The notes under the pieces were generated by a model. The model was not told where the DNA came from. It made no database searches and worked only from the letters and a program-made list of their open reading frames with translations. From Ophelia neglecta (taxonomy: Eukaryota), in the NCBI GenBank assembly GCA_965285935.1, contig OZ260665.1:54746001-54810000 (forward strand): a DNA stretch of 64,000 bases. Direction: 5' to 3'. Below are positions 1-64,000 of the stretch, piece after piece. The position numbers and the translations under genes are program-made. Positions within the stretch are counted from its first letter, which is position 1, and each line of letters opens with the position of its first letter.

Positions 1-977
1 CCTTGGGACCAGGACTACCATATAGACACATAAACTGCCAAATTTTGAAAAAAACTGAGCTTCTCTATTTTCCATTTTTTGAGAAAAGTTGACCATCAAA
101 AAGTCAAAAAATGCTGGACTGTGTAGCTACTGCCTATATTTAGCTTGTATTAAAATTTGAACATCATCCGAGAACGTCGCCGAAATAAAGTCAAAATGTA
201 CCATGGACTATAGTCCATGGTTCGATTTGACTTTAATTCGGCAACGTTCTCGGAAAATGACGAAACTTCATCAGATGGTTTGGGGTGGCCAAAATCTTCT
301 AACCCTGGAGTAAGAAGTCCCAATTCCTTCAACTTTTGGAGAAAATGACTTTTTTAGCATGCTAAAACAGCTACCTGTTATCCATATCAGAGCATCACAA
401 TATTTTGGATTTGGGAGGGTAATGATATACGTTATGCATCTGTGAAGTGAAATTTGCACTTTTTTGGGTTCTTCTCATATTTTTGGCATTTTTTAGAATC
501 ACTACCTGGTCATCCCTCCTAGGTATAGAAAGTGGACCCACCCAAACATCATAAAGGTAAACACAGTGCTGTGTGGTCAGGTAGTAATAACCCTTGAGCA
601 ATCCACCTGCCAGCAGTCATTAAAGAACAATAGCTTTTATGATGAGGTACTTAGGCTGTACAAAAGACTCACTATCAATACAATGGCTGAGTAGATTGAA
701 CTACAATGAATGCAGAAAACCCAGATTGATATTATTTCGAGTTGCACTATAAAGTCAGCCAATCCATCACCATATATAGCCAGTAAGGGCTTTTTAAACA
801 GATTTCATGTTACCCCTGCAGAGCAGCATCCTTGTGAGGCCTGAAAAACCCTTGAGAAGATATACTTTGAAATGAAAAATGTTTCTAGTGCCAAGCTTCT
901 GGGTATTAGTCATGTGCAATATGGTCATAATCTGCCCCTAAGTTTGACAGATCTGATCCAGAAATAGAACGCCTACA

Positions 978-1620
978 ACTGGTCAACAGATTTGTAACAA
1001 AGTGATGAAAACTGGTCAACACATTTGTAACAAAGTGATAAAAACTGGTCTACAGATTTGTAACAAAGTGATGAAAACTGATTAACAGATTTGTAACAGT
1101 GATGAAAACTGGTCAACAGATTTGTAACAAAGTGATAAAAACTGGTCAACAGATTTGTAACAAATTGATGATAACTGGTCTAAAGATTTGTAACAAAGTG
1201 ATGATAGGTTGGTTGGTTTTTTGGGCTTTTACATGCTTTTAAACACTTATCTGGTCACATCGCCCTCTTTCTATTTCTGCCTCACTGGAGAACCTGCTAT
1301 AGACACCAGACAGGGAACCCCACCCAGTCACATTATATTGACACTAGGTTGATCAGTCCTGATACAACCCCTAAAATACCGGGCCCCTGACAGGGGAGCA
1401 ATCAGTACCTTTTCTTACGTCTTGGGTTTGACGCAATGGAGATTTGAACCCTGATCTACCACTTGCAATGGGGACACCCTAACAAGGGGATAAAAACTGG
1501 TCAACAGATTGGTTAAAAAGTGATGAAAACTGGTCTAAAGATTTGTAACAAAGTGATGAAAACTGTTCGACAGAGGTGTAACAAAGGGCTGAAAACAAGT
1601 TGGCAGATTTTTAACAAAGG
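978..1620. repeat. ~33-bp minisatellite (AACTGGTCAACAGATTTGTAACAAAGTGATGAA), about 7 copies, then about 4 more diverged copies after a SINE insertion
   Basis: Unit read directly at 978-1203 and again at ~1489-1620. Confidence 0.9.
1205..1488 (-). mobile_element. tRNA-derived SINE (V-SINE-like), inserted in the minisatellite
   Basis: The minus strand has a B-box-like GGGTTCAAATCTCC (~1437-1451), a central AAAAGGTACTGATTGCTCCCCTG block resembling the V-SINE domain, GTCAATATAATGTGACTGGGTGGG, and an (AACC)n tail at ~1207-1218. The family call is from recalled consensus, not a search. Confidence 0.65.
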
Positions 1621-4600
1621 AAGGGTAGGGTAAGGTAAAGTTACCCCAAGAGGCATTTTTTGGCCAGCGGGGAATTATTCATGTTTCTCTCTGTTCAGTA
1701 GTTTTGGAGATGTCCACCAGATACAAAGTACAGATGAAAAACAAGTCTTACTTATTCCGTACCCATAGTAAAGGTACCACAGTAGATTATTCTTGGGTCC
1801 TTTAGGTTTTTTTCATACATAATAATTTATGGTTGCAATCCAATCTGTTATTATCTGTAGTTTCGGAGATCTGGCCCAATAATAAACTGTAAATGACATT
1901 TGATTCACATTTCTACATTAAAAGGAGCCAGAGTACAGTTACCCTCAAAAAGGCATATATAGGGCATTTGGTGTATAAACATGGTTTCTAAATATCCAGT
2001 GGTTTTAAAGATCTGCTAGGGAAAAATGCATAGGTAAAAGAAAAAATGGTCCACACTTCTACATAAAAAATTGACCTAACAAAAGTTACCCCCAAAACCC
2101 ACGTAGGGTGACTGGGCATCAGTCATGTGTAATATGATTAAAATCCACAAGTAGTTTGGGACACAGACACAAAATGTGGACTTATGACCGGATGGCCGGA
2201 CAGATCGTGGGGATAGGGAGATACATAGGGAGAATCTAAATTTAGGGAGCTGACAAGGGAAATATAGACTAGGTAAAAAAGTGATAACCCTGGTATACCA
2301 GTAGTTTAACAGTTTTGGATATGTTTCTATACTCCCTCCCACCTAGCCTTTTGAAACTGCTGCTGACGTTTATCAAATTCCTAAATGACCATAAAATAAG
2401 CAAGGTGGAGATATTATATACTACCAACCCACAGGCACACTCTCACATTGAAACTAGACTGCAATATAAGGTTTCATATTTTCCATTCCATGCTACTTCC
2501 TCTACTACTTCAGTATAAATGGTACCACCAGGAAGGCCCATTTCCAAAGAAATCCCAAATCAGTAAATATAATAACTTTTATTTATAATACTACTCTCTT
2601 TTTGTTACCACAGACAAATTTTCAAACTAAAGCAGCCTTTAAGTAAATTAAACATCCTTGCTATGTGTGGGAAGAGCGATAATTGTGGCTTGACCGTATG
2701 CAGCTTACAAGTAGTTTGCATGGTGAAGAAACACATTTAAGAGTTGATATACATTGCTGCATTATTATAAGTGATAACACTGAACTCTAAAGCTTCTCCA
2801 TGTTAAGTACATGGGGACCCTAGTGTTATTATGGGATGCCAGAAAAGGTATTGAAAATTGCTGGAAAAAAGACTATCATGGATTCCAGTAGAAGGGTTTC
2901 CGCAAACCACACCAATTTCATTAATGAAATTACTTTTAGCTGGAAAACTGGTCATATTTCACCAGAAATATTGAACTATTTGCATTTCAAATTTCAAAAA
3001 TTTATCATTTATTGATCTGTATTTCCTATAACGTTCACTTCATTTACCCCCCTGTTATTGGGCTGACTCTGCCACAATTTTTACGGGACTTCACCTATGA
3101 CTATTTCTAACTCTTAAATTGCATTCAATTTACAAAGCCTGAACCAATTTACTTTAAAATACACTGTATGTTAGCCTATGATTATTTTTTTGTTATAATA
3201 AATACACCTATCAATTTCAGACTTGTAATATTTTGTTCGCTAACAGCTTTCCAGCCATATAGAGTATCACTTTCAAAGGCTGTAACTTACAAAGGCTCTA
3301 TGTATAGCTACAGTTGTCTTTGTTTTTTTTAGTTGGCTGAGAGCTTTTTCTCATAAACAAAAATTTAAAATAAGTATTAAATAGCAGTTAATAAAAGATG
3401 CACAAGTGAAACTCTGTTGCTAGATCTAGTTGATTTTGCCAATACTGAGTGATTTCTTTTTAAATCAAACGGGGCTGAGAAACAATGAACATTTTTTAGT
3501 AGAAGTCAAACAAAGCATCTGTGGATGAATTGAAAGTTAGACAAATTGACTCCACAACAGACACTGACAGATGCCAGCATGATAGTGATATATTGGGAAA
3601 TCTTTACACCAACAGTTGTACTTACCACAAAGTATGTATATAACTCTTCCTCGTCACTATTTGAAGAAGTCTTTCAGGCCTGGGATATCTATGGAATGAT
3701 GTGGTTTTCACCCAACCATATGTCACCCCCAACCTAGCCAACTACTAAAACTGCATTCTGTTATACATTGTATCTGGCACATCTAAAAATGACTATTGTA
3801 TGAGTTAACAAGAGTCAGCGTTTATTCTGTGCATTTGATTCCAGCTCGTTACAGTGATAGTCCATTGACTTCACCGCCATCATGAGACAGCACACTTCAT
3901 GCGACAGTACACTCTTCTATACGTTGATTCCTCACCAGGCCAGACTGTACAATAAAAAAAAGTCACAGACGTCCTCCTATATTTTCCACATTTCAGCCCC
4001 AAAATATCCAATCTGAATTCCGAAAATGTGTACATGATCACAATTGTTTCCATGCTAATATGTCAAATGGCCAATTTCAAAATTCTACCAAGTTTAATGG
4101 TTTGCATTCACCTTTAGCTAAATTTTAAAGATGTTTAACAAAAACTGGATTTTGACAAACTTTAGTCCTGAGGACATCAAATTAAAATAATGTAAAAACC
4201 CTTGGTTCAGGCCGCCATCATTATTAAACAGCCACCCATTTTGTTGTCTTCAATTGGCCCAATTCTTCTAATCTTTTACAGATTTCAAACACTTCCCTTG
4301 CCCAGTCCTGACATATCTACTGACAAACACAAATTTTCCTTTTCCTAGAACAGCCTCCAACAGACAGCAAAGTGCAACCCTTGAATAATTTAAAACCAGG
4401 CTTGCGGGGACTCTTCCACAATATATGCATCCTTATTGTCTTAACTTTACTAACCAAACTGCTATTATCTATTGATATTTGGATCTGTTGCTTTTCTTGG
4501 CAGACCCACCCTCTACTCTCTATCTAATTGTTATTTGGAAGATTACAAGTATGTATTTAATATCAAATACCCAAACGTAATACAGAGATCAAAAAGTGGC

Positions 4601-4834
4601 AAGCTCAGCTCATTTCAAATAATTGTGATGAACAATATATTAATCAGTCAATTTTGTGGTTCCAAAAAGCTTCAAGAGAATATGATATGCACAGTATGTT
4701 CTCATATACTCAGGCTGATAATCTAAAAGCCTCTAGGGGTCAAAAGTCTGGACTTGTATCTACAGATCAAAATGCTGAGGCTGTATTTCTTTAATTAGAA
4801 TCTGCTTGTTTAAGCTCAAGCATCAATTTAATTA

Positions 4835-4996
4835 CAGTGAAACCTGTCTAATTAGGTCAGTCAAGGGATCGGAATAAAGTGCCAACACTATACAGGTGAA
4901 CTTAATAGGGAGGATCCTTAATACAGGCATAGATGGGGAGGGGCGTATTATTTAGTGACCTTAGGGGACGGGTGACCACAAACACAGATTCCACTA
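4835..4996. mobile_element. Tc1/mariner(pogo)-type MITE, degenerate
   Basis: TA|CAGTGAAACCTGT ... ACAGATTCCACTA|TA: imperfect TIRs (10/13) with TA target-site duplication, 162 bp. Confidence 0.5.
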
Positions 4997-7900
4997 TATT
5001 CTAAAGGCCTATTATTATTAGAAAGAGGCCTTTAAATGTTAGAAAAGACAAACAGATCGTTGTAAGTCAAATTATTCATGATAATGCACTTTTTTGGAAA
5101 ACACGCTAGGTTGCAATGGATTATGTTCATGTCCACATAATCAGATTCAAATTGAACATGAGGGAGTGAAATGTGGAAAAAACAAGAGAACATTAGTGAC
5201 TATTTCGACCATAGCTGCCGGCAATGATAAAGGTAATACAACATATGAGCATAACAGTCAAGCGAATCCGTTAGTGAAATTGGACATCTCAAAGTAACAG
5301 CTCTACTCTCAACTCCTCTTTATCCAACATTCAAACGAGTCTTGTCAGATGCAGTTAGTGGCTTGGGGTACAGAGACAATGCCAGTGAAACCTTCATTTC
5401 CCCGCTCAAGACCAAGCCTCATTGGCTGGAAACTTCTGTCACTCACGTCCTATGTAAAACAAAAAAAAATTATCTTAGTTTTAATGTGAACAGTTCAAAC
5501 TGATGGTTTCAACAGAACAACTAATTAAACTGCAATGGGTTCTTTATTTCAAACAGTTGAAGGGGTTTCATTTTTCTCCAATTAGGGAAAGATGGAGCAA
5601 TGTAATTAATATGCTCTTAATTTTCTCAGATATATTTAATTGGTTGTAAAAGTTGAGACCAGTGACTTTTTAATTTCCCATTTCATTTCAAATGGCAGCA
5701 ATAACTCGGGCACTTTTTATGCAAAAGTAAAAATGGGAGAGCTATTAATTTTTATAGAACTCGTATTCTTAAGAAAAGCCTTCAGGGTTTTTATCTAAAT
5801 ATCATAAGAATAACAATAGATGAGAGGTAGTAGTGGCATAGATCAGGAGGTGGGAGCTGAGAAAGAATTTTTTTATGTCCTAATGTGTATCAAAATGCAA
5901 ACCAACTAAGAACTATATAGCGTATACTCGTTGCCTGTGTGTTACTTGAAAAAGTTCCACAAGTATTTAGAAAGCCTGCCCCCCCCCCCCCCATCCACCT
6001 ATCTGTATGAACGGTCTTTATGTACATATATGTCCCAACCAATGACTTCAAGAGGGATGTTTTAGGTGGACAAGATGGCAAAGATTACTTCTAGGATAAC
6101 ACTTATGACATTTTTCATGATATTATCATATCTTGTTTTTATATATCGTATTATATAATTATATTTATACTGTCATTATTCAATAAGAATAATCTTATTG
6201 ATTATATTACATTATTTTGTTTATATATGCATTTGAGGAATCCCGAAAAATCATCTGAGCTTCTCTCAACTGAAATCTCTCTTTACATCATTAAAAGCCA
6301 TAAAGCCATGGAAAATATGATTGCAGTAAAAAATAGAAAAATTTGAAATATTTGTTATTCTTGGGATAAATTTTCCAACCTCCAGAGGAGTAAGAAATAA
6401 CTGTGATCTAATGGGACAAATTGTATTCCACTGTGTCATGTACTTTTCTTGTTTTATATGTTAATTGTAGATATCCTTGAGCAAATGAAAATAACAACAA
6501 CAAAAAACAGATGGACATCAACACAGTGTGGCAGGCCTTTTTTTAGTAAGCGTTGGAAAAATGTTTTATTTGGCATCTTTTTAATATTAGAAGTAAAATG
6601 GCATTATTCTTGACTTGCAGAGTTGCTAGGGGACTAACCATCAGTTGCAATATCAGGAGTGACTATGTTGGTTATGGATTCTGTAGATGACCTGATGAGA
6701 CCAATATATTTGGCTTTTTAGCTTTCTTGCCTGCATCCTGGGGGGAGATGAAAGGCGGTTCTTATCAAAAAATGTTTTCCATTCTGATAGTGTGGTTGTT
6801 AGGATGCGCTGCCGAAACTAAAATTCAACTAAAAAAAATCACCAAGCTGCACCAGTATATGTTACCCAGACAGCACTAAAATGAGCCTTTGGGAGTCACT
6901 ACAACATGGCGTCTCCCTCTGCAAACTCCTTTGCATCGCAGTCATCAAAATGGGCATATTTTGTAAAAAGATGGTGCAAAGCCAGGAAAGCAGGAGTGAT
7001 AAACAAAGCAATTTTTAAAATTTACATTGCACTTATACTTGGAAAAGTCAACCTTCTTCCATAGTTAACAAAAAGTAATTTATTTGCCCCCTCACACCAA
7101 ATTAATGGCAAAATGAGTCCCATGCTGATGGCTTTAGTACCAAATTTAGCTTGTTGCCAGAACTGGCAAAATCTTGGTAGGACCGGCAGAAATATTTACC
7201 TTGCCAGTCCTTCTGACCAGCACAAGATTCAGCCTTTACCAGAACTTTGTAATGAACTGTTATAGCGCAAGCAAGCTCTATAGGTAACGGGTATGCATAC
7301 TGCATAGGAGAAAATGCATAAGAAATCAAATCAAACCATAGAGATACTGGTACTTGAAACAACTTGGTTTGCTTGGTCAATTTCCGCCAAAGTAGTAGCT
7401 GCCACAGTAGTATTTGAATGTAGTAGTGTTCATAGTAGTACCTTTTGAAGCGAAATTTCTCAACTTTCAGGTAGTTGCGCAAATTACAAATTAACAGCAA
7501 AAGAAGTCTAAGTGTATATTAAATTTCTCATTAATAGTACGTACTTCAATTACCTTTTTTATTTGGATAAAACACAAAATCTAAGATTGTGAGAGCATTT
7601 TTTCCAATACAAATTTCAATTTTGCATCTCCTGTTGTAGTCTCGTCTGCAATCCCGCATATCTGAGGCCAGTTTCGTGAGGATGGGTGCAAATAAAATAT
7701 ATGACAACCACTAGTATTGGTTTAAATACAGGTTATCTTGAAATCAGGGGTTAGTAGCGATCTTCAGCAGGGCCAAATAAATTGAAAATTATAAACCTCG
7801 TGAACTGTGAGGGTAAAGGACTTGCAGACCAAAACGAAGTTACGATTAGGTGTCATCTGCTTTTTTTACTTCTGCTAGTCACAATTCAGAGTGTTCTGCT

Positions 7901-9899
7901 AACCCCTTGGGAATATCATATCATATATAAGGGGTGAATTTCTCTTGCAATCGAAAACTAGGCAGCGCCTATATATATTATTAAAATAAGTTGTACAAGA
8001 TCGCCCATTGGACACACCCACTGTCGAAGCTTCCATGTAGGAGGACTGACTGCAGTTCTTCATACTGTCTCGTACACAAGAAGCATTTCGCCCGTTACGC
8101 ATGATGCGCCAGATATTAACCTGGAAGGATACTTACATTAAGTAGCTATGAACTGGGTCACATTTAACCAGTGACGATTGTATCCATGGTAAATAACACT
8201 GCAAATGCACTGCCATGCATGTGGCCATGTGGATTATTGATGTTATGACGGAAGTAGGATTGCCAGAAGTAAAAAACAGTTTGGAGCAAGTGGCTTTATG
8301 TAGTAGTATGCTTCCTTTACAGATACAACGCGTAGTAGTATTACGTTGACGCATTTCTATTTGTTTTGTTGGACTTCACAGTTTAGCTACTGCTGAAGGA
8401 GAAACGGATTAAACTTGGAAATCCTACGCTACCGCCTTTAAATAAATTCCCAGACATACAAAATGATATTTTTTCGTGCTATTTAAACAGTTTGCTCGGC
8501 GTTTAGCTCACAAATTGCCGCAATTTTAATCCTTGTTCTCAGACTCGCGACTTTAAATATATTATAATAATATTAAAAATAATTTGAATTTTGTAACTTC
8601 GCAAATCAATTTAAGAAATATAAGCATGATTTGTTTCGGACTATTTTTTGGCTGTGAAAATATGTACCATTATATTGATTCCTCATTTTGATTACAGCCA
8701 TTTCTTCTTAATAAATGTTGGCAAATGTCATATGGTACAAATGATATTAATATCAAAATAAGAGAGATTTGATTTTAAATCGATTACCACCTTTCTACCA
8801 CCCTTGGTATAGCACATATATAAATTAAGTCATTAAAAGTGCAAAGTTTTTTCGAAAGCACGGAATAGCTTAAATTGTGGAAAATTCCAAGTCTAGACAA
8901 AGGAAGACTGTATTTATTATCAATCAGCTTCCCCACTTTGACAGGACCAGAAATTTAACAAACCTATTACTGTAACTTTCATTAGGTGTCTATAATTAAG
9001 ATCTGATTAGAAGTTTTGATAAAAGTTGTCACAATTAGTGGTTTCATTATTACCTCCGATACTTAAGATCGAGGTCCTAGCTCCGATACCCCCCGGACGG
9101 CTTTAGCCCCCCTGGGCGAGAGAAAAACGTATGTCATTAATAGTAGTTGACCTAAACTTTCCAGGGTTTTAAAATAAATGGATACTGTCAAAATGATCAA
9201 AATTAATAAATAATGAGATGGATCTTGTGAATAGGAAATGTGTTGCCTCCTGAAGTCTGAAACCGAATGAGTCAAGCATATGCATTTTTTTTTAAAACAA
9301 TACATCGACATCAACTTTTTAATGAACAATTATGTAAACACAAATTATTCCGTTGACACAATTGCCCTCAATGTTGGCCGGTCCATTACTGAGGAGGACG
9401 GGGCTACTCTTAAAAAAGGCAAAGTTTTTTTTCGAAACATTGAACATGCTACATTCTAATAACAGACAAGAAACAACATAGATTCTTCCAGATCAGACTA
9501 GAAATGGTAGCTCTCGATGATTCATATGCAGGAGTTGACCTTTAACCTTATGGTTATTATACTTAGTTCTGGAACTGCACATTTTTATTTTGTCACTCTC
9601 ATTTTTGGAATAATTATATACATTTCGGTTTGCATAAAAGGCTGATCGTAACTGAACAAAAAACACACACATAAATTACACATCCACTCTGGTCTTTTAA
9701 AAGTATGATAATTTGATTTAGGTGGGCCTGTCACAAAAGTTATGCCCATAATAGGTATAATGTTGGAATATAAAATATATAATGTTGGAATATAAAATAT
9801 AAAATTCAAAAGAGCTCTCCCCCGAAAATATCAAAATAGACTTTGGCACAGTTAGTTACTTTCCCACTTAAATTTTGGTAACTCGTTTTCTTTCCATCG

Positions 9900-11850
9900 A
9901 CTGAGGCCTCCTGACAGCAATGTTGCGCATACAAGAAAATGGACTGTGATCACTAAATTCATTATGATCCTGTACAAAAAAGTTCTATCAGAAGCTCCGA
10001 AGAGCGTTGATCAGGAAGCAAGTAATCAACAGTACTAGCTCAAGAAGGAGATAGGTATGTATAGCCACCCCCACCAATTAGGTCACCCTTCCATCCGTTC
10101 ATAATTCTCAACCCTATACCAATACACAAATCAATTAGCCTTTTTCCAAATGGGTTAACTTGGCCCTCCTGTGCATATGGAGGTACAAAAGTGTCGCCTT
10201 GGTGGTCCTCTGGCAACGGAACAGGACACACATTGTCAAAAAGTAAATAAAAGCTTGGGTCCTGTAATTTAGAAAGGTTTTTAGAAATGAGACCTTAGAC
10301 ATTCCAAGAAAGAACAGCAACTTGTCGGTCCGTATCCACAGGAAAGTACAATTCTGAATTAAGGTGTCCATAACAATAATCCTTTTGGGACGGAGTTCTT
10401 ATTTAATGTATCGGTTTCTTTGGCTGGCCCCGCGGATGGCATTTTGCTGGTTACGTCGTCCTGTCCACCGACCGCTTCTGCCGCCCCTGTCACTTCCGGT
10501 TGTACCGAAGCTGAGGACTGAGGACGAACAGTAGGGGAGTGTGATCCTTGCACATGGGGTTGGGGAACAGCCTCCTTCGCCTTTGACCTTGCCAGCTGTA
10601 ACTTGCTCTTACTGCGCACTGATTTCCTCCCGGACTATGACATTCCTGGGGAACAATGTGGGGCCCTATCGGAGTACCAGAAGGTGAGGCCATGTTTGCC
10701 TCCTCGTATTCCATATCACTGCCTTCTTCACGAATAGGAACAACAACTGGTGGTATTTTGCTTCCAGATGAAATAAGTCCGATATTTGGAGAGGCCGAGA
10801 GGTGGGTGCCAGGCTCCGGTCTTGTACCGCTAGAAACTGGTCGACAAAATGCTGGCCCCAGCACACGTGGGGGCTGGAATGTATGCACAAGCCAACATTT
10901 TCCATGCCCGGAACGTGAGACACAGATTCGGCCGGGGTGGGCCACCGCTGTTGACCGAAGATTGACGAGGGTTTGTCTTTGGCCTGACTGGCCCCAACTG
11001 CTGTCACATGACATGGAGGAAATGCCTGCCCAAACACGGTGGAACCTTGGGACTTATATCCCGGGAATGATTCGAAGATTGTTTGACCATCAGCTACAAG
11101 GGTGGCTGGAAATCTAATATAGCTAGCCTTGACTGTTCTGCGTAGTTCCATCATTTTTGGTACTAGTACCTTAAGCCTAATTGGCCTTGGATAGTCTTTG
11201 ATAGAGTTTGAAACAGCTTTATCGCTGCCACTTGTTTCGGCCGCCTTCAATATAACCTCTACAACCCAGCTATCTCTGAAACTGGCAATTAGTGGACGTG
11301 TTCTGTTTCTTTGACCTCTGAGTCTGTACACACGAAGAATGGCAATGTCGCGTACTGCTGCATCCGCCATCTTGAATTCTCCGGTCAAGAAATTACGCAG
11401 AACCTGTTCACAGTTTTCTCCAACGTTTTCATTGAGTCAGTGAAATAGTAAATTATCTCTTCGTGATGTCGCCTCGGTATCCAACAATTTCATGTCTAGC
11501 CTAACAAGAGTGTGATTTACCTGTTCATTTTGTAAACGTTGTTAGTTGAACTGTAGTTCGATTCCGCTGAGCACTGACCCTTGTTGATCCAGCTTGGCGT
11601 CCATGCTTTCCACAATGGCCAAAATCTCCTCGTGCGTACCAGACCCAGACGAAACACCTTCTTTAGTCGGAGTATGCTTATCGTCGAGCCGTTTTCCAGG
11701 CCGTGCGTCCTCCCTGCTATCAGATAAATTGCTTGTTTCCATCTTACGTTTGCAACTCCCATCGAAATACGATAATTTTGTGAAAATATCGGCAGAAGAT
11801 TGAAATGTGTTCTCCATTCCTGCACATGCGCAATGTCAATAAATGTAAAG
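9900..11850 (-). mobile_element. Decayed non-LTR retrotransposon (CR1/L2-group LINE): ORF1 plus endonuclease remnant
   Basis: The ORF1-like segment reads LLDTEATSRRDNLLFH*LNENVGENCEQVLRNFL...IAILRVYRL...RPLIASF (L1-ORF1/Transposase_22-like RRM motif, with an internal stop). The APE endonuclease C-terminal motifs NPFGKRLIDLC...IMNG..GD..GGGYTY, S*ASTVDYLL and SDHSP lie at ~9940-10230. Stops and frameshifts are present and no RT domain is seen. Confidence 0.8.
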
Positions 11851-12369
11851 TTCATTAGGCCTACTCATCGAAAACATAAAATTTCTTTTATTTATTTATT
11901 ACTGTCACATTTGACTATATAGGTTGATGTACTGATAAGAATAAACTATATTGATAAGAATAAACTTTATTGAACACTGCTTGTCCTGAGAATTGTATAC
12001 TGTCAGAAACTGTTTCTTTCCAACACCCAAAAACAACTTCAAATTATTTTAAAGCACAAACTAATAGAGAAATTCCTTGTATCGAAATACTTTGTAAACT
12101 GGAATGTTGCTAATAGATAATAGTAACGTTATGCATATTGTCGTACAAAAAAAATATGTTCTATCTCCCTGTACTTTAAATTAACATTATTTATTAATAA
12201 TTTATTGATACTCGTAACTCGGTATGTCGATACGTAATTTCAGACGAAACAGTCTCGGTCATAATCTGCCGCCCTTAGTTAGTTCATTTCAAAACAAAAT
12301 CGCAACGATATGTAAATAATGCAGAATTATTGAAACAAAATAATCAAAAAGTCACGAACTTGCATAACA

Positions 12370-12418
12370 TTTATTTGTACTGGCCATTTATATGTATATT
12401 TACAATGATGCGGACGGA
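12370..12418 (-). promoter_or_regulatory. G1 3' UTR: miR-184 7mer-m8 seed site (12412-12418) and AATAAA (12370-12375)
   Basis: The minus strand reads TCCGTCC, 36 nt, then AATAAA. Confidence 0.65.
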
Positions 12419-12644
12419 TAAGGATAAACTGCAAACATACTTTATCATTTCTTCCTTAGGAACAACTTAGATTGTAAGTTCTTTCTCAAATTATAATGTA
12501 TGCATAAGAGAAGTACCCTCGAATAATATACTTAGACATAGTGTGGAAATAACCGATTTATAGCAGGAGGGAAAACTGTCTGGTCTTGATAATACAGTCA
12601 TAATGGTTTACTTTAAAACATAATGTTACTTTTCTATAAGATGA

Positions 12645-13184
12645 TTACTTATGAACAGAAATACTAATGTCTATCTTTTTCCTGCGAGGACGAGGAATAA
12701 AGGCCCCATTGAGGTCGAATTCATACCATGGATTGCTGGAATGTGTACCTTGGTAAGCGGTGGCTGGAACTGGCACTGGCACTGGTGTTGGGGCAGGTAC
12801 TGGTGTTGGGGCAGGCACTGGTGTTGGAGTAGGCACTGATGTTGGTGCTGGAACCGGAGTAGGCGATGGAGTGGGAACAGGTGCTGGATTCGGGGAGGGT
12901 GTTGGGGCAGGGGCGGGCACAGGAACAGGGGATGGCGTAGGCAAAGGAGTAGGCGCAGGAGCGGGTGTTGGTGAAGGAGAAGGACTAGGCATCATTGGCA
13001 CTGGAGCTGGAGGAGGCATCATCGGCACCATGGGCCCCGAAGCTGGGTGTGGGATCATTGGTATCATTGGGAAAGGAGTTGGAGATGGCCGCAGGTCATT
13101 TGGGATGTAATGATCATGGATGCCATTAGTAAGACCTACGCCTCCACCTGTCCCAGCGCCCACACCATTACCATTACCTTCGCC
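12645..13184 (-). CDS. In-frame C-terminal continuation of G1 beyond the TAG at 13185-13187 (179 codons, PAPT-rich, ending NPWY...PRRKKIDISISVHK)
   Basis: Same frame as the 13185..14726 ORF (13184 to 13163 is 7 codons). It ends in the motif shared with the G2 and G4 C-termini and is followed by a 3' UTR with AATAAA. Confidence 0.7.
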   Translation of the reverse strand, partial: GEGNGNGVGAGTGGGVGLTNGIHDHYIPNDLRPSPTPFPMIPMIPHPASGPMVPMMPPPAPVPMMPSPSPSPTPAPAPTPLPTPSPVPVPAPAPTPSPNPAPVPTPSPTPVPAPTSVPTPTPVPAPTPVPAPTPVPVPVPATAYQGTHSSNPWYEFDLNGAFIPRPRRKKIDISISVHK

Positions 13185-16100
13185 CTAACCACTGAAATGA
13201 CGGTAACCATCATCATAACCATGCCGCCCATCAGAGCCATAAGAATTAACTTGATAACCTCGAGGGGGATATTTCGGTTCATAGCTATGATAAGTATCTG
13301 AGCCGTAGCCTGAATGTTGCTCAGAGCCATAGGCATGATTTGAGTTAGGGCCATAACCAAAATGCGGGTCATGAACATCACTGACACCTTCCGTACAACA
13401 TGTGTCGTAGCGTGGACAGTACACAGTACCCGGAGCACATCTCAGTCTCCTCCACTCTCCATTGACACACCATTGGTAGAAATCTCTGTCGAAATCTGGC
13501 CTCCTGTGACCATCGATACATCGAAAGAAGGGTCGATTTGGTTTGAATGGACCAGGAGGCATTGGTGTCGGCATAGGTGTCGGCATTGGTGTTGGCATAG
13601 GAGTTGGCATAGGGGTCGGCATAGGGGTTGGCATTGGTGTCGGCATTGGAGTTGGCATTGGAGTCGGCATTGGCGTCGGCATTGGTGTTGGCATTGGAGT
13701 CGGCATTGGTGTTGGCATTGGAGTCGGCATTGGCGTCGGCATTGGTGTTGGCATTGGTGTTGGCATTGGAGTTGGCATTGGTGTCGGCATTGGTGTTGGC
13801 ATTGGAGTTGGCATTGGTGTCGGCATAGGAGTCGGCATTGGTGTTGGCATTGGTGTTGGCATAGGAGTCGGCATTGGTGTCGGCATAGGCGTCGGCATTG
13901 GTGTTGGCATTGGAGTCGGCATAGGTGTTGGCATTGGCGTTGGCATTGGGGTCGGCATTGGCGTCGGCATTGGTGTTGGCATAGGCGTTGGCATTGGAGT
14001 CGGCATTGGCGTCGGCATTGGTGTTGGCATAGGCGTTGGCATTGGAGTCGGCATTGGCGTTGGCATTGGAGTCGGCATTGGCGTCGGCATTGGTGTTGGC
14101 ATCGGAGTTGGCATTGGAGTCGGCATAGGTGGCATTAATGTGGGAAATGGAGGCATTGGCCCTGGCCTATGCTTAAAGTAATGCTTGTAATATGGAAGGT
14201 GAGGGTAAAAAGATCCGGGAATAATCGCTTTGCCTGGGAAGTAATTGAAGGGCGACAGTGGATGATGTCCTGTAAATGGTCCGGCGCCCGTATGTGTAGC
14301 TGTTCCGCCTCCGGCGCCGTTTGCCTGGTTCATCATGTTCATAATGTCCTGGACTGTCATAGAATCACCATTTGGAGTATTCACGACTGAAATGCCCCCA
14401 CTTCCTGGGTAGATGCTCCCAGCGCCCCAGCTTCCTACAGATTTAAATTTGTCATAACCATATCCAAAACCGTTCCCCAAGTAGGAGGGATATGGCATGG
14501 TGCCGGGAGCCGGTGTGGGTGACACGGTAGTGGTGGTTGTCGGCTGTGGCGTCACTGTAGTAGCAGGAGTCGGTGATGGCGTCGGAAGGGTTGTCGCCGG
14601 GGTTGGGGCCGGACCAGGACCCGGAGAGGGTGTTTGACCGTACCCATAACCAGGGTACCATCCTCCGAAACCTCCCGTATCAAATTTAGGGTGCAAAATC
14701 AAAGTTATCTCTTTTACAGCATCCACGGGATAAGGTGCTTGCCATCCTGCTGAGTTACCTGAAATAAAAGTTTGTTATAATAATCACATTAATATTAATG
14801 AAAAAGTTATTAACGCAATGTGTCCATATTCTTTGATGCAAATAAAGACCCGACCATTTACAAACATATAACAATGATTCACGAGAAAGGTGATGGTAGG
14901 TCTGTACGTATATCCGATCTGGCACCATCCCATTACACAGTGGTAAACGATGGAATACCGCTCCTTTTGTTTATTTAACACCCCTACACTAAACACATAC
15001 GCGTTGACAAGTTTATGAGTTTAGCTGCAGGGGGTAGAGCGATACAACTTTTATTGCTGTTAGATTTTGTATTCATGTCGCATTAGCCGAGGTTTTCCAT
15101 GATGACTCACCTAACAATCACTGGTAATTACACCAGAACGATTTGTTCAACACTTTGTACAATTAATTGTTTACATGCAATAAAAGTATGGGCGAGTAAT
15201 TATGATAACCTAGTACAAGTGATTTATTTTCTTTCTGATGTATCTGAATCATTCACAGGTCTACTGAATTTATTCAAACTATTGGTAATCCATGCTCGAC
15301 TTTCGATTTATCTGCTACTTTCTTAAGCCAGCCATTCAGGCAACATGTTTACCTAATGCAGCAGTTCGATAAATTAATTGACTACATATGTCTGACGTTT
15401 GGTTTAGATTCTAATGAAGATACATCGATGATTTTAGCTATAACATTTCATAAGAAATTATCTAAAGCAAAACGAAATGGAACATGCAACCGACTCAGCA
15501 ACTGAGCAATACAATTAAAGAAGTTTAGAGATTTAGGCGGACTGGACGCTACACTGTAAAAATGTTTATGCTAGTTGGCAATATCAAAATTGACGAGGTT
15601 TATAAATCCGCCAAATATAATAGTCAACAACATTATACTCTGTTACTTACGCTCTTCAACGTAAATATTCGCCAGTATTTATAACTCTGAAAATAAGTTA
15701 AGATTGTGGCCACCAACAACTCGCCAAAATAAATATTTTCACAAATAAACACCCAAGGAGATATAAACCGGTTGACATAGCTGTCCGAGAAAATAACAAA
15801 TTTCTTGTGTTGAAAAGGCATCTTTATGAAGCAGTCCTTAAACTTTCAAATGCACGATAGAGTGCTGGTATATTTACCCTGTTAAGTTAAAGTTAAAATC
15901 CTTGACAGACCCATTTTCGTCAATATCAAACGAGAAACCGACTTATCATTTGTTAGTCGCCGCCAACATCGAATTTCGCTTAATTGAAAGTTATAAACAC
16001 TTTTTGAAGGCATGGTTTGCTCAGTCCCGAAGATATTTTACCCAGCATTTTTAGAGTATAAGATTGCCGAACTGATACATGCTACTATTTTTTTAATCAT

Positions 16101-16306
16101 CAACTTGACCAGTTGCCAGCATAAAGTTTTGAGCAGTATTCAGTCGGTAAAGTATGATCTTTTGTATATAATCAGACATGTTCTGAAGGAAAGGTAAGGC
16201 TGCTTAAACATGGTGATAAAAAGCGCAACAATGAAAATGAAAACTCACTACTTGCGAAAAATCCAACCAATATAGAAATTCCTATTAACAGCGATGTAGT
16301 CCCCAT
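13185..16306 (-). CDS. G1: secreted Pro/Thr/Met-rich protein with (PTPM)47 and a ChtBD2-like module; join(16249-16306, 13185-14758), 543 aa (723 aa if the TAG is read through)
   Basis: Exon 1 encodes [19 protein letters not shown] (signal-peptide-like), then A|GTGAGT donor. The acceptor TTTCAG|GT at 14758 is phase 1 and in frame with the ORF. Cys module at 13395-13520. Confidence 0.85.
13395..13520 (-). other. G1 ChtBD2/CBM14-like module CIDG...[29 protein letters not shown]
   Basis: Has the aromatic-x-x-C-x9-C-x-x-G-x-x-aromatic and C-x12-C spacing typical of peritrophin-A domains. Confidence 0.75.
13561..14124 (-). repeat. Coding 12-bp repeat, (Pro-Thr-Pro-Met) x about 47
   Basis: Read from the ORF; the variation I see is confined to synonymous positions. 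Confidence 0.95.
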
Positions 16307-16383
16307 GTTGTAGCCACCGTGTAGTCACACCGATACTAGAGTGACGACCGGAAACGGAATGAGTAGCCATTGTAGCAGACGAC

Positions 16384-16390
16384 TTTATAT
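16384..16390 (-). promoter_or_regulatory. G1 TATA box (ATATAAA)
   Basis: About 78 nt upstream of the ATG; an equivalent element is present in all four paralogues. Confidence 0.6.
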
Positions 16391-19300
16391 GTTTGAAACA
16401 GAATGAAATTATCATTCATCACAGGTTGATCGAACATAACTCGGGCTAGGGTGCGTGTGCGGATGTCGTGTGTTGGCTGGCTTCAGCCAGGTAAATTATT
16501 CAATATTAATTACATTGTAAAAATTACTTGAATAATATCAAAACAAGTTCGTTTAGGCGTCGACATCAACAAACTCCTTTTTATTGCATTTTGTCTGTTT
16601 CCCATTTAACGACACAATTTAAGTTGTTGAGGGGTTGAGTAAACTGTTTATTGGATAATTAACAGAAGGCTAACAATTTAGTAAAACAATAGAGTTCTTC
16701 ATCATGATGTTTTGAATGACCAGCACAATGTTTTTATGCAATGATTTAGGGCCAACAAATACATGGAAAAGCAGATGATATCTGTCACAAATATCACTTT
16801 TAGCAGTTCAACTTAAATATTCGCAACGTACTTGGTAACATATTATGGAAACATTTATATTGATAATTAATTCTGCTCTTTCATCAAGGTGTTATGCCAT
16901 GATGTAACTACTTCCTATTGTGAGACACTACACCTTTAGCAATATTAATTAGCTGATTATACTGCAATGAATGCATTTTAATGTTCTAGTTATATAATAT
17001 AGACTTTAAGCAATGAAACGTTCATGGCCATTAGAACATTCCCTTGATTTGTTGATCCATTACTCATAGCATTGACGGATATGTCATTTATGCGCTAAAT
17101 ATTAATGAATTAAGTTATGTAGGATAGTCAAATAGGATTGGCCTATTTTCTTTTCACTTTCATACATTCATGCTATTCAATTTTTTATTTCTGTTCCCAT
17201 TTCTAAAGTGGGTTAGGTATGTGTCTTCAGATAATTTGACTAGGGAAGGCAAAGAATGAATTGAAATGAATATATATCGAATTGGAAAGAATGTGAAACA
17301 AGGTTTCATCCGAAGATACGCGGCCGAGGTGAAGAACATTTCCATCCCCGAGACGGATCCAGTCCCACAAAAAGTTGTTAATATCAGTGTGAGAAATGAG
17401 GCGATTAAGTTACTCATGGATATGCAACCATTTCCCCGGCAATGGTATAGGCTCAGTGCTCTGGTGAGATACATTTACTGTAGTATAGATATGCCATTGT
17501 ATATGTCTGGGAATTATGATAAAAAGTCGGCAAAGATACCTACATTTGACATAGTTCTACTACAGAAAGGCAAAAATTGATTATTAATGTTCTGATGATG
17601 CTATTATTTAAATTCAATGGCATACATTAACTAAATGCGACCGAAAACCGCTTAAAATAAGATATATGTACGAAGGACTGGAAGACTAAGGTGTTACAAA
17701 AATGCACGATGTAGGAGCCAAAGTAAAACGCGATCTCCATATTCGCTGTAGTTCTACCAAGAAAGTATAAAACTTACTGTTGCTACCCATAGGGCCAACA
17801 GTTTTTCATCGTATTAATAAATAAATGATACCCTCATCTGTGCCAGTTGCGTATAATTGTACTCGAACTATAAGTAGACGAAATGATGTATTAATGGTTT
17901 TATGATTTACCATTTAAGGATCTCTCTTTGTACCAACAGGTACATGTATCATAATTTATATAACTTACGCCACCCTTGAACACTTCTATATATATCATAA
18001 TTTCCAGAAAAATTGTAAAGCAAACAATAAGTTGGACGTTCAATATCATTAAATGTAACCTTATTTTCCGCTACAGTTATACATCCCTGCTATAGCATAA
18101 GGCGCTTTGGCAAACCCTTTAATTTGACAAAATAGGAAAATAAAACGCAGGTGGATTTCGTAGGTGGCTTTTTTCAGCACCAAAATTGCCTTAATGTACC
18201 TCAGGAATTTTTTAATGTTCAGATTCTGTTTTCATTTTGCCACTTTTTAATATTATTTCCCTGCCAACATCCCATTTTATCATGATCTGTCCAGGGCCCA
18301 TTGTCTTTACTTCGTCTTAACTAGTGACTTTGACATGCTGTCTTTTTCCGTTGTACAAGAATTCAACCAGTTTGTAAACAAAAAACTAAACAAGTACTAT
18401 AGTTTGTGTTCCGTCACTTAATTTAACCAACTGTTAAGACTACATAATTTTACATTACATACATCACTTCACGGTACACTGGTGAAAAACCAGGTGAACC
18501 CACCTGGGCGTATTTTAATTTAAAAATAAAGACTCTTGAATAATTTGAAGCAGTATAGACACCGGTAAACATACTTCTAAAGGTCTTTACAGCCTGTCGG
18601 CCTAATTGTAGGAATTTGTATTCGTCGTGGATTCCCCAGTGACTTCTATTCGCCACAAGAAATATACATAAATTTTGTCCACACTGCCTCTATACATTAC
18701 ATCGTTAACGTTATGCAACTCGTTACAACTGTATGGAGAAATGTTGACAAAAAAAGTCCTTCACTATGTGGTATGAAACTTTCAATTTTTAAACTCTACT
18801 ATGAGACTATTGTATATTTGCTAAATATGAATCAACATATTTGTTTGAAACGAAAACTACTCATTGGAGTCGGGTATCCATGAAAAGGTTCCTAATGGAA
18901 AAAGAGTCAAGGATACACCACGAGTACACCAATGTCGCCATCGAGCCACAGGAAGACAAAGGGTGCCCCGGTTGGATAATGGAGTGAAAGATATACCTTC
19001 TAATCAAACAAGGAAGTCACCGATTGTCTCTAGTGACAAGTTGGAAACAGAGATACACTAAGAGGCCTTCATTGGACCAATGCTCCCAAGGGCCTCTATA
19101 GTAACACAATTGAGTTAAGGAAACACAAGGAGGTTGCTAGTGGCACATTGGAGTCAAGGATATACCCTGATACACCAAGCTGAATGTTGTGTTCGATATA
19201 ATTTGATTGTTGTCTCTTCACAAACAAAGAAAAACATTCATGTTTAAAACTAGCCTACAAAAGGAGTAGAGACAAAGGGAGAAGTACGCCTACTGACGCA

Positions 19301-21821
19301 TATGCTTCATCAGTTATATGAATAAGTTATTTTACTACTTTTTACTCTTAAAATTAAATGAACAATTCATTTTATGTGCATGAGTGCAAAAAACTAATGG
19401 ATACTAGTAAAAGATTTATTTCAATAATATCATTCATAACAGAAAGTGCCTGAATTAACGCAGTAAGTGAGGCAAAGCACACATAACATTTGCCTCACAT
19501 TTGACAAACAGAGAAACGGCAGCATCAGTAAGTAAATTTGATCTTTTTGAAAAAGAAAGCCGTGAGATCTCTCATTTTAGATAATGTAAATATTCTAATA
19601 GCATTCTTTTGTAATTCAACTCATGAACTAGGTACAGTTCTAGAAGCTGAACCCCAAACCTAAACACAATATGAAGAATACGCAAAATAGCTATTTAAAG
19701 TAAGTAGTTATTGTTTGCTTAACATACATCTAACTTAACATATAATGCCACTACCTTTCGATATCATACCCTTTAGATACTGCCAGTGTTCAGCCCATGA
19801 GACTCTAATACGAGATAAATAACTGAAATGTTGTCGGAAACCATTGAAAATACATAGTAATTATGCGAAGCTTACAACAGCACAAAATGCCCACAGTGGC
19901 ACAAAAAAGACAAGACATCGTTAAAGGAAATTCACAGTGGCAGAAAGTGAGCTCTAGTTGTACACTCCGACTCTAGTCTACCCCAACGCGATAAATTATG
20001 TTTCCATAATCCATTTAAATATAGGTTTCAGAGAACAGTACATAAATCGCACCGAAAGGAACAACAAATAGATAGACATGCGTTATCATGATAGATAAAA
20101 ACAATTCCTTATATTTAAACTCAAGAAATAATGCAATGATGATGGTTGTAATGAACGTCTGAATGAGAAAATGCGAAATTCACAAGTAATACCAGTTTTT
20201 GCCATGTATACCAAGAGCCTATATACCTGTACCATGACTATTTTAACGGCATTTTCTATTTCACTGTGGCGTTACTTTTTTGTATCCAAATGTTGACTGC
20301 CTTTTTGTCTAAGGATTATAAATGTAGCAGCATATATTCACCTGGAGTTGAAGCCTCCTGGCCTGTTTAGGTGTACATTCAAGCTTCCCAAATGGGCCCG
20401 GCTATTCTTCTTGAGGTTAGGCCTCATTTTTTACTAATTTTTGCTTTCACGGATTCCAGGTCAAGCACAACCGACTTTGCATTATAATATGATACATGGT
20501 GCTTTCCACCTTTAAACCGTTTCAAAATTTCCTCAGTAAAACCGTTTATCATATCAATATCTTCTTTGATTTTATTTGTATATTACAACATTTCATAACC
20601 TTTGTAGAATGCATTTAGGATCCAATAAGTGCATTTAGTGATAAAATAATTTGTGTATAAAACTATGAAAATATCTATAAAAAGTAGTATGGTATTGGTC
20701 GGTACAGCTTTCAGCCTAATCAATTTTGGTAAATGAAATGTGAGAAACCTCAAGGCAATTTTACAACTATACGATGCATATAATTATACTAGGGACAAGC
20801 TAAATTTGCGTCAACTAATTAATTTAATACCATACTTATCACAGCTATACAGTGGTCAATGCGGCAATTGGTATTTATCATTATCGCCGATCAAAAATAC
20901 CAGCTGCAGCATTGACATTGTTCTGGCCCACATCAACACCGAAGGCCACATTGACCCCTACATAACAGCGCTTATATGTTTGGATTACACAATCTGTGTT
21001 TTGTGAAGCAATTTTTATTGTTTAAAGTTGCGGTAAAAACCAGAAATTCCAACTTGCATGTGAAACGTACCATGCAAGTGGTTCAGTGGTGATAATCAGA
21101 ACAGACTAAATAGTTTACTAGCTGTATTTAATTTGAAAGTTGAATTATTAAGTGCGGATGTATGTCAGCGGGCCTATACAGGTTACTGTATGGATCCAAT
21201 TGGTTAAGGTTATTACCTTAATTAGAAAGGAGCAGAAATAAATTTATAAATGAATTGATCATTAAAACATGTTTGTAGAAATCACACCCACGCTACTATG
21301 CTAATGACCACGATGTTACTTGGTTTAACCTGGTCTGACCTTAAAACTGTCTTGTGGCACCTGGTGGTTTGCAGAGCAGCCTGCAAGCCAGCATCGAAAT
21401 GTCAGAGACAACAACAACGTTCTTCTCTGCACACGCCTTGAATCATTTATACGTGTAGCTTTAAAATGTAATATTGATACAATTATGTGCTGGCTAAGAA
21501 TATTATTTGGAATAATGATTCCAGACTTTGGTTGGGATCTGAAAAGTTTCATCTATTTTTTATTGCACTGATTTTCACGTGATGCTCCACGTCAATTCGT
21601 TTTTTAAAGTATACTTGCAGGTAAGCGGGGCTCTAAAGTCGGTTTAATATTCTTTGCACATGGGTGAAGTAAAGCCATTTATAAATCATAATTGTGGTAG
21701 TCGCTGTCACATCTAAAGTGATCAACAGTATGGGATGTCAGAGGGCCAATAATTCGGTTACTTTATAGTTCAAATTTCAAATGTTAATATAAGTGTAACT
21801 ACAAAATAATGTTGTTAACCT

Positions 21822-21984
21822 CTCACGTCAGCAGACAGTGCCTGGGGTTATGCCTCGAAGGGCATTCACGTCTGCAGACAGTGCCCGGGGTTATGCCTCG
21901 AAGGGCACTCACGTCAGCAGACAGTGCCCGGGGTTATGCCTCGAAGGGCACTCACGTCAGCAGACAGTGCCCGGGGTTATGCCT
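21822..21984. repeat. 43-bp GC-rich minisatellite, about 3.8 copies
   Basis: CTCACGTCAGCAGACAGTGCCCGGGGTTATGCCTCGAAGGGCA units start at 21822, 21865, 21908 and 21951. Confidence 0.95.
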
Positions 21985-22937
21985 TTGAGGTTACGTGGTA
22001 TCAGGTAGGCTGGTTTGACCTAACTTTACCTGAAGGCATCGGCTAAGTATTAGATAAAAGCAAGGGACCCAAGACCTTATAAGGATCTACCGTCACCTTC
22101 AATTAAACAATTTATTATATTTAATTTGCGTTTATTATATAGGAAAGAAATGAATTTGTTTATTGGAATGTTCGGCTATATGATTTGATCTTAACCTAGT
22201 CCAGGTGGCTTATGGACTTCTCAGACAACACCTTATATATACATTAACCAAATTGGATTAAACTGTTAAAGTTTTCTTCCAAACGCATTCCCAAAAAAAT
22301 CCAAATCATTTGGGGTTATGGAGCTTCCTCTGGCATTTGTTTACGTGGCGCACTTTAAATAATATATATTGTGGCACTTTATGAATAGGAATTCACTTAT
22401 GGCAGAAACGCATCTTAAATATTTGAAGCTAAACTTGATCAACTCGAGGCAGCGTCCGCGCTAAGACGCTTCACCCTAGGTCAGAGACGACCAAACTATA
22501 CGCTGGTTGCTCCTCTTGACCTAGCCTATGTATTTCAGGGCCAGAATGAATGATATAAAATCAGTTATGACTAAAATGAAACATTAAATCAAAATGAATA
22601 ATTGGAACAGTTTTAAATGCACAGAAGAATGCAAAGTTATATGCAGGGATTAAACTGAATTAAAACAAAGTCAATAATATTTGTTCGCTGACAGAGCTTA
22701 GACTTACACTTTGATCTGAAATTTACCTATTTTCAATGCACTACCGGGGGGGGGGGGTAATTATTCAAGTGGTTCCTCTGTTAAGTTATTTATTTGCGGT
22801 CCTTTTATTGTATGAGCTTTTTTGTAAACGTAGGCCTTCCCTCGACTACATGTTCATGAAATGACTATAATTAACATGCATACTTAAAAGAAAGTCGATA
22901 AACCATTCACAGTTTTATCAGTTTATAACAAATGTAT

Positions 22938-22970
22938 TTTATTTACACATTCTGCAAACAATCGGACGGA
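22938..22970 (-). promoter_or_regulatory. G2 3' UTR: miR-184 7mer-m8 seed site (22964-22970) and AATAAA (22938-22943)
   Basis: The minus strand reads TCCGTCC, 20 nt, then AATAAA. Confidence 0.65.
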
Positions 22971-23172
22971 ACGTGTTCAATACTCAATATTAAGTTCATT
23001 TTTAATGGATTTTGACCATTTGAGTGTAAAAGGAGAATGTGTTCTCCAGATCGGTATACGCATTGCATTTATCACAGTCGTATTGAGGACAGGACGTATC
23101 ATATATACTTATATTAAATCTCTAGTTAAGCAGGTCAATGGACAGCTTCATCATTGGTAAAAAGAGACTTGA

Positions 23173-26100
23173 TTACTTATGTTGATTTAAAGAAATGGTT
23201 ATATCAAGATGCTTCTTGCGGGGGAAAGGTGAATAGCCGAGATGCCAAGGGTTCTTGTATTTGGAAGGTTTTAAGGCAGACGACATGCCATTCCCAGTGC
23301 TATCATCTTCTCCCATATTATCGCTTGTCATGCCATAGCCGTTGCCATTCCCATCTGTCACTGTCATACCGCTATTGGTCATTCCTTTTTCCCCGTCGTC
23401 TGTAGCAGATCCATACCCATATCCATTGGTTTGTCCATTTGTCATTCCGTTACCATTCATCATGCCCTGGTTATCCCCGTTGTCTGTAGCAGATCCATAC
23501 CCATATCCATTGGTTTGTCCATTTGTCATTCCGTTACCATTCATCATGCCCTGGTTATCCCCGTTGTCTGTAGCAGATCCATACCCATATCCATTGGTTT
23601 GTCCATTTGTCAATCCGTTACCATTCATCATTCCCTGGTTATCCCCGTTGTCTGAAGCAGGTCCATACCCATATCCATTGGTTTGTCCATTTGTCATTCC
23701 GTTACCATTCATCATGCCCTGGTTATCCCCGTTGTCTGTAGCAGATCCATACCCATATCCATTGGTTTGTCCATTTGTCATTCCGTTACCATTCATCATG
23801 CCCTGGTTATCCCCGTTGCCTGAAGCAGATCCATACCCATATCCATTGGTTTGCCCATTTGTCATTCCGTTACCATTCATCATGCCCTGGTTATCCCCGT
23901 TGTCCGTAGCAGGTCCATACCCATATCCATTGGTTTGTCCATTTGTCATTCCGTTACCATTCATCATGCCCTGGTTATCCCCGTTGTTTGTAGCAGATCC
24001 ATACCCATATCCACTGGGTTGTCCATTTGTTTTCTGTTGGCTGTTTTCGTTACCATAGCCCTTGACCATACCCTGTGTCTTTCCAGTGCCCATTATCCCT
24101 CCGTTTCCTTGCTGCCCCTCACCTTCAAAGCAGCAAGTGTCGTATTTTGCACAGTAAATGGTGCCCGGGGCGCAACGTAACCTTCTCCATTGTCCAACCA
24201 CACACCACTGGTAGTACTTCTTGTTAGGGTCGGCCCGCCTCGTATTTTCTCTACAGACCTGTTTGGCACTGTGAGGCGGCAGAGAGGGCAATTCGTTTGG
24301 ATTCGTACTGGGAGCTGGGGTTGGAGCTGGGGTTGGCGCTGTAATAGGTGCTGCCGTGGGTGAAGGTGTCGTGGCGTCCGTTGGATAGGCGTTTTGTTTA
24401 GGGTTGGCATCAGGAGTCGGGGAAGGATAGGGAGTTGCATGAGGAGCAGGCGCCTGAGCATCAGTTGCGGAGGGCATTTCGGCTTGTGCAGGAGCAGATT
24501 TCGGAAGATAAGGTGCTGGATATGAGGCTGGGGTCGGTGCACTACTCCCGGTAGTAGTTTCCATTGAAGATCCACCGTTGGTTCCATCGGAGTTGGATCC
24601 AACCGTCGACCATGACGCATCCATTTTGCCAAAGTACATATGAGGAACGAAGGCGCCGGGTAGTAAAGCATGAACAGGCATATATGGTATCCCGCCCATG
24701 GATTGAGCCATGTTCATGGCTCCGGCGCCGTCCATTGATTTCATGCTATATCCTGCTGTTTGCATCATGTTGCCTTTGTCTGTTTGCGCTTTTTCCCCCG
24801 CGCCATCGCCATTTGATTCAGAGGGGCTTTGACCCTTCATATTGACCGACCCTGCCGATCGATCTCCGTACCCGTATGAACTGTATCCATTGCCAACATG
24901 TCCGGCATTGCCATTTCCTTTATTACCATTGTCTCCATCTCCATTACCGTTGCCGTATCCGGATTCAGGCGCCGGGATCCCAGTAGAAGGTGCTGAATTA
25001 GAAGCTGGAGCTATAGCCGGGTAGTCCTTTCCTTGCATCATACCACTTCCTCCATTAGACATCCCATTGCTATTGCCGTACCCAGAATGAGGAGCCTGGG
25101 TACCAGTGGATGGAACGGGAGCCTGGCCGGGGTAGACCATGCCATTCATATTCATACCATTCATCATACCATTCATTTGGTTTGTGCTTGAGGCAGATGG
25201 CCCTTGACCCATCATATTGACCGATCCTACCGGTCGAACTTCGTATCCATATGAACTGTATCCATTGGCAACATGTCCGGCATTGCCATTTTCTCCATTA
25301 CCGTTGCCGTAACCGGATTCTTGCGCCGGGATCCCAGTAGTAGGTGCTGGAGTAGGAGCTGAAGCTATAGTCGGGTAGGCCTTTCCTTGCATCATACCAC
25401 TTCCGCCATTAGTCATTCCATTGCTATTGCCGTACCCAGATTGGGGAGCCTGGGTACCAGTGGATGGGAGGGGGGCATGGCCGGGGTAGACCATGCCATT
25501 CATATTCATGCCATTCATCATACCTTTCATTTGGTTTGTGTTTGAGGCAGAGGGGCTTTTACCCATCATTTGTGAGGAATCTGTAGGTTGAACTCCGTAT
25601 CCGTATGATCCGTATCCATATCCAACGGGCCCTTGGTTTGTATTGTCTCCGGCGTTGCCATTTTCTTCCATACCGTCTTGACCATTTCCATTACCGTTGC
25701 CGTATCCGGATTCAGGCGCCGGGATCCCAGTAGAAGGTGCTGGAGTAGGAGCTGGAGCTATAGTCGGGTAGTCCTTTCCTTGCATCATACCACTTCCGCC
25801 ATTAGTCATTCCATTGCTATTGCCGTACCCAGATTGAGGAGCCTGGGCTCCAGTGGATGGGACGGGAGCATGGCCGGGGTAGACCATGCCATTCATATTC
25901 ATACCATTCATCATACCATTCATTTGGTTTGTGCTTGAGGCTGAAGTGCTTTTACCCATCATTTGTGAGGAATCTGTAGGTTGAACTCCGTATCCGTATG
26001 ATCCGTATCCATATCCAACGGGCCCTTGGTTTGTATTGTCTCCGGCGTTGCCATTTTCTTCCATACCGTCTTGACCATTACCGTGTCCGTATCCGGATTC

Positions 26101-28277
26101 AGGCGCCGGGATCCCAGTAGAAGGTGCTGGAATAGGGGCTGGAGCTATAGCCGGGTAGTCCTTTCCTTGCATCATACCACTTCCTCCATTAGACATCCCA
26201 TTGCTATTGCCGTACCCAGAATGAGGAGCCTGGGCTCCAGTGGATGGGACGGGAGCATGGCCGGGGAAGACCATGCCATTCATATTCATACCATTCATCA
26301 TACCATTCATTAGGTTTGTGCTTGAGGCAGATGGCCCTTGACCCATCATATTGACCGATCCTACCGGTCGAACTTCGTATCCGTATGAACTGTAACCATT
26401 GCCAACATGTTCGGCATTGCCATTTTCTCCATTACCGTTGCCGTATCCGGATTCAGGCGCCGGGATCCCAGTAGAAGGTGTTGGAGTAGGAGCTGGAGCT
26501 ATAGTCGGGTAGTCCTTTCCTTGCATCATACCACTTCCGCCATTAGTCATTCCATTGCTATTGCCGTACCCAGATTGGGGAGCCTGGGTACCAGTGGATG
26601 GGAGGGGGGCATGGCCGGGGTAGACCATGCCATTCATATTCATGCCATTCATCATACCTTTCATTTGGTTTGTGTTTGAGGCTGAAGGGCTTTTACCCAT
26701 CATTTGTGAGGAATCTGTAGGTTGAACTCCGTATCCGTATGATCCGTATCCATATCCAACGGGCCCTTGGTTTGTATTGTCTCCAGGGTTGCCATTTTCT
26801 TCCATACCTTCTTGACCATTTCCATTACCGTTGCCGTATACGAATTGAGGCGCCGGGATCCCAGGAGTAGGTCCTGGGGTAGGAGCTGGAGCTATAGTCT
26901 GGTAGTCCTTTCCTTGCATCATTCCATTTGCCATTCCGTAGCCATAACCATACCCTGATTGAGGAGCCGGGGTAACAGTGGATGGGGCGGGAGCCGGGTT
27001 TGGATTGGTCATGCCATATATATTCTTGTTTTTCGTCATCCCTTTCATGTCGTTTGTATTTGGGGTGCCAGGGGTTGGACTCGTCATACCTTTCCCACCT
27101 TTGTTGTCTTCATTCATCATCATGTTGTTTTTCATCATATTAGCAGAAGGACCAGTAGGGTATGGTTGCTTGGGTGGATTGTGCACAACATTCATCATCT
27201 TCATCATCTGGTCCTTCATTTCATTTATACTCATGCCATGGTCTGGGTAAGGGCTTGGTACTTGGTCAGGATTAGGTGTAGTATCCGGAGTGCCGGCACC
27301 AGCTTCCATGTCAATAACACTGCTGATAAAATACCCACCATAAAACGGGCTGTACTTATAACCGGGAGGAATACCTATAAAATAAGACAAAGATCCCTAT
27401 AATTGATTGCGTAGACTTATGTTATTGACTTTCAACACAACAATAGTTCACCTTATACTTATCAAAGTGGTTAATGCAAAGAGTGTTCTATTGCTGTTAC
27501 AGTCTTATATCAAATTGTACAAGGTGTAATAACAAGAATAGTTATTGGGTGGTAACTCATGTCCTTATATATGAAGCACCATCTTGGATCTCTATTGAGT
27601 GTACATAGGATGTAAGCATACCTAGTTTTGCCATCCTGGAGACACTAAAATCGTTGATTTTGTGGCGTAATTTAACTAGAAACACTAATTTTTGTATTTT
27701 CTCTCCAATGAAAAAATATTCTAGACTTAAATAAAATAAATTCAGAAAAAGACCGTTTTTGTTTTGTATTCATTTGCTTTTTTATTTACAGATTACATAA
27801 AAAGAACAGCTTAAAGCATGCACTGTGCTTTTAAGATCGTTCATATGTTGAGACCTACAAAAATGTCGCATGCATGTTTTATAATACAACTATGGACGTT
27901 GATCAGTTGATTGGGAATGTGGACCAACAATTAGTCTTTCGGGAGGTGTCCAGTGAACTTTTCCTTTAACCTTCGGTGTCGGGATCAAATTTCACCGGAC
28001 ACCTTCCCTGGAATCAATAGTTTGGCCTAGTTCGAATTTCCAAGTCAAGGTCCATGACAGTTTACTAGCTATCTAACATGGGAGACTCCTTAGTCAGGGT
28101 ACGTTAGGGTGAAAAAAGGTCCTGATGGACATTTGTTCCCGGGGTGGTGGATAAGGGCTCACAGAAGTACAGGTGCTGAAATAAACAAAAAAATAAACCC
28201 TACGAAAAGACGTACTTACCCCTGACAAGCGTTCCTGCTAGCATAAAGAGAATTATGAATGGCGAAACAGTCCACAT
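23173..28277 (-). CDS. G2: secreted Gly/Asn/Met/Tyr/Pro-rich repetitive protein with a ChtBD2-like module; join(28220-28277, 23173-27374), 1419 aa
   Basis: Exon 1 encodes MWTVSPFIILFMLAGTLVR, then G|GTAAGT (58 nt, the same length as in G1). The acceptor TTTTATAG|GT at 27374 is phase 1 and in frame with the 1405-aa ORF. Cys module at 24130-24255; ends PRKKHLDITISLNQHK. Confidence 0.9.
23398..24030 (-). repeat. Coding 84-bp (28-aa) repeat GYGYGSATDNGDNQGMMNGNGMTNGQTN, 7 copies plus a partial
   Basis: Counted in the translation; the 84-nt period is visible (23401, 23485, ...). Confidence 0.95.
24830..26960 (-). repeat. Coding long repeats (~350-390 nt units of two types) in G2
   Basis: The GDNTNQGPVGYGYGSYGYGVQPTDSS block occurs at ~26767, 26026 and 25633; the EVRPVGSVNMMGQG block at ~26350 and 25210, with a diverged copy at ~24850. 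Confidence 0.9.
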
Positions 28278-28346
28278 GTTTGTAAAGGATCTGTTTGCGA
28301 TCAGACCATCAAAGGATATTGTGTGACCCTCTATTGCGGCAGCAGG

Positions 28347-28354
28347 TTTATATA
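28347..28354 (-). promoter_or_regulatory. G2 TATA box (TATATAAA)
   Basis: About 70 nt upstream of the ATG at 28277. Confidence 0.65.
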
Positions 28355-30590
28355 GCCCTTGCAGGAGACGTTACATCAATAGGTGTCACGTGTGAGACAA
28401 GACCTTAGGCAAATGCTTCAAGCAGGGACATTTGCCTTTCAGACATACTCAAATATTGGTAATACTGAAGTTAAAAAGCCATCGGCTTTCGCTACGCACA
28501 GTAGGCCTACTCTTATTTCAAGGTTACCTTTGTCTTGAATATATTTCATCCCATTTTTATTATTAGCAAGCATCCTGTTACTTCGTTGACATGAATATCT
28601 GCAATCAAATTGAGGATTGCTATCCAAATTCTTATGTAGGTGCTGTCTTCAGTAATATATTAGAGAAAATAAAAAGTACTCAGGTTTAAGACTTTGGCGG
28701 TGCATTTTTTTGTGTGTTTTTTTTTTGTTTCGTTTTAAATATTTTAAATATTCCCGCTCTATCTAAGACGTTTACTAGGTTTAAGGAAGAATTTAAGGTT
28801 GTTTAAAGATATGATTAAACTTGTTTTTTAAAATGTTCAAAATAACATTGTGCAAACACCCAAACGATACTCAAAACAATCTTTAGGGCATTGTCTTAGG
28901 GCAGTAATGACATCATTAATGAAATATTTATTAAAAATATTAAAATGTGCCAAGGGGCGCTTCCTTTGAGGTGTCTACAGGTTAACATGGCTATAAAACC
29001 CTCGTTAACAGGTGGCCAAGCGCGCAGCAGGGCTTCTCGTGCTTACATTTGTTATACGTGCACTAAGTTGACGCTAGCATCATAAATCATGATACCTAAT
29101 ATCGCCCTAATCAAGGACAAGAAGCAATCGAGGACTGGCAAAATGACGTACATGAATTGTTTACCAGATATCACAGCCCCCGCTTATACTGAAGGTTCCG
29201 ATATATAAAGTTAGATCGAATACCCAGATACAATGAACCATCGTCACTCTTTGAAATGCCGTTTTTTTAGAAAAAAACGAGTCTACTGACTTTGGAACAT
29301 TATTTTTTGAACTACAGTTCTAAGCTCATTACAATTGAATATTGCATGATTATATTTCATCTATTTCAAAGAAAATTCCCAAATGTAGTTCTTTTGAAAT
29401 CGACATTGTTAAAAAGTGCACGAATTGAGACACCCCCGAGTCACTTGAGCATACTTCACTTGCCTACATAGAAGTACCCGTTCAAAGTACAATATAATGG
29501 CCTATGCTTTCTTTAAAGATTTTTGTCTCTCAATTTTTCAAAATAATGTTTTATTCCAATTTTCTTCTACATTACATAATAATACATCGTTTAAAAAAAA
29601 TGATTATATATATTTGGTTTACATCTTAACTTTTATATCTTAATTCTAATATAAAAATTATTATATTTATGATACCACTTTATAATGATAAATAGGAAGG
29701 GTTTTAAAGGACACGTTTTGTTCTCAAATATCGTTCAAAGCAATATGTCATTAAACAGTACCCCGACTCAATCCGCGCTAATTATATATTGAGTACAAAA
29801 TTACATTTATCTTGATATAAAATGGAGCCTTTGGGTTATATTCATCAATAACATCATTGTTAAATATTTGACTACATAATAACACATACATTAATATACC
29901 TTTACTGTCCATTTACATAAATGTGTCAGATTTATGCTGATTAAGCATTTTCATTTACAATTGAATAGACGCCTTTATGTGCTATATATTGTCTAAAACA
30001 AATTATGATTCTGCAATGAGTTAATTATTAATGAATAGTCTAATGACAACTAATGAGTAAAACTTTCATCATTAGACTGTAAATTGTCTGGGATGTCTGA
30101 GGTCCCGTTCATTGTCATTAAGAGCAAGGAATTTACCTACTCAATTACATAAAATTTTCATGACTTAGAAATGGTATTTTACCATACAATTTTTCTCCTG
30201 TATTTGTTTTCATTTATTATATGCAAGCGCCCAGTGAAGGTTATCAATTCACGTTAAGCTGTGTGTTAGCTACAATTTTATAACAATCTTGTCCACATTC
30301 ATTGGCATAATCTATGGCAAGATGTACTTTGTTTCGACCACAAGAGAAAAGTAGCGCTATGGAAGTAATTGTTTGTTTCAGTCCCATTATTCATCATAAA
30401 ATTGATCGGGTCGAAGCACGTGTTAATGTACCAGGTTCATGAGAGCTTAAGGCCTAACAGGCCTATATGTTGTTTGTCAACTTCTGATCAGTTGTCCTGA
30501 ACCACAACGCATTCAAATGATCTGTAACGTGTACCCTTAAAGCGTTTGAAGCAAATTGCTTAAAAAGGTGACAGTTGCGTGATTTTGTGT

Positions 30591-30638
30591 CTTTAAGTCT
30601 AGGACACAAGAAAGCTTTCTTGTGTCCTAGCTTTAAGT
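30591..30638. mobile_element. 32-bp perfect palindrome flanked by an 8-bp direct repeat (minimal DNA-transposon relic)
   Basis: CTTTAAGT-CTAGGACACAAGAAAGCTTTCTTGTGTCCTAG-CTTTAAGT. Confidence 0.7.
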
Positions 30639-33508
30639 CAAAAAGGTTACAAAAGACAATTCATATTGATATTTGAGGATAAATTTTTCGACAAATACTG
30701 GTTATATGATTATATTGTTATAAAGACCCAGTTTAATAACAAGTTTACATAAAACAGCGCAATTAATCGTATACGCCTACCCATACAGAATAACTTTAAT
30801 AAAACCTTAGTATTAAACCAGTTTACATGCACTTCACCTGTTTTAAATTGTGCACCTGCTATGGTAAACATTACACAGTCATGTTTTACAATTGCATTAA
30901 ACTGAAGGTGAAATAATAAAAAAGAGCTGTAGTAAAACAGTTTTATGCCTTAGTTTCCACTATTATATACTATAGTAAACAAATTAAGTTTCCTAATGAT
31001 ATAATAAAATGAACTTCATCTCTTTAATGATTAAAGGCTGATTTAAAATATGTGATATATTTCAAGGTCGTTACCAAATTCGCGAAACAAAGGGTATTTT
31101 TTCTCAACTTCGCATGTCCGGACAAACCCTTAATTGGGGTATTTTCAAATACACTTGGCGAAATGAAAAAAGGACATTTTCCAATGTGATTCCAAATGGC
31201 CAGGAAGTTTCCATGGCTGTATTCATAATATGTGAATTCCCTGTCGAAAAGGAATTATTAAGCATTTCTTTTCCTTACTAGTGTTGCTCTGCATTAGGCA
31301 AAGAAAACATTTTGTAGACAATAGTGGTACCCATTCAGCAATTTGTTTCTGTTATACGTCAATGATTTGGCAAATGTTTCTTTATTTATCATTTATTAGT
31401 TGATGATTCAAATGCTTTTATTACTGGTAAACATTTAAAGGGTTTCGATTGGCACAATAAACAGTGAGGTGACGACATTTGTTAAATGGCTTCAAATTAG
31501 CAAGCCTACTGTTTTTCTCTCATACATATTTCGCAGAGGCAAAGTTTTCGATACGTTTTCGATACGTCAAGTCGGAAAATTAAACTGCTAAGGACAACAA
31601 ATAACATTCTTTGGGCAAGGAACAAAGGAGTGTTAAAGATAGTGTGAGGTAAGGGTACGGTTCCACAAGAGTTGGCTTTCGCTCCCCTATCGGCACAATG
31701 AAAAAAGTCATCTGCGTGAATGAAAGGGATGTGGGTTTAAAAAAGGAGGGAGGGTTAGAAGGTTAGGCAATTGTTATTTGTTGGGGCCATAAAGTAAAGT
31801 TTTCGGTGACGAGAGTCAAAGATCTTGAGGGAGGGGAGGAGAATTGGCCATTTGAAAAGCGTACAGGTATGGCAGAAAGAAATATATTTAGTATATTTTT
31901 GTCATAAGTCATAAATAAAACATACATGTTTTACATCAAATATAGGAGATACCAGAATAACCGTGTACTGGTCAAATAACCTGACGCTACAATTCGATTT
32001 TGGTGGCTCACTCATGTTCGACATGTACATCAAAATGAGATATTAGACCTATGACTTTCTAATGATAGAACATTGAGCGTGAAAAATAAAAATCAGAAAA
32101 AGTGATATGGTGGGTTAGTCTTAATCTACCCTGTATCATTTTTAAATCATTGTTGCACCTTTTTTTGAAGGTACAAGGAACACTTCAATAGTTGTATACT
32201 TTTGTGTTAAAGTCACATTTTGCGTTAATATACAAAAAACGCAATATGTTAATGTACTAATCGGTATATTGTGCTCTTCATCCTAAATCTATCGATAACC
32301 TATATCATAGAAAAAAGGAACTTAATTTTTTATTTAATGAATATAAAATATCGAAAATAGAAGACTTTGGGTTTTTACTTTGCCTTATTAATTAACATAA
32401 ATTCGAGATAATAATTATAAATTAATAAGTTTATTACCATGTGATAACAAAATCTCACATACAAATGAATCAATAGAGAAAAACGTCAGATAATATGATC
32501 TGAAAGCTGACAGCAAAAACAACAACAAAAAAGGCGCAAATAGTCCTAGAGTAAAAAAGTCAATCTCATGATTGCAACATAAAGTTACACTTACATGTCT
32601 AGCAGAAGTTGTTAGCTTGTATGACTTGAAATTCCGGACTCTTGTTAACATTTAATCCCAAATAAATGCGATTTTGGAGACTTGGTCGCCTGAAGGAATG
32701 CATAACTCATATAAAGGTTCCTTCCCATAAAAGTGAGCTCAGTCTGCAAGTAGTACTTGGAAGTCAAATATACCTTGTTATAAGAAGAAAATTTCCCGAC
32801 GCTTAAGATGCGACCCAGGTTTTTTTTCTAATATTTCGAGGCTGGCGTTACCCAGCTACAGAAAGCCCATCCCATGTAAATGTGTACACGGGGCATGGCA
32901 GAACACAAGGGAATGCATTCCTAATTTTGCTTTCCGAAAGCAAAGTTAGGAACGCATCTAGCAAAGCTATGCAAAATGCTACGACTGTTAATGGAGGGTG
33001 TTATTTTTATGAACAATAATTCTTGCAAAGTAGGCCTTTGCAATCCTTCTCCATTACGAAGCTAATCGGGATCTGTGCTCGAAGCTACCTAGGTTTTAAA
33101 AACTCTCTTGATTGGTGTTGAGATATTTCTATACAGCCTCCGGATGAAATGGCAAGATTATATCGGATGTTAGGATACCTTATCAGAGACGCATATTTCG
33201 AGGAGTATCTAACCAAGTTGGCTGACACATTTTCTATGCAAGAATTGTTGATATAGGACAATGTTTGATAATAATTCTCTCTTACATCTTATTGAAATCT
33301 CAGCAACTTTAAATGTTATTTGCCCACTTCAGTTGCTCCATATGTATAGAGGTACATGCAAAGGTTTGAAACTAGCGAGCTTTTATCGAAAGTATTAATA
33401 TTCCTGCCGAACAATAGAACCTATCAATGCATTGTATTCGGCGACAGAAGACTCTATTGAAGGGTCCCCACATAGATTGACATCAACAAAAGCACAGGAT
33501 TTAAGCAA

Positions 33509-33544
33509 TTTATTCTTATTCACATTATTCACAAGAAGGACGGA
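33509..33544 (-). promoter_or_regulatory. G3 3' UTR: miR-184 7mer-m8 seed site (33538-33544) and AATAAA (33509-33514)
   Basis: The minus strand reads TCCGTCC, 23 nt, then AATAAA. Confidence 0.65.
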
Positions 33545-33821
33545 TATTTTATATTACTTATATAATATCGGTAGATTCCGCTCTTTCTAATATTCAGCAA
33601 GCTGGATAACATGTCGGCTGTCTTTTATGTTTCGTTGTCGGTAACCAGTTAAGCAAAGTCTGAAGCAGGAGGTTATTTCCCCAAACACCTTTCCTTATTG
33701 AGTCTCCTCGGCAGGTTTGTCTCGGACGATTTTTTTTTCTGAATAACAGAATATAATGATACTCTTGCATTGCGATTTGAACGAGTAATAATTATGTATT
33801 CATTCTGCAGTGTGTAAAATG

Positions 33822-36255
33822 TCAATCTCCTGATTTGCCGTACGAGTTTTCGCCTACATTGTAGACACAGATGAAAAGGTCACTGTGGAAGAGTGTCCCG
33901 TGAGGACATGACATGTTGGTCCAGACGCCATTGTGACACACCTGGAACTCGCTTGCCGAGTAATAGACCGGCCTGATATCTCCGTAGATACAGTCAGTGT
34001 TTCCGGGAGGCATCATAGTCATACCGGGGCCAGGAGTGGGCATTGGTGTCGGGGGAGGAGTAGGAGCTGCTGTTGGAGCCGCAGTAGGCGCGAGGGTCGT
34101 GGTCGTAGGCGGAGTTGGAGCCGGGGTAGGGGCTGGGGGAGGACCATTCGGGACCCACCATGGGTAGGAACCCGGTGCCTGTCCTGCGGGATGGACAGGA
34201 GGAAAACCATAAGGCATACTGGGTGGTGCAGGAGTTTGGGTGGGAGGTGATGGGGTAGGGGCGGGGGGAGATGGTGTCGGAACAGGGGGAGATGGGGTTG
34301 GAGCAGGGGGAGACGGAGTAGGTGAAGGGGTCCCCGGAGGAGGGGGTGGTCCGCCGTTGTCCGGCATCCAGGGATTAGCCGAGTCATCACCCCATGGAAA
34401 ATTAAAGGGGAAGTAGTGATGAAGGTTGTAGATGTTAACAGGAGCTTGCCCGGGAGAAGGAGAGGGACCTTGCCAGATAGCGGGGACCGGGGAAGGCACG
34501 GGGGTTGGAGTTGGAGAGGGGGAAGGCGGAGCGGGAGTTGGGGTTGGTGACACAGTCGTGGCAGGTGTAGGGGCTGGAGTGGCCGGCATTTCCGGAGAGG
34601 GGCCTTGTGCCCAGAGATTATTCTGCCACTGGTTGTCTATTAACCACTGGTTGTCACCTGCCCATGGAAGCCATGGCATTCCCCAAGGGTCTGGGTAGGG
34701 GGAAGGTGCCGGAGAAGGCATTGGAGACGGTGCTTGTGTTGGTGATGGAGTTGGAGTCGGAGCGGGGGTAGGCGCTGGAGTGGGCGCTGGAGTAGGCGCT
34801 GGCGTGGGCGCAGGAGTGGGGGCTGGTGTTGGGGCAGGAGTAGGGGAAGGTGGCGTGGGTGTCGGCCCAGGCATTGGTCCTGGCACATGATATGGGTCAT
34901 AGCCATTATGAAAGAAATTATAAGGATTATAGTATCCTGTGTCTTGAAATGTTTGATACAATTGGGGGTGGTATTGACCAAAGCCTGGGTAGACTCCGGG
35001 TCCGGGCTCTGGTACTGTTGGAGGTGGTGGTGGAGGAGGAGTCGTTGTTGTGGTTGTCACAGGTTGTGGTGTGGTGGTTGTCGTTGTCGTTGTTACCGGA
35101 GAAGGCGTTGCAGTGGGGGGTGCAGTTGGTGGCAGAATATTCCACTGGTTGCCGTCGTATAGCGCCGGTTTCCAGTCCCAGCCCTGCCATGCTGGGTTAC
35201 TACTGCCCCACGGGTCGGGCACGGCCGGTTCCGCGGTGTCCTGGACAGCCGACTGAGCCACTGGCACCCAACCATAGCTACCGTCCTTCTGTCGACCTAG
35301 CTGAATAGTGATTTTCACACCTGTAAAATAGAAATCATTAAAAGTGTAGAAGCAGCAACATGGGTACAAGGCATGATGATAATTGATTCTCATCATCATC
35401 ATCATTATTGTCTGTACATAAGAATATTACACCAAATTAATGATGCTATCAACAACTAGAAAACAATGATACAAATTAATTATTTGTAGAATCATAGCTA
35501 TAACTTTTATAGGCTGCAGATAGAGTGAAACATTTTTAGAATGATTTGTTCAACAATGGTTTTAATGAATGTATTTTGATATTTGAAGTTTTAAATTTCA
35601 TTGTTTCTGTTGTGGCACGTGAAAAATGTCAATAGTTCAAACACATTTCAAAATAACTGCAAAAATTCCCTGCCAATTTATATATGTCTATATAAATGTA
35701 TGCATGTCACGAGGTTCTCATTTTCAACAAGCAGCATCTCAATGAACCTCATAATACAAGAAATCAAACCGAATTTATATCTTATATTGTCAGACTTATA
35801 ATTATGAGTATTTACCAAGACAAAATCTAACGACGCAAATTTATTAGAATATTTTAGAATTATAACTGTCCCTCCGGACTCCTGTATTATTACTTTTACT
35901 AAATACACATCTGTTATTCTTTGAAAATTAGAATGTTTTTATATGCCGAAGCACGATATGTCGATTTCGCCTGGCAGTTGAAAAACAGTGCTTAGATTCT
36001 ATCTGCTGACATATAAGACTCATTTCCCTTCAATTCCTTCCCAGTCATAATCTGACACGATCCATAATGGGGTACACGTGTAGAAATAGAAATATGACAT
36101 TTCTCTTTGCAAATCCTGGGTGTGAAAAACCATAGGTGCTTGTATGTAGAACTTATAGATGAAACAACAATGCACTTACTTTTAGCGACGGTTCTGTGGA
36201 TTTCATCTTGTATGACTATTATTCCAAGGATGAGATAGACCAAATTCGTTCTCAT
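33822..36255 (-). CDS. G3: secreted Pro/Thr/Trp-rich protein with a C-terminal 4-Cys ChtBD2-like module; join(36180-36255, 33822-35320), 524 aa
   Basis: Exon 1 encodes MRTNLVYLILGIIVIQDEIHRTVAK, then A|GTAAGT. The acceptor TTTTACAG|GT at 35320 is phase 1 and in frame. Module CIYG...FQVCHNGVWTNMSCPHGTLFHSDLFIC at 33867-33992. Confidence 0.85.
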
Positions 36256-36314
36256 TTTGAGTCAGATATAAGACCGACAATGCGGCCAAATGGAACAAAA
36301 AGCTGTGGGTGTTG

Positions 36315-36322
36315 TTAATATA
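36315..36322 (-). promoter_or_regulatory. G3 TATA-like box (TATATTAA)
   Basis: About 60 nt upstream of the ATG at 36255. Confidence 0.45.
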
Positions 36323-37536
36323 CCGTAACTTGGCAAAATCTATTGATCAAAGCTAATTTAACAATTTCATTGTGATCAAACTATTTAATATTCCGTCTAG
36401 GACGTGTCCTGGCTTTTATGTGTTCTCGATGTTAAATGATTATATTTATTATAATATTGCAATGACTACCAATGAACGGTGAAAGTTTCAATGATATTTG
36501 ATAATGAGTGGTCTACCCGGAGGGCTCCGAGCCTGCTATTAACCGTTACCAACTCTAGAGAGAGGAACGGTCTGTTATAGGGGCAATGACCTACGGGTGA
36601 GGGTCGGCATCATCCCTCGTCTCATCACATGTCAGCTGATTGTAATCGTGCGATGAATTCTAGTAATTATTATAGCATTATTGTAGCATCATTTGTCAAA
36701 GCATTTATAACAATTAGCCTCCCTTGTTTATACATAATGTTGTGCTCGAGGCCACCTCGATGATATTAATATTATTTATAATTATTCGAACGTCATCACC
36801 CTGTTAGTGATAATAAAGAAGTATTTTGCATTAATTTAAAATCAAGGTTACATGAAGACTTATCCCAATTCTGATAAAAGCGATGGAAAATGTTCAATGG
36901 ACTGTTGGGGTAAGCTGCAAGTTATACCAGTAAACTACGCTTTAATAGCATGATCTATAGTGTCTATTTTCAATGGCTTTTGTTGGGACAGAAACCCTTT
37001 GAAAAAAGGAGTTAGGCGTGTTATTAATTGACCGGTTAATGAAAAGTACAATCACTACATTACACGCCATACATATCTAAGAAAACTTGCTATCTGCTAC
37101 ATATAATGCGAGGTTTGTCAGCCATTAATTTTTGCTTAAAAATATAGCAATCGAGTTAATATCCCAAACTAAGGAAAGTAACAAAACTTTATAAATAAAA
37201 GCCAGAAATTTTAGTGGCTGTGTTATCAACCCTTACCCAATTTTATACTGAAGTTAGATTACTTCTTTTATTAACTAAACAATACCGTAATGCAAGGAGA
37301 CGTCACATTGATAAACCTTAAAATTAACTTCGAACACATTTAAAACATGGGCCTACTGGTGAATTAAAGTGTAAATCTTAATAGACATAGGCCTAATAGA
37401 CACGGGCCTACTGATGAAAATTTTACCTTTCATTCACCAACCCTCCAGTATTATACCTATGACAATCTAGAGCTGCCCTAATTGACGTTTTAGCTTAGTT
37501 TTATAATCTATTCTGACGTTACGCATTTGGCGTGAG

Positions 37537-37907
37537 ATGACTAGCCACATGGCATGACACGACTAGCCACATGGCATGGCATGACTAGCCGCATGGCATG
37601 ACATGACTAGCCGCATGGCATGACACGACTAGCCACATGGCATGGCATGACTAGCCGCATGGCATGACATGACTAGCCGCATGGCATGGCAATAATAGCC
37701 GCATGGCATGACATGACTAGCCGCATGGCATGGCAATACTAGCCACATGGAATGACACGACTAGCCGCATGGCATGGCAATACTAGCCACTTGGCATGAA
37801 ATGACTAACCGCATGGCATGACATGACTAGCCGTATGGCATGACATGACTAGCCGCATGGCATGACTCGACTAGCCGCATGGCATGGCATGACATGACCA
37901 GCCACAT
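37537..37907. repeat. 22-bp minisatellite (ATGACTAGCCGCATGGCATGAC), about 17 copies
   Basis: Read directly. Confidence 0.95.
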
Positions 37908-39481
37908 TGATCTATTGAGCCATAAGCAGCAGAAACACGACAACAGTCAATTATACAGATGGTCAGTCATTACATTAGTATAACGTAATTCGTTAATAAA
38001 TGTGGCCAACCTTCCACAATCAGATAAAACAACGTGAAAATGACAATTAAAATGACAATGACATTGAAATTAATTGTTAATAATTCAATACATAGAATCT
38101 TAAGGCCCTCACATTTAGTGTTTCCAAGGGATAACGGCACATAATATGTGTATGCTGTGCGGAAATTCAAGTGCACTGATATAATTATATGATAGTTTGG
38201 TTCCTTAAGAGAAAAATAGACATACTGGTATAAATTTCAGGTTATAAATGCGTCCAGCGCACGGTTTTAGAAAATGTACATGTCGCGGTATTAGTAACTC
38301 CGCCCTTTCATGTGACAGTAACATCTGACCATATGCCAATTGATGGGTTTTAAAACACTGCTTGTGCTAGACACATGCATGAATATATAACGCAGCCAAA
38401 GCAAAGAGTCTAGCTCTCTTATTACCCCCAAAATATGCAAAAGTTACCGGTGAATTGCCTCCTTCTGTAACTAGCAGTATAACAACATAACTCAATGTCG
38501 TTGAAATGTGTATTATCTAACATAACTGTTTGAAAATGGCCCACCGAAGAAGTAGCACCCGTCAACCACTACATAGATAAAACAATAACATGATGTAGCT
38601 TTTATTTGGCCTCCGCTTTTTTCGTGACCGGAGCTGAATGATCAGCAGTCCGACATGGCAGTGGCGTGGCATACTGGCATACTGGCTTACTGATAAGATA
38701 ACTATGGAGGGAAAGTGGCTAAACCGTTGTCGAAAGGACGTACAGGTGTGAAGGAAACTGCCCAGTGTGCTGGTACTTTTCTACTGGCATGGCAGTTGTT
38801 GGCTGTACACTTGCAGCATAACAGAGATGCTGCAGCGCCAATGGTGGTTTTCACCCGAAAACAAAGACGCAAAGAAAAGTTGTAGCTATCCTGGACAGAA
38901 AAAGGGTATAACACCATTCTATCCAGGTTTTTCTACTGATCTCTCTGTCCCCTATAGGGAAACTATCCAATGATAATGACGTTGCTCATATGGGTCATCT
39001 AAGGGGTAACACTCATATGCCCGTGTCACTAATTGTCATCGAGAATTGGACAACACATTTGGAATAGGCCTATACCTCTTCACTTAGAGGAATCACGACT
39101 CCCCTGGCTCAGTGTCTCCACTTCTTTACCCAAGTTTTAATTAACCATCAATTTCCAGTGAATAAAAGTCATCTAAGAATTTTCCTATCAATATGTGGCT
39201 TTACATAAAAGTCATTCAAAAGAATATGTGTCTAAACTGCAAAGTTAGGCAAATACCAATACAAGGCCTCCCTACATATTATATGCCGATATTTGAATTA
39301 ATACATGAGGCATCATATTCCACGCTTCCATGCATATGATTTAATTTACATGCTTAACCTAAAATAATATAGATATTTCTTCCTTTCATCCTGTATCTGG
39401 TAACTATCGTGCTTTATTTCCTAAATTTGTGTTCGGAAAAGGAAGCGACCCAACAAAGAACTTAATTTCAGCATATGATTT

Positions 39482-39541
39482 TTTATTTATTCAGTAGTAC
39501 TACATAACAACGTACATGGGAAAATACCAATTAAGGACGGA
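39482..39541 (-). promoter_or_regulatory. G4 distal 3' UTR: miR-184 7mer-m8 seed site (39535-39541) and overlapping AATAAA signals (39482-39491)
   Basis: The minus strand reads TCCGTCC, 43 nt, then AATAAATAAA. More proximal AATAAA hexamers exist at 39727-39732 and 39892-39897. Confidence 0.55.
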
Positions 39542-40211
39542 TTGTTCATTACTTATATATTTATATATACCTACATGTTTGCAAGGTTGTGATATACTGG
39601 TTTAGGAAAGAGAAACACCTATAAGAATTCATTAAGCAATATAAGAAAACCGGAAGCATCTTGAATAGCAATAAGTGTAGACGTAGTCGTCTGCCAAATA
39701 ATTGTATTTAATGCTTTTTGTGCTTATTTATTTCCTTTAAAACATAGGAAATTACCTGCAAAGAAAGCAGAAAAGCCTTTGACTAATAGTAGTGAAAAAG
39801 TAAATAAATAATAGTATTCCATTTGTAGTACAATAGGGTTGTGTCGACTGTGTTCAATCATTGTCATCAATTTTGTACAGACGCAGACCCTTTTATTGTG
39901 GGTTCTTGTGGTTGTGCGCGTATTAGACTGCAATTTCAATCATGTAGGCATGTCACATCATGAGTTAAGATAAAGTTGCTGAATGTTAATGAATTTCCCT
40001 TAATACATCAAATTTACCCATCGATGTAAAATTAAACTTCGATCAATGCACATGTTCTGCACATGTTTCTCTGTTATACCTGCCGGCAATAGATATACGA
40101 ACACATCGCGGCATCCGTGACCAATACAATTGTGATCTTGCAATTACAGACTATAATATACCCAATGAAATGTTTAACTAAGTATTTGTTCGTGATCTAC
40201 CCCGTGTCTCT

Positions 40212-42808
40212 TTACTTCCTGCGACGGCGTTTTTTGTGAACATCAACTATGATATTGATTTTGAATTTCTTCCCGCCAATTTTTATGATATTTTCGCTAG
40301 CAGAGGTTTCTCCAGTATTCCCCACTGATGCCATACTAGGTTTAAGAACATCGGTCGCTTCCTGTGGGGTTTCTGGTTCCTCGATAGCTATAACAACTCC
40401 TTCCCCGACTCTGTTTTCACTCGATGGTTCTGTATCAGACATTACTCCCATCAGAGGCGGAGAAGGCATTGGCATGGTCATAGGCATTCCCATGTTGGGC
40501 TGCTCTTCCATTTGCCCCATATCTTGGGACATACTCATTGGCATCATCATCATCATCATCTCCGGGGTCATACCACCCATTAAATTGGGCTCGGACGAGG
40601 CAGGATCAGTTTCTGTTAAGACGGCATCGTCCTCACCCACATCTTGGTCGTCATCTTGTTGTTCTGAATTCTGATCCTCTGTCTCACCGGATTCGTCTTC
40701 CAGCGATTCATTATCTGATGTTAGTTCATTTCCTTCCTCGATCTCGGTATCTCCAGTGAGAGTTTGGATATTATCGGTTTCTCCGCTGTTTATTATAGTC
40801 ATCATAGACATGGCGCCCTCCATGTCACCGGCTTTCAACATGTCCATCAACATTGTCATCGTATCTGGCATTCCAGTGTCTTCTGGTGGTGGGCCTGTAG
40901 TGGTAGGAAGCGAAGGATCAGAGGTAGTAGCAGAATCCTCACTTTCTTCATGATCATCAGTAACATCGCTGTCATCAACCATGGCAGCATTGGCCGTGTT
41001 ATTTTCATCACTACTTTCTTTTTCTTCAGCCGATTCCACGGCATCGTCTGCATTAGACTTGGAATCGTCGTTGCTTGTTGATTCTTCACTATCATCGGTG
41101 TTTATAGTGGTGGCTTCCATGATTGTCAAATCTTCCATGGTCTCGCTGTTTTCATCCCCTGCACTTTCGTTACCTTCTGTTGAACTCTCGGCAGTTGCAT
41201 CTGTATTTTCTTCACTCCCAACAGGATTTGAGGTGTCTGCCCCAGTTTCATCGCTTGTTCCTACTTCTTGACTGGCAATGGCTATAGGAGTGCCTTCCTC
41301 CGACCTTACCCCAAAGCCATTAATAACCACCGGATTACCGTTAGCGTCTGCCACAACTTGGTTCCCGTTGCTATCCATCACCAATGACCCCGTGTTAAGA
41401 TTGCCCTGCGAGGCGACCAATGAGCCCGGTTGGAAGATCGGCAGGAAGTTTGCACCTGGAAACAGACCACCCTGCAGGAGGCCAGCTTGCAGAAAAGGAT
41501 TTAGGAGTCCACCGTAACCAAGGCCACCTAGTCCTGGTAAATTGGATAGATGGTTTATTCCCGCGTTAAAACCGTAGTTTAAACCATGCAGTCCACCTAC
41601 GCCCTGTTGATTATATATATTTTGGGGTGTTGTCCCCGTACTGCTGGGACGATAGACATGGCCTGATTTCCTCCTACAACAGCCGACGCTCGGAGAGCAG
41701 AATATGGTCCCTGGTGCGCATGACCTGATTTGATATTTTCCGAAAACACACTCAAGATAATTTTTATTTGTTGAGGGGTCGGACCGGCGCGTGCCAGTGT
41801 AACAGTGAGGGGAATTGGCGTTAAACCCTGTTGTTCCTTCTAGGGATGCAAGCGTTGCCACTGCCTGTCCACTTCGACTGTCACTCCCGCCTTGACCATC
41901 GTCTTCCCCAGAACCGTCGGGGACGCTGCTACCATTGTCGTTGTTGTCACTCGCCTCGCTGCTTCCTGCAATGAAAAAAACAGTAGGTATAGAGTTCAAA
42001 AAGTCAATTCTCTGGCTTTGGATAACCTGTTCTTGGAACTATCTTTCCAGATCTTAATACCTTTGAATATACTATTAGGTGTAAAAAGCTATTTCCACCT
42101 ACATTCTCTATTCCGATAAACATTAAAATGTTCCTTTACCATTCCTCGCAATTAAGTCATAAACGTTTAAATTAAAGGAGACAATCCGTGTCCTTTAAAC
42201 ATGACAAATTATATACCTACTTTATTTTCACCCAGTATAATTTATCGTCATTTTTGTTGTTGAGTTAGTTCCCCTATCATTGGTGTATTTTTTTTTTAAT
42301 TTCCTTTAAAAATAAACTAATATATGAAACCTCAAATTAATTGAGTTGTTTCGCAAATACACTGAGTCCTTCTTTGACACATACAAATAAAATTATATTT
42401 TCATCTCGATCATTTTATAAAGGTCTTTAATATGAGTCAAAAAAGCCGGACATACAGGTAAATAAAACCAAATGTACCGGCAGATATTTACTTTTTATTG
42501 AAATTGAAATATTAAATGCAAATCAAATAGATTATTCAAAAAATAAGGAAATCAAAAGTATATTAATCGGTCATCGAAAACTGCATCAACTACAAACGAC
42601 GATAAATATCATTTCAGACAACACCATAGAATAGCATTAGGCCGTAAAAACAGATCAGGGGATGAGAGTGGTTCTAGGAAATGTCGCCAAGACTGAATAA
42701 TAAAAAAAATTACGTACCCGATATCGGCATCGCCCTTGCATAATCACGCCCTAGAAATGTGACTCCGATTAGCAGCAGACATATCCAAAATGTGCCCCTC
42801 GTAATCAT
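40212..42808 (-). CDS. G4: secreted acidic (Asp/Glu/Ser/Thr) and Met-rich protein with an N-terminal ChtBD2-like module and polybasic tail; join(42718-42808, 40212-41965), 614 aa
   Basis: Exon 1 encodes MITRGTFWICLLLIGVTFLGRDYARAMPIS, then G|GTACGT. The acceptor TTCATTGCAG|GA at 41965 is phase 1 and in frame. Cys module at 41676-41804; ends KKFKINIIVDVHKKRRRRK. Confidence 0.88.
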
Positions 42809-42874
42809 CGTTATCAAGATCCGACAAAATTTATCCAAGTGACAAAATTGTAACGTTGACGGACATAATATCCA

Positions 42875-42881
42875 TTATATA
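42875..42881 (-). promoter_or_regulatory. G4 TATA box (TATATAA)
   Basis: About 67 nt upstream of the ATG at 42808. Confidence 0.6.
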
Positions 42882-43872
42882 CCAACCAAGCCCTAAATAT
42901 TATAATTCCATACATGCCAAATATCTATGGAAATTGATGGTTATTTTATTGAAGTGGCGTGTGATGGTTACCCGCCAGAGATCGATATAGTCTGCATTGG
43001 GTCGTGTGAATGTCACATTTAAACTAGCAAAACCAGCTGGGTGCGAATGACATCTGAATCAAGGAAGGGACACTCGTGCTATCGTAAACTCACTCACAAC
43101 CTACAATGTCACTGCGGATCTAGGATTACAAGCAGCCAAGGTTTACATTTTATTGGTTAGAAGGTGAGGGTGGGTGTCCCTATGGCCTTCACCCCACTCA
43201 CAACATCGAGATGCTCTCAAGAATTTAGCATACTATAAAATAGAAGCAAGAGATCGTTCTGACCCCCGCAAGTCACATATGTATCCACCACTTAATTAAT
43301 AACTGACTAATAGTGCAACATTTTGCCTATCGACCTTGGAAGTAAGTGGTTAAAATATGAGACAAAAATTCACTTTGATATACCAGTACACGCAAGTACT
43401 AACCATTCAAACCTTGCCTACGATAACTTAATGTTTAAATTACGCCATTATACTAATTAACCTTAATCATTACACCTCGTTAAGCCAGGTTTTGATATTT
43501 TTCATAATGTATAGCAACATTATCATTAACCATAATATTCATCTACGAAGCAAATAAAGGTGTAGGTCATACTCATAGGTGGTGTATTTAAAGCTCGTTT
43601 GTTTAATGAAGAAGATTCCACGAGTCATTAGTTGGTACAATTCTGACATTTATTACTTCAATATATCAGCTGCCTGGCCTCTGCTATTCAATTTTTTATC
43701 AAAGCACACCATCAAATGAACTTTTGTGTACCCTACTGCCAATAAAAATTACTTCTTATGCCATAACTTAAAGAGCCAAATTGTTCTCTTTCAAAAGTGT
43801 TATTTTTCATATGCAATTCTGCACACAGTATGTATTTGTTTCGTGGTTCTGCCATGCTTTATTTCTTAATAC

Positions 43873-43936
43873 GTTTATTTGACATAATTATTACAGACGG
43901 AAGGTAATTTTGATGTAATAATTATGTCAAATAAAC
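43873..43936. repeat. Perfect 23-bp inverted repeat with an 18-nt spacer (64-nt hairpin)
   Basis: GTTTATTTGACATAATTATTACA-(GACGGAAGGTAATTTTGA)-TGTAATAATTATGTCAAATAAAC. Confidence 0.9.
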
Positions 43937-46623
43937 TCCCAGCCCAGATAGGGCAGGGTAGCTGGGATACGCACTACAGTCTTCTTCGGCGGTACGGCAC
44001 GACTAACAATTATAAGTCCACCCTTTCCATAGGCTTAGCTGACTTCTGATTCTCGGCACATGAGAGCCTTGGGGCACGGGTAATATGCTATTGCCCGCAG
44101 TAGCACGTTGTTATCTATGAATAGTGGAGTAGTTAATTCCTACTGTTAGTTATTATAATGTAGATGTGGAATGGCAATACAGTTATATTCATTGGCTACT
44201 ACTTGAATTCACCTAAAGTATCTGAACTTTATAATGGTGAAGAGAAACCTATCGATTAACCCTATATTTTTATTTTTTAGTTCCCTCTGCAATATTTTCA
44301 ACTAAATGTTTCCATCATTTTTCTTAAACTGCAGTATAGGCCCTATTTGTTTTCAAAAACATTCTTTAAAACGTACATCATAGACGGTGGGGAACCCCAA
44401 TATCTTCAATTATTTATAGCCGGAATCTACATGCCTCTTATTTCACTGACGCTACGCAGTTTTAGTATGTTGTTTCTATTAGCCTCAACTCCTTTACTTT
44501 AGTTAATTTATTATTTAAATTCATAATTGTGTATTCTTATACGTGCTTGAAGGATACCATTGGGTATAATGTCATAATTATTATGTATACCTGATTTTTC
44601 TTTTCTCTAGATAATCAGAAATTTATTATGCTTTATCATGCTTGGGGTGATATGAATAATATCATTTATCATTTAGAATTAATTGGAGAAAAATAATTGT
44701 TTATGTACTCATTTATCTTTGGCGCGATAATTTTTGTAAAGTGCTGCCCTGTAGCGACGACGATAGAAATTAATAAAATTGGCTAGTGGCGCCTCTTTTG
44801 GAATATTGGCTTGTTAGTCGCCTTCATAAATAGACATGTTTGTATCAATAAATAATTCAAACCCTTAACCGCTTTATATCAGTTTGCTTTATGGGTCACG
44901 GACATTGATTAATTCACCCAAACAGACACTCTTACTACCAACAGAACATAGTCAATGAGTTTGGCTCTGTTGCTTGGTTGATGTCATGTGATTGCTCCGT
45001 ATCCAGGCTAACAAACTGTGGGCGAAATTAGAGGAGTTTGGTATGTGAACAGAAACATAATATTGTGATACACCTTGGTTTACATCAAAATGGAATTGTG
45101 TCAGTCGTGAAAGCCCTAATATGTAAGCATGCTTATTGTTGATATTAATACGTGCTTGTATGATTTACAAATAACGTGTCCGACGACATAATTATAATAC
45201 GATAGTCATCTAACGTTACATGTGTTACGTTGCACCGGCTGTCAGCTTATCTTGTCAGTCAGACTAACCTTGTCATAAACAATATTAATTACGCTAATTA
45301 TTTTTTGCGCCATATTTTACCTGTTTTTATTAGTGGGGTGTACATTTAATGTTCATGGCAGTTAATGCATGTTATCTTCAAAGCCGGACGAACACATACA
45401 AAGAAACGCGTTGACAGCGTCCTACACAAATCAAATCAATAGTAATAAAGTCGATTAAGTTTAGGTACCGGTATACACACCTTGTTACCAGTTGTATCTA
45501 AGGTACCAAACATTATATTAATAATCAACCTTTAGAAGTGCAAGTGAATCGGTTTTATATTGTTACTCATTGGCAGTGTGTGGCTGATGCAAAAAGCGTA
45601 GAAAAGACTGTATAAAAACACCATGGGGTAGGCATCTAAGTTGGATGTACCACAAACTGAAACACATTTTAATACATACAATCTAGGTAGTGCAAAAAAT
45701 CTATTCAGCCAAGGGATATGGTGGGATGTCACATATAGATTAATTTTGAATAATGGAATCATTTATTGCTATAATCAGAAGTAGATTAATGTAGCTGTTC
45801 GAGCCTAAAAGTAAATGCAAATGCAAAATCATATTATTTTGGTTACGGTTCTTTACCCTAAGGGTGAAAGCAACAGACATGCAATGTATTATATGTCTGA
45901 CACTGGTGGGTATTAAGGATATGTTTTTTTTACGGATACAATGCGATAATTAAAAGGAAAAACTGTATTGTTAAAAAATTATACACTTCCAAACTGAAAG
46001 AGGGGTGATACAAAAACAAAATGAAAATCACACTGATAGTATCACTAGAGTTGGCCCAGGGCAAAATACCCACACAAACAGTATTTGTTTCAATGAATTA
46101 CATAATAAATTAGTATAAGAAGACATCACTTTATTAGTAACACATACTCTACATTGCCTATATTGGCAATATAGCAACATATAGGTCTCAAAAAAAACAT
46201 GAAATAAGAAAAATATCTATTAGCAATGAAGAAAATAGTAATCAGTTGGCAGTTTTTGACTTCCAAGACCCTTCCATTTGCATACCTATGGAAGTGTGAA
46301 TCTGTTTCAGTGAGTTACAGATTATTACCATGCACAATGAGACATAGAGAGAATTTTGATGATACTTTTCATATATTATTGTCTGATGCCTATCCAATCA
46401 GTATACATAGTGAGTTACTATAATGCCTCCCAGCATAGAAACAAGCTAACAAAAAGTAAAAAACTAAACTAAACCAATTTGTGTATTATACTGCTTTGCT
46501 GCCAGATCTGTTCTTGTCAATCCTGGTGTTTTTGTAGTAAAGGATGTCATGTCTAATATGTGTTTATACCTTAATCATTAATTCCTTTGTCTTCCTTGTA
46601 GGAGGAAAGAAGGAATCACTACA

Positions 46624-47254
46624 ATGGACAAGGAAAGTAAGGCAGCTGCTTCAGTTGAGAAGTATACTCAGCTTGGAAGTGAGGAGCTCCAAAAAGGAAA
46701 CCTTGCAAAGGCTACCGAATTATTTGAAGTTGCTTACAAACGGTCAGAACTGCTGGCAGATAGTTTCACATCCCGAGTGTGTGCCTTTAACCTGGGTGCA
46801 GTGTACATAGCTCATCGGCAGCCGGAGAAAGGCTTAGCCATGTTACAACATGCCATACCGCCTATGAGCCAAAAAGATGGAAAATCAAATGGAGATCTGT
46901 TCTATAATTTTGGTTTGGCCCATGAATTACAAAGGAATCCCAGTGAAGCTGCAAAATACTTTGAACTTGCACTTGAGGAGTATGGAACCGAAAAGGATAA
47001 CATCCAAATGGAGGCAGAAGTGTCTTTGAAGCTGGGATATTTATATTTTTCTCTGGGAAGTGCCCTTCAGTCCGCTAGGTGCCAAAGCATGGCTGCTACC
47101 TCTTTTGGCCGCCTTCAGAACTTTGGACAGCAGGCCTTGTGTTTGTGTCAGCAGGCGTTAGCTCTGGTACAAGGACACAAACTTGATGATGCATTAGAGG
47201 TGGCTGATCATTGTATGATACTGTGCCAAAGAGTAAAAGATAGTAACACATTGG
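46624..47254 (+). CDS. TTC24: TTC24-like first coding exon (TPR repeats)
   Basis: Acceptor CCTTGTAG| at 46601, ATG at 46624, donor G|GTGAGT at 47254; TPR motifs AFNLGAVY and LFYNFGLAH. Confidence 0.88.
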
Positions 47255-50200
47255 GTGAGTATCAAGCCATACATGTATAATAGTACATGTATCTCAATTT
47301 ATTTCAATTCAAAATGGTTTATCATCAAAAGAAATACAATATAGACATTAAAAGAGAAAATCACAAATACCAAAATATGAGGGCTGGACTCCTGAGAACA
47401 TGATAAAAAGATATGTGTTCCCTCATTAATGATATGATTCCATAAATGAACACCTGTAACCTTTACTGGTCTTGAAAAAGCAGGTGAATGTATGGCTTAC
47501 ATGTATGAAAAAGCTAACTCTTTGAAACTGGTTAGAATTCTTTAGGAAAGAAATGTTTTATATTGTTCAATTATTGCAATCTTTGGAAGTTTTCAAAGGA
47601 ATCTCTCATTAATAATGAGCCATGAGTTTATGACACATCATGATGCCGACGAATAGTTTTTAATCACATGAAAGTTTAGTTTGTATGTGCACAAAAACTT
47701 CGGTTGAAAAATGGAATTTTTATAATGTTGTTTGACCTAGAGTTGCCAAATGTGCCTTCTACCACAATTTATACGTGTCCTTTCTATCAGTGTGATATAT
47801 ATATTTCTCTGTTACGACAGGTAAAGTGTACAATGAGTTGGGACTGATATATACCCAGTGTAGAGATTTCCCCAAAGCAGCCACATGCTTTGAGCTGGGC
47901 TTGCCCCTCAGCCGAGGGCCCAATGAAGACAAAAAGCGAGAAGCAGTGATTCTGCAAAACCTTGGTGCTGTATATAATTCATTGGGAGATTACCAAAGAT
48001 CCCTTAACCTGCACGAGTCAGCTGCTAAATTACATGGTAAGTTATGGTACATGAGGTAACTTGGAATCAGGTTAGTTCCACCAGTTTTAGTACAGGGAAT
48101 CGGTAATTAACTATTAATAATACAGAGATGTATTGATTCAGGCAGCTGGTAAATAGAGAGATGTGATTCATTCTGGCAGCCATGTTAATTTATTGTATTA
48201 TGGGCTAAATGCATTTGAAATCCAATTATTAAAGACTATAAATACCTCAGGAAATCTATAAATTATGCTTCTAACATATTGTACTAACTTATTAAGTGAT
48301 TTTGGGATTAATTCCTGTAGCACATTCTCAACATAGTTACCAATATCACCCCCAGAAAAGAACTTCATATAAATGTTTATACCAAGCCTCTGAATATCAG
48401 ATATGATAGGTTACATGTGAACTGAAAAATGACATGTGTGGAGGAAGACTGCCAAAGCCAATAAGGAAACCTGTCCAATTCATTGATTTTACATATCTAC
48501 AATACATGTATTTAAATTTGATTAATGAATGTATAGAAATACATGTACAGAATAATCCATGAAGGAAAGTAAACATCTGACCATCTTGATAACAGGTGTC
48601 AGCAAAGAGGTGTTTACTGTGATCTGTGGCTTGATAACTTAGTTACTGTAATTTGAACCAAAATTTCAGGATATCAGAAATAAATTTAATTTAATTTATT
48701 GACATTTGATAAAAAGTTCACTTGAATTTGAATAACAGTTATGTACTTTTGTTGCAAGTAATTGATTCAAATTAGTCAATATTGAATAATGCATGTATGC
48801 AGACTGTATATGTATTTGTATGATCCCCAATACTAATGTCTATTGTAATTGTTGTACATGTATAGTGAAAATTCTGTATAGGGAAAGGCACTAAAAGCCA
48901 AACATGGTTTAGATCAATCAGACATCATGTTTTGAGGGTTATAACTTATGCTTTACAATTTAATGCAATGTAATGCAATTTGTATTTTAAATATTAATTT
49001 TATTAACATATAACATATATTTATTGCTTTCTTATTTTGAAGATATTTGAATTAATCTTATTCTTAGGTGAAAATGGACGGTTCAGACTTGAATAGCACA
49101 TTAAAAAATTAGTATATGTATTTATTTTTATTCTCTGAAAATTAAAAAATCAGTATGTATGTGTTATTATTCTCTGGTTGCAGCTGAGTTGGGTAATCGT
49201 GCAGCACAGGGCCAATGTTTTACTAACCTGGCTTTTACTCACAGTCAACTTGGGAACCATGAAATGGCTGGAGAAAGTTATCTACATGCCCTTCTGGCAG
49301 CTAAAGACACCAGTAAGTAGCTATCCACATGCCCTACTTGCAGCTAAAGACACCAGTAAGTAGCTATCTACATGCCCTACTTGCAGCTAAAGACACCAGT
49401 AAGTAGTTATCTACATGCCCTTATGGCAACTAGGTACACTAGTAAGGAGTTATCTACATGCCCTGATGGCAGCTTAAGACACCAGTAAGTAGTTATCTAC
49501 ATGCCCTGATGGCAACTAGGTACACTACCGGTAGTAAGGAGTTATCTACATGCCCTGATGGCAGCTAAAGACACCAGTAAGTAGCTATCTACATGCCCTG
49601 ATGGTAGCTTGCAGCTAAAGACACATTTGATAATTTTTGCCAAGCATTTCATAGCATACAACTGCCACATTTACAAAGCTGTGTTTTGAGTTAAAGACAA
49701 AATTATATATTTTATTAAAGGAACTAAAAATGTCTAAACAGGTAGGCTGGTTTTGTTTAGTTAATATGGATGTGCATTTTTTGATATCTTGCTAATTTAT
49801 TTTAATTTTTAACTCATGAAACAGTTTGAACTTTTCAGATGACCTCCATGCTCAATGGCAGGCAGCTGAGGGTTTGGGGGTGGTGGCTTTCCACGAGCAC
49901 AATGTGGACAAGGCAATCAGGTACTTCAAACAGGCCCTCTCAACACTAGCTCTCTCCCAGGAGAAAAACCCAGAGGCCCAGGAGAGAATCGTGGCTAAAC
50001 TGACAGACTGCCTGGAGTACCAGGCCACCAAGTGTGCTGGCGAGTTCAAACAACCCAAGGTCAGTGTTCAGGTGTAATTGGCATATTGGAAATACGGTCT
50101 GTAGAGCCAGGGAATAACAAGTTGTACACAACACAATTTTCTAGCAACTAATGGAGATAAATATACAGCCTGAACTCTAAAAATCAAATCCAATTTCAGG

Positions 50201-53200
50201 ATGTACACAAATATGTTTTTTTTTGCATAGATGCCGGCTATGCTCTAGATATAATATATTAGATATAATATATCATGGATTCTGTGAACAATATGATAAT
50301 TATTTAATGTGTTCTTTTGTAAATGTATGGTTATATGAAGAAAATCAGGATAATCAGAGTGCTGCTCCTACCTTAATAGCAATTAAAAATTACCAGAAAT
50401 ATTTTTATGAACAACTACATGTTAGTGATATTAGTATAAATGTTGTGTAACATTGATCTTCCCCATTGGATAATTATTATTGGCATATTTCTTTATTTTT
50501 AAAGAATTTCTTTTTGTCAGCAGGTCAAGGTGGTAAATGGGCGAGCACCCATGGTGCCTGTTTCTGTCCTGGTAAACAATGAGCCCCGTCCTCCCACCAG
50601 ACAGGAGCAGATTGAGATGGACAGACTTAGGTATGTATAAAACATCAACTGCTTGTCTTCTATGTACATAGTCTCCCAATCATTAATTCACAAAAGTAAT
50701 CAAAAAACCAAAAATTGAGTAATGACTGTAATAGAAAGGTAATTTATTTTGATAAAACTTTGTTGCCATAATGAAACCTGCAGCTTTGATGATGCTTTGA
50801 TGAATTTATACTCAGATTAAATTCTGAGCAGACTACTTAGTTATTCAATGTTTTCATGAGTATGGACTTTTGTCATTTTCTCATTGTGTGCATGCCTCCA
50901 GGAATGACCTGAGTCAGTCTTTTCATTCGAGGTATATTGAACAATTAATTTGCACAATATTTTTATCAATTGGTTATCCATCCTTTTATTTGGTTAACTG
51001 GTTTCTTTGCTATCACACTTTGCTTTTTCATGGTTAATTCAAGTATCATCTTAACTAGTTTTCTATAGAATATGTGATTAATAAGTACACATTATTAACA
51101 CAATATATATATATGTGACCTCATTGCTCCATTCATTGTCAATACATAGCTATTATAATGCCATCATTGTTGTGTGAGCTTATAATTTCCATTTTATTAT
51201 AGATATTGGTTTGTAAACAAGTTATTTAATTACTGAAAAATGTTTGAAAATAAGTCTCAATATTTCAGTAAAATACTTTTTATAGTGAGGCAAGATCTTT
51301 TGCCCTGCCCTTTTAAACCCAACAATTCATTTTCATTTTTTAATCCTATTTCTCTAAATCTCTTTTAATCAATAATAACATAATTGTTGAACCAAAACCT
51401 CAGTAACTATTCACTTTTCACAACCCTTTATTTTATCACAAAGTCACACACGAAAATATAACCCATGTTACTATGTTTTGGTACTAAATATATGAACAAG
51501 ATAGTTGAAAAATATGTTCTTTTTGAAAGGTACTGCAACACATAAATAAGAATATGGTATTAAATGTTTGATTCAAACAAAAGATTTTGTTGTAATATAT
51601 GATATGAATTTGTATATACATGCAATAGACATGCTGTACATTGTACTGGGGCGTTCTAAGAATTATAGCCATATGTTTCCACCAACATAGATAAAGGTTG
51701 CTGAGTATATGTCTGATAAATTGAATGCGGTAGCAGGTGCTTTCTAACCTTAACTATTACATGTTTCCTTGTCATATTGTTTCATCATTCTCATATTCTG
51801 TATAACTGACTATTGATTTGTCCTGTTCTCCGTGGACTACCAATTTAGCTGTGTTATACGCGTTCCTACTATAAGGCACTGTTAGTTATTGCTACAGAAA
51901 ATCAATATTGATGAGTAATAATGGGATGGTTTTGTTTCTCTAAACAAAGTATAGAATTAATCATTAGGTTCTTCCTAATTTTATATTATTTTGATTACCG
52001 GTACAACATGATCATACACCTCTTTTTCCATGCAATGTAGGAAAGACAGGAAGCGATTTGTGAACTCAAAAAATCGGACAGATTTTGATACAATAGCCTT
52101 AGGTATAGGATTGTATGACAGTGATTCTGATCTGTCGGTGAATCAACGCCACCACTCGCGACCCGGCACACGCCGAAGTGCTTCTCTCAGGAGGTATACT
52201 ACTAACTGCTGTGTGTTTAGATATAGGCATCAGTGTAGAATGTTGTACTACATGTGTGTAGTCTCTCTGCTATGTGTGAGAACCCCCTCTGAGCAGAATG
52301 GCAATAGACTATACGGCTGTCTTACTTTGAAAGCTTGGTACATGGTTAACACATACACCAGCATTGCTCCATCTTACTGCATACAAAAATAATCCATATC
52401 ACTTGAAGTTTTAAAAATGTCAGAAATTGTTTTTTCCGCTAACCTGTGTTTTAGATAAATATACGGTCTACACCATTAATATATATACATGTATTTAATG
52501 TGTAAGATAGCTATCTAATAGTCCAGAAAGCAGTTCATATTTTTAATATGTGATTCTATTTTCCTTCTTTAATAATGGCACTGTTTGAACTATGTATGGT
52601 GTTCTGAAAAGAATACTTTTATTTTAACATTTATGACAGTATATAAGCCACACTTGTATTAAGTTGATATATCTTTATATTCCTCAATGTTTCTCCATTT
52701 TCTCTGGGTAGATTTGTGTTTAATTGTGTTTGTAGTATTCTATTTAGCTGATTTTTATCTTCACCTTTCGTAAAGCTTTTTACCACCTCTGTCTACTTTG
52801 AGTTATATCACTGAATACTTTTTCAGATAAGACTTCAATCGTCATAAATGTCTGTTGGCATCCCAGCTGATTTTAAGACATGGGTTTACAAGCTAAATTT
52901 GGCAATTTTGCTAGAACATATTAATTACATGTCCGAAATGCAAACATATATTGATATTCCATTAAACAAATTCTTCAATAACAGTCTCTTTAAATTTATT
53001 TTTTTTACCATATATTTTCAATCCTTTAAGAGGTTGAAGACCAAAATATAATCAGTTATGACACTTTGACCCTACTGTTGCTGATGATGTGGGGCTGCTT
53101 GTTTTGCTGTAGGTCTGTCAGCATTTTTGATTGTCGCCCATTGTCTGCCTTTAACTTTTGCTTAGACTTTTGCATAATTCTTTCAATGTCAAAGGCTACC

Positions 53201-56200
53201 CAACTAGATGCCTAATTGTATCTCAATTAACTTCCATATAGATGTATTCGGCTGAGTAATAATTTACTTATGGGATTTAAATATGAACATTCTATAGGTA
53301 ATGTGTTAAGTTTGAATTTGAATATTCTGGTAAAAAATATAAGCATGAATTATAATTATAATATTATAATTCTTATCAATTTGCACATAATTGCCCAGAC
53401 CAAGCTTGATATACCCGCCAGCCACCCAGCCTGACTCCCTGCTTTGCTTTACAGACAACACTCTGCCTATACCACTGACGAGGTAGACACTCGACGTGCC
53501 CGCAGTGTACAGGGTCACAGAGATCAACGTTATACTGCCAGCGATGGAGATGGAAGTAAAGCCATTCAGAGAAGGTTGGCTTTTGTCTTATAGTTGTGCC
53601 TAGACAATTTTTATAATCTGCTGCTCCTGGACTGACAATATTACTTTTATTGTATTCAACAATTGACCAAAAGTTATGTATAATATCATATAAAATAATA
53701 TACTCTCTTATATTCAGAGATCAGGTTGGCTATGAGCTTCAGTGGGCTAAAAAGCCCATTACCAGCAAAATGTATGGGCTTTTCCTAGATTTTCTGGGCT
53801 GCTTCTGCAATATTGTATGCTATTTTTGTCTGACTGGGAGGCAAATACCATGGGCTATTGTAGCCCATATGTTGAAAAACAGTTGGCTTTTTTCAGAAAA
53901 TATGGGCAAAAAGTCCAAAAACTCGCCCAAACCTAATCCCTGATATTTACTAGTTTTTTTGACCATATAGTCGGGCAAATACTTAACGCGTGCAGTGTGA
54001 TTCACTCTACTTTCATTATGATTTTCATGGCCCCTTATTTAGGAATTATGTCTGGATTATATTCGAAAGCAGATAAATAATGCACTAACACATGTATATA
54101 TATTTCCTCCTTAAATACCAAAAGTTTTAAGGAAGCTAGTATTATATCCTCTTTTTATCAATTGTTAAATGCCATTAACAGCAGATCTGTGCCTCCAAGA
54201 CAGTAAGTTGTCATAAAATTTTAAGCACGTTGAAATCCCGAAATTTGCAATGTAGTATTACCTGTACTTGCTTATTGCTTCAAAGGCTAGATTTGTCACT
54301 GTATAACTGAAAAAATTTGAATAGAGTTAATAATGTTGTTGCTTGTAGGGTCAACATGTGGTTGAGTTAATATTTTTATCATATTCATAATATTTTTTAT
54401 GTATCTCCATTTCTCTAAGAGCCTCTAGATGCGTGTGCTTACAGTCTGCATCAAATAAATGAAGTTCATTGCACAGACTTTGTAGCATAATGTTTACTGG
54501 GTAGTCTATTTATTTTACTCACTTTTAGTAACAATCAACTTTTTATAAACTCTTTATTGTGCATTTCCAAAATATAATCTGACTGAAGCTTACATGTACT
54601 TTTTGAATTTCTGAAGGAAAGAGATGAAGTTTGTTTAAAACTGTATTAATTAAACCATATGGGCCTCATATGACAGACAGTCTACTTAAGGTGGTGTGGG
54701 ACCTCTACAATAGCTATTAGACATAAAGTGGTCTCATTGGAATCCTAAAGTAGCAAATAAGTAATTTGTGCCATCATACATTGCGTTCATGCATTTAGTT
54801 TACATACAGCGGTCTTTTTCCCCCAAAAAATCCCAAAATGTTGACTTTATTCAACTTTTTGTGTAAAAAAAATGCAACTTTTTTCAATCGCTCTCAGAAA
54901 AAAATGGAACATGTTATGACAATGACAGTTGGCTAAATATGTTCATAACAGCCTATTCTAGAAGACGGTCATACAGTTTTTCTTAAATCCTATCCTAAGT
55001 TGTGTTTTTGGGGCCATGATGACCCTAGTCATCAAAAAAAGTACTCATTAGTGCGTATAAATCTTTACATGCCATTTAAAAACGAATGAAAAGGTGTATC
55101 AAAATTCTTGGACGCCGTCACCTAGAACTAACTGCTGCAAACAGTTTCCACTTTACAGAATTCAATTATCTCAATATTTGACTGCAGTAGCTCGAATGAA
55201 AAATTGTGTATCTGTTGTCATTAATTAAAATCGGCTTGGTTAGAAATCAACAAACAAGGCTCCAGAAGGTAGTTTTTCGCACCTGAACTAGACGTAGCGG
55301 CGATAAGCTTTCACGCATTTTTGGGAGCCTCGAGCCAGATTATGTGACCACCAATTAGACTAATTGTCATTAAAATCGCACCAATGAAAAAGTGACTTTT
55401 TGACTGATTTATCGGTGAGCACCAATCATATTATACTGTCAATCGCCCAGAAGCACGTGGTCGAGCCACGCTGATCCGAGACTTGGCTATGACGTCAGGT
55501 CTAACCTAGGCTGGATGGGCGGAGCAGAGATCACCCGCCAGGCGTATGACCACAAAAGGGGCAAACCCCATTATTTACGGATTAAGCCACACACTCTTGA
55601 TAGCTCTAGACATACACGGATCTTTTACACTTTCACACTTTTATACTTGTTTACAGACAAATATTACTGGATAAAATGGGAAAAACGAAGCGAGATCGCC
55701 GCACATGTATTTTATTGCGAAGCCTAGTACCATGCCCGGAGACGTCGCCTTAAATAGTTATTCAAATACTAAAGACTTTCCCGATTGATCCCTAAATCAA
55801 GGCCAATCCCTTATCCCTGCTTTTCTCCAGTTCGTAGCGCCCTGACCTGTTGAATTTTAATGAGTATAACTCACCTTCCAAGCATATGCCAAACATACTG
55901 TCTGCTGCGCGGGAAGCAGATGCGCTGGCAAATACCAAGGACGCATATGCGGTGGTAGGCAATCATGGAAATTACCAGTTCGTGTTGTTTAGAACTTGGA
56001 CAGCTGGTAGTAAACGAGTATTTACAACTTTCTGTGATTACTTTCGACCCCGCATATTATTTGTGATTTCACAAACACTATAGTATATGTAGGTATCTCA
56101 CCTGTCATATATACAGCTTATCACAATTATCAGTGGACAGGTGAGAACAGGGAGGAGCCTAATTGCCATTGCTTAATGGATGTTCATGCATGGCTGAACA

Positions 56201-59200
56201 CACTAGTCATGTGACTAACAAGACCATAACATCTCTTGTTTGTAAACAAACATTTAGCTGTTAGGCATGAATAAAAACCCTTTATTTGAGTAAATAGAAA
56301 TAACTAAAAATGAAAATAAACACACCATTGGATAGAGTAGATAGAGTAAGCTCTATCTAAAACAGTACATTTTCAAAAATCACCCCATATGACATTTAAT
56401 CATGAATTAGGGGTCCCACACCACCTTAATATGTCTTCATTTGTCTGGCCTTATGCTCTTATTAACTAGTCTCAATTTCTAGGCTACATCTGACCCACTG
56501 ATTGACTAATTTTGCCCTTTCAGTATTAGATTTATCTGCTGTGGTGATGAGCATTGTTGTTTATTGATATTTATCTGCTTATTATCTTGGCATATGTATT
56601 TGGATTTTAATACATTATAAATGCTGTACAATAATTATTCATTAACAATTACACAATGAACTGTGTTGCTTAGGTAATAGGGTAACTTTTCACAACTTGA
56701 TGTGAACACTTAATTATTATTTAACCCATCTACTAGGTGGTAGTAACAGTAACAATATAGATTTGGCCTAGACATATGTTTTAGAAGAAAAACATTACGA
56801 TTCAGTTGTCCGCTTTATTTGAGGAACATAAACCAAGAAAGGAGTCTAGCTAGGCCTCATATGACAACGCATCAACCATACACATTGTCATAAGATAATA
56901 TCATGACGGACAGAAGTTATCAAATTTTGGAATTTCATAATAGATAATATCTTTAATCATTCATAAAAACTATTTTTTGAAATATATTTATTATTCTTTG
57001 CAGCATAAAAGTTTGATTTGCCAAGGTGTGAAAGGGTAAAAGTGTAATATTTTTAATCAGATGGGTTTGAAAAAGCCTGTTTATTTTAAAATTTATTTCT
57101 GTACTTTCATTGTAGATTAAGTACTATAAGAAGAAATGCACCTATGCCTAGTGAATACAGTGGTTATGACGGTGGCCGACGTCATGGAATGCGTCCCCTG
57201 TTAAGAGAAGATGGACACGATTCAGAAAATGAATGGCGTGATATCATGAAAGAAAAGCGAGGGCATCACCAGTCATCCTCAGGTTAGAGAAAACTTAATT
57301 GTATTGTATTATTTGTTTCAACAAAATAATGGACTAAGCAGGTGAAAATAAACTGGAACAATGTCAGCATTGAGATTCAAATTTAAGGCACTAATACTTC
57401 TGTCAGCAAGAAAAATCCTGAAGAGAAATGTGTGATTGTTGCATCCTTTTTATATCATATTCCATATATATTTGGCTTACACATGCAAGCAGAGGAACTT
57501 TCTTTAACAGTGTTGTGCAGCGGTCAGTGAAGCAAAAGGCATTATTGTGTGTTGAGGTCACTGCACAGTGATGCCGTTTCCTGCATTGACATTGCTCTGG
57601 GTGCACAATATTGTCGATTGCTGCAGTGTCCGCTGCACAATAGTGTTTAACATTGCTAAAATGGACTAAAATGTACATGCACATGAATTTGATGGATGAA
57701 ATTATTGTGTAAGTGGTCATTTCCAAATCCACTGCAAAATAATTCCAGCCTTTTTTTGCGCATTTGGCCCCTGCGTGTTCATTAATTCTGCTATGGCAAA
57801 ACTGCACAGTTTACCTGTTCTTTTAAAAACATCCCTTTTTTGAATTGACTAAAATTACTTAATTTGTAAAAAGAATATAGGAAGCATGTACTTATTCCTG
57901 GTGTATATAGTAATTATTTTGTTGTGCATTATGTGTCATGTATTTTGATACATTTTAAAACTTTCCTAATTATACCACTAATATATGTCAGAATGTTAAA
58001 CTAACACGAGTCTCCATAACTATAATCATGGAAAAATATAAAAGATGGAAAGATTTACTCATAGAATCATCCAACAGCACATTCAATGTTTAGCTGAAAT
58101 GCTGGTATCCTTGCCCTGAATCAAACTGCATCTTACCTGCAGTTTGATGTATCCATGTAGATTTTTCATATTTAATATCTTCATACATATACAAAGCCAT
58201 GTTAATGTTAGTATAGCCTTTGTGACAGTGCTCACATCGAAGTTTTTTCTTGCTGAATCTTGCTGGATTATTTGTGTAATCTTTTGATGATTCATGATGC
58301 ATCTGCTATTTTGGATTTAAACCGACAATGTTTTGCGTCCACATATTTTTTGTGTTTGCTGATATTCAACCAGTAACAGATTTTTGTTAACTTTAATATG
58401 GATATATAAAGCATTATATGCAAGAAACAAAGTATAAATGTAACTACGTATTCTAATGTTTAACTGTAATTCTAAGGGCATCTAAACAGAATTATCCACT
58501 AATATGTTTCTTTCTGTGAACTTGGTTATTTGTATGTGTATAGCTCCAAACAAAAAAGGAAGTGTGTGGAAATTGGTTTCAAAAGGGAAAAAAAAGGTTA
58601 AACACATGTTCGCAGGTAAAAACAAAATGAGTGAAATAATTAATTTAATGTTTGCCTTAGCCTCTAGTTACCAGTTCAGGGAATGCACTAGTTTCTTCTA
58701 ACTTGAGCACAGCTCTAACTTAAGCTTTCTGTGTTTACGGCCAATTAAAAAAGGGGTTGAATACAGGTGCGTCAATACATGTGTACATACAACTGCACAC
58801 ATGTTTGCACACAAACCTACACATATGTTAATGCAATTATTACAAGTGTATCAGCAGATTGGCAGAAAAAGAGAAAAAGTCATTGCACATTTAATGGAAA
58901 TTATTAATAAGCTTGTATGCATTTATTTTCCTATTACAATCATGATAATCTAATGTTGTTTGGCAGGAAAGAAGGTAACCTATTTACAAGGTAAACCATT
59001 AGTTGGTCTTTTGACCATACAATACCACACATAGCTATTTCTTTATCTGCAGTGCAGGGAAGTGCAGTGTGTCATGCAAAGGAATTTATACCTGTACTGT
59101 AGTCCACTGCTTTTTATCAGTATTGATTCCATTTAGCATATATAGGTGATACATGCATTGCATGGGGATTGTTTATTCCGTATTTTAGTGTCTGAATTAA

Positions 59201-62200
59201 AGCTAGAGAAATGGTAATTGCATGGAAGGTTGGTGATTGTGAGCATACTATCTATTGCTTGCTCTGTACATAATCTTTTTCATTTTTTTCATTGCATTGC
59301 AATATCTAAAACAAATGCAATTGCTGTAATAGAGGCAGATTTTGTTGGATTGTGGAAGCTCATAAAACTATCAGGCCATAATTTAGGTGTATAGAGGCAT
59401 GCTATAAATATCATCTTTATCAAGCCTACTAATTCTTCAATGGCATGTTAGAAATGGTTTATCTATCCAGTTATGGCACAATAGAGATTTGTAGACTAAC
59501 AAGACTAACTTATGATATCTAGAGATACTGGATATTGTACTGTTTGCTGTACATGTATTAAATCCTTGGATGTTGCCATTGAAATGCGAGTCTCAGATGG
59601 GGAGATGACAATTAACCTTATGCATGCACCCTATACTACTAACTATAGGTAGCTTTGCTATTTGAACAACTAACACTTCCATTTCAGACTATAGACTGAT
59701 GAGAAAGCAGTATGACAAAAGTAGTGTAATGATCAACTACCAAGAACCCTCAAAACATTACATACCCTACACACCAGGTGCTGGCCAGGGGGCATTTATT
59801 GCACTACTTACACCAACCTCACTCGGCACAAATATTATTACTTCTCATTGAGGAGTTGTCATAGACACAATCTATACACTTATCACTGCACAGGCCTCAG
59901 ACATCATTGGCAATAAGCAGTTGGTCGAGATAGTCTGCAGTAGTAGGGTGCAGCACCAAGACCTGTGTGTCTACTGTCACTCCACTCGATTACACCAGAC
60001 TACTAGAAACTACTGCTTATCACTGTTGTTGTTGGATGCATGTGGTCCTACATGTAAGAGTATGTTTAATGATTGATTCATTGATGTCATTGCAAGAGTA
60101 GTTTTTTTTACCAAGTACTAGCAGTATATGTTTATGTTAAATAATTTATTCCACTAAGATTGTAATTAAACCATGTGTGTCATATTACCATGAGATTAAA
60201 GTTGAGGATTGGAGCAATGGTAAATAGGCCTATAACTAAATTATATATAATTTTTAAATTAATTCAGTACTCAAATATGACTGCTTGTGTTTTGGCAATT
60301 TGTTTAAATAGCTTGTACATATTCATAAGGGACAGTGACTACATAGACCATAGACCGGCCACTAGGGTGTTTGGGTCAAAGGTTAAAACCAAAGTCAAGT
60401 TACTCAAAATACCAAAAATCCCATAGTCTATCTTTTGGCTTGATGCATAATTTGGTGTTCATACTGGATTTAGTCGGTGGAGAGATTTTTTGCCTGCCAT
60501 CCACCTGTTGCATGGGTAATTCCTTACAAAAATGCATCTGTGATATTAAAAGCTGCAATTCTGAACTAATGTTTTTCCACTGGGCTCAATCATTCATTGC
60601 ACTTTGTTACCTGGAACAATATCTGCATTATTTACATAACTCAACCCAAGATCAGTTAAAACAAATCTCTGTCGCACTGCTCCTTCCTGCCCCATCATTG
60701 CTCCAGTTCTTAACAATAACATGGTCTACGATACACACAGGGATGAACCACAAACATCCCATTCAATTTTAGTAGTAATTTTCAACTTTTATTTGTTTGA
60801 AAAAGAAGCTAAGTAAGCATCACCTATCATTATTACCTTCTTGATTCCACCTTATTTTTTCTCACTGTTTAAGTGCACCATATGAAATGTACACCAATGA
60901 TATGTGAGAGTGCATGCTTTGTTATCAAAAATATTATCTAATATACCTTCTGTTTGAATGATTTTGCAAAAATTTGTACTTGAATTATAATAGGTGTTTA
61001 CTTTTATGGTACATAGTATGTTTAGTAATTTTTAATATATGGTCATATATGATGGAAAGTGCTATAATGAGATGCATTATTTACTCTCTTTGAGTATGCA
61101 GTATATCATAATGTAGGTGGGGAGCTGAAGTGTGGTTCTTAGTTTTAAAAATAACATTCTAAGTTGTAAATCAGGGTTTAATTATGATTCTATCAGAATG
61201 ATTCTATAAAGCTTATAATTGTTTTTGCATTGCCTATTTACAGACGAGGTATTAAGTTATCGAGAACGACTTAATCCTCCAAGTACGCCTGATTTTGATG
61301 AGGTTGAGGATGAGAGACAACCCATTGTCAGAAAGTCCAGAAAGACCAGTGAAAAGCTCAGTCAAATCCCAATCAGCCCCAGGGTAAGTATCTCTGTAAA
61401 AAGGCAAATTTAACAAAAATGTTTAAAAAAAAATATGTTGTGAATTTGTTTTCTCTCCACTTGGGAAATCAGTCTCCAAGCAGATGGGATGCTTTGTTTT
61501 TATGGTAAGACTGAATTTGTCTTAGACATGAACTCAGCCATTTTTTTTCTAGTGTTGGGTTGAGATAATTTAACTGGTGGCCACCTTTTTTGTGCTCTTT
61601 TGATGCCTGCTGAATTCTGGAAAGCTTCACTTTTGTTTCTTAATTGGAATTGGTTTTATCTGATATAAATCTAGTGAACTATAGATAAATGTGAAATGAT
61701 ACAGTCTTCTCTAGTATATAAGGGTATTCATTCCTCAGCCACATTTTTCTTGCCATTTAATTCCAGCAAGGCCAGAGTTCTGACTCAGAGAGTGACCCTG
61801 CTCAGGAAGCAATAATTACACACGCTCAGATAGAGTACCAACGGCGCCAACCGCCAAGAAATCGGCCAATGACTGCAAAGCGACGACCTCAAAGTGACCT
61901 GAATGACACTGGCAAGATCATAGAGTACGAGAACCATCTAAGAAGGCGGGAGGCTGAGAATGAGTCTGGAGAGAGTGACACAGACCCGGGGTCACGAGGG
62001 GGGAGCCGGGCCTCAGGCAGGGAGTCTGCCATGGCCGGCCAGGGATCTGGCAGGGCTTCCCAGGCAGGTGGGCTGGACGAGCAAGAACAAGAGAGGCACG
62101 AGGAAGCCATGTTAGTATTAACCAATACAAAATTACAAACTATTCTGCTGTTCTTTATATCTAACTTCACTACTGATTACTTTGTAGTGGAGGTTTTAGC

Positions 62201-64000
62201 CTTTATATTTTGAGCATCTCATCAAACCTACATACATGTATATTGCTAATTGCCACCAACCTGCAAGTTTGGAGTAATTTATGTATAAATATGTAAGACT
62301 GTAGTTCCTTCATTATTTGTCCTCTTTCATTGACATCATGGTGACCATATGTTATTTTGTGATACTTTCATGCAAAGGATGATTTTGTTATTCTTATTGT
62401 TTGAAACAAAATGCCAGAACTAATCCATGATCAAAGTTATACTTTTTGTCAGTATTGAAGGATGGCCGTCAACAGAGTAACATAGTGTGGCAATTTTCCA
62501 AACTTCCAGGTATCGCCCAATTGGCAATACATATTTATTACCCATTTAATTGAATTGTTCCTGTTTACCTGCTGCCAGAGCCTTATACAGAAATGAAATG
62601 CTCAGGAAGAAATACAAAAATATGTTGAGACACAAAAATCGCCATAAGTAAGTTATATAAATGTGCATGTCTCACAATGAAAACACATGGATGTTATGTA
62701 CTTTATAACTCTATACTGACTGATTACTGAGGGGTTATTATTTAATTGCTCATAAGCAGATAAATATTATATTGCTTACTTTTGACACTTGTCTGATAAT
62801 CATCCCCCAACCAAGTCAAGTATCAATCTTATACAAATAAGATTTGTTCACCTGCATGAATGCCTTATGTGTTGGGCTATAGAAAATACACCTGTCACAA
62901 GCATGACCCAATAAAGTCTCTGGCTAAGATGTATAAATCAGAAAAGTCAAACTTGACAAAGTATATTTTAATTGTATGTACCTAAGTTTTAGTTAAGAAT
63001 CTGATGGGATTATATAAAGAGTCGTCAAAAAAAATAGTCGTCAAATGTTGTCAAAAGTTTGCCTCATCATTTACACATTGCCTTGTTTACTGTACACTTT
63101 ATAGTAGCTCCACCTTCACAGAGATAATGCCATAATGTACCTGTATTAGCCGTATTATAAGTTGGTCTTTAATAGATACACCATTCCAACCTTAGTTTAT
63201 ACCTAATCAATAATACTTCAAGATAACATAGTTGTTTCTGGTGTTACAACTTCCACACTGTTCAGAATGGGAGAATCCAAGATAATGTTATTATACATGT
63301 ACATGTATAAAAAAATTCTTTGCAGATATTTTTTCACAAGGTTATCAGATCTATTTGATTATGATTGTATCTGCTATATAGTATACACATGTATTTGCCA
63401 AGGGTTTTCATATAGTTTATCACTGAATATCCAAGATTGCTCCTAGCAAGTTTAAACTTTTAAGGAAATGCAATGATTTAGTATGATTGGTTTGCTTGAT
63501 GACAATCGTAAAATGACCTATGTGCGACGATTTACTTTTACTACAAGTATCTATTAACAGTCTTAACATGCTTCACTGTAATCTCCGCTCTGAAGGTGAA
63601 CTAAAAGGGCATCTCCCCTCTAAAATATCAGTGCTTTGGGGTAAAAGCTTATTTATTTCATTGAATTAAGATTAATCTACAGGATAATGTTCTATGGATG
63701 GTCATTTTGCTGGCAGTATCATAAGTTAGTTTTTGGTTGTTTAATTAAGTGTTGACCTTCACCTTGTTGCAGGGGGAGCACATTGCCCCAGCACTCCCCT
63801 CCATCCCCACCAGATACACCCCCCTCACAGCCCCTAGTTAACACCTATGAGATCCCCCAGCCCGATGCCCCAGAGGCAAGGTCCAAAGCTGGGTTGGAAA
63901 GAACCGAATCTACCATATCTTATAAGCCAGGCAAAAATTATTTCAGGATGGACAGCAAACAACAACTGGTTTTGGTTCCTGAAGGAAATACCCTTGAACC
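46624..64000 (+). CDS. TTC24: TTC24-like tetratricopeptide-repeat protein, 3'-incomplete. Exons: 46624-47254, 47821-48036, 49184-49312, 49839-50059, 50521-50630, 52041-52193, 53455-53574, 57116-57282, (58967-58990), (59688-59777), 61244-61383, 61767-62110, 62579-62647, 63773->64000
   Basis: GT-AG boundaries chain with consistent phases into one open frame. The TPR motifs [35 protein letters not shown] and QWQAAEGLG match what I recall of TTC24 (SQLGDH...YLHALQAARD...QWQACEGLG). Exons after 50.6 kb are low-complexity and less certain; bracketed exons are optional symmetric phase-1 cassettes. Confidence 0.8.
47821..48036 (+). CDS. TTC24: TTC24-like coding exon 2
   Basis: ACAG|GT...CATG|GTAAGT; encodes [10 protein letters not shown]...[17 protein letters not shown]. 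Confidence 0.88.
49184..49312 (+). CDS. TTC24: TTC24-like coding exon 3
   Basis: TTGCAG|CT...ACCA|GTAAGT, phase 1-1. Confidence 0.85.
49279..49624 (+). repeat. 43-bp tandem repeat (about 8 copies) made of the exon-3 end plus its 5' splice site
   Basis: TATCTACATGCCCTTCTGGCAGCTAAAGACACCA|GTAAGTAGC units at 49279, 49322, 49365, 49408, 49451, 49494, 49543 and 49586. Confidence 0.95.
49839..50059 (+). CDS. TTC24: TTC24-like coding exon 4
   Basis: TTTTCAG|AT...AAG|GTCAGT; encodes [13 protein letters not shown]...AIRYFKQAL. Confidence 0.85.
54690..56425. mobile_element. Non-autonomous Kolobok-like DNA transposon (1736 bp) in a TTC24 intron
   Basis: TTAA|GGTGGTGTGGGACCTCTA ... TAGGGGTCCCACACCACC|TTAA: 17/18 TIR match and TTAA TSD. 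The 5'-GG terminus fits Kolobok rather than piggyBac (CCY). No transposase ORF. Confidence 0.8.

Follow-up and report, generated by a model that had tools for sequence, protein, structure and literature searches.

The heptamer TCCGTCC lies just upstream of a poly(A) signal in the putative 3' untranslated regions (UTRs) of four neighbouring genes, G1 to G4 (Table 1), in the 64-kb window, which is the whole stretch of DNA analysed. Judging from its conservation among paralogues and orthologues, this heptamer is, with high probability, a genuine regulatory element of the 3' UTR that is under selection. Its best reading, to which we give moderate confidence, is a target site for the microRNA miR-184.

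On sequence grounds, G1 to G4 arose by tandem duplication and belong to a divergent family of CBM14 chitin-binding proteins, which is probably annelid. All seven aligned family modules matched CBM_14 with E-values of 1 or lower, the best being 8.6e-06. Against PF01607 the G3 domain scored 29.2 bits with a cut-off of 22.1, and G1, G2 and G4 were individually sub-threshold (approximately 12.6 bits for G1 and G4). A profile of the family retrieved hundreds of multi-CBM14 proteins, and a profile of the module gave weak matches to CBM14 domains of chitinases and to beak protein 3. The only named relative of the family is a 'Chitin-binding type-2 domain-containing protein' of the annelid Capitella teleta. 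The locus had been described as a chitin-matrix gene cluster, and this fits what was found: a tandem family that combines a CBM14-type module with long low-complexity regions. Candidate signal-peptide mini-exons are located 0.8-0.9 kb upstream of the main exons of G2, G3 and G4 and suggest that the gene products would be secreted.

Table 1. Features of the G1 to G4 cluster, in positions of the 64-kb window.
Feature	Position	Strand	Remarks
Fifth TCCGTCC copy	10388-10394	-	inside putative 'LINE'
G1 poly(A) signal AATAAA	12370..12375	-	first past stop; GU/U-rich stretch after
G1 heptamer TCCGTCC	12412..12418	-	229 nt past TAA stop, 36 nt before AATAAA; next base G
G1 AAGTA in UTR	12438..12442	-	starts 24 nt upstream of heptamer; weaker half-element version
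G1 main coding exon	12645..14726	-	two same-frame ORFs, in-frame TAG between at 13185-13187
G1 CBM14-like module	13365-13538	-	C-terminal tail ..DISISVHK
G2 poly(A) signal AATAAA	22938..22943	-	first canonical one past stop
G2 heptamer TCCGTCC	22964..22970	-	205 nt past stop, 20 nt before AATAAA; next base G
G2 GAGTA in UTR	22981..22985	-	starts 15 nt upstream of heptamer; weaker half-element version
G2 main coding exon	23173..27390	-	1405 aa ORF; Gly/Tyr/Met/Asn-rich repeats
G2 CBM14-like module	24100-24273	-	tail ..DITISLNQHK
G3 poly(A) signal AATAAA	33509..33514	-	sole AATAAA in first 1.3 kb downstream
G3 heptamer TCCGTCC	33538..33544	-	280 nt past stop, 23 nt before AATAAA; then TT
G3 half-element ATAAGTAAT in UTR	33553..33561	-	8 nt before heptamer; part of G3/G4 12-mer
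G3 main coding exon	33822..35405	-	Pro/Thr-rich
G3 C-terminal CBM14 domain	33825-34007	-	above Pfam gathering score
Distal poly(A) signal of G4 (double and overlapping, AATAAATAAA)	39482..39491	-	
G4 heptamer TCCGTCC	39535..39541	-	673 nt past stop, 43 nt before double AATAAA; then TT
G4 half-element ATAAGTAAT in UTR	39548..39556	-	6 nt before heptamer
G4 main coding exon	40212..41999	-	acidic, low complexity
G4 CBM14-like module	41646-41819	-	tail ..KINIIVDVHKKRRRRK

In G1, G2 and G3 the AATAAA next to the heptamer is the first canonical one past the stop of the open reading frame (ORF); in G2 it is preceded by an ATTAAA. G4 has the least certain 3' end, because two AATAAA are found ahead of the heptamer at offsets of 317 and 482 past the stop. 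With this proviso for G4, the heptamer-adjacent signals are followed by GU/U-rich sequence and the stop positions agree with those of orthologues; the heptamer may sit within the mature mRNAs.

Five copies of TCCGTCC are present in the window, and all of them are minus-strand copies, the plus strand having none. By shuffling the window, 1.84 copies are expected for both strands together, and by a first-order Markov model 0.99 for the minus strand. A recount reproduced the coordinates originally reported, the gaps of 36, 20, 23 and 43 nt between heptamer and next AATAAA in G1 to G4, and the one extra copy on the same strand; the putative 'LINE' around that copy had no Pfam domain match. Minus-strand positions 0-43 nt upstream of an AATAAA make up 6.5% of the total, and four of the five copies fall there (P = 9e-5). 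The chance of meeting the motif in all four 60-nt windows before the poly(A) signals is approximately 5e-13 if these are taken as independent, and the genes are paralogues. The original argument, that four out of four at a fixed position implies selection, counted the sites as independent hits and is invalid, because sites in tandem paralogues are not four independent events.

TCCGTCC is the single 7-mer common to the 3' UTRs of G1 to G4. There is one site per gene, and its distance to the stop ranges from 205 to 673 nt. A fixed place at gene ends, once per gene, could also be expected from a role at the DNA level, as a site for an RNA polymerase II pausing or termination factor or as a shared downstream enhancer or insulator. 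We consider such a role very improbable, since all nine core copies at gene ends across species are on the coding strand, and a variable distance to the coding region combined with a constant distance to AATAAA is the pattern of an RNA element.

The claim of selection itself was borne out on other grounds, because the core survives in paralogues and orthologues while the flanks have diverged to random. The core CCGTCC is intact in all four window paralogues, and the identity of the UTR flanks around it is at random level. To that extent the UTRs lack obvious similarity, as had been remarked, but G3 and G4 share the 12-mer TATATAAGTAAT, located upstream of the heptamer by 8 nt in G3 and by 6 nt in G4, and G1 and G2 share TCCGTCCG. 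On an ENA contig of another species, G4-, G3- and G2-like genes follow one another in the order and orientation of the window, and the TPR gene neighbouring the cluster in the window has its best match on a contig that is possibly the same one. Since this gene order is kept in another species, the four lineages have long been separate. In the G3 orthologue on the ENA contig, CCCGTCCTT precedes the first AATAAA by 42 nt and retains only the 6-mer CCGTCC. A G3-like contig of a third species (JGI, L004) has the exact TCCGTCCTT 466 nt past its stop; here coding sequence and site are contiguous on one contig, possibly a transcript. Both orthologue sites are near the 3' end of the UTR, and the CBM domains of these orthologues, the sole alignable protein domain, are 48-53% identical to that of the window G3. 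All six UTRs from the three species have no 6-mer in common other than CCGTCC and the poly(A) signal, and the three G3 UTRs and G4 have no common 8-mer other than CCGTCCTT.

Lack of conservation in relatives had been named as a result that would speak against the element, and in two other species the G3 orthologue keeps the core. The site is shared by the four window genes and these two orthologues and is absent in three more distant family members, and therefore the proposed joint battery is not family-wide. The syntenic (ENA) G4 orthologue has only ACGTCC, 21 nt before its AATAAA, and the heptamer was not found in the Capitella relative P0124 and the two-domain relative P0026. Such losses in some family members would also be expected if the heptamer had no function and were a leftover of an ancestral UTR that was passed on by duplication, or were homogenized by gene conversion, and matched miR-184 by chance; a single origin suffices for its presence in four paralogues. 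This explanation is highly unlikely, because six to seven consecutive bases are intact in six lineages and three species amid random-level flanks, and these bases include a CpG (the CpG o/e of the window is 0.59). Moreover, it is implausible that a gene-conversion tract would span 7 nt and leave random flanks, and conversion does not operate from one species to another.

The four window genes and the G3 orthologue from JGI all have UCCGUCC, the exact 7mer-m8 complement of miR-184 (nt 2-8), and CCGUCC in the ENA G3 orthologue is a 6mer match to nt 2-7. Over the six UTRs, the complement of miRNA nt 2-7 is conserved in 6/6 and that of nt 8 in 5/6, and the boundaries of the invariant block are those of a miRNA seed match. 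miR-184 is present in annelids. The exact match stands as originally described, as the miR-184 sequence agrees across the literature on vertebrates, arthropods and a clam (bivalve). The mir-184 family has been described as bilaterian-specific (PMC3840308), and its expression in molluscs is broad; in pearl oyster miR-184 is highly expressed in all tissues examined (PMC6627748). The host presumably encodes and expresses miR-184; an Rfam search of the 64-kb window gave no match, and the window has no mir-184 locus. The AU-rich context near the UTR end had been called favourable, which agrees with a local AU content of 0.65-0.82 at the heptamer sites. In predicted folds the heptamer is mostly unpaired, and no conserved hairpin was seen at the heptamer sites.

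In the six UTRs the site is followed by G, G, U, U, U and U, and none of these UTRs has an A opposite miRNA nt 1. Duplex energies gave no sign of 3' supplementary pairing, since they equalled those of shuffled-upstream controls in all six UTRs (for G1, a predicted -18.2 kcal/mol compared with -18.5 +/- 2.4 with the upstream sequence shuffled). The 'GATAA' of G1, to which possible supplementary pairing had been ascribed, was read in the wrong sense: GAUAA is the miRNA's own sequence and a target would need UUAUC. UUAUC does exist 4 nt upstream of the G1 seed match, but supplementary pairing there is at chance level.

Conservation around the heptamer also runs past the seed. UU directly follows the core in all four G3/G4-class sequences from three species, and RAGUA is found 10-24 nt upstream of the heptamer in all six UTRs, in three of them as the 8-mer TATAAGTA. 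The RAGUA pattern was picked after the data were seen, and a RAGUA-type pentamer is present in 4-37% of 32-nt windows of these same AU-rich UTRs. miR-184 pairing accounts for neither the conserved UU nor the RAGUA half-motif. Also counting against miR-184 are the orthologue with only a 6-mer, the three relatives without the site, and the G4 site, which is 673 nt past the stop and behind two AATAAA.

The reader could instead be an RNA-binding protein or RNP with specificity for this sequence, and the seed match to miR-184 would then be coincidental. Such a factor would recognize a bipartite motif, RAGUA - N(4-19) - YCCGUCC(UU or G), just upstream of the cleavage site, and might control 3'-end choice, mRNA stability, or localization and translation of matrix mRNAs. 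The UU and RAGUA fit this alternative, as do the short and fixed distance to AATAAA (20-43 nt in the window genes and 42 nt in the orthologue from ENA) and the lack of both an A opposite miRNA nt 1 and supplementary pairing. However, UU is absent in G1 and G2, RAGUA was chosen post hoc and such pentamers are frequent in AU-rich UTRs, and to our knowledge no RNA-binding protein has this specificity. In addition, we estimate that only about 0.5% of conserved 7-mers would by chance be the 7mer-m8 or 7mer-A1 site of any one among some 40 ancient miRNA families. We regard a protein reader as rather unlikely.

A bolder version of this idea, which we consider rather doubtful, is a bipartite 3'-end control element of annelid chitin-matrix genes, consisting of RAGUA and YCCGUCC(UU) within approximately 70 nt of the cleavage site. 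Its RAGUA half might be U1-snRNA-like or 5'-splice-site-like, which is a tentative suggestion. The element would be read by a dedicated factor, possibly together with miR-184, which would couple poly(A)-site use, stability or localized translation to matrix secretion. If true, the 3' UTRs of a lophotrochozoan structural-gene family would contain a regulatory module that has not been described before.

Another small RNA whose seed equals or overlaps that of miR-184 could also be the reader in place of canonical miR-184. It might be a miRNA restricted to the lineage, a paralogue of miR-184 or a 5' isomiR, such as one that pairs with CCGUCCUU. This seems improbable, and it counts against it that we know of no such alternative miRNA. 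The G3/G4-class block CCGTCCTT would be fitted better by a seed with a shift of one or two positions than by miR-184, and two miR-184 isoforms have been found in abalone (PMC13544226). However, G1 and G2 have a G after the core, so that the miR-184 register is the only one common to all six UTRs.

We therefore propose miR-184 as the most likely reader of the heptamer, which would act as a linear cis-element kept by selection within the final 30-60 nt of the matrix-gene 3' UTRs. Argonaute-loaded miR-184 would use its seed (nt 2-8, GGACGGA) to pair with UCCGUCC, and in the places where it is expressed it would dampen or clear the mRNAs of all four genes. Such binding may repress the four genes and would place the cluster under joint post-transcriptional control.

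CBM14/peritrophin-A proteins, including the squid beak chitin-binding protein (PDB 7bwe), contain the six-cysteine module that is also found in the G1 to G4 family. In contrast to these proteins, the family here has one divergent module per protein, which bears a terminal CC pair and is set within very long regions rich in Pro/Thr, Gly/Tyr/Met/Asn or acidic residues, and chitin binding by the family is putative. The heptamer resembles canonical 7mer-m8 sites (TargetScan-type logic) in its perfect complement to nt 2-8, its AU-rich position near the UTR end, its conservation amid drifting flanks and its reduction to a 6-mer in one orthologue. It differs from them in the lack of an A opposite nt 1 and of supplementary pairing, and the conservation of two extra 3' bases and an upstream RAGUA is not expected of a plain seed site. 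The Brd-box, GY-box and K-box were found in 3' UTRs of the clustered Drosophila Bearded/E(spl) genes and later recognized as miRNA seed complements. These are likewise short boxes, first noticed by eye, in otherwise dissimilar UTRs of tandem paralogues that match the 5' end of a conserved miRNA. However, they belong to Notch-pathway regulators and occur several times per UTR, whereas here lophotrochozoan structural matrix genes have one box per UTR, always beside the poly(A) signal. Lastly, vertebrate miR-29 controls collagen and other extracellular-matrix genes. One miRNA family would likewise act here on a battery of secreted structural matrix genes, but with a different miRNA, phylum and matrix (chitin-associated instead of collagen), and on a single tandem cluster instead of dispersed targets.

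The heptamer TCCGTCC occurs five times in the window, always on the minus strand (pattern search; Table), while 1.84 copies are expected for both strands summed (shuffles) and 0.99 for the minus strand (first-order Markov model). The sequence contains no N. Four copies lie downstream of the large minus-strand ORFs of G1 to G4, tandem paralogues of a divergent CBM14 family, and re-measuring returned the distances to the next AATAAA claimed in the original prediction. Minus-strand positions 0-43 nt upstream of an AATAAA make up 6.5% of the total, and four of the five copies fall within them (P ~9e-5). The chance of finding the heptamer in all four 60-nt windows before the poly(A) signals is ~5e-13, if these windows are treated as independent. 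Over the whole window, AATAAA is skewed to the minus strand (104 versus 61 on the plus strand). The fifth copy lies in the block 10000-12000, which is richer in GC (0.455), with ORFs that overlap on both strands. Its earlier labelling as a LINE is unverified, as a Pfam search of that region gave no domain. An Rfam search of the window gave no RNA family. A common repeat as origin was rejected because the heptamer is scarce: the plus strand has no copies, the minus strand has one beyond these four, and across ~90 kb of related loci no other gene end carries it.

Table. Coordinates of the features of the CBM14 cluster and its surroundings in the window.
Feature	Position	Strand	Remark
G1 main ORF	12645-14726	minus	two same-frame pieces around in-frame TAG 13185-13187
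G2 main ORF	23173-27390	minus	1405 aa
G3 main ORF	33822-35405	minus
G4 main ORF	40212-41999	minus
TCCGTCC, fifth copy	start 10388	minus
TCCGTCC, G1	start 12412	minus	36 nt to next AATAAA
TCCGTCC, G2	start 22964	minus	20 nt to next AATAAA
TCCGTCC, G3	start 33538	minus	23 nt to next AATAAA
TCCGTCC, G4	start 39535	minus	43 nt to next AATAAA
ATAAGTAAT, G1	12644-12652	minus
ATAAGTAAT, G2	23172-23180	minus
ATAAGTAAT, G3	33553-33561	minus
ATAAGTAAT, G4	39548-39556	minus
Tandem repeat downstream of G2	21822-21984		43-nt unit x3.8, intergenic
Tandem repeat between G4 and G3	37528-37893		22-nt unit x16.6, intergenic
TPR-repeat exon (PF07719, PF13424)	46624-47280	plus	neighbour of the cluster

The G1 to G4 proteins consist mostly of low-complexity repeats with one Cys-framework module each. 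Profile comparisons identify this module as a divergent CBM14 chitin-binding domain. G3 scored above the gathering score of Pfam CBM14 and G1 and G4 were sub-threshold, all seven aligned family modules matched PF01607 at an E-value of at most 1, and a profile of the module retrieved hundreds of multi-CBM14 proteins. Against the PDB, this profile gave weak matches to chitinase CBM14 domains and squid beak chitin-binding protein 3. G1, G2 and G4 have the C-terminal tail ..I.I....HK in common. Candidate signal-peptide mini-exons are present 0.8-0.9 kb upstream of the main exons of G2, G3 and G4; as the exons were searched singly, secretion is an inference. For the in-frame TAG of G1, three origins are conceivable: a recent nonsense allele or pseudogene, a mistake in the assembly, or an intron of very small size. 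The half of G1 downstream of it keeps the family tail (..NPW..RRKKIDISISVHK), and if the TAG is the true stop, the G1 UTR measures ~770 nt with the heptamer still at its end. The main exon of G3 (~35290-35320, minus strand) begins with ..KITIQLGRQK and its ENA orthologue (locus L002, 5983-6020) with MKITIQMGKR, which resembles the C-terminal tail of G1/G2-type proteins (Capitella ..KITISLGQHK). This likeness suggests that the tail motif was reused at the G3 N-terminus, where, beside basic residues, it might serve in processing or assembly.

Exhaustive profile searching found a few single-module relatives. The Capitella teleta protein ELT97693.1 (P0124, ‘Chitin-binding type-2 domain-containing protein’) ends with ..ITISLGQHK, a tail resembling those of G1 and G2. 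Contig ctg22787 of ENA ERZ25069296 encodes a G4-like (P0057) and a G3-like protein (P0129), a 988-nt JGI contig a further G3-like one (P0136), and two further ENA assemblies P0113 and the two-module P0026. Homologues of G4 and of the CBM region of G3 were not found by word-index searching, and the G3 ORF had no exact match either; two scans of metagenomes, with domain alignments of the G3 type and of the G1/G2 type, likewise confirmed no locus. Along ctg22787, the G4-like gene is followed by the G3-like gene, a DIRS-type retrotransposon insert and a gene for a 1445-aa G2-like protein, in the order and orientation of the window; the cluster and its internal duplications are therefore older than the split of these species. 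The window species is probably an annelid. The DIRS-like element between the G3-like and G2-like genes occupies 8527-12353 of L002, and upstream of the G4-like gene (locus L003, 1-4732) there are an RVT_1 ORF and a tyrosine-recombinase (Phage_integrase) ORF. The best match to the TPR neighbour (69% identity) and the orthologous CBM14 cluster are on contigs of equal length (82,372 nt) and probably lie on one ENA contig, which would make this neighbour syntenic. In a third assembly, a walk from the TPR gene (locus L006) met no CBM14 genes over 10 kb; locus L008 covers 1.5 kb ahead of its TPR gene and lacks the side expected to hold the cluster. None of the contigs appeared human, and toxin or animal-virus genes were not involved.

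The original prediction reasoned that four independent hits in four genes imply selection. Selection is upheld by the flanks and the orthologues, but the argument from independence fails: G1 to G4 are paralogues, so a single ancestral site could explain all four copies. The proper question is whether the site was kept beyond what neutral drift permits, and the comparisons indicate that it was. Identity in the 60 nt on each side of the site is 12-21/60 (ungapped), which is random for the composition. Sensitive pairwise searches between UTRs found nothing beyond scattered 8-12-mers, MAFFT aligned the UTRs only at the site, and the UTRs of G1 to G4 have no 7-mer in common but TCCGTCC. The CBM domains themselves are 26-64% identical among paralogues, 48-53% between G3 orthologues and 49% between G4 orthologues; the site thus outlives nearly all other similarity.

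The site is also kept in relatives, as the original prediction had proposed to check. In the ENA G3 orthologue, CCCGTCCTT lies 353 nt past the stop codon and 42 nt ahead of the first AATAAA, and TATAAGTA precedes the CCGTCC core by 13 nt; the JGI G3-like contig has an exact TCCGTCCTT 466 nt past the stop. The only 8-mer common to the three G3 UTRs is CCGTCCTT, which is still common when the G4 UTR of the window is added, and all six UTRs (G1 to G4 and these two) have no 6-mers in common other than CCGTCC and AAATAA, the latter from the poly(A) signal. Of the relatives, three lack the core, namely the ENA G4 orthologue, Capitella P0124 and P0026 with its two modules. P0113 was left out of the scoring, as its contig stops 188 nt past the stop codon, and the ENA G2-like gene is outside the UTR comparison since its last ~25 codons and 3' UTR are just beyond locus L007. 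The ENA G4 orthologue, with a UTR similar in length to that of G4, has cACGTCCtg (L003 8300-8345) 21 nt ahead of AAATAAA and ~640 nt past the stop; its ACGTCC appears to be a degenerate remnant of the site, altered at two positions at the heptamer's 5' end. Hence the element is absent from part of the wider family and not universal. Its retention among paralogues and orthologues indicates an ancient element under selection, both in the G3 lineage and in each of the four genes of the window species. The first observation is thereby confirmed and strengthened across species, and whatever reads the heptamer, selection very probably maintains it as a cis-element at the end of the 3' UTR. Given this retention, we regard an element without function as highly improbable. 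We give equally little credence to one that acts at the DNA level.

Which factor reads the element is less certain. The invariant block is complementary to nt 2-7 of miR-184 in all six sequences and to nt 8 in five of them. miR-184 is presumed to be present in annelids. The miR-184 sequence used in the original prediction appears verbatim in 88 papers on mammals, birds, insects, ticks, mites and a bivalve. The mir-184 family is listed as bilaterian-specific (PMC3840308), its expression is broad in amphioxus and other animals (PMC3145563) and in pearl oyster it is high in all tissues examined, including the mantle (PMC6627748). A literature search found no published link of miR-184 to annelid matrix genes. 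The AU content of the flanking 60 nt (0.65-0.82) and the position at the UTR end, mostly unpaired in predicted ensembles, would make the local context favourable for miRNA targeting. A hairpin or structured element was rejected, as no fold is conserved and the site is mostly unpaired in predictions. Three observations argue against a textbook miR-184 site. Firstly, none of the sequences has an A opposite nt 1. Secondly, predicted duplex energies show no gain over shuffled upstream sequence, which leaves the 3'-supplementary pairing proposed for GATAA in G1 unsupported. Thirdly, a same-sense miR-184-like 13-mer near this GATAA and in the Capitella UTR is at chance level. We estimate the chance that a conserved heptamer matches a 7-mer site of one of ~40 ancient miRNA families at ~0.5%, and the boundaries of the conserved block are seed-like; on these two grounds miR-184 is the rather probable reader. 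A different small RNA reading the same block appears improbable. The original interpretation is thus partly supported: selection on the element stands, the independent-hits statistics do not hold, and the pairing in G1 lacks support.

Beyond the core, UU follows in all four G3/G4-class sequences and the half-motif RAGUA is found 10-24 nt upstream in all six (simulated joint P 7e-8, for a pattern picked post hoc). Both are outside what miR-184 explains, and another trans-factor may read the whole as a bipartite linear element, which we consider a minor though real possibility beside miR-184. Each family gene has one minus-strand copy of the 9-mer ATAAGTAAT, four in all; a fifth, on the plus strand, is unrelated. 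In G3 and G4 the 9-mer precedes the heptamer by 6-8 nt, and in G1 and G2 it spans the His-Lys-stop, 200-226 nt upstream of the site. Apart from the missing GU, it is similar to positions +3 to +7 of a 5' splice site (U1 snRNA complement).

If miR-184 reads these sites, one ancient miRNA would jointly control an entire tandem family of fast-evolving structural genes, a clean case of such control beyond model organisms. miR-184 would gain a concrete, testable set of candidate targets in a lophotrochozoan, and there would be a handle on how matrix production is shut off in cells that make chitinous structures (bristles, tubes, cuticle). As an approach, UTR boxes of clustered paralogues can be found from raw sequence and then checked by synteny-guided comparison. 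No new category is opened: that seed sites are conserved and that miRNAs coordinate batteries of genes is well established. We propose to regard G1 to G4 as new, well-founded candidate targets of a known miRNA, whose sites come with a second half-motif that miR-184 does not explain.

Follow-up and report, generated by a model that had tools for sequence, protein, structure and literature searches.

Does the gene G1 carry a true stop codon within its reading frame and, if so, has the protein been shortened or is the stop passed by the ribosome? This gene is one of four paralogs (G1-G4) encoded on the minus strand of a window of 64,000 nt, the whole stretch of DNA analysed here, which belongs to contig OZ260665.1 of the genome of an invertebrate, probably a lophotrochozoan, of 762 Mb in 223 contigs. 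The minus strand reads TTC AGT GGT TAG GGC GAA GGT AAT GGT AAT GGT, where TAG (13187-13185, codon 544, in the context GGT TAG GGC) is in frame. The first-pass annotation had described a single in-frame TAG in G1 just ahead of the conserved C-terminus, and this description is borne out by the minus-strand sequence.

The spliced model of G1, in which exon 1 is joined to exon 2, yields 543 aa up to TAG and 723 aa in total, reproducing the lengths that had been announced for a short and a long form. Its ATG is located at 16306, 83 nt downstream of a TATA-like box (16384..16389; this and all the features of G1 given below are on the minus strand) with a putative function. The coding part of exon 1 (16249..16306) encodes a hydrophobic leader of 19 residues that resembles a signal peptide, and is followed by a phase-1 donor (gtgagt, at 16248). 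The predicted intron 1 (14759..16248) has a GC content of 0.35 and a T-rich acceptor (ttttatttcag), and exon 2 begins at 14758. Three elements are encoded upstream of TAG: an N-terminal copy of an alternating-hydrophobic motif, KEITLILH (14691..14714), present in the short form, whose likeness to the terminal motif was established with a regular expression and by eye; a (Met-Pro-Thr-Pro)n repeat (13558..14131), uniform and uninterrupted in the protein and encoded by variable codons, with DNA units only 86% alike; and a six-cysteine domain of the CBM14/peritrophin-A type (13395..13520). The second stop, TAA (12645..12647), is found in the context CAT AAG TAA TCA, which is common to G2. The 3' UTR holds the heptamer TCCGTCC (12412..12418), which we take to be the seed match of miR-184, and the first AATAAA past the second stop is at 12370..12375, none being found between TAG and TAA. 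Apart from its stop, G1 had been considered intact on account of its TATA box, its splice sites, the synonymous-only variation of its repeat, and its miR-184 site. All four claims hold in the predicted model, and mir-184 genes are indeed present in the genome.

A fifth paralog, G0, lies ~13-21 kb before the window, also on the minus strand (~54.725-54.733 Mb of contig OZ260665.1). This multi-exon gene, whose exon joining is predicted, encodes two CBM14-like domains as well as Thr-rich, acidic, and elastin-like Pro-Gly-Gly-Val-Pro-Gly-Phe blocks, and ends in KKKKLSITLDFHRRRRR. A cysteine-rich domain is present in all five paralogs. The domain of G3 matches the Pfam model PF01607 (CBM_14) with 29.2 bits (cut-off 22.1), and the cysteine domain of G1, which gave no match to PF01607 at E 0.1, aligns with it. 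When a structural model of the G1 domain (pLDDT 83, from a five-row alignment) was submitted to Foldseek, ranks 1-9 were occupied by CBM14-type or related chitin-binding-like structures, with probabilities of 0.95-1.0 and E values of only 0.03-0.9. In addition, the family profile matches the chitin-binding tails of chitinases. The domain of G1 is predicted to adopt the CBM14 fold, a small all-beta Cys-rich fold, and G1 is predicted to be a secreted structural gene of the chitin-binding type. A separate signal-peptide exon was found by scanning G1-G3, while the same scan found none for G4. G3 ends just after its CBM14 domain, without the terminal motif, and holds only the N-terminal copy. The possibility that G3 and G2 were exons of one gene was rejected, as a separate signal exon belongs to each of them and a TGA terminates G3.

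In lophotrochozoans, the matrix proteins with ChtBD2 domains, such as the tube proteins of Paraescarpia echinospica, share with G1 a CBM14-like domain and a tandem expansion and, according to the accessible part of PMC8476170, have a role in the extracellular matrix; the G1 family has predicted signal peptides. However, the cysteine spacing of G1 differs from that of these proteins, G1 misses the Pfam model, and no description of the G1 protein family was found in the same part of that article. Searches for homologues yielded no orthologue of G1. With residues 395-703 of G1 the search was swamped by Pro-Thr repeats, and no family member could be recognised by name or domain among the 120 of 344 matches listed, while none of 223 candidates scored with residues 403-555. 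No orthologue was found among 1.84 billion representative sequences, where the six matches obtained were all limited to the cysteine domain; the best of them (P0121) carries this type of domain twice, together with a comparable terminal strand. A metagenome scan gave 55 pattern matches, none of them confirmed, and the genome itself, outside the G1 cluster, only weak and uninformative domain matches. Every paralog shows, at one end or at both, a short basic strand of alternating hydrophobic residues, and a similar one is observed near the C-terminus of P0121, an unnamed distant relative. This strand could serve in assembly or sorting.

The existence of the stop in the DNA was examined in three public runs, available as contigs under one sample label and none of them recorded as RNA; contigs of this kind drop variants. 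TAG appears in the contigs of all three, with a word depth of 24, 35, and 10, respectively, and no alternative letter is observed at 13185-13187. Run X1 is identical to the window. Run X2 differs from it at 12870, 13327, and 13376, on both sides of TAG, and run X3 at 12500, 12515, and 12780, and TAG is kept in both; the divergence between runs is 0.24%. A base-call or assembly error, the other origin that had been envisaged for the codon, is contradicted by these data. The assembly may itself derive from one of the three runs, and the sample label is common to all of them; nevertheless, the site is not in a homopolymer and two runs hold TAG on backgrounds with other SNPs, so that such an error is very unlikely. 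The TAG of G1 is a real germ-line stop codon.

No sense allele was seen in the three runs, which represent one sample label and contigs only, and searches of the genome itself found neither a second copy nor an alternative haplotype of G1. Under a rough model in which the assembler chooses between bubble branches as by the toss of a coin, a heterozygous TAG would be missed with a chance of ~0.125-0.25. The disjoint SNP pattern of the runs would arise with a probability of 0.0145 if they were three independent draws from one diploid, and of 0.13 if X1 were phase-correlated. According to this rough model of a single sample label, TAG is probably homozygous or present on several haplotypes.

What lies beyond the stop is not random sequence. 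The frame remains open for 179 codons (12648..13184), as had been claimed, running through a Gly/Asn stretch, a Pro/Met stretch, and PTPVPA-like repeats to PRRKKIDISISVHK, followed by TAA; its end is the terminal family motif RRKKIDISISVHK (12648..12686), to which the ends of G2, G4, and G0 are similar. Counting G1 by its 723-aa frame, this motif is common to four of the five paralogs. The last 40 residues are the part of the tail with the fewest repeats. Of 20000 base shuffles of the same stretch, no more than 78 left it open, and the other two frames contain 6 and 9 stops. The repeats of the tail, compared at lag 6, differ mostly at third positions (35, against 22 at first and 13 at second positions). 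Because of the few open shuffles, the third-position bias of the repeats, and the family motif at its end, this continuation is considered to be derived from coding DNA.

An open tail does not by itself imply that it is translated. In a survival model that combines codon-specific stop rates with indel rates taken to be 0.05-0.15 per substitution, the frame would still be open with a probability of 0.84-0.94 at a neutral divergence of 0.24%, of 0.49-0.76 at 1%, and of 0.03-0.25 at 5%. Since such a frame stays intact at ~1% neutral divergence, no read-through is needed to explain it, and according to this model the stop is either young or read. The SNPs lean weakly towards continued constraint on the tail: the two that fall within it, at 12780 and 12870, are both synonymous, and the two located between the CBM14-like domain and TAG are both non-synonymous. 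The probability that two out of two are synonymous under neutrality is ~0.08, a value based on too few sites and on SNPs that may predate the stop.

The codon that preceded TAG can be approached through a paralog only. The proposal that the stop occupies the place of a tyrosine was based on the repeated SGYGNGNG of G2, where S-G-Y-G is in fact found at 12 of the 13 S-G-x-G sites. This part of the argument stands; the other part, the correspondence with G1, is looser. As the SG(stop)GEGNG of G1 is close to, but not identical with, the sequence in G2, we infer a tyrosine ancestry rather than regard it as shown. The paralogs encode Tyr only by TAT or TAC, both one substitution away from TAG, and the ancestral codon would have been one of these two. 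A reassignment of TAG to Tyr throughout the genome would make the codon sense in all genes, and only the position of the TAG codon speaks for it. Four long frames of the family contain 147 TAT/TAC codons (a few of them in intronic leaders) as compared with one internal TAG, and we consider this reading practically excluded.

The stop could also be removed from the mRNA by splicing, a route that the first-pass annotation had not considered. If TAG|G acted as a 3' splice AG, a phase-0 donor upstream would rejoin the frame, either CAA|GTTAAT at 13250, defining an exitron of 66 nt, or GGT|GTCAGT at 13385; alternatively, a phase-1 acceptor further downstream, at 13147, could be used. Weak donors in phase with the TAG|G acceptor do exist, at 13250, 13376, and 13385, and the paralog G0 has a donor-like GTAAG directly after its CBM exons. 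The 20 nt that precede TAG contain 8 T and 4 C, as compared with 10-11 T in the acceptors taken as true (those of three of the four paralogs, G3 being left out). However, a competing CAG, from which no open frame continues, lies 7 nt upstream of TAG, and the in-phase donors match two to four of the seven consensus positions, none of them being GT[AG]AG, while the inferred true donors of the family are GTGAGT or GTAAGT. Moreover, the would-be intron encodes Gly/Tyr/His sequence like that of the family and has a GC content of 0.45, versus 0.35 in intron 1. Splicing is thus an improbable way out of the stop.

Editing of A to I, which would convert UAG to UIG and insert Trp, had also been proposed. 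UAG is the triplet preferred by ADARs, which is the point in favour of this mechanism. The stable duplex that it would need over the A was not found: the target is unpaired with a probability of 0.92-1.0 in five of seven folds, and the two in which it is paired (probability of being unpaired 0.20 and 0.32) are the shortest and are unremarkable. No partner in the pre-mRNA surpasses the controls, as the best duplex reaches -31.4 in comparison with a control median of -31.85, and 14 of 26 controls, computed with a coarser step, are as good. In addition, the family shows Tyr, and not Trp, at S-G-x-G. Editing is accordingly given very little credence.

A different kind of rescue would take place on the ribosome. 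If near-cognate tRNAs decoded TAG part of the time, whether as in a pseudo-pseudogene or as a programmed event, G1 would produce two forms, one of 543 aa with a single motif and one of 723 aa that has a motif at either end. Most of the observations that favour functional read-through also weigh against a young allele. TAG persists on contigs with distinct SNPs, being kept in X2 and X3, and is apparently not restricted to the haplotype that was assembled; the tail, without a second lesion, is of low complexity and probably disordered, and ends in the motif of four out of five paralogs; and both of its SNPs are synonymous, a weak hint. The extensions of fly genes subject to read-through are more disordered, according to the available part of PMC13278127, and a precedent is Ir75a from Drosophila sechellia, for which the full-length protein has been shown and read-through is neuron-biased (Prieto-Godino 2016, as cited in the portion of PMC7244557 consulted). 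G1 and Ir75a have in common a premature stop in an ancestral frame with an intact downstream part. Contrary to Ir75a, G1 is of the secreted structural type, to which a neuron-biased rescue is ill suited.

The signals around the stop argue against read-through. In flies, its marks are a C in position +4 and an A in position +5; there are also read-through genes without known cis-signals, some of them with UAG, and a baseline rate of 0.5-2% is reported for cell lines (all from the available part of PMC13278127). In mammalian cells, purines at +4 favour termination, which the accessible text of PMC5829715 documents with UGA and in the form of a genome bias. The site in G1 is UAG-G-G, with G at both +4 and +5, and presents neither a leaky context (UGA, +4 C, +5 A) nor a 3' stem beyond chance. 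Seven folds around or after TAG are of unremarkable stability, as z ranges from +0.51 to -1.11 when dinucleotide shuffles are the reference and from +0.82 to -1.34 with synonymous shuffles.

The first-pass annotation had compared the site with the gammaretroviral signals, and half of this comparison can be maintained. As in the gag-pol signal, a G and a run rich in purines come after UAG; 7 of the 8 positions of this run, GGCGAAGG, are purines. The signal of murine leukaemia virus consists of an 8-nt spacer and a compact pseudoknot (from the part of PMC4178896 available), and this defining feature fails in G1: after an 8-nt spacer, no H-type pseudoknot with Watson-Crick stems of at least 4 pairs was found, and allowing G-U pairs gave two weak 4-pair solutions. 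There are only 7 C in the 60 nt after TAG, and the richness in purines is what Gly/Glu/Asn codons give. No stem or pseudoknot exceeds chance, no other paralog has an internal stop, and an open tail is also what a young allele would leave. Read-through of whatever kind is considered unlikely. Its more specific version, that TAG is fixed in the species and read at a set rate, so that one gene gives two secreted matrix proteins, is slightly less likely again. The extension of that version to function is held with equally low confidence: the short form would carry one N-terminal assembly strand and the long form strands at both ends, acting as a cross-linker, with no known cis-signal involved. Among the matches listed by a literature search, no paper on lophotrochozoan read-through was found, a result that does not prove absence.

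The reading that we favour, and consider likely, is that TAG is a young and tolerated nonsense allele (TAY>TAG), and that the tail is a relic that has not yet decayed. This had been put forward as the simplest explanation and is the best supported, given a real stop, an open tail, and the lack of known recoding signals. A single-base change would have converted a tyrosine codon into TAG, so that translation would end at residue 543 and the 179 downstream codons would be left behind undecayed. A stop in the last exon can evade junction-dependent decay, and the mRNA of G1 may escape in this way; its 3' UTR would lengthen to ~800 nt, which makes a length-dependent decay possible. The 543-aa product would retain the signal peptide, the N-terminal motif copy, the MPTP repeat, and the CBM14-like domain. 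Because this outline matches that of the intact paralog G3, within a tandem family of five genes, the truncation is probably tolerated, and the allele could have drifted to homozygosity or high frequency.

Natural nonsense alleles offer a close parallel. In flies, ~35 of them are carried per haploid genotype, with an excess towards the 3' ends of genes and an enrichment in genes with paralogs, and most are rare, according to the accessible part of PMC5888714. Like these alleles, G1 has a single-base stop in a late position, in a gene otherwise intact and belonging to a family with several paralogs. The difference lies in frequency, as the stop of G1 may be homozygous or present on several haplotypes.

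As a nonsense allele, the TAG of G1 would be ordinary, since the genomes of wild animals carry tens of them. It would also constitute a natural deletion of the conserved terminal motif, which could help to assign a role to this motif. If TAG were instead fixed and read through, G1 would represent a non-neuronal pseudo-pseudogene or an isoform switch in a lophotrochozoan, setting the make-up of a chitin-protein material.

Several minor observations concern miR-184 and the surrounding DNA. TCCGTCC occurs within 700 nt of the stop in all four paralogs of the window, where ~0.01 would be expected for each, the sites on the minus strand being at 12412-12418, ~22969, ~33543, and ~39540. In the whole window it is found five times on the minus strand and never on the plus strand. 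This distribution suggests a miR-184 control common to the paralog family. A 19-nt motif of miR-184 is matched exactly at 16 sites of the genome; 14 of them are on contig C12 (64882577-64942421), most of them ~159 bp apart and in two arrays, which may be an amplified microRNA cluster, and the two copies on C5 correspond to mir-184 precursors of Rfam. Just 3' of G1, the region 10490-11864 (minus strand) shows by eye frames that resemble fragments of LINE type (ORF1-like and endonuclease-like), one of which was compared with Pfam and gave no match. Also by eye, a retrotransposon-like element with long open frames of 600 and 1304 codons was recognised at L016:1803-8050, and an exon resembling the N-terminus of an HCN channel at L015:1-498. 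Finally, the plus strand of the window encodes at 46582-47280 an exon of a TPR protein, 40-45% like proteins from Tubulanus, Saccoglossus, Owenia, and Ptychodera; five of its six matches, which come from nemerteans, hemichordates, and annelids, are strong.

Follow-up and report, generated by a model that had tools for sequence, protein, structure and literature searches.

Four tandem genes for predicted secreted proteins

Four genes (g1 to g4) were found in tandem on the minus strand of the window, the 64,000-nt stretch of Ophelia neglecta DNA analysed here, and the predicted product of each is secreted, for the most part disordered, and equipped with a single domain of chitin-binding type (Table 1). 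Their long open reading frames (ORFs) were found at 12645-14726, 23173-27390, 33822-35405 and 40212-41999, respectively. Each ORF was preceded by an ATG exon with a hydrophobic core that ended in a consensus phase-1 donor, and pyrimidine-rich acceptors put the four genes back in frame (exon 2 starting at 14758, 27374, 35320 and 41965, respectively). The plan common to the four genes was thus a TATA-like box, a signal exon of 58, 58, 76 and 91 nt, a phase-1 intron and a single large exon. When both strands of the whole window (128 kb of strand) were scanned for a signal exon with a phase-1 donor, only g1 to g4 were recovered; the scan criteria were fixed after these genes had been seen, so that this result measures specificity and is no independent test. 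The four proteins look secreted.

Table 1. Positions of the predicted features in the window
Feature	Position	Strand	Remarks
g1 TATA-like box TATAAA	16384..16389	-	start 83 nt above ATG
g1 signal exon	16249..16306	-	58 nt; ATG 16306; hydrophobic core; phase-1 donor GTGAGT
g1 intron	14759..16248	-	phase 1
g1 large exon to in-frame TAG	13185..14758	-	523 codons; TAG 13185-13187; PTPM array 13558-14131
g1 CBM14-like module	13377..13535	-	6-Cys variant; 19.9 bits vs CBM_14
g1 tail past TAG	12645..13184	-	same frame; 179 open codons
g2 TATA-like box	28349..28354	-	start 77 nt above ATG
g2 signal exon	28220..28277	-	58 nt; ATG 28277; phase-1 donor GTAAGT
g2 intron	27375..28219	-	phase 1
g2 large exon	23173..27374	-	1399 codons + stop; G/N/M/Y-rich repeats
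g2 CBM14-like module	24112..24270	-	6-Cys variant; AlphaFold pLDDT 87.5; 13.9 bits vs CBM_14
g3 TATA-like box TATATTAA	36315..36322	-	about 67 nt above ATG
g3 signal exon	36180..36255	-	76 nt; ATG 36255; phase-1 donor GTAAGT
g3 intron	35321..36179	-	phase 1; acceptor inside program-called ORF
g3 large exon	33822..35320	-	498 codons + stop; strand motif at start
g3 CBM14 module	33825..34004	-	4-Cys type; C-terminal; 33.9 bits, above Pfam cut-off
g4 TATA-like box	42876..42881	-	start 73 nt above ATG
g4 signal exon	42718..42808	-	91 nt; ATG 42808; phase-1 donor GTACGT
g4 intron	41966..42717	-	phase 1
g4 large exon	40212..41965	-	583 codons + stop; D+E 17.7%; Met runs
g4 CBM14-like module	41658..41816	-	6-Cys variant near N-terminus; 17.9 bits vs CBM_14
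TPR-repeat gene	46624..50074	+	divergent from g4; exon ORFs 46624-47277, 47826-48056, 49826-50074

An earlier note on this DNA had described one shared architecture and orientation. This held for all four genes, but the "one large exon" was not clean in g1, where an in-frame TAG interrupts the reading frame. On paper, the TAG could be removed by a frame-compatible GT...AG pair of approximately 150 nt, but the donor was weak and the removed piece was coding-like. The TATA boxes that the note had placed 60-78 nt above the ATG were present, but their starts were measured at 83, 77, 67 and 73 nt in g1 to g4, respectively. Words shared by the promoters of the four genes and two orthologues were limited to A/T-rich TATA-like hexamers, no better than those of shuffles, a result that speaks neither for nor against co-regulation. 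The window contained no N, and an Rfam scan of it gave no match.

The bodies of the four proteins differed, as had been noted. The g1 body contained 28% P and 11% M and was built around a PTPM array. The g2 body was rich in G, N, M and Y; an 84-nt repeat was present in 7.6 copies at 23390-24030, and longer units, of 354-393 nt, occupied 24938-26753. The g3 body was rich in P, T and A, contained 18 Trp and had conserved Trp patches, and the g4 body was acidic with Met-rich stretches. The g1 and g2 genes are collinear paralogues whose modules were 55% identical.

Each protein carries one divergent CBM14-like module

Every Cys of each large exon was located inside a single module of approximately 45 residues, and a six-frame HMM scan found exactly four such modules in the window, in agreement with the claim of one module per gene. 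Sequence searches were run on single exons, with the signal and large exons taken separately and g1 divided into two pieces flanking the stop. The gathering cut-off of Pfam CBM_14 (PF01607, peritrophin-A) is 22.1 bits. Among the four genes it was passed by the g3 module alone, which scored 33.9 bits (29.2 bits for the whole exon), compared to 19.9, 17.9 and 13.9 bits for g1, g4 and g2, respectively. Three relatives, P0075, P0147 and P0142, were also above it (22.7, 26.4 and 29.8 bits, respectively). All four modules thus gave a match to CBM_14, three of them below the cut-off. An identity as CBM_19 was rejected, its matches being sub-threshold and overlapping the CBM_14 match.

A profile search of the PDB matched the CBM14 chains of chitinase and chitotriosidase. 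For the g2 module, an AlphaFold2 prediction that took the alignment of 13 modules as input had five strands and a pLDDT of 87.5. Its best PDB match in Foldseek was the CBM14 of CHIT1 (5hbf; TM 0.73-0.78; for chain A, rmsd 1.2 A over 44 columns). All of the best matches were of CBM14 type (5hbf, 8in6, 6so0, 4zce, 2mfk, 6bn0 and 1dqc), with CHIT1, Aplysia EHEP, Der p 23, Blo t 12, Avr4 and tachycitin among the proteins represented; their Foldseek E-values were weak because the domain is small. The g2 module is thus modelled as a small beta fold stabilised by disulfides, of the kind seen in tachycitin and CHIT1.

The canonical six-Cys pattern was not found. In alignments to chitinase CBM14, Cys 1, 3, 4 and 5 were kept and Cys 2 was absent, and the usual position of Cys 6 had no Cys in the family modules. 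The g3-type modules have four Cys. Modules of the g1/g2/g4 type have two additional Cys, one following GTx[FY] and the other beside Cys 5, giving C-x16/17-C-x9-C-x6-C-x5-CC, and the 4-Cys and 6-Cys types formed separate, well-supported clades. All 13 modules of the alignment shared the aromatic motifs [FY]xxC, Gx[WYF] and GTx[FY], which coincide with aromatic positions in the CBM14 domains of chitinases. By profile and predicted fold, the module is a divergent CBM14/ChtBD2 domain, in line with the chitin-binding-like module described before. Since the g1, g2 and g4 modules are below the cut-off and have an extra Cys pair but neither Cys 2 nor Cys 6 of the canonical set, their affinity for chitin may be altered.

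These same features could indicate that the CBM14 fold was co-opted for another ligand, such as a polyphenol, another glycan or a protein, in a mucus, cement, egg coat or adhesive unrelated to chitin. The loss of Cys 2 and Cys 6, the new Cys pair and the sub-threshold scores of g1, g2 and g4 would fit such a change, and Aplysia EHEP, a polyphenol-binding protein of this fold, was among the best matches in both sequence and structure. Yet the CBM14-typical aromatics are retained in 13 of 13 modules, the CBM_14 cut-off is exceeded by modules of the g3 type and by several relatives, and the closest structural match is the chitin-binding domain of CHIT1. Another ligand is considered distinctly improbable.

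A terminal aliphatic strand is common to the family

Each member had one alternating-aliphatic strand with basic flanks, located at the C-terminus in g1, g2 and g4 and at the N-terminus in g3, and this was the sole site in each protein with I, L, V or F at positions i, i+2, i+4 and i+6. In g3 the motif was VKITIQLGRQK (35286-35318), at the start of the large exon. The C-terminal motifs of g2 and g4 were KKHLDITISLNQHK (23176-23217) and KKFKINIIVDVHKKRRRRK (40215-40271), respectively, and the g1 tail past the TAG ended in the family tail NPW...RRKKIDISISVHK, with the motif at 12648-12680. The strand was terminal in nearly all members; in P0030, which has two modules, it was found approximately 20 residues before the C-terminus. 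When the large exon of g3 was modelled in full with AlphaFold (mean pLDDT 50), the terminal strand had a pLDDT of 54-66, and no confident docking on the module was obtained.

The protein CAPTEDRAFT_206728 of the annelid Capitella teleta (ELT97693.1; "Chitin-binding type-2 domain-containing protein" in UniRef) belongs to the same family. Its C-terminus, KNVKITISLGQHK, was almost the same as the tail of g2 and the head of g3. It carries a single module, of the 6-Cys variant and close to the N-terminus, as well as a long low-complexity body. Unlike the Ophelia genes, it had no second member within 10 kb on either side, and the composition of its body was close to none of g1 to g4 (r at most 0.49).

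Four features define the family as understood here: a single variant CBM14 module, a body of low complexity, one alternating-aliphatic strand at an end of the protein, and a phase-1 intron after the signal exon. All of these were present in the four genes of the window, in g1 only when it was read past the TAG, and also in P0075, P0147, P0126 and the g3 orthologue described below.

The cluster is conserved beside a TPR gene

On ENA contig ctg22787, from a second species, the TPR gene and genes resembling g4, g3 and g2 were found in the same order and orientation as in Ophelia neglecta; the g2-like protein has 1445 residues and was analysed for the part inside the locus examined. Synteny, for which the earlier note had suggested looking, is thus present, with the TPR gene as its conserved anchor. 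The modules of the two sets of orthologues were approximately 38-51% identical. A TPR exon was 69% identical between the two clusters, which argues against ctg22787 being from the same species. The g3 orthologue had the same architecture, with a hydrophobic signal exon, a phase-1 donor and a single large exon. Upstream of the g4 orthologue, a candidate phase-1 signal exon was found. The bodies of positional orthologues barely aligned but kept their composition type (Pearson r 0.80-0.87), which lends indirect support to the earlier suggestion that labour is divided among the paralogues.

The idea of a lineage-specific toolkit was not supported in that form. A recent tandem expansion confined to this species, in which repeat turnover in one lineage drove the bodies apart, would account for four co-oriented genes of identical architecture and for the collinear g1 and g2 with their 55% identical modules, but it is contradicted by the conserved order of g4-, g3- and g2-like genes at this level of module identity. 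The separate, well-supported 4-Cys and 6-Cys clades and the Capitella homologue also argue against it, and we regard it as very improbable. It is hardly credible that these are not genes at all, with long ORFs as by-products of low-complexity repeats and a module likeness due to chance: the opposite strand of the repeat arrays also keeps long ORFs open, but the Cys and aromatic pattern kept across species, the confident fold, the consensus splice sites and the synteny contradict this reading. Judged from sequence, the cluster is an old, uncharacterised family and is neither young nor species-specific.

The top matches of the profile search were multi-CBM14 proteins of the peritrophin kind. Among the best 150 of 360 hits, the single-module, family-like proteins were one annelid protein and ENA/JGI proteins; source organisms were looked up for these single-module proteins. 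The earlier note had recognised no named family, and among these single-module hits (best 150 of 360) there was indeed only one named relative, the annelid protein CAPTEDRAFT_206728, itself uncharacterised. No named member from the molluscs or brachiopods, to which the note had drawn a link, was seen in this single-module set. An exact look-up of the g3 ORF product found no entry. Word-index protein searches with the g1 module region, the g3 module region and the full-length family alignment gave no match; they say little, because members share almost no exact 5-residue words. Low-complexity words dominated the search with the full-length alignment. The g3-type alignment gave pattern matches in JGI metagenomes and no confirmed relative. 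No paper naming CAPTEDRAFT_206728 was found among those searched, and it was not listed in the supplements examined for a Capitella/Owenia developmental RNA-seq paper. Such proteins were unmentioned in the papers examined on chaetogenesis and on an annelid cell atlas.

Relation to known chitin-binding proteins and putative function

The pairing of ChtBD2 with low-complexity sequence is well known from chitin-matrix proteins of arthropods and spiralians. Insect CPAP1 proteins (cuticular proteins analogous to peritrophins) are secreted, have a single ChtBD2 with canonical six-Cys spacing in a long low-complexity sequence, and are thought to organise the chitin of an epidermal secretion. The present proteins resemble them in being secreted and in having a single CBM14 in a long low-complexity sequence, but differ in their non-canonical Cys spacing, terminal strand and gene cluster. 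Moreover, CPAP1 is an arthropod family whereas the present one is spiralian, and the single-module hits gave no orthology to arthropod CPAP1 among the best 150 of 360.

The squid beak protein DgCBP-3 (PDB 7bwe) and the mollusc shell-matrix proteins of the Pif/BMSP type also have ChtBD2 and low-complexity sequence, and occur in composites with chitin. The profile matched 7bwe weakly (E 0.11), and Pif/BMSP carry VWA and laminin-G domains, neither of which was present in the large exons of g1 to g4, where Pfam found no other domain. ChtBD2 proteins recur in the hard-tissue proteomes of lophotrochozoans (PMC13425148). In the chitin tube of the annelid tubeworm Paraescarpia echinospica, secreted ChtBD2 proteins are abundant in the proteome and were expanded by tandem duplication (PMC8476170); they were compared with the present family at the level of the domain.

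A role as gut peritrophins or mucins, in which the module would tie O-glycosylated P/T-rich mucin domains to gut chitin in a peritrophic or mucus lining, as happens in peritrophins of insects and intestinal mucins of invertebrates, is unlikely. The module is of the peritrophin-A family, g1 and g3 are mucin-like in composition (28-29% Pro and 13-15% Thr), and peritrophin-type proteins with several CBM14 copies head the profile search. However, peritrophins that cross-link chitin usually have several modules of canonical pattern, compared to exactly one, non-canonical module per protein here, and neither the Gly/Tyr/Asn/Met body of g2 nor the acidic body of g4 resembles a P/T/S-rich mucin domain.

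We consider it reasonably probable that g1 to g4 are an old, syntenic cluster of paralogues for secreted, largely disordered, chitin-anchored matrix proteins, with a divergent CBM14 and bodies of differing material properties. The family probably helps to build a chitin-based structure, most likely an epidermally secreted one such as chaetae, a tube or a jaw/pharyngeal lining. The signal peptide would direct each protein into the secretory pathway, its single disulfide-knotted module would anchor it on nascent chitin fibrils, and the low-complexity body would give it a distinct material property: P/T-rich spacers, probably O-glycosylated, in g1 and g3, with Trp patches in g3; a cohesive or cross-linkable body rich in Gly, Tyr, Asn and Met in g2; and a cation-binding acidic body in g4. 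The terminal aliphatic strand with its basic flanks may link the chains to one another or to another matrix partner, and in this way proteins with one chitin-binding module could still cross-link chitin.

Several observations weigh against this reading. The P/T-rich, mucin-like bodies of g1 and g3 are just as compatible with a peritrophic or mucus function in the gut, and Aplysia EHEP, a close structural match, binds polyphenols and not chitin. The in-frame stop of g1, the low pLDDT of the g3 strand and the lack of a shared promoter motif beyond the TATA-like box also belong here.

The protein partners of chitin are barely defined for annelid chaetae, jaws and most tubes. The family offers a testable set of candidates: four paralogues that have stayed next to one neighbour gene through deep divergence, each holding its own composition type under fast sequence turnover, and each with a variant module and a unique terminal strand. 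If expressed in chitin-secreting cells, these genes would be markers and knock-out targets for the building of chitin composites, and would illustrate cleanly how selection can act on composition instead of sequence. A bolder reading, which we think rather unlikely, is that the cluster encodes the conserved core protein matrix of annelid chaetae or tube, that the KITISL-type strand is a new assembly element joining single-module chains head-to-tail along the chitin fibril and that the Met-rich bodies add a redox or metal-binding function; it would make these proteins the first defined structural chitin partners in annelid chaetae or tube. Met made up 8-15% of the bodies, an unusually high content.

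Gene models of the four-gene cluster

The window was AT-rich (approximately 35% GC, N count of 0), and its four GC-richer blocks coincided with four long ORFs on the minus strand. A short ATG exon with a hydrophobic core, ending in a consensus phase-1 donor, was found 5' of every long ORF on the same strand, and the acceptors of exon 2 were pyrimidine-rich and restored the frame. When both strands of the whole window were scanned for an ATG, a hydrophobic core and a phase-1 GT[AG][AC]GT donor within 42-110 nt, exactly the four exons of g1 to g4 were recovered; these criteria were chosen after the four exons were known, and the result is a measure of specificity, not an independent test. The donors, acceptors, scan and TATA-like boxes show that the earlier note had the signal-exon sizes, phase and orientation right. 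The hydrophobic cores, together with small-residue cleavage sites judged plausible by eye, suggest that the products are secreted. Searches were run on single exons, with signal and large exon unjoined.

Features of the window and of related ENA loci
Feature	Position	Strand	Details
g1 long ORF	12645-14726	-	GC-richer block; exon 2 start 14758; intron 1490 nt
g1 signal exon	ATG 16306	-	58 nt; phase-1 donor GTGAGT; TATA-like box start 83 nt above ATG
g1 in-frame TAG	13185-13187	-	within large exon
g2 long ORF	23173-27390	-	GC-richer block; exon 2 start 27374; intron 845 nt
g2 signal exon	ATG 28277	-	58 nt; phase-1 donor GTAAGT; TATA-like box start 77 nt above ATG
g3 long ORF	33822-35405	-	GC-richer block; exon 2 start 35320; intron 859 nt
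g3 signal exon	ATG 36255	-	76 nt; phase-1 donor GTAAGT; TATA-like box start 67 nt above ATG
g3 Trp patches	33825-35318	-	conserved WxxW
g4 long ORF	40212-41999	-	GC-richer block; exon 2 start 41965; intron 752 nt
g4 signal exon	ATG 42808	-	91 nt; phase-1 donor GTACGT; TATA-like box start 73 nt above ATG
TPR gene	46624-50074	+	divergent from g4; Pfam TPR_12, TPR_1, TPR_2 on three exon ORFs
GC-rich island	10000-12000		~45% GC amid 35%
Tandem repeat	21822-21984		43 nt x 3.8 copies, 95% matches
Tandem repeat	37528-37893		22 nt x 16.6 copies, 84% matches
Ser/Gly/Glu/Arg-rich ORF	61869-62213		114 codons
g3 orthologue Trp patches	L002 9983-11434		conserved WxxW
ctg22787 retroelements	L001 3927-7306; L002 12527-16353		RVT_1 and tyrosine recombinase (Phage_integrase)
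ERZ25069859 small modules	L005 10001-10297, 13148-13504		4-Cys type, 3 kb apart
ERZ25069859 two-module protein	L004 10001-10969		322 residues; 6-Cys variant modules

The four-gene cluster that had been described was confirmed, with the in-frame TAG of g1 as a caveat. After this TAG, the same frame was open for 179 further codons and ended in the conserved family tail, matching that of g2, which suggests that the downstream piece was coding until recently. An assembly error, an allelic variant or a recent nonsense change could account for the TAG, as could read-through or a cryptic intron; the exon was searched as two separate pieces, either side of it.

A divergent CBM14-like module

All Cys of each large exon fell within one stretch of approximately 45 residues, and a six-frame scan with the family HMM found exactly four such modules in the window. 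Only g3 scored above the Pfam CBM_14 cut-off of 22.1 bits (33.9 bits, compared to 19.9, 17.9 and 13.9 bits for g1, g4 and g2, respectively); relatives from other species scored 22.7-29.8 bits. In the PDB, the four-module profile matched CBM14 chains of chitinase and chitotriosidase and Aplysia EHEP, and more weakly squid beak DgCBP-3. AlphaFold2, given 13 aligned modules, modelled the g2 module with a pLDDT of 87.5, and the best Foldseek matches of this model were all of CBM14 type (human CHIT1, TM 0.73-0.78; EHEP, Der p 23, Blo t 12, Avr4 and tachycitin). These findings place the module within the CBM14 fold, as a divergent member, and to this extent the earlier interpretation, with one such module in each protein, was upheld.

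The Cys pattern was non-canonical. Cys 2 is paired with Cys 6 in canonical peritrophin-A domains, and both were absent from the family modules, a joint loss that their mutual pairing would explain. The g3-type modules had four Cys, and two extra new Cys in the g1/g2/g4-type modules gave the signature C-x16/17-C-x9-C-x6-C-x5-CC. Aromatic positions were conserved in the module alignment, and the module is likely to bind chitin and may serve as a chitin anchor. The altered Cys pattern and the EHEP match would also fit a ligand other than chitin, which we consider quite improbable.

Protein bodies

The bodies of all four proteins were of the disorder type. That of g1 (28% Pro, 15% Thr, 11% Met) contained a PTPM array of approximately 570 nt with copies just 86% alike at the DNA level, and g2 (1399 codons) was rich in Gly, Asn, Pro, Ser, Met and Tyr, with 28-residue repeat units that are 96% identical in DNA and five longer ones of 118-131 residues. 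The g3 body had 29% Pro, 13% Thr and 18 Trp grouped in patches, and the g4 body 17.7% Asp plus Glu and Met runs. Met was unusually high (8-15%) in g1, g2 and the g2 orthologue. Moreover, g1 and g2 were collinear paralogues sharing a Y-x-P...PG-x-F-x-PH block, a P/T spacer, the module, a Gly/Tyr region and a tail. The differing bodies suggest a division of labour.

A terminal strand motif

Each family member contained a single stretch with I, L, V or F at every second position and basic flanks, a newly noticed feature that the earlier note had not listed. In nearly all members it was terminal (g1, KKIDISISVHK; g2, KKHLDITISLNQHK; g4, KKFKINIIVDVHKKRRRRK; Capitella, KNVKITISLGQHK), the exception being the two-module relative P0030, where it lay approximately 20 residues before the C-terminus; the C-termini of relatives P0075 and P0126 resembled those listed. 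In g3 and its orthologue the strand directly followed the signal exon (VKITIQLGRQK and LKITIQMGKR, respectively), so that g3 has an N-terminal strand and a C-terminal module, an arrangement reversed in g4. For the whole g3 exon, AlphaFold predicted a strand at this motif at low confidence, with everything except the module disordered. The motif is a putative assembly or processing element. Chains may assemble through it, and pairing with other chains would let single-module proteins cross-link chitin; alternatively, the adjacent basic sites could be where a convertase cleaves.

Relatives and conserved synteny

Run exhaustively, HMMER returned 360 hits to the four-module profile (E <= 0.001), and most of the best 150 were multi-domain peritrophin-like proteins with scores summed over many copies. 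Few of these 150 had the variant signature or a g3-type module: P0075 (g4-like), P0142 (g3-like), P0147, P0126, P0030 and P0151 (two modules), and small fragments. P0147, the uncharacterised Capitella teleta CAPTEDRAFT_206728, was the sole named family-like relative among the best 150, and no named mollusc or brachiopod member was found among their single-module family-like hits. This one named relative, an annelid, suggests that the cluster too comes from an annelid.

P0075 and P0142 lay on one 82-kb ENA contig (ERZ25069296, ctg22787). Read in cluster-gene orientation, its TPR gene, on the opposite strand, was followed by a retroelement and by the g4-like and g3-like genes in turn; a further retroelement, DIRS-like, separated these from a g2-like gene called as 1445 residues, the first 944 being Asn/Met/Gly-rich with GYGYG and HQGYGPMSMM repeats. 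The fetched DNA ended within this last gene, short of any g1 orthologue position. Gene order and orientation were those of the window cluster. The first TPR exon was 69% identical and the g4 and g3 modules approximately 38% and 51%, respectively, and the bodies were hardly alignable. Body composition was nevertheless correlated between positional orthologues (Pearson r of 0.83, 0.87 and 0.80 for g2, g3 and g4, respectively) compared to mostly 0.19-0.67 for non-orthologous pairs, except for P/T-rich g1 against g3 or the g3 orthologue (0.80-0.94). Short islands survived between orthologous bodies, such as the g3 Trp patches with several WxxW, the C-mannosylation consensus. The signal exon of the g3 orthologue was also hydrophobic and had its donor in phase 1, and there was a candidate signal exon upstream of the g4 orthologue. 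In the module tree, the split between a 4-Cys and a 6-Cys clade was well supported and little else was resolved.

The synteny, composition and architecture kept despite diverged modules and bodies argue, at the sequence level, that the cluster is old and that the body type of each paralogue is under selection. The same gene order beside the TPR gene, with composition kept, contradicts a species-specific invention; the earlier interpretation is partly supported. The retroelements that interrupt the ctg22787 cluster look DIRS-like, and the window cluster had no retroelement insertions at the corresponding places. The small modules and the two-module protein of ERZ25069859 represent additional forms of this family; in the two-module protein the strand motif lay approximately 20 residues before the C-terminus.

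Comparison with known families

In working, the g1 to g4 proteins resemble single-ChtBD2 matrix proteins such as insect CPAP1, or peritrophins with mucin domains. The family modules depart from the canonical Cys spacing of both groups, and peritrophins usually have several modules per protein whereas g1 to g4 have one each. Membership in either group was rejected on the Cys pattern and the single module, and no orthology emerged. Unlike Pif/BMSP-type shell proteins, g1 to g4 lacked VWA and laminin-G domains (Pfam, large exons). The proteins make up a separate, uncharacterised subfamily within the CBM14 fold. A gut peritrophin or mucin role, which would fit g1 and g3 about as well as a role in a tube or hard tissue, is unlikely. 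An annelid chitin tube has ChtBD2 proteins among its major components (PMC8476170), and in lophotrochozoan hard-tissue proteomes such proteins recur alongside low-complexity domains (PMC13425148). Papers on chaetogenesis and an annelid cell atlas named chitin synthase and not g1-g4-type proteins; the value of the cluster would rise sharply if expression placed its genes in chitin-secreting cells.

Other features of the window

The GC-rich island held overlapping long ORFs of up to 240 codons on both strands, without Pfam hits, and may be a decayed mobile element. The Ser/Gly/Glu/Arg-rich ORF likewise had no Pfam hits and was overlapped by opposite-strand ORFs. Both tandem repeats were intergenic, among the cluster genes.
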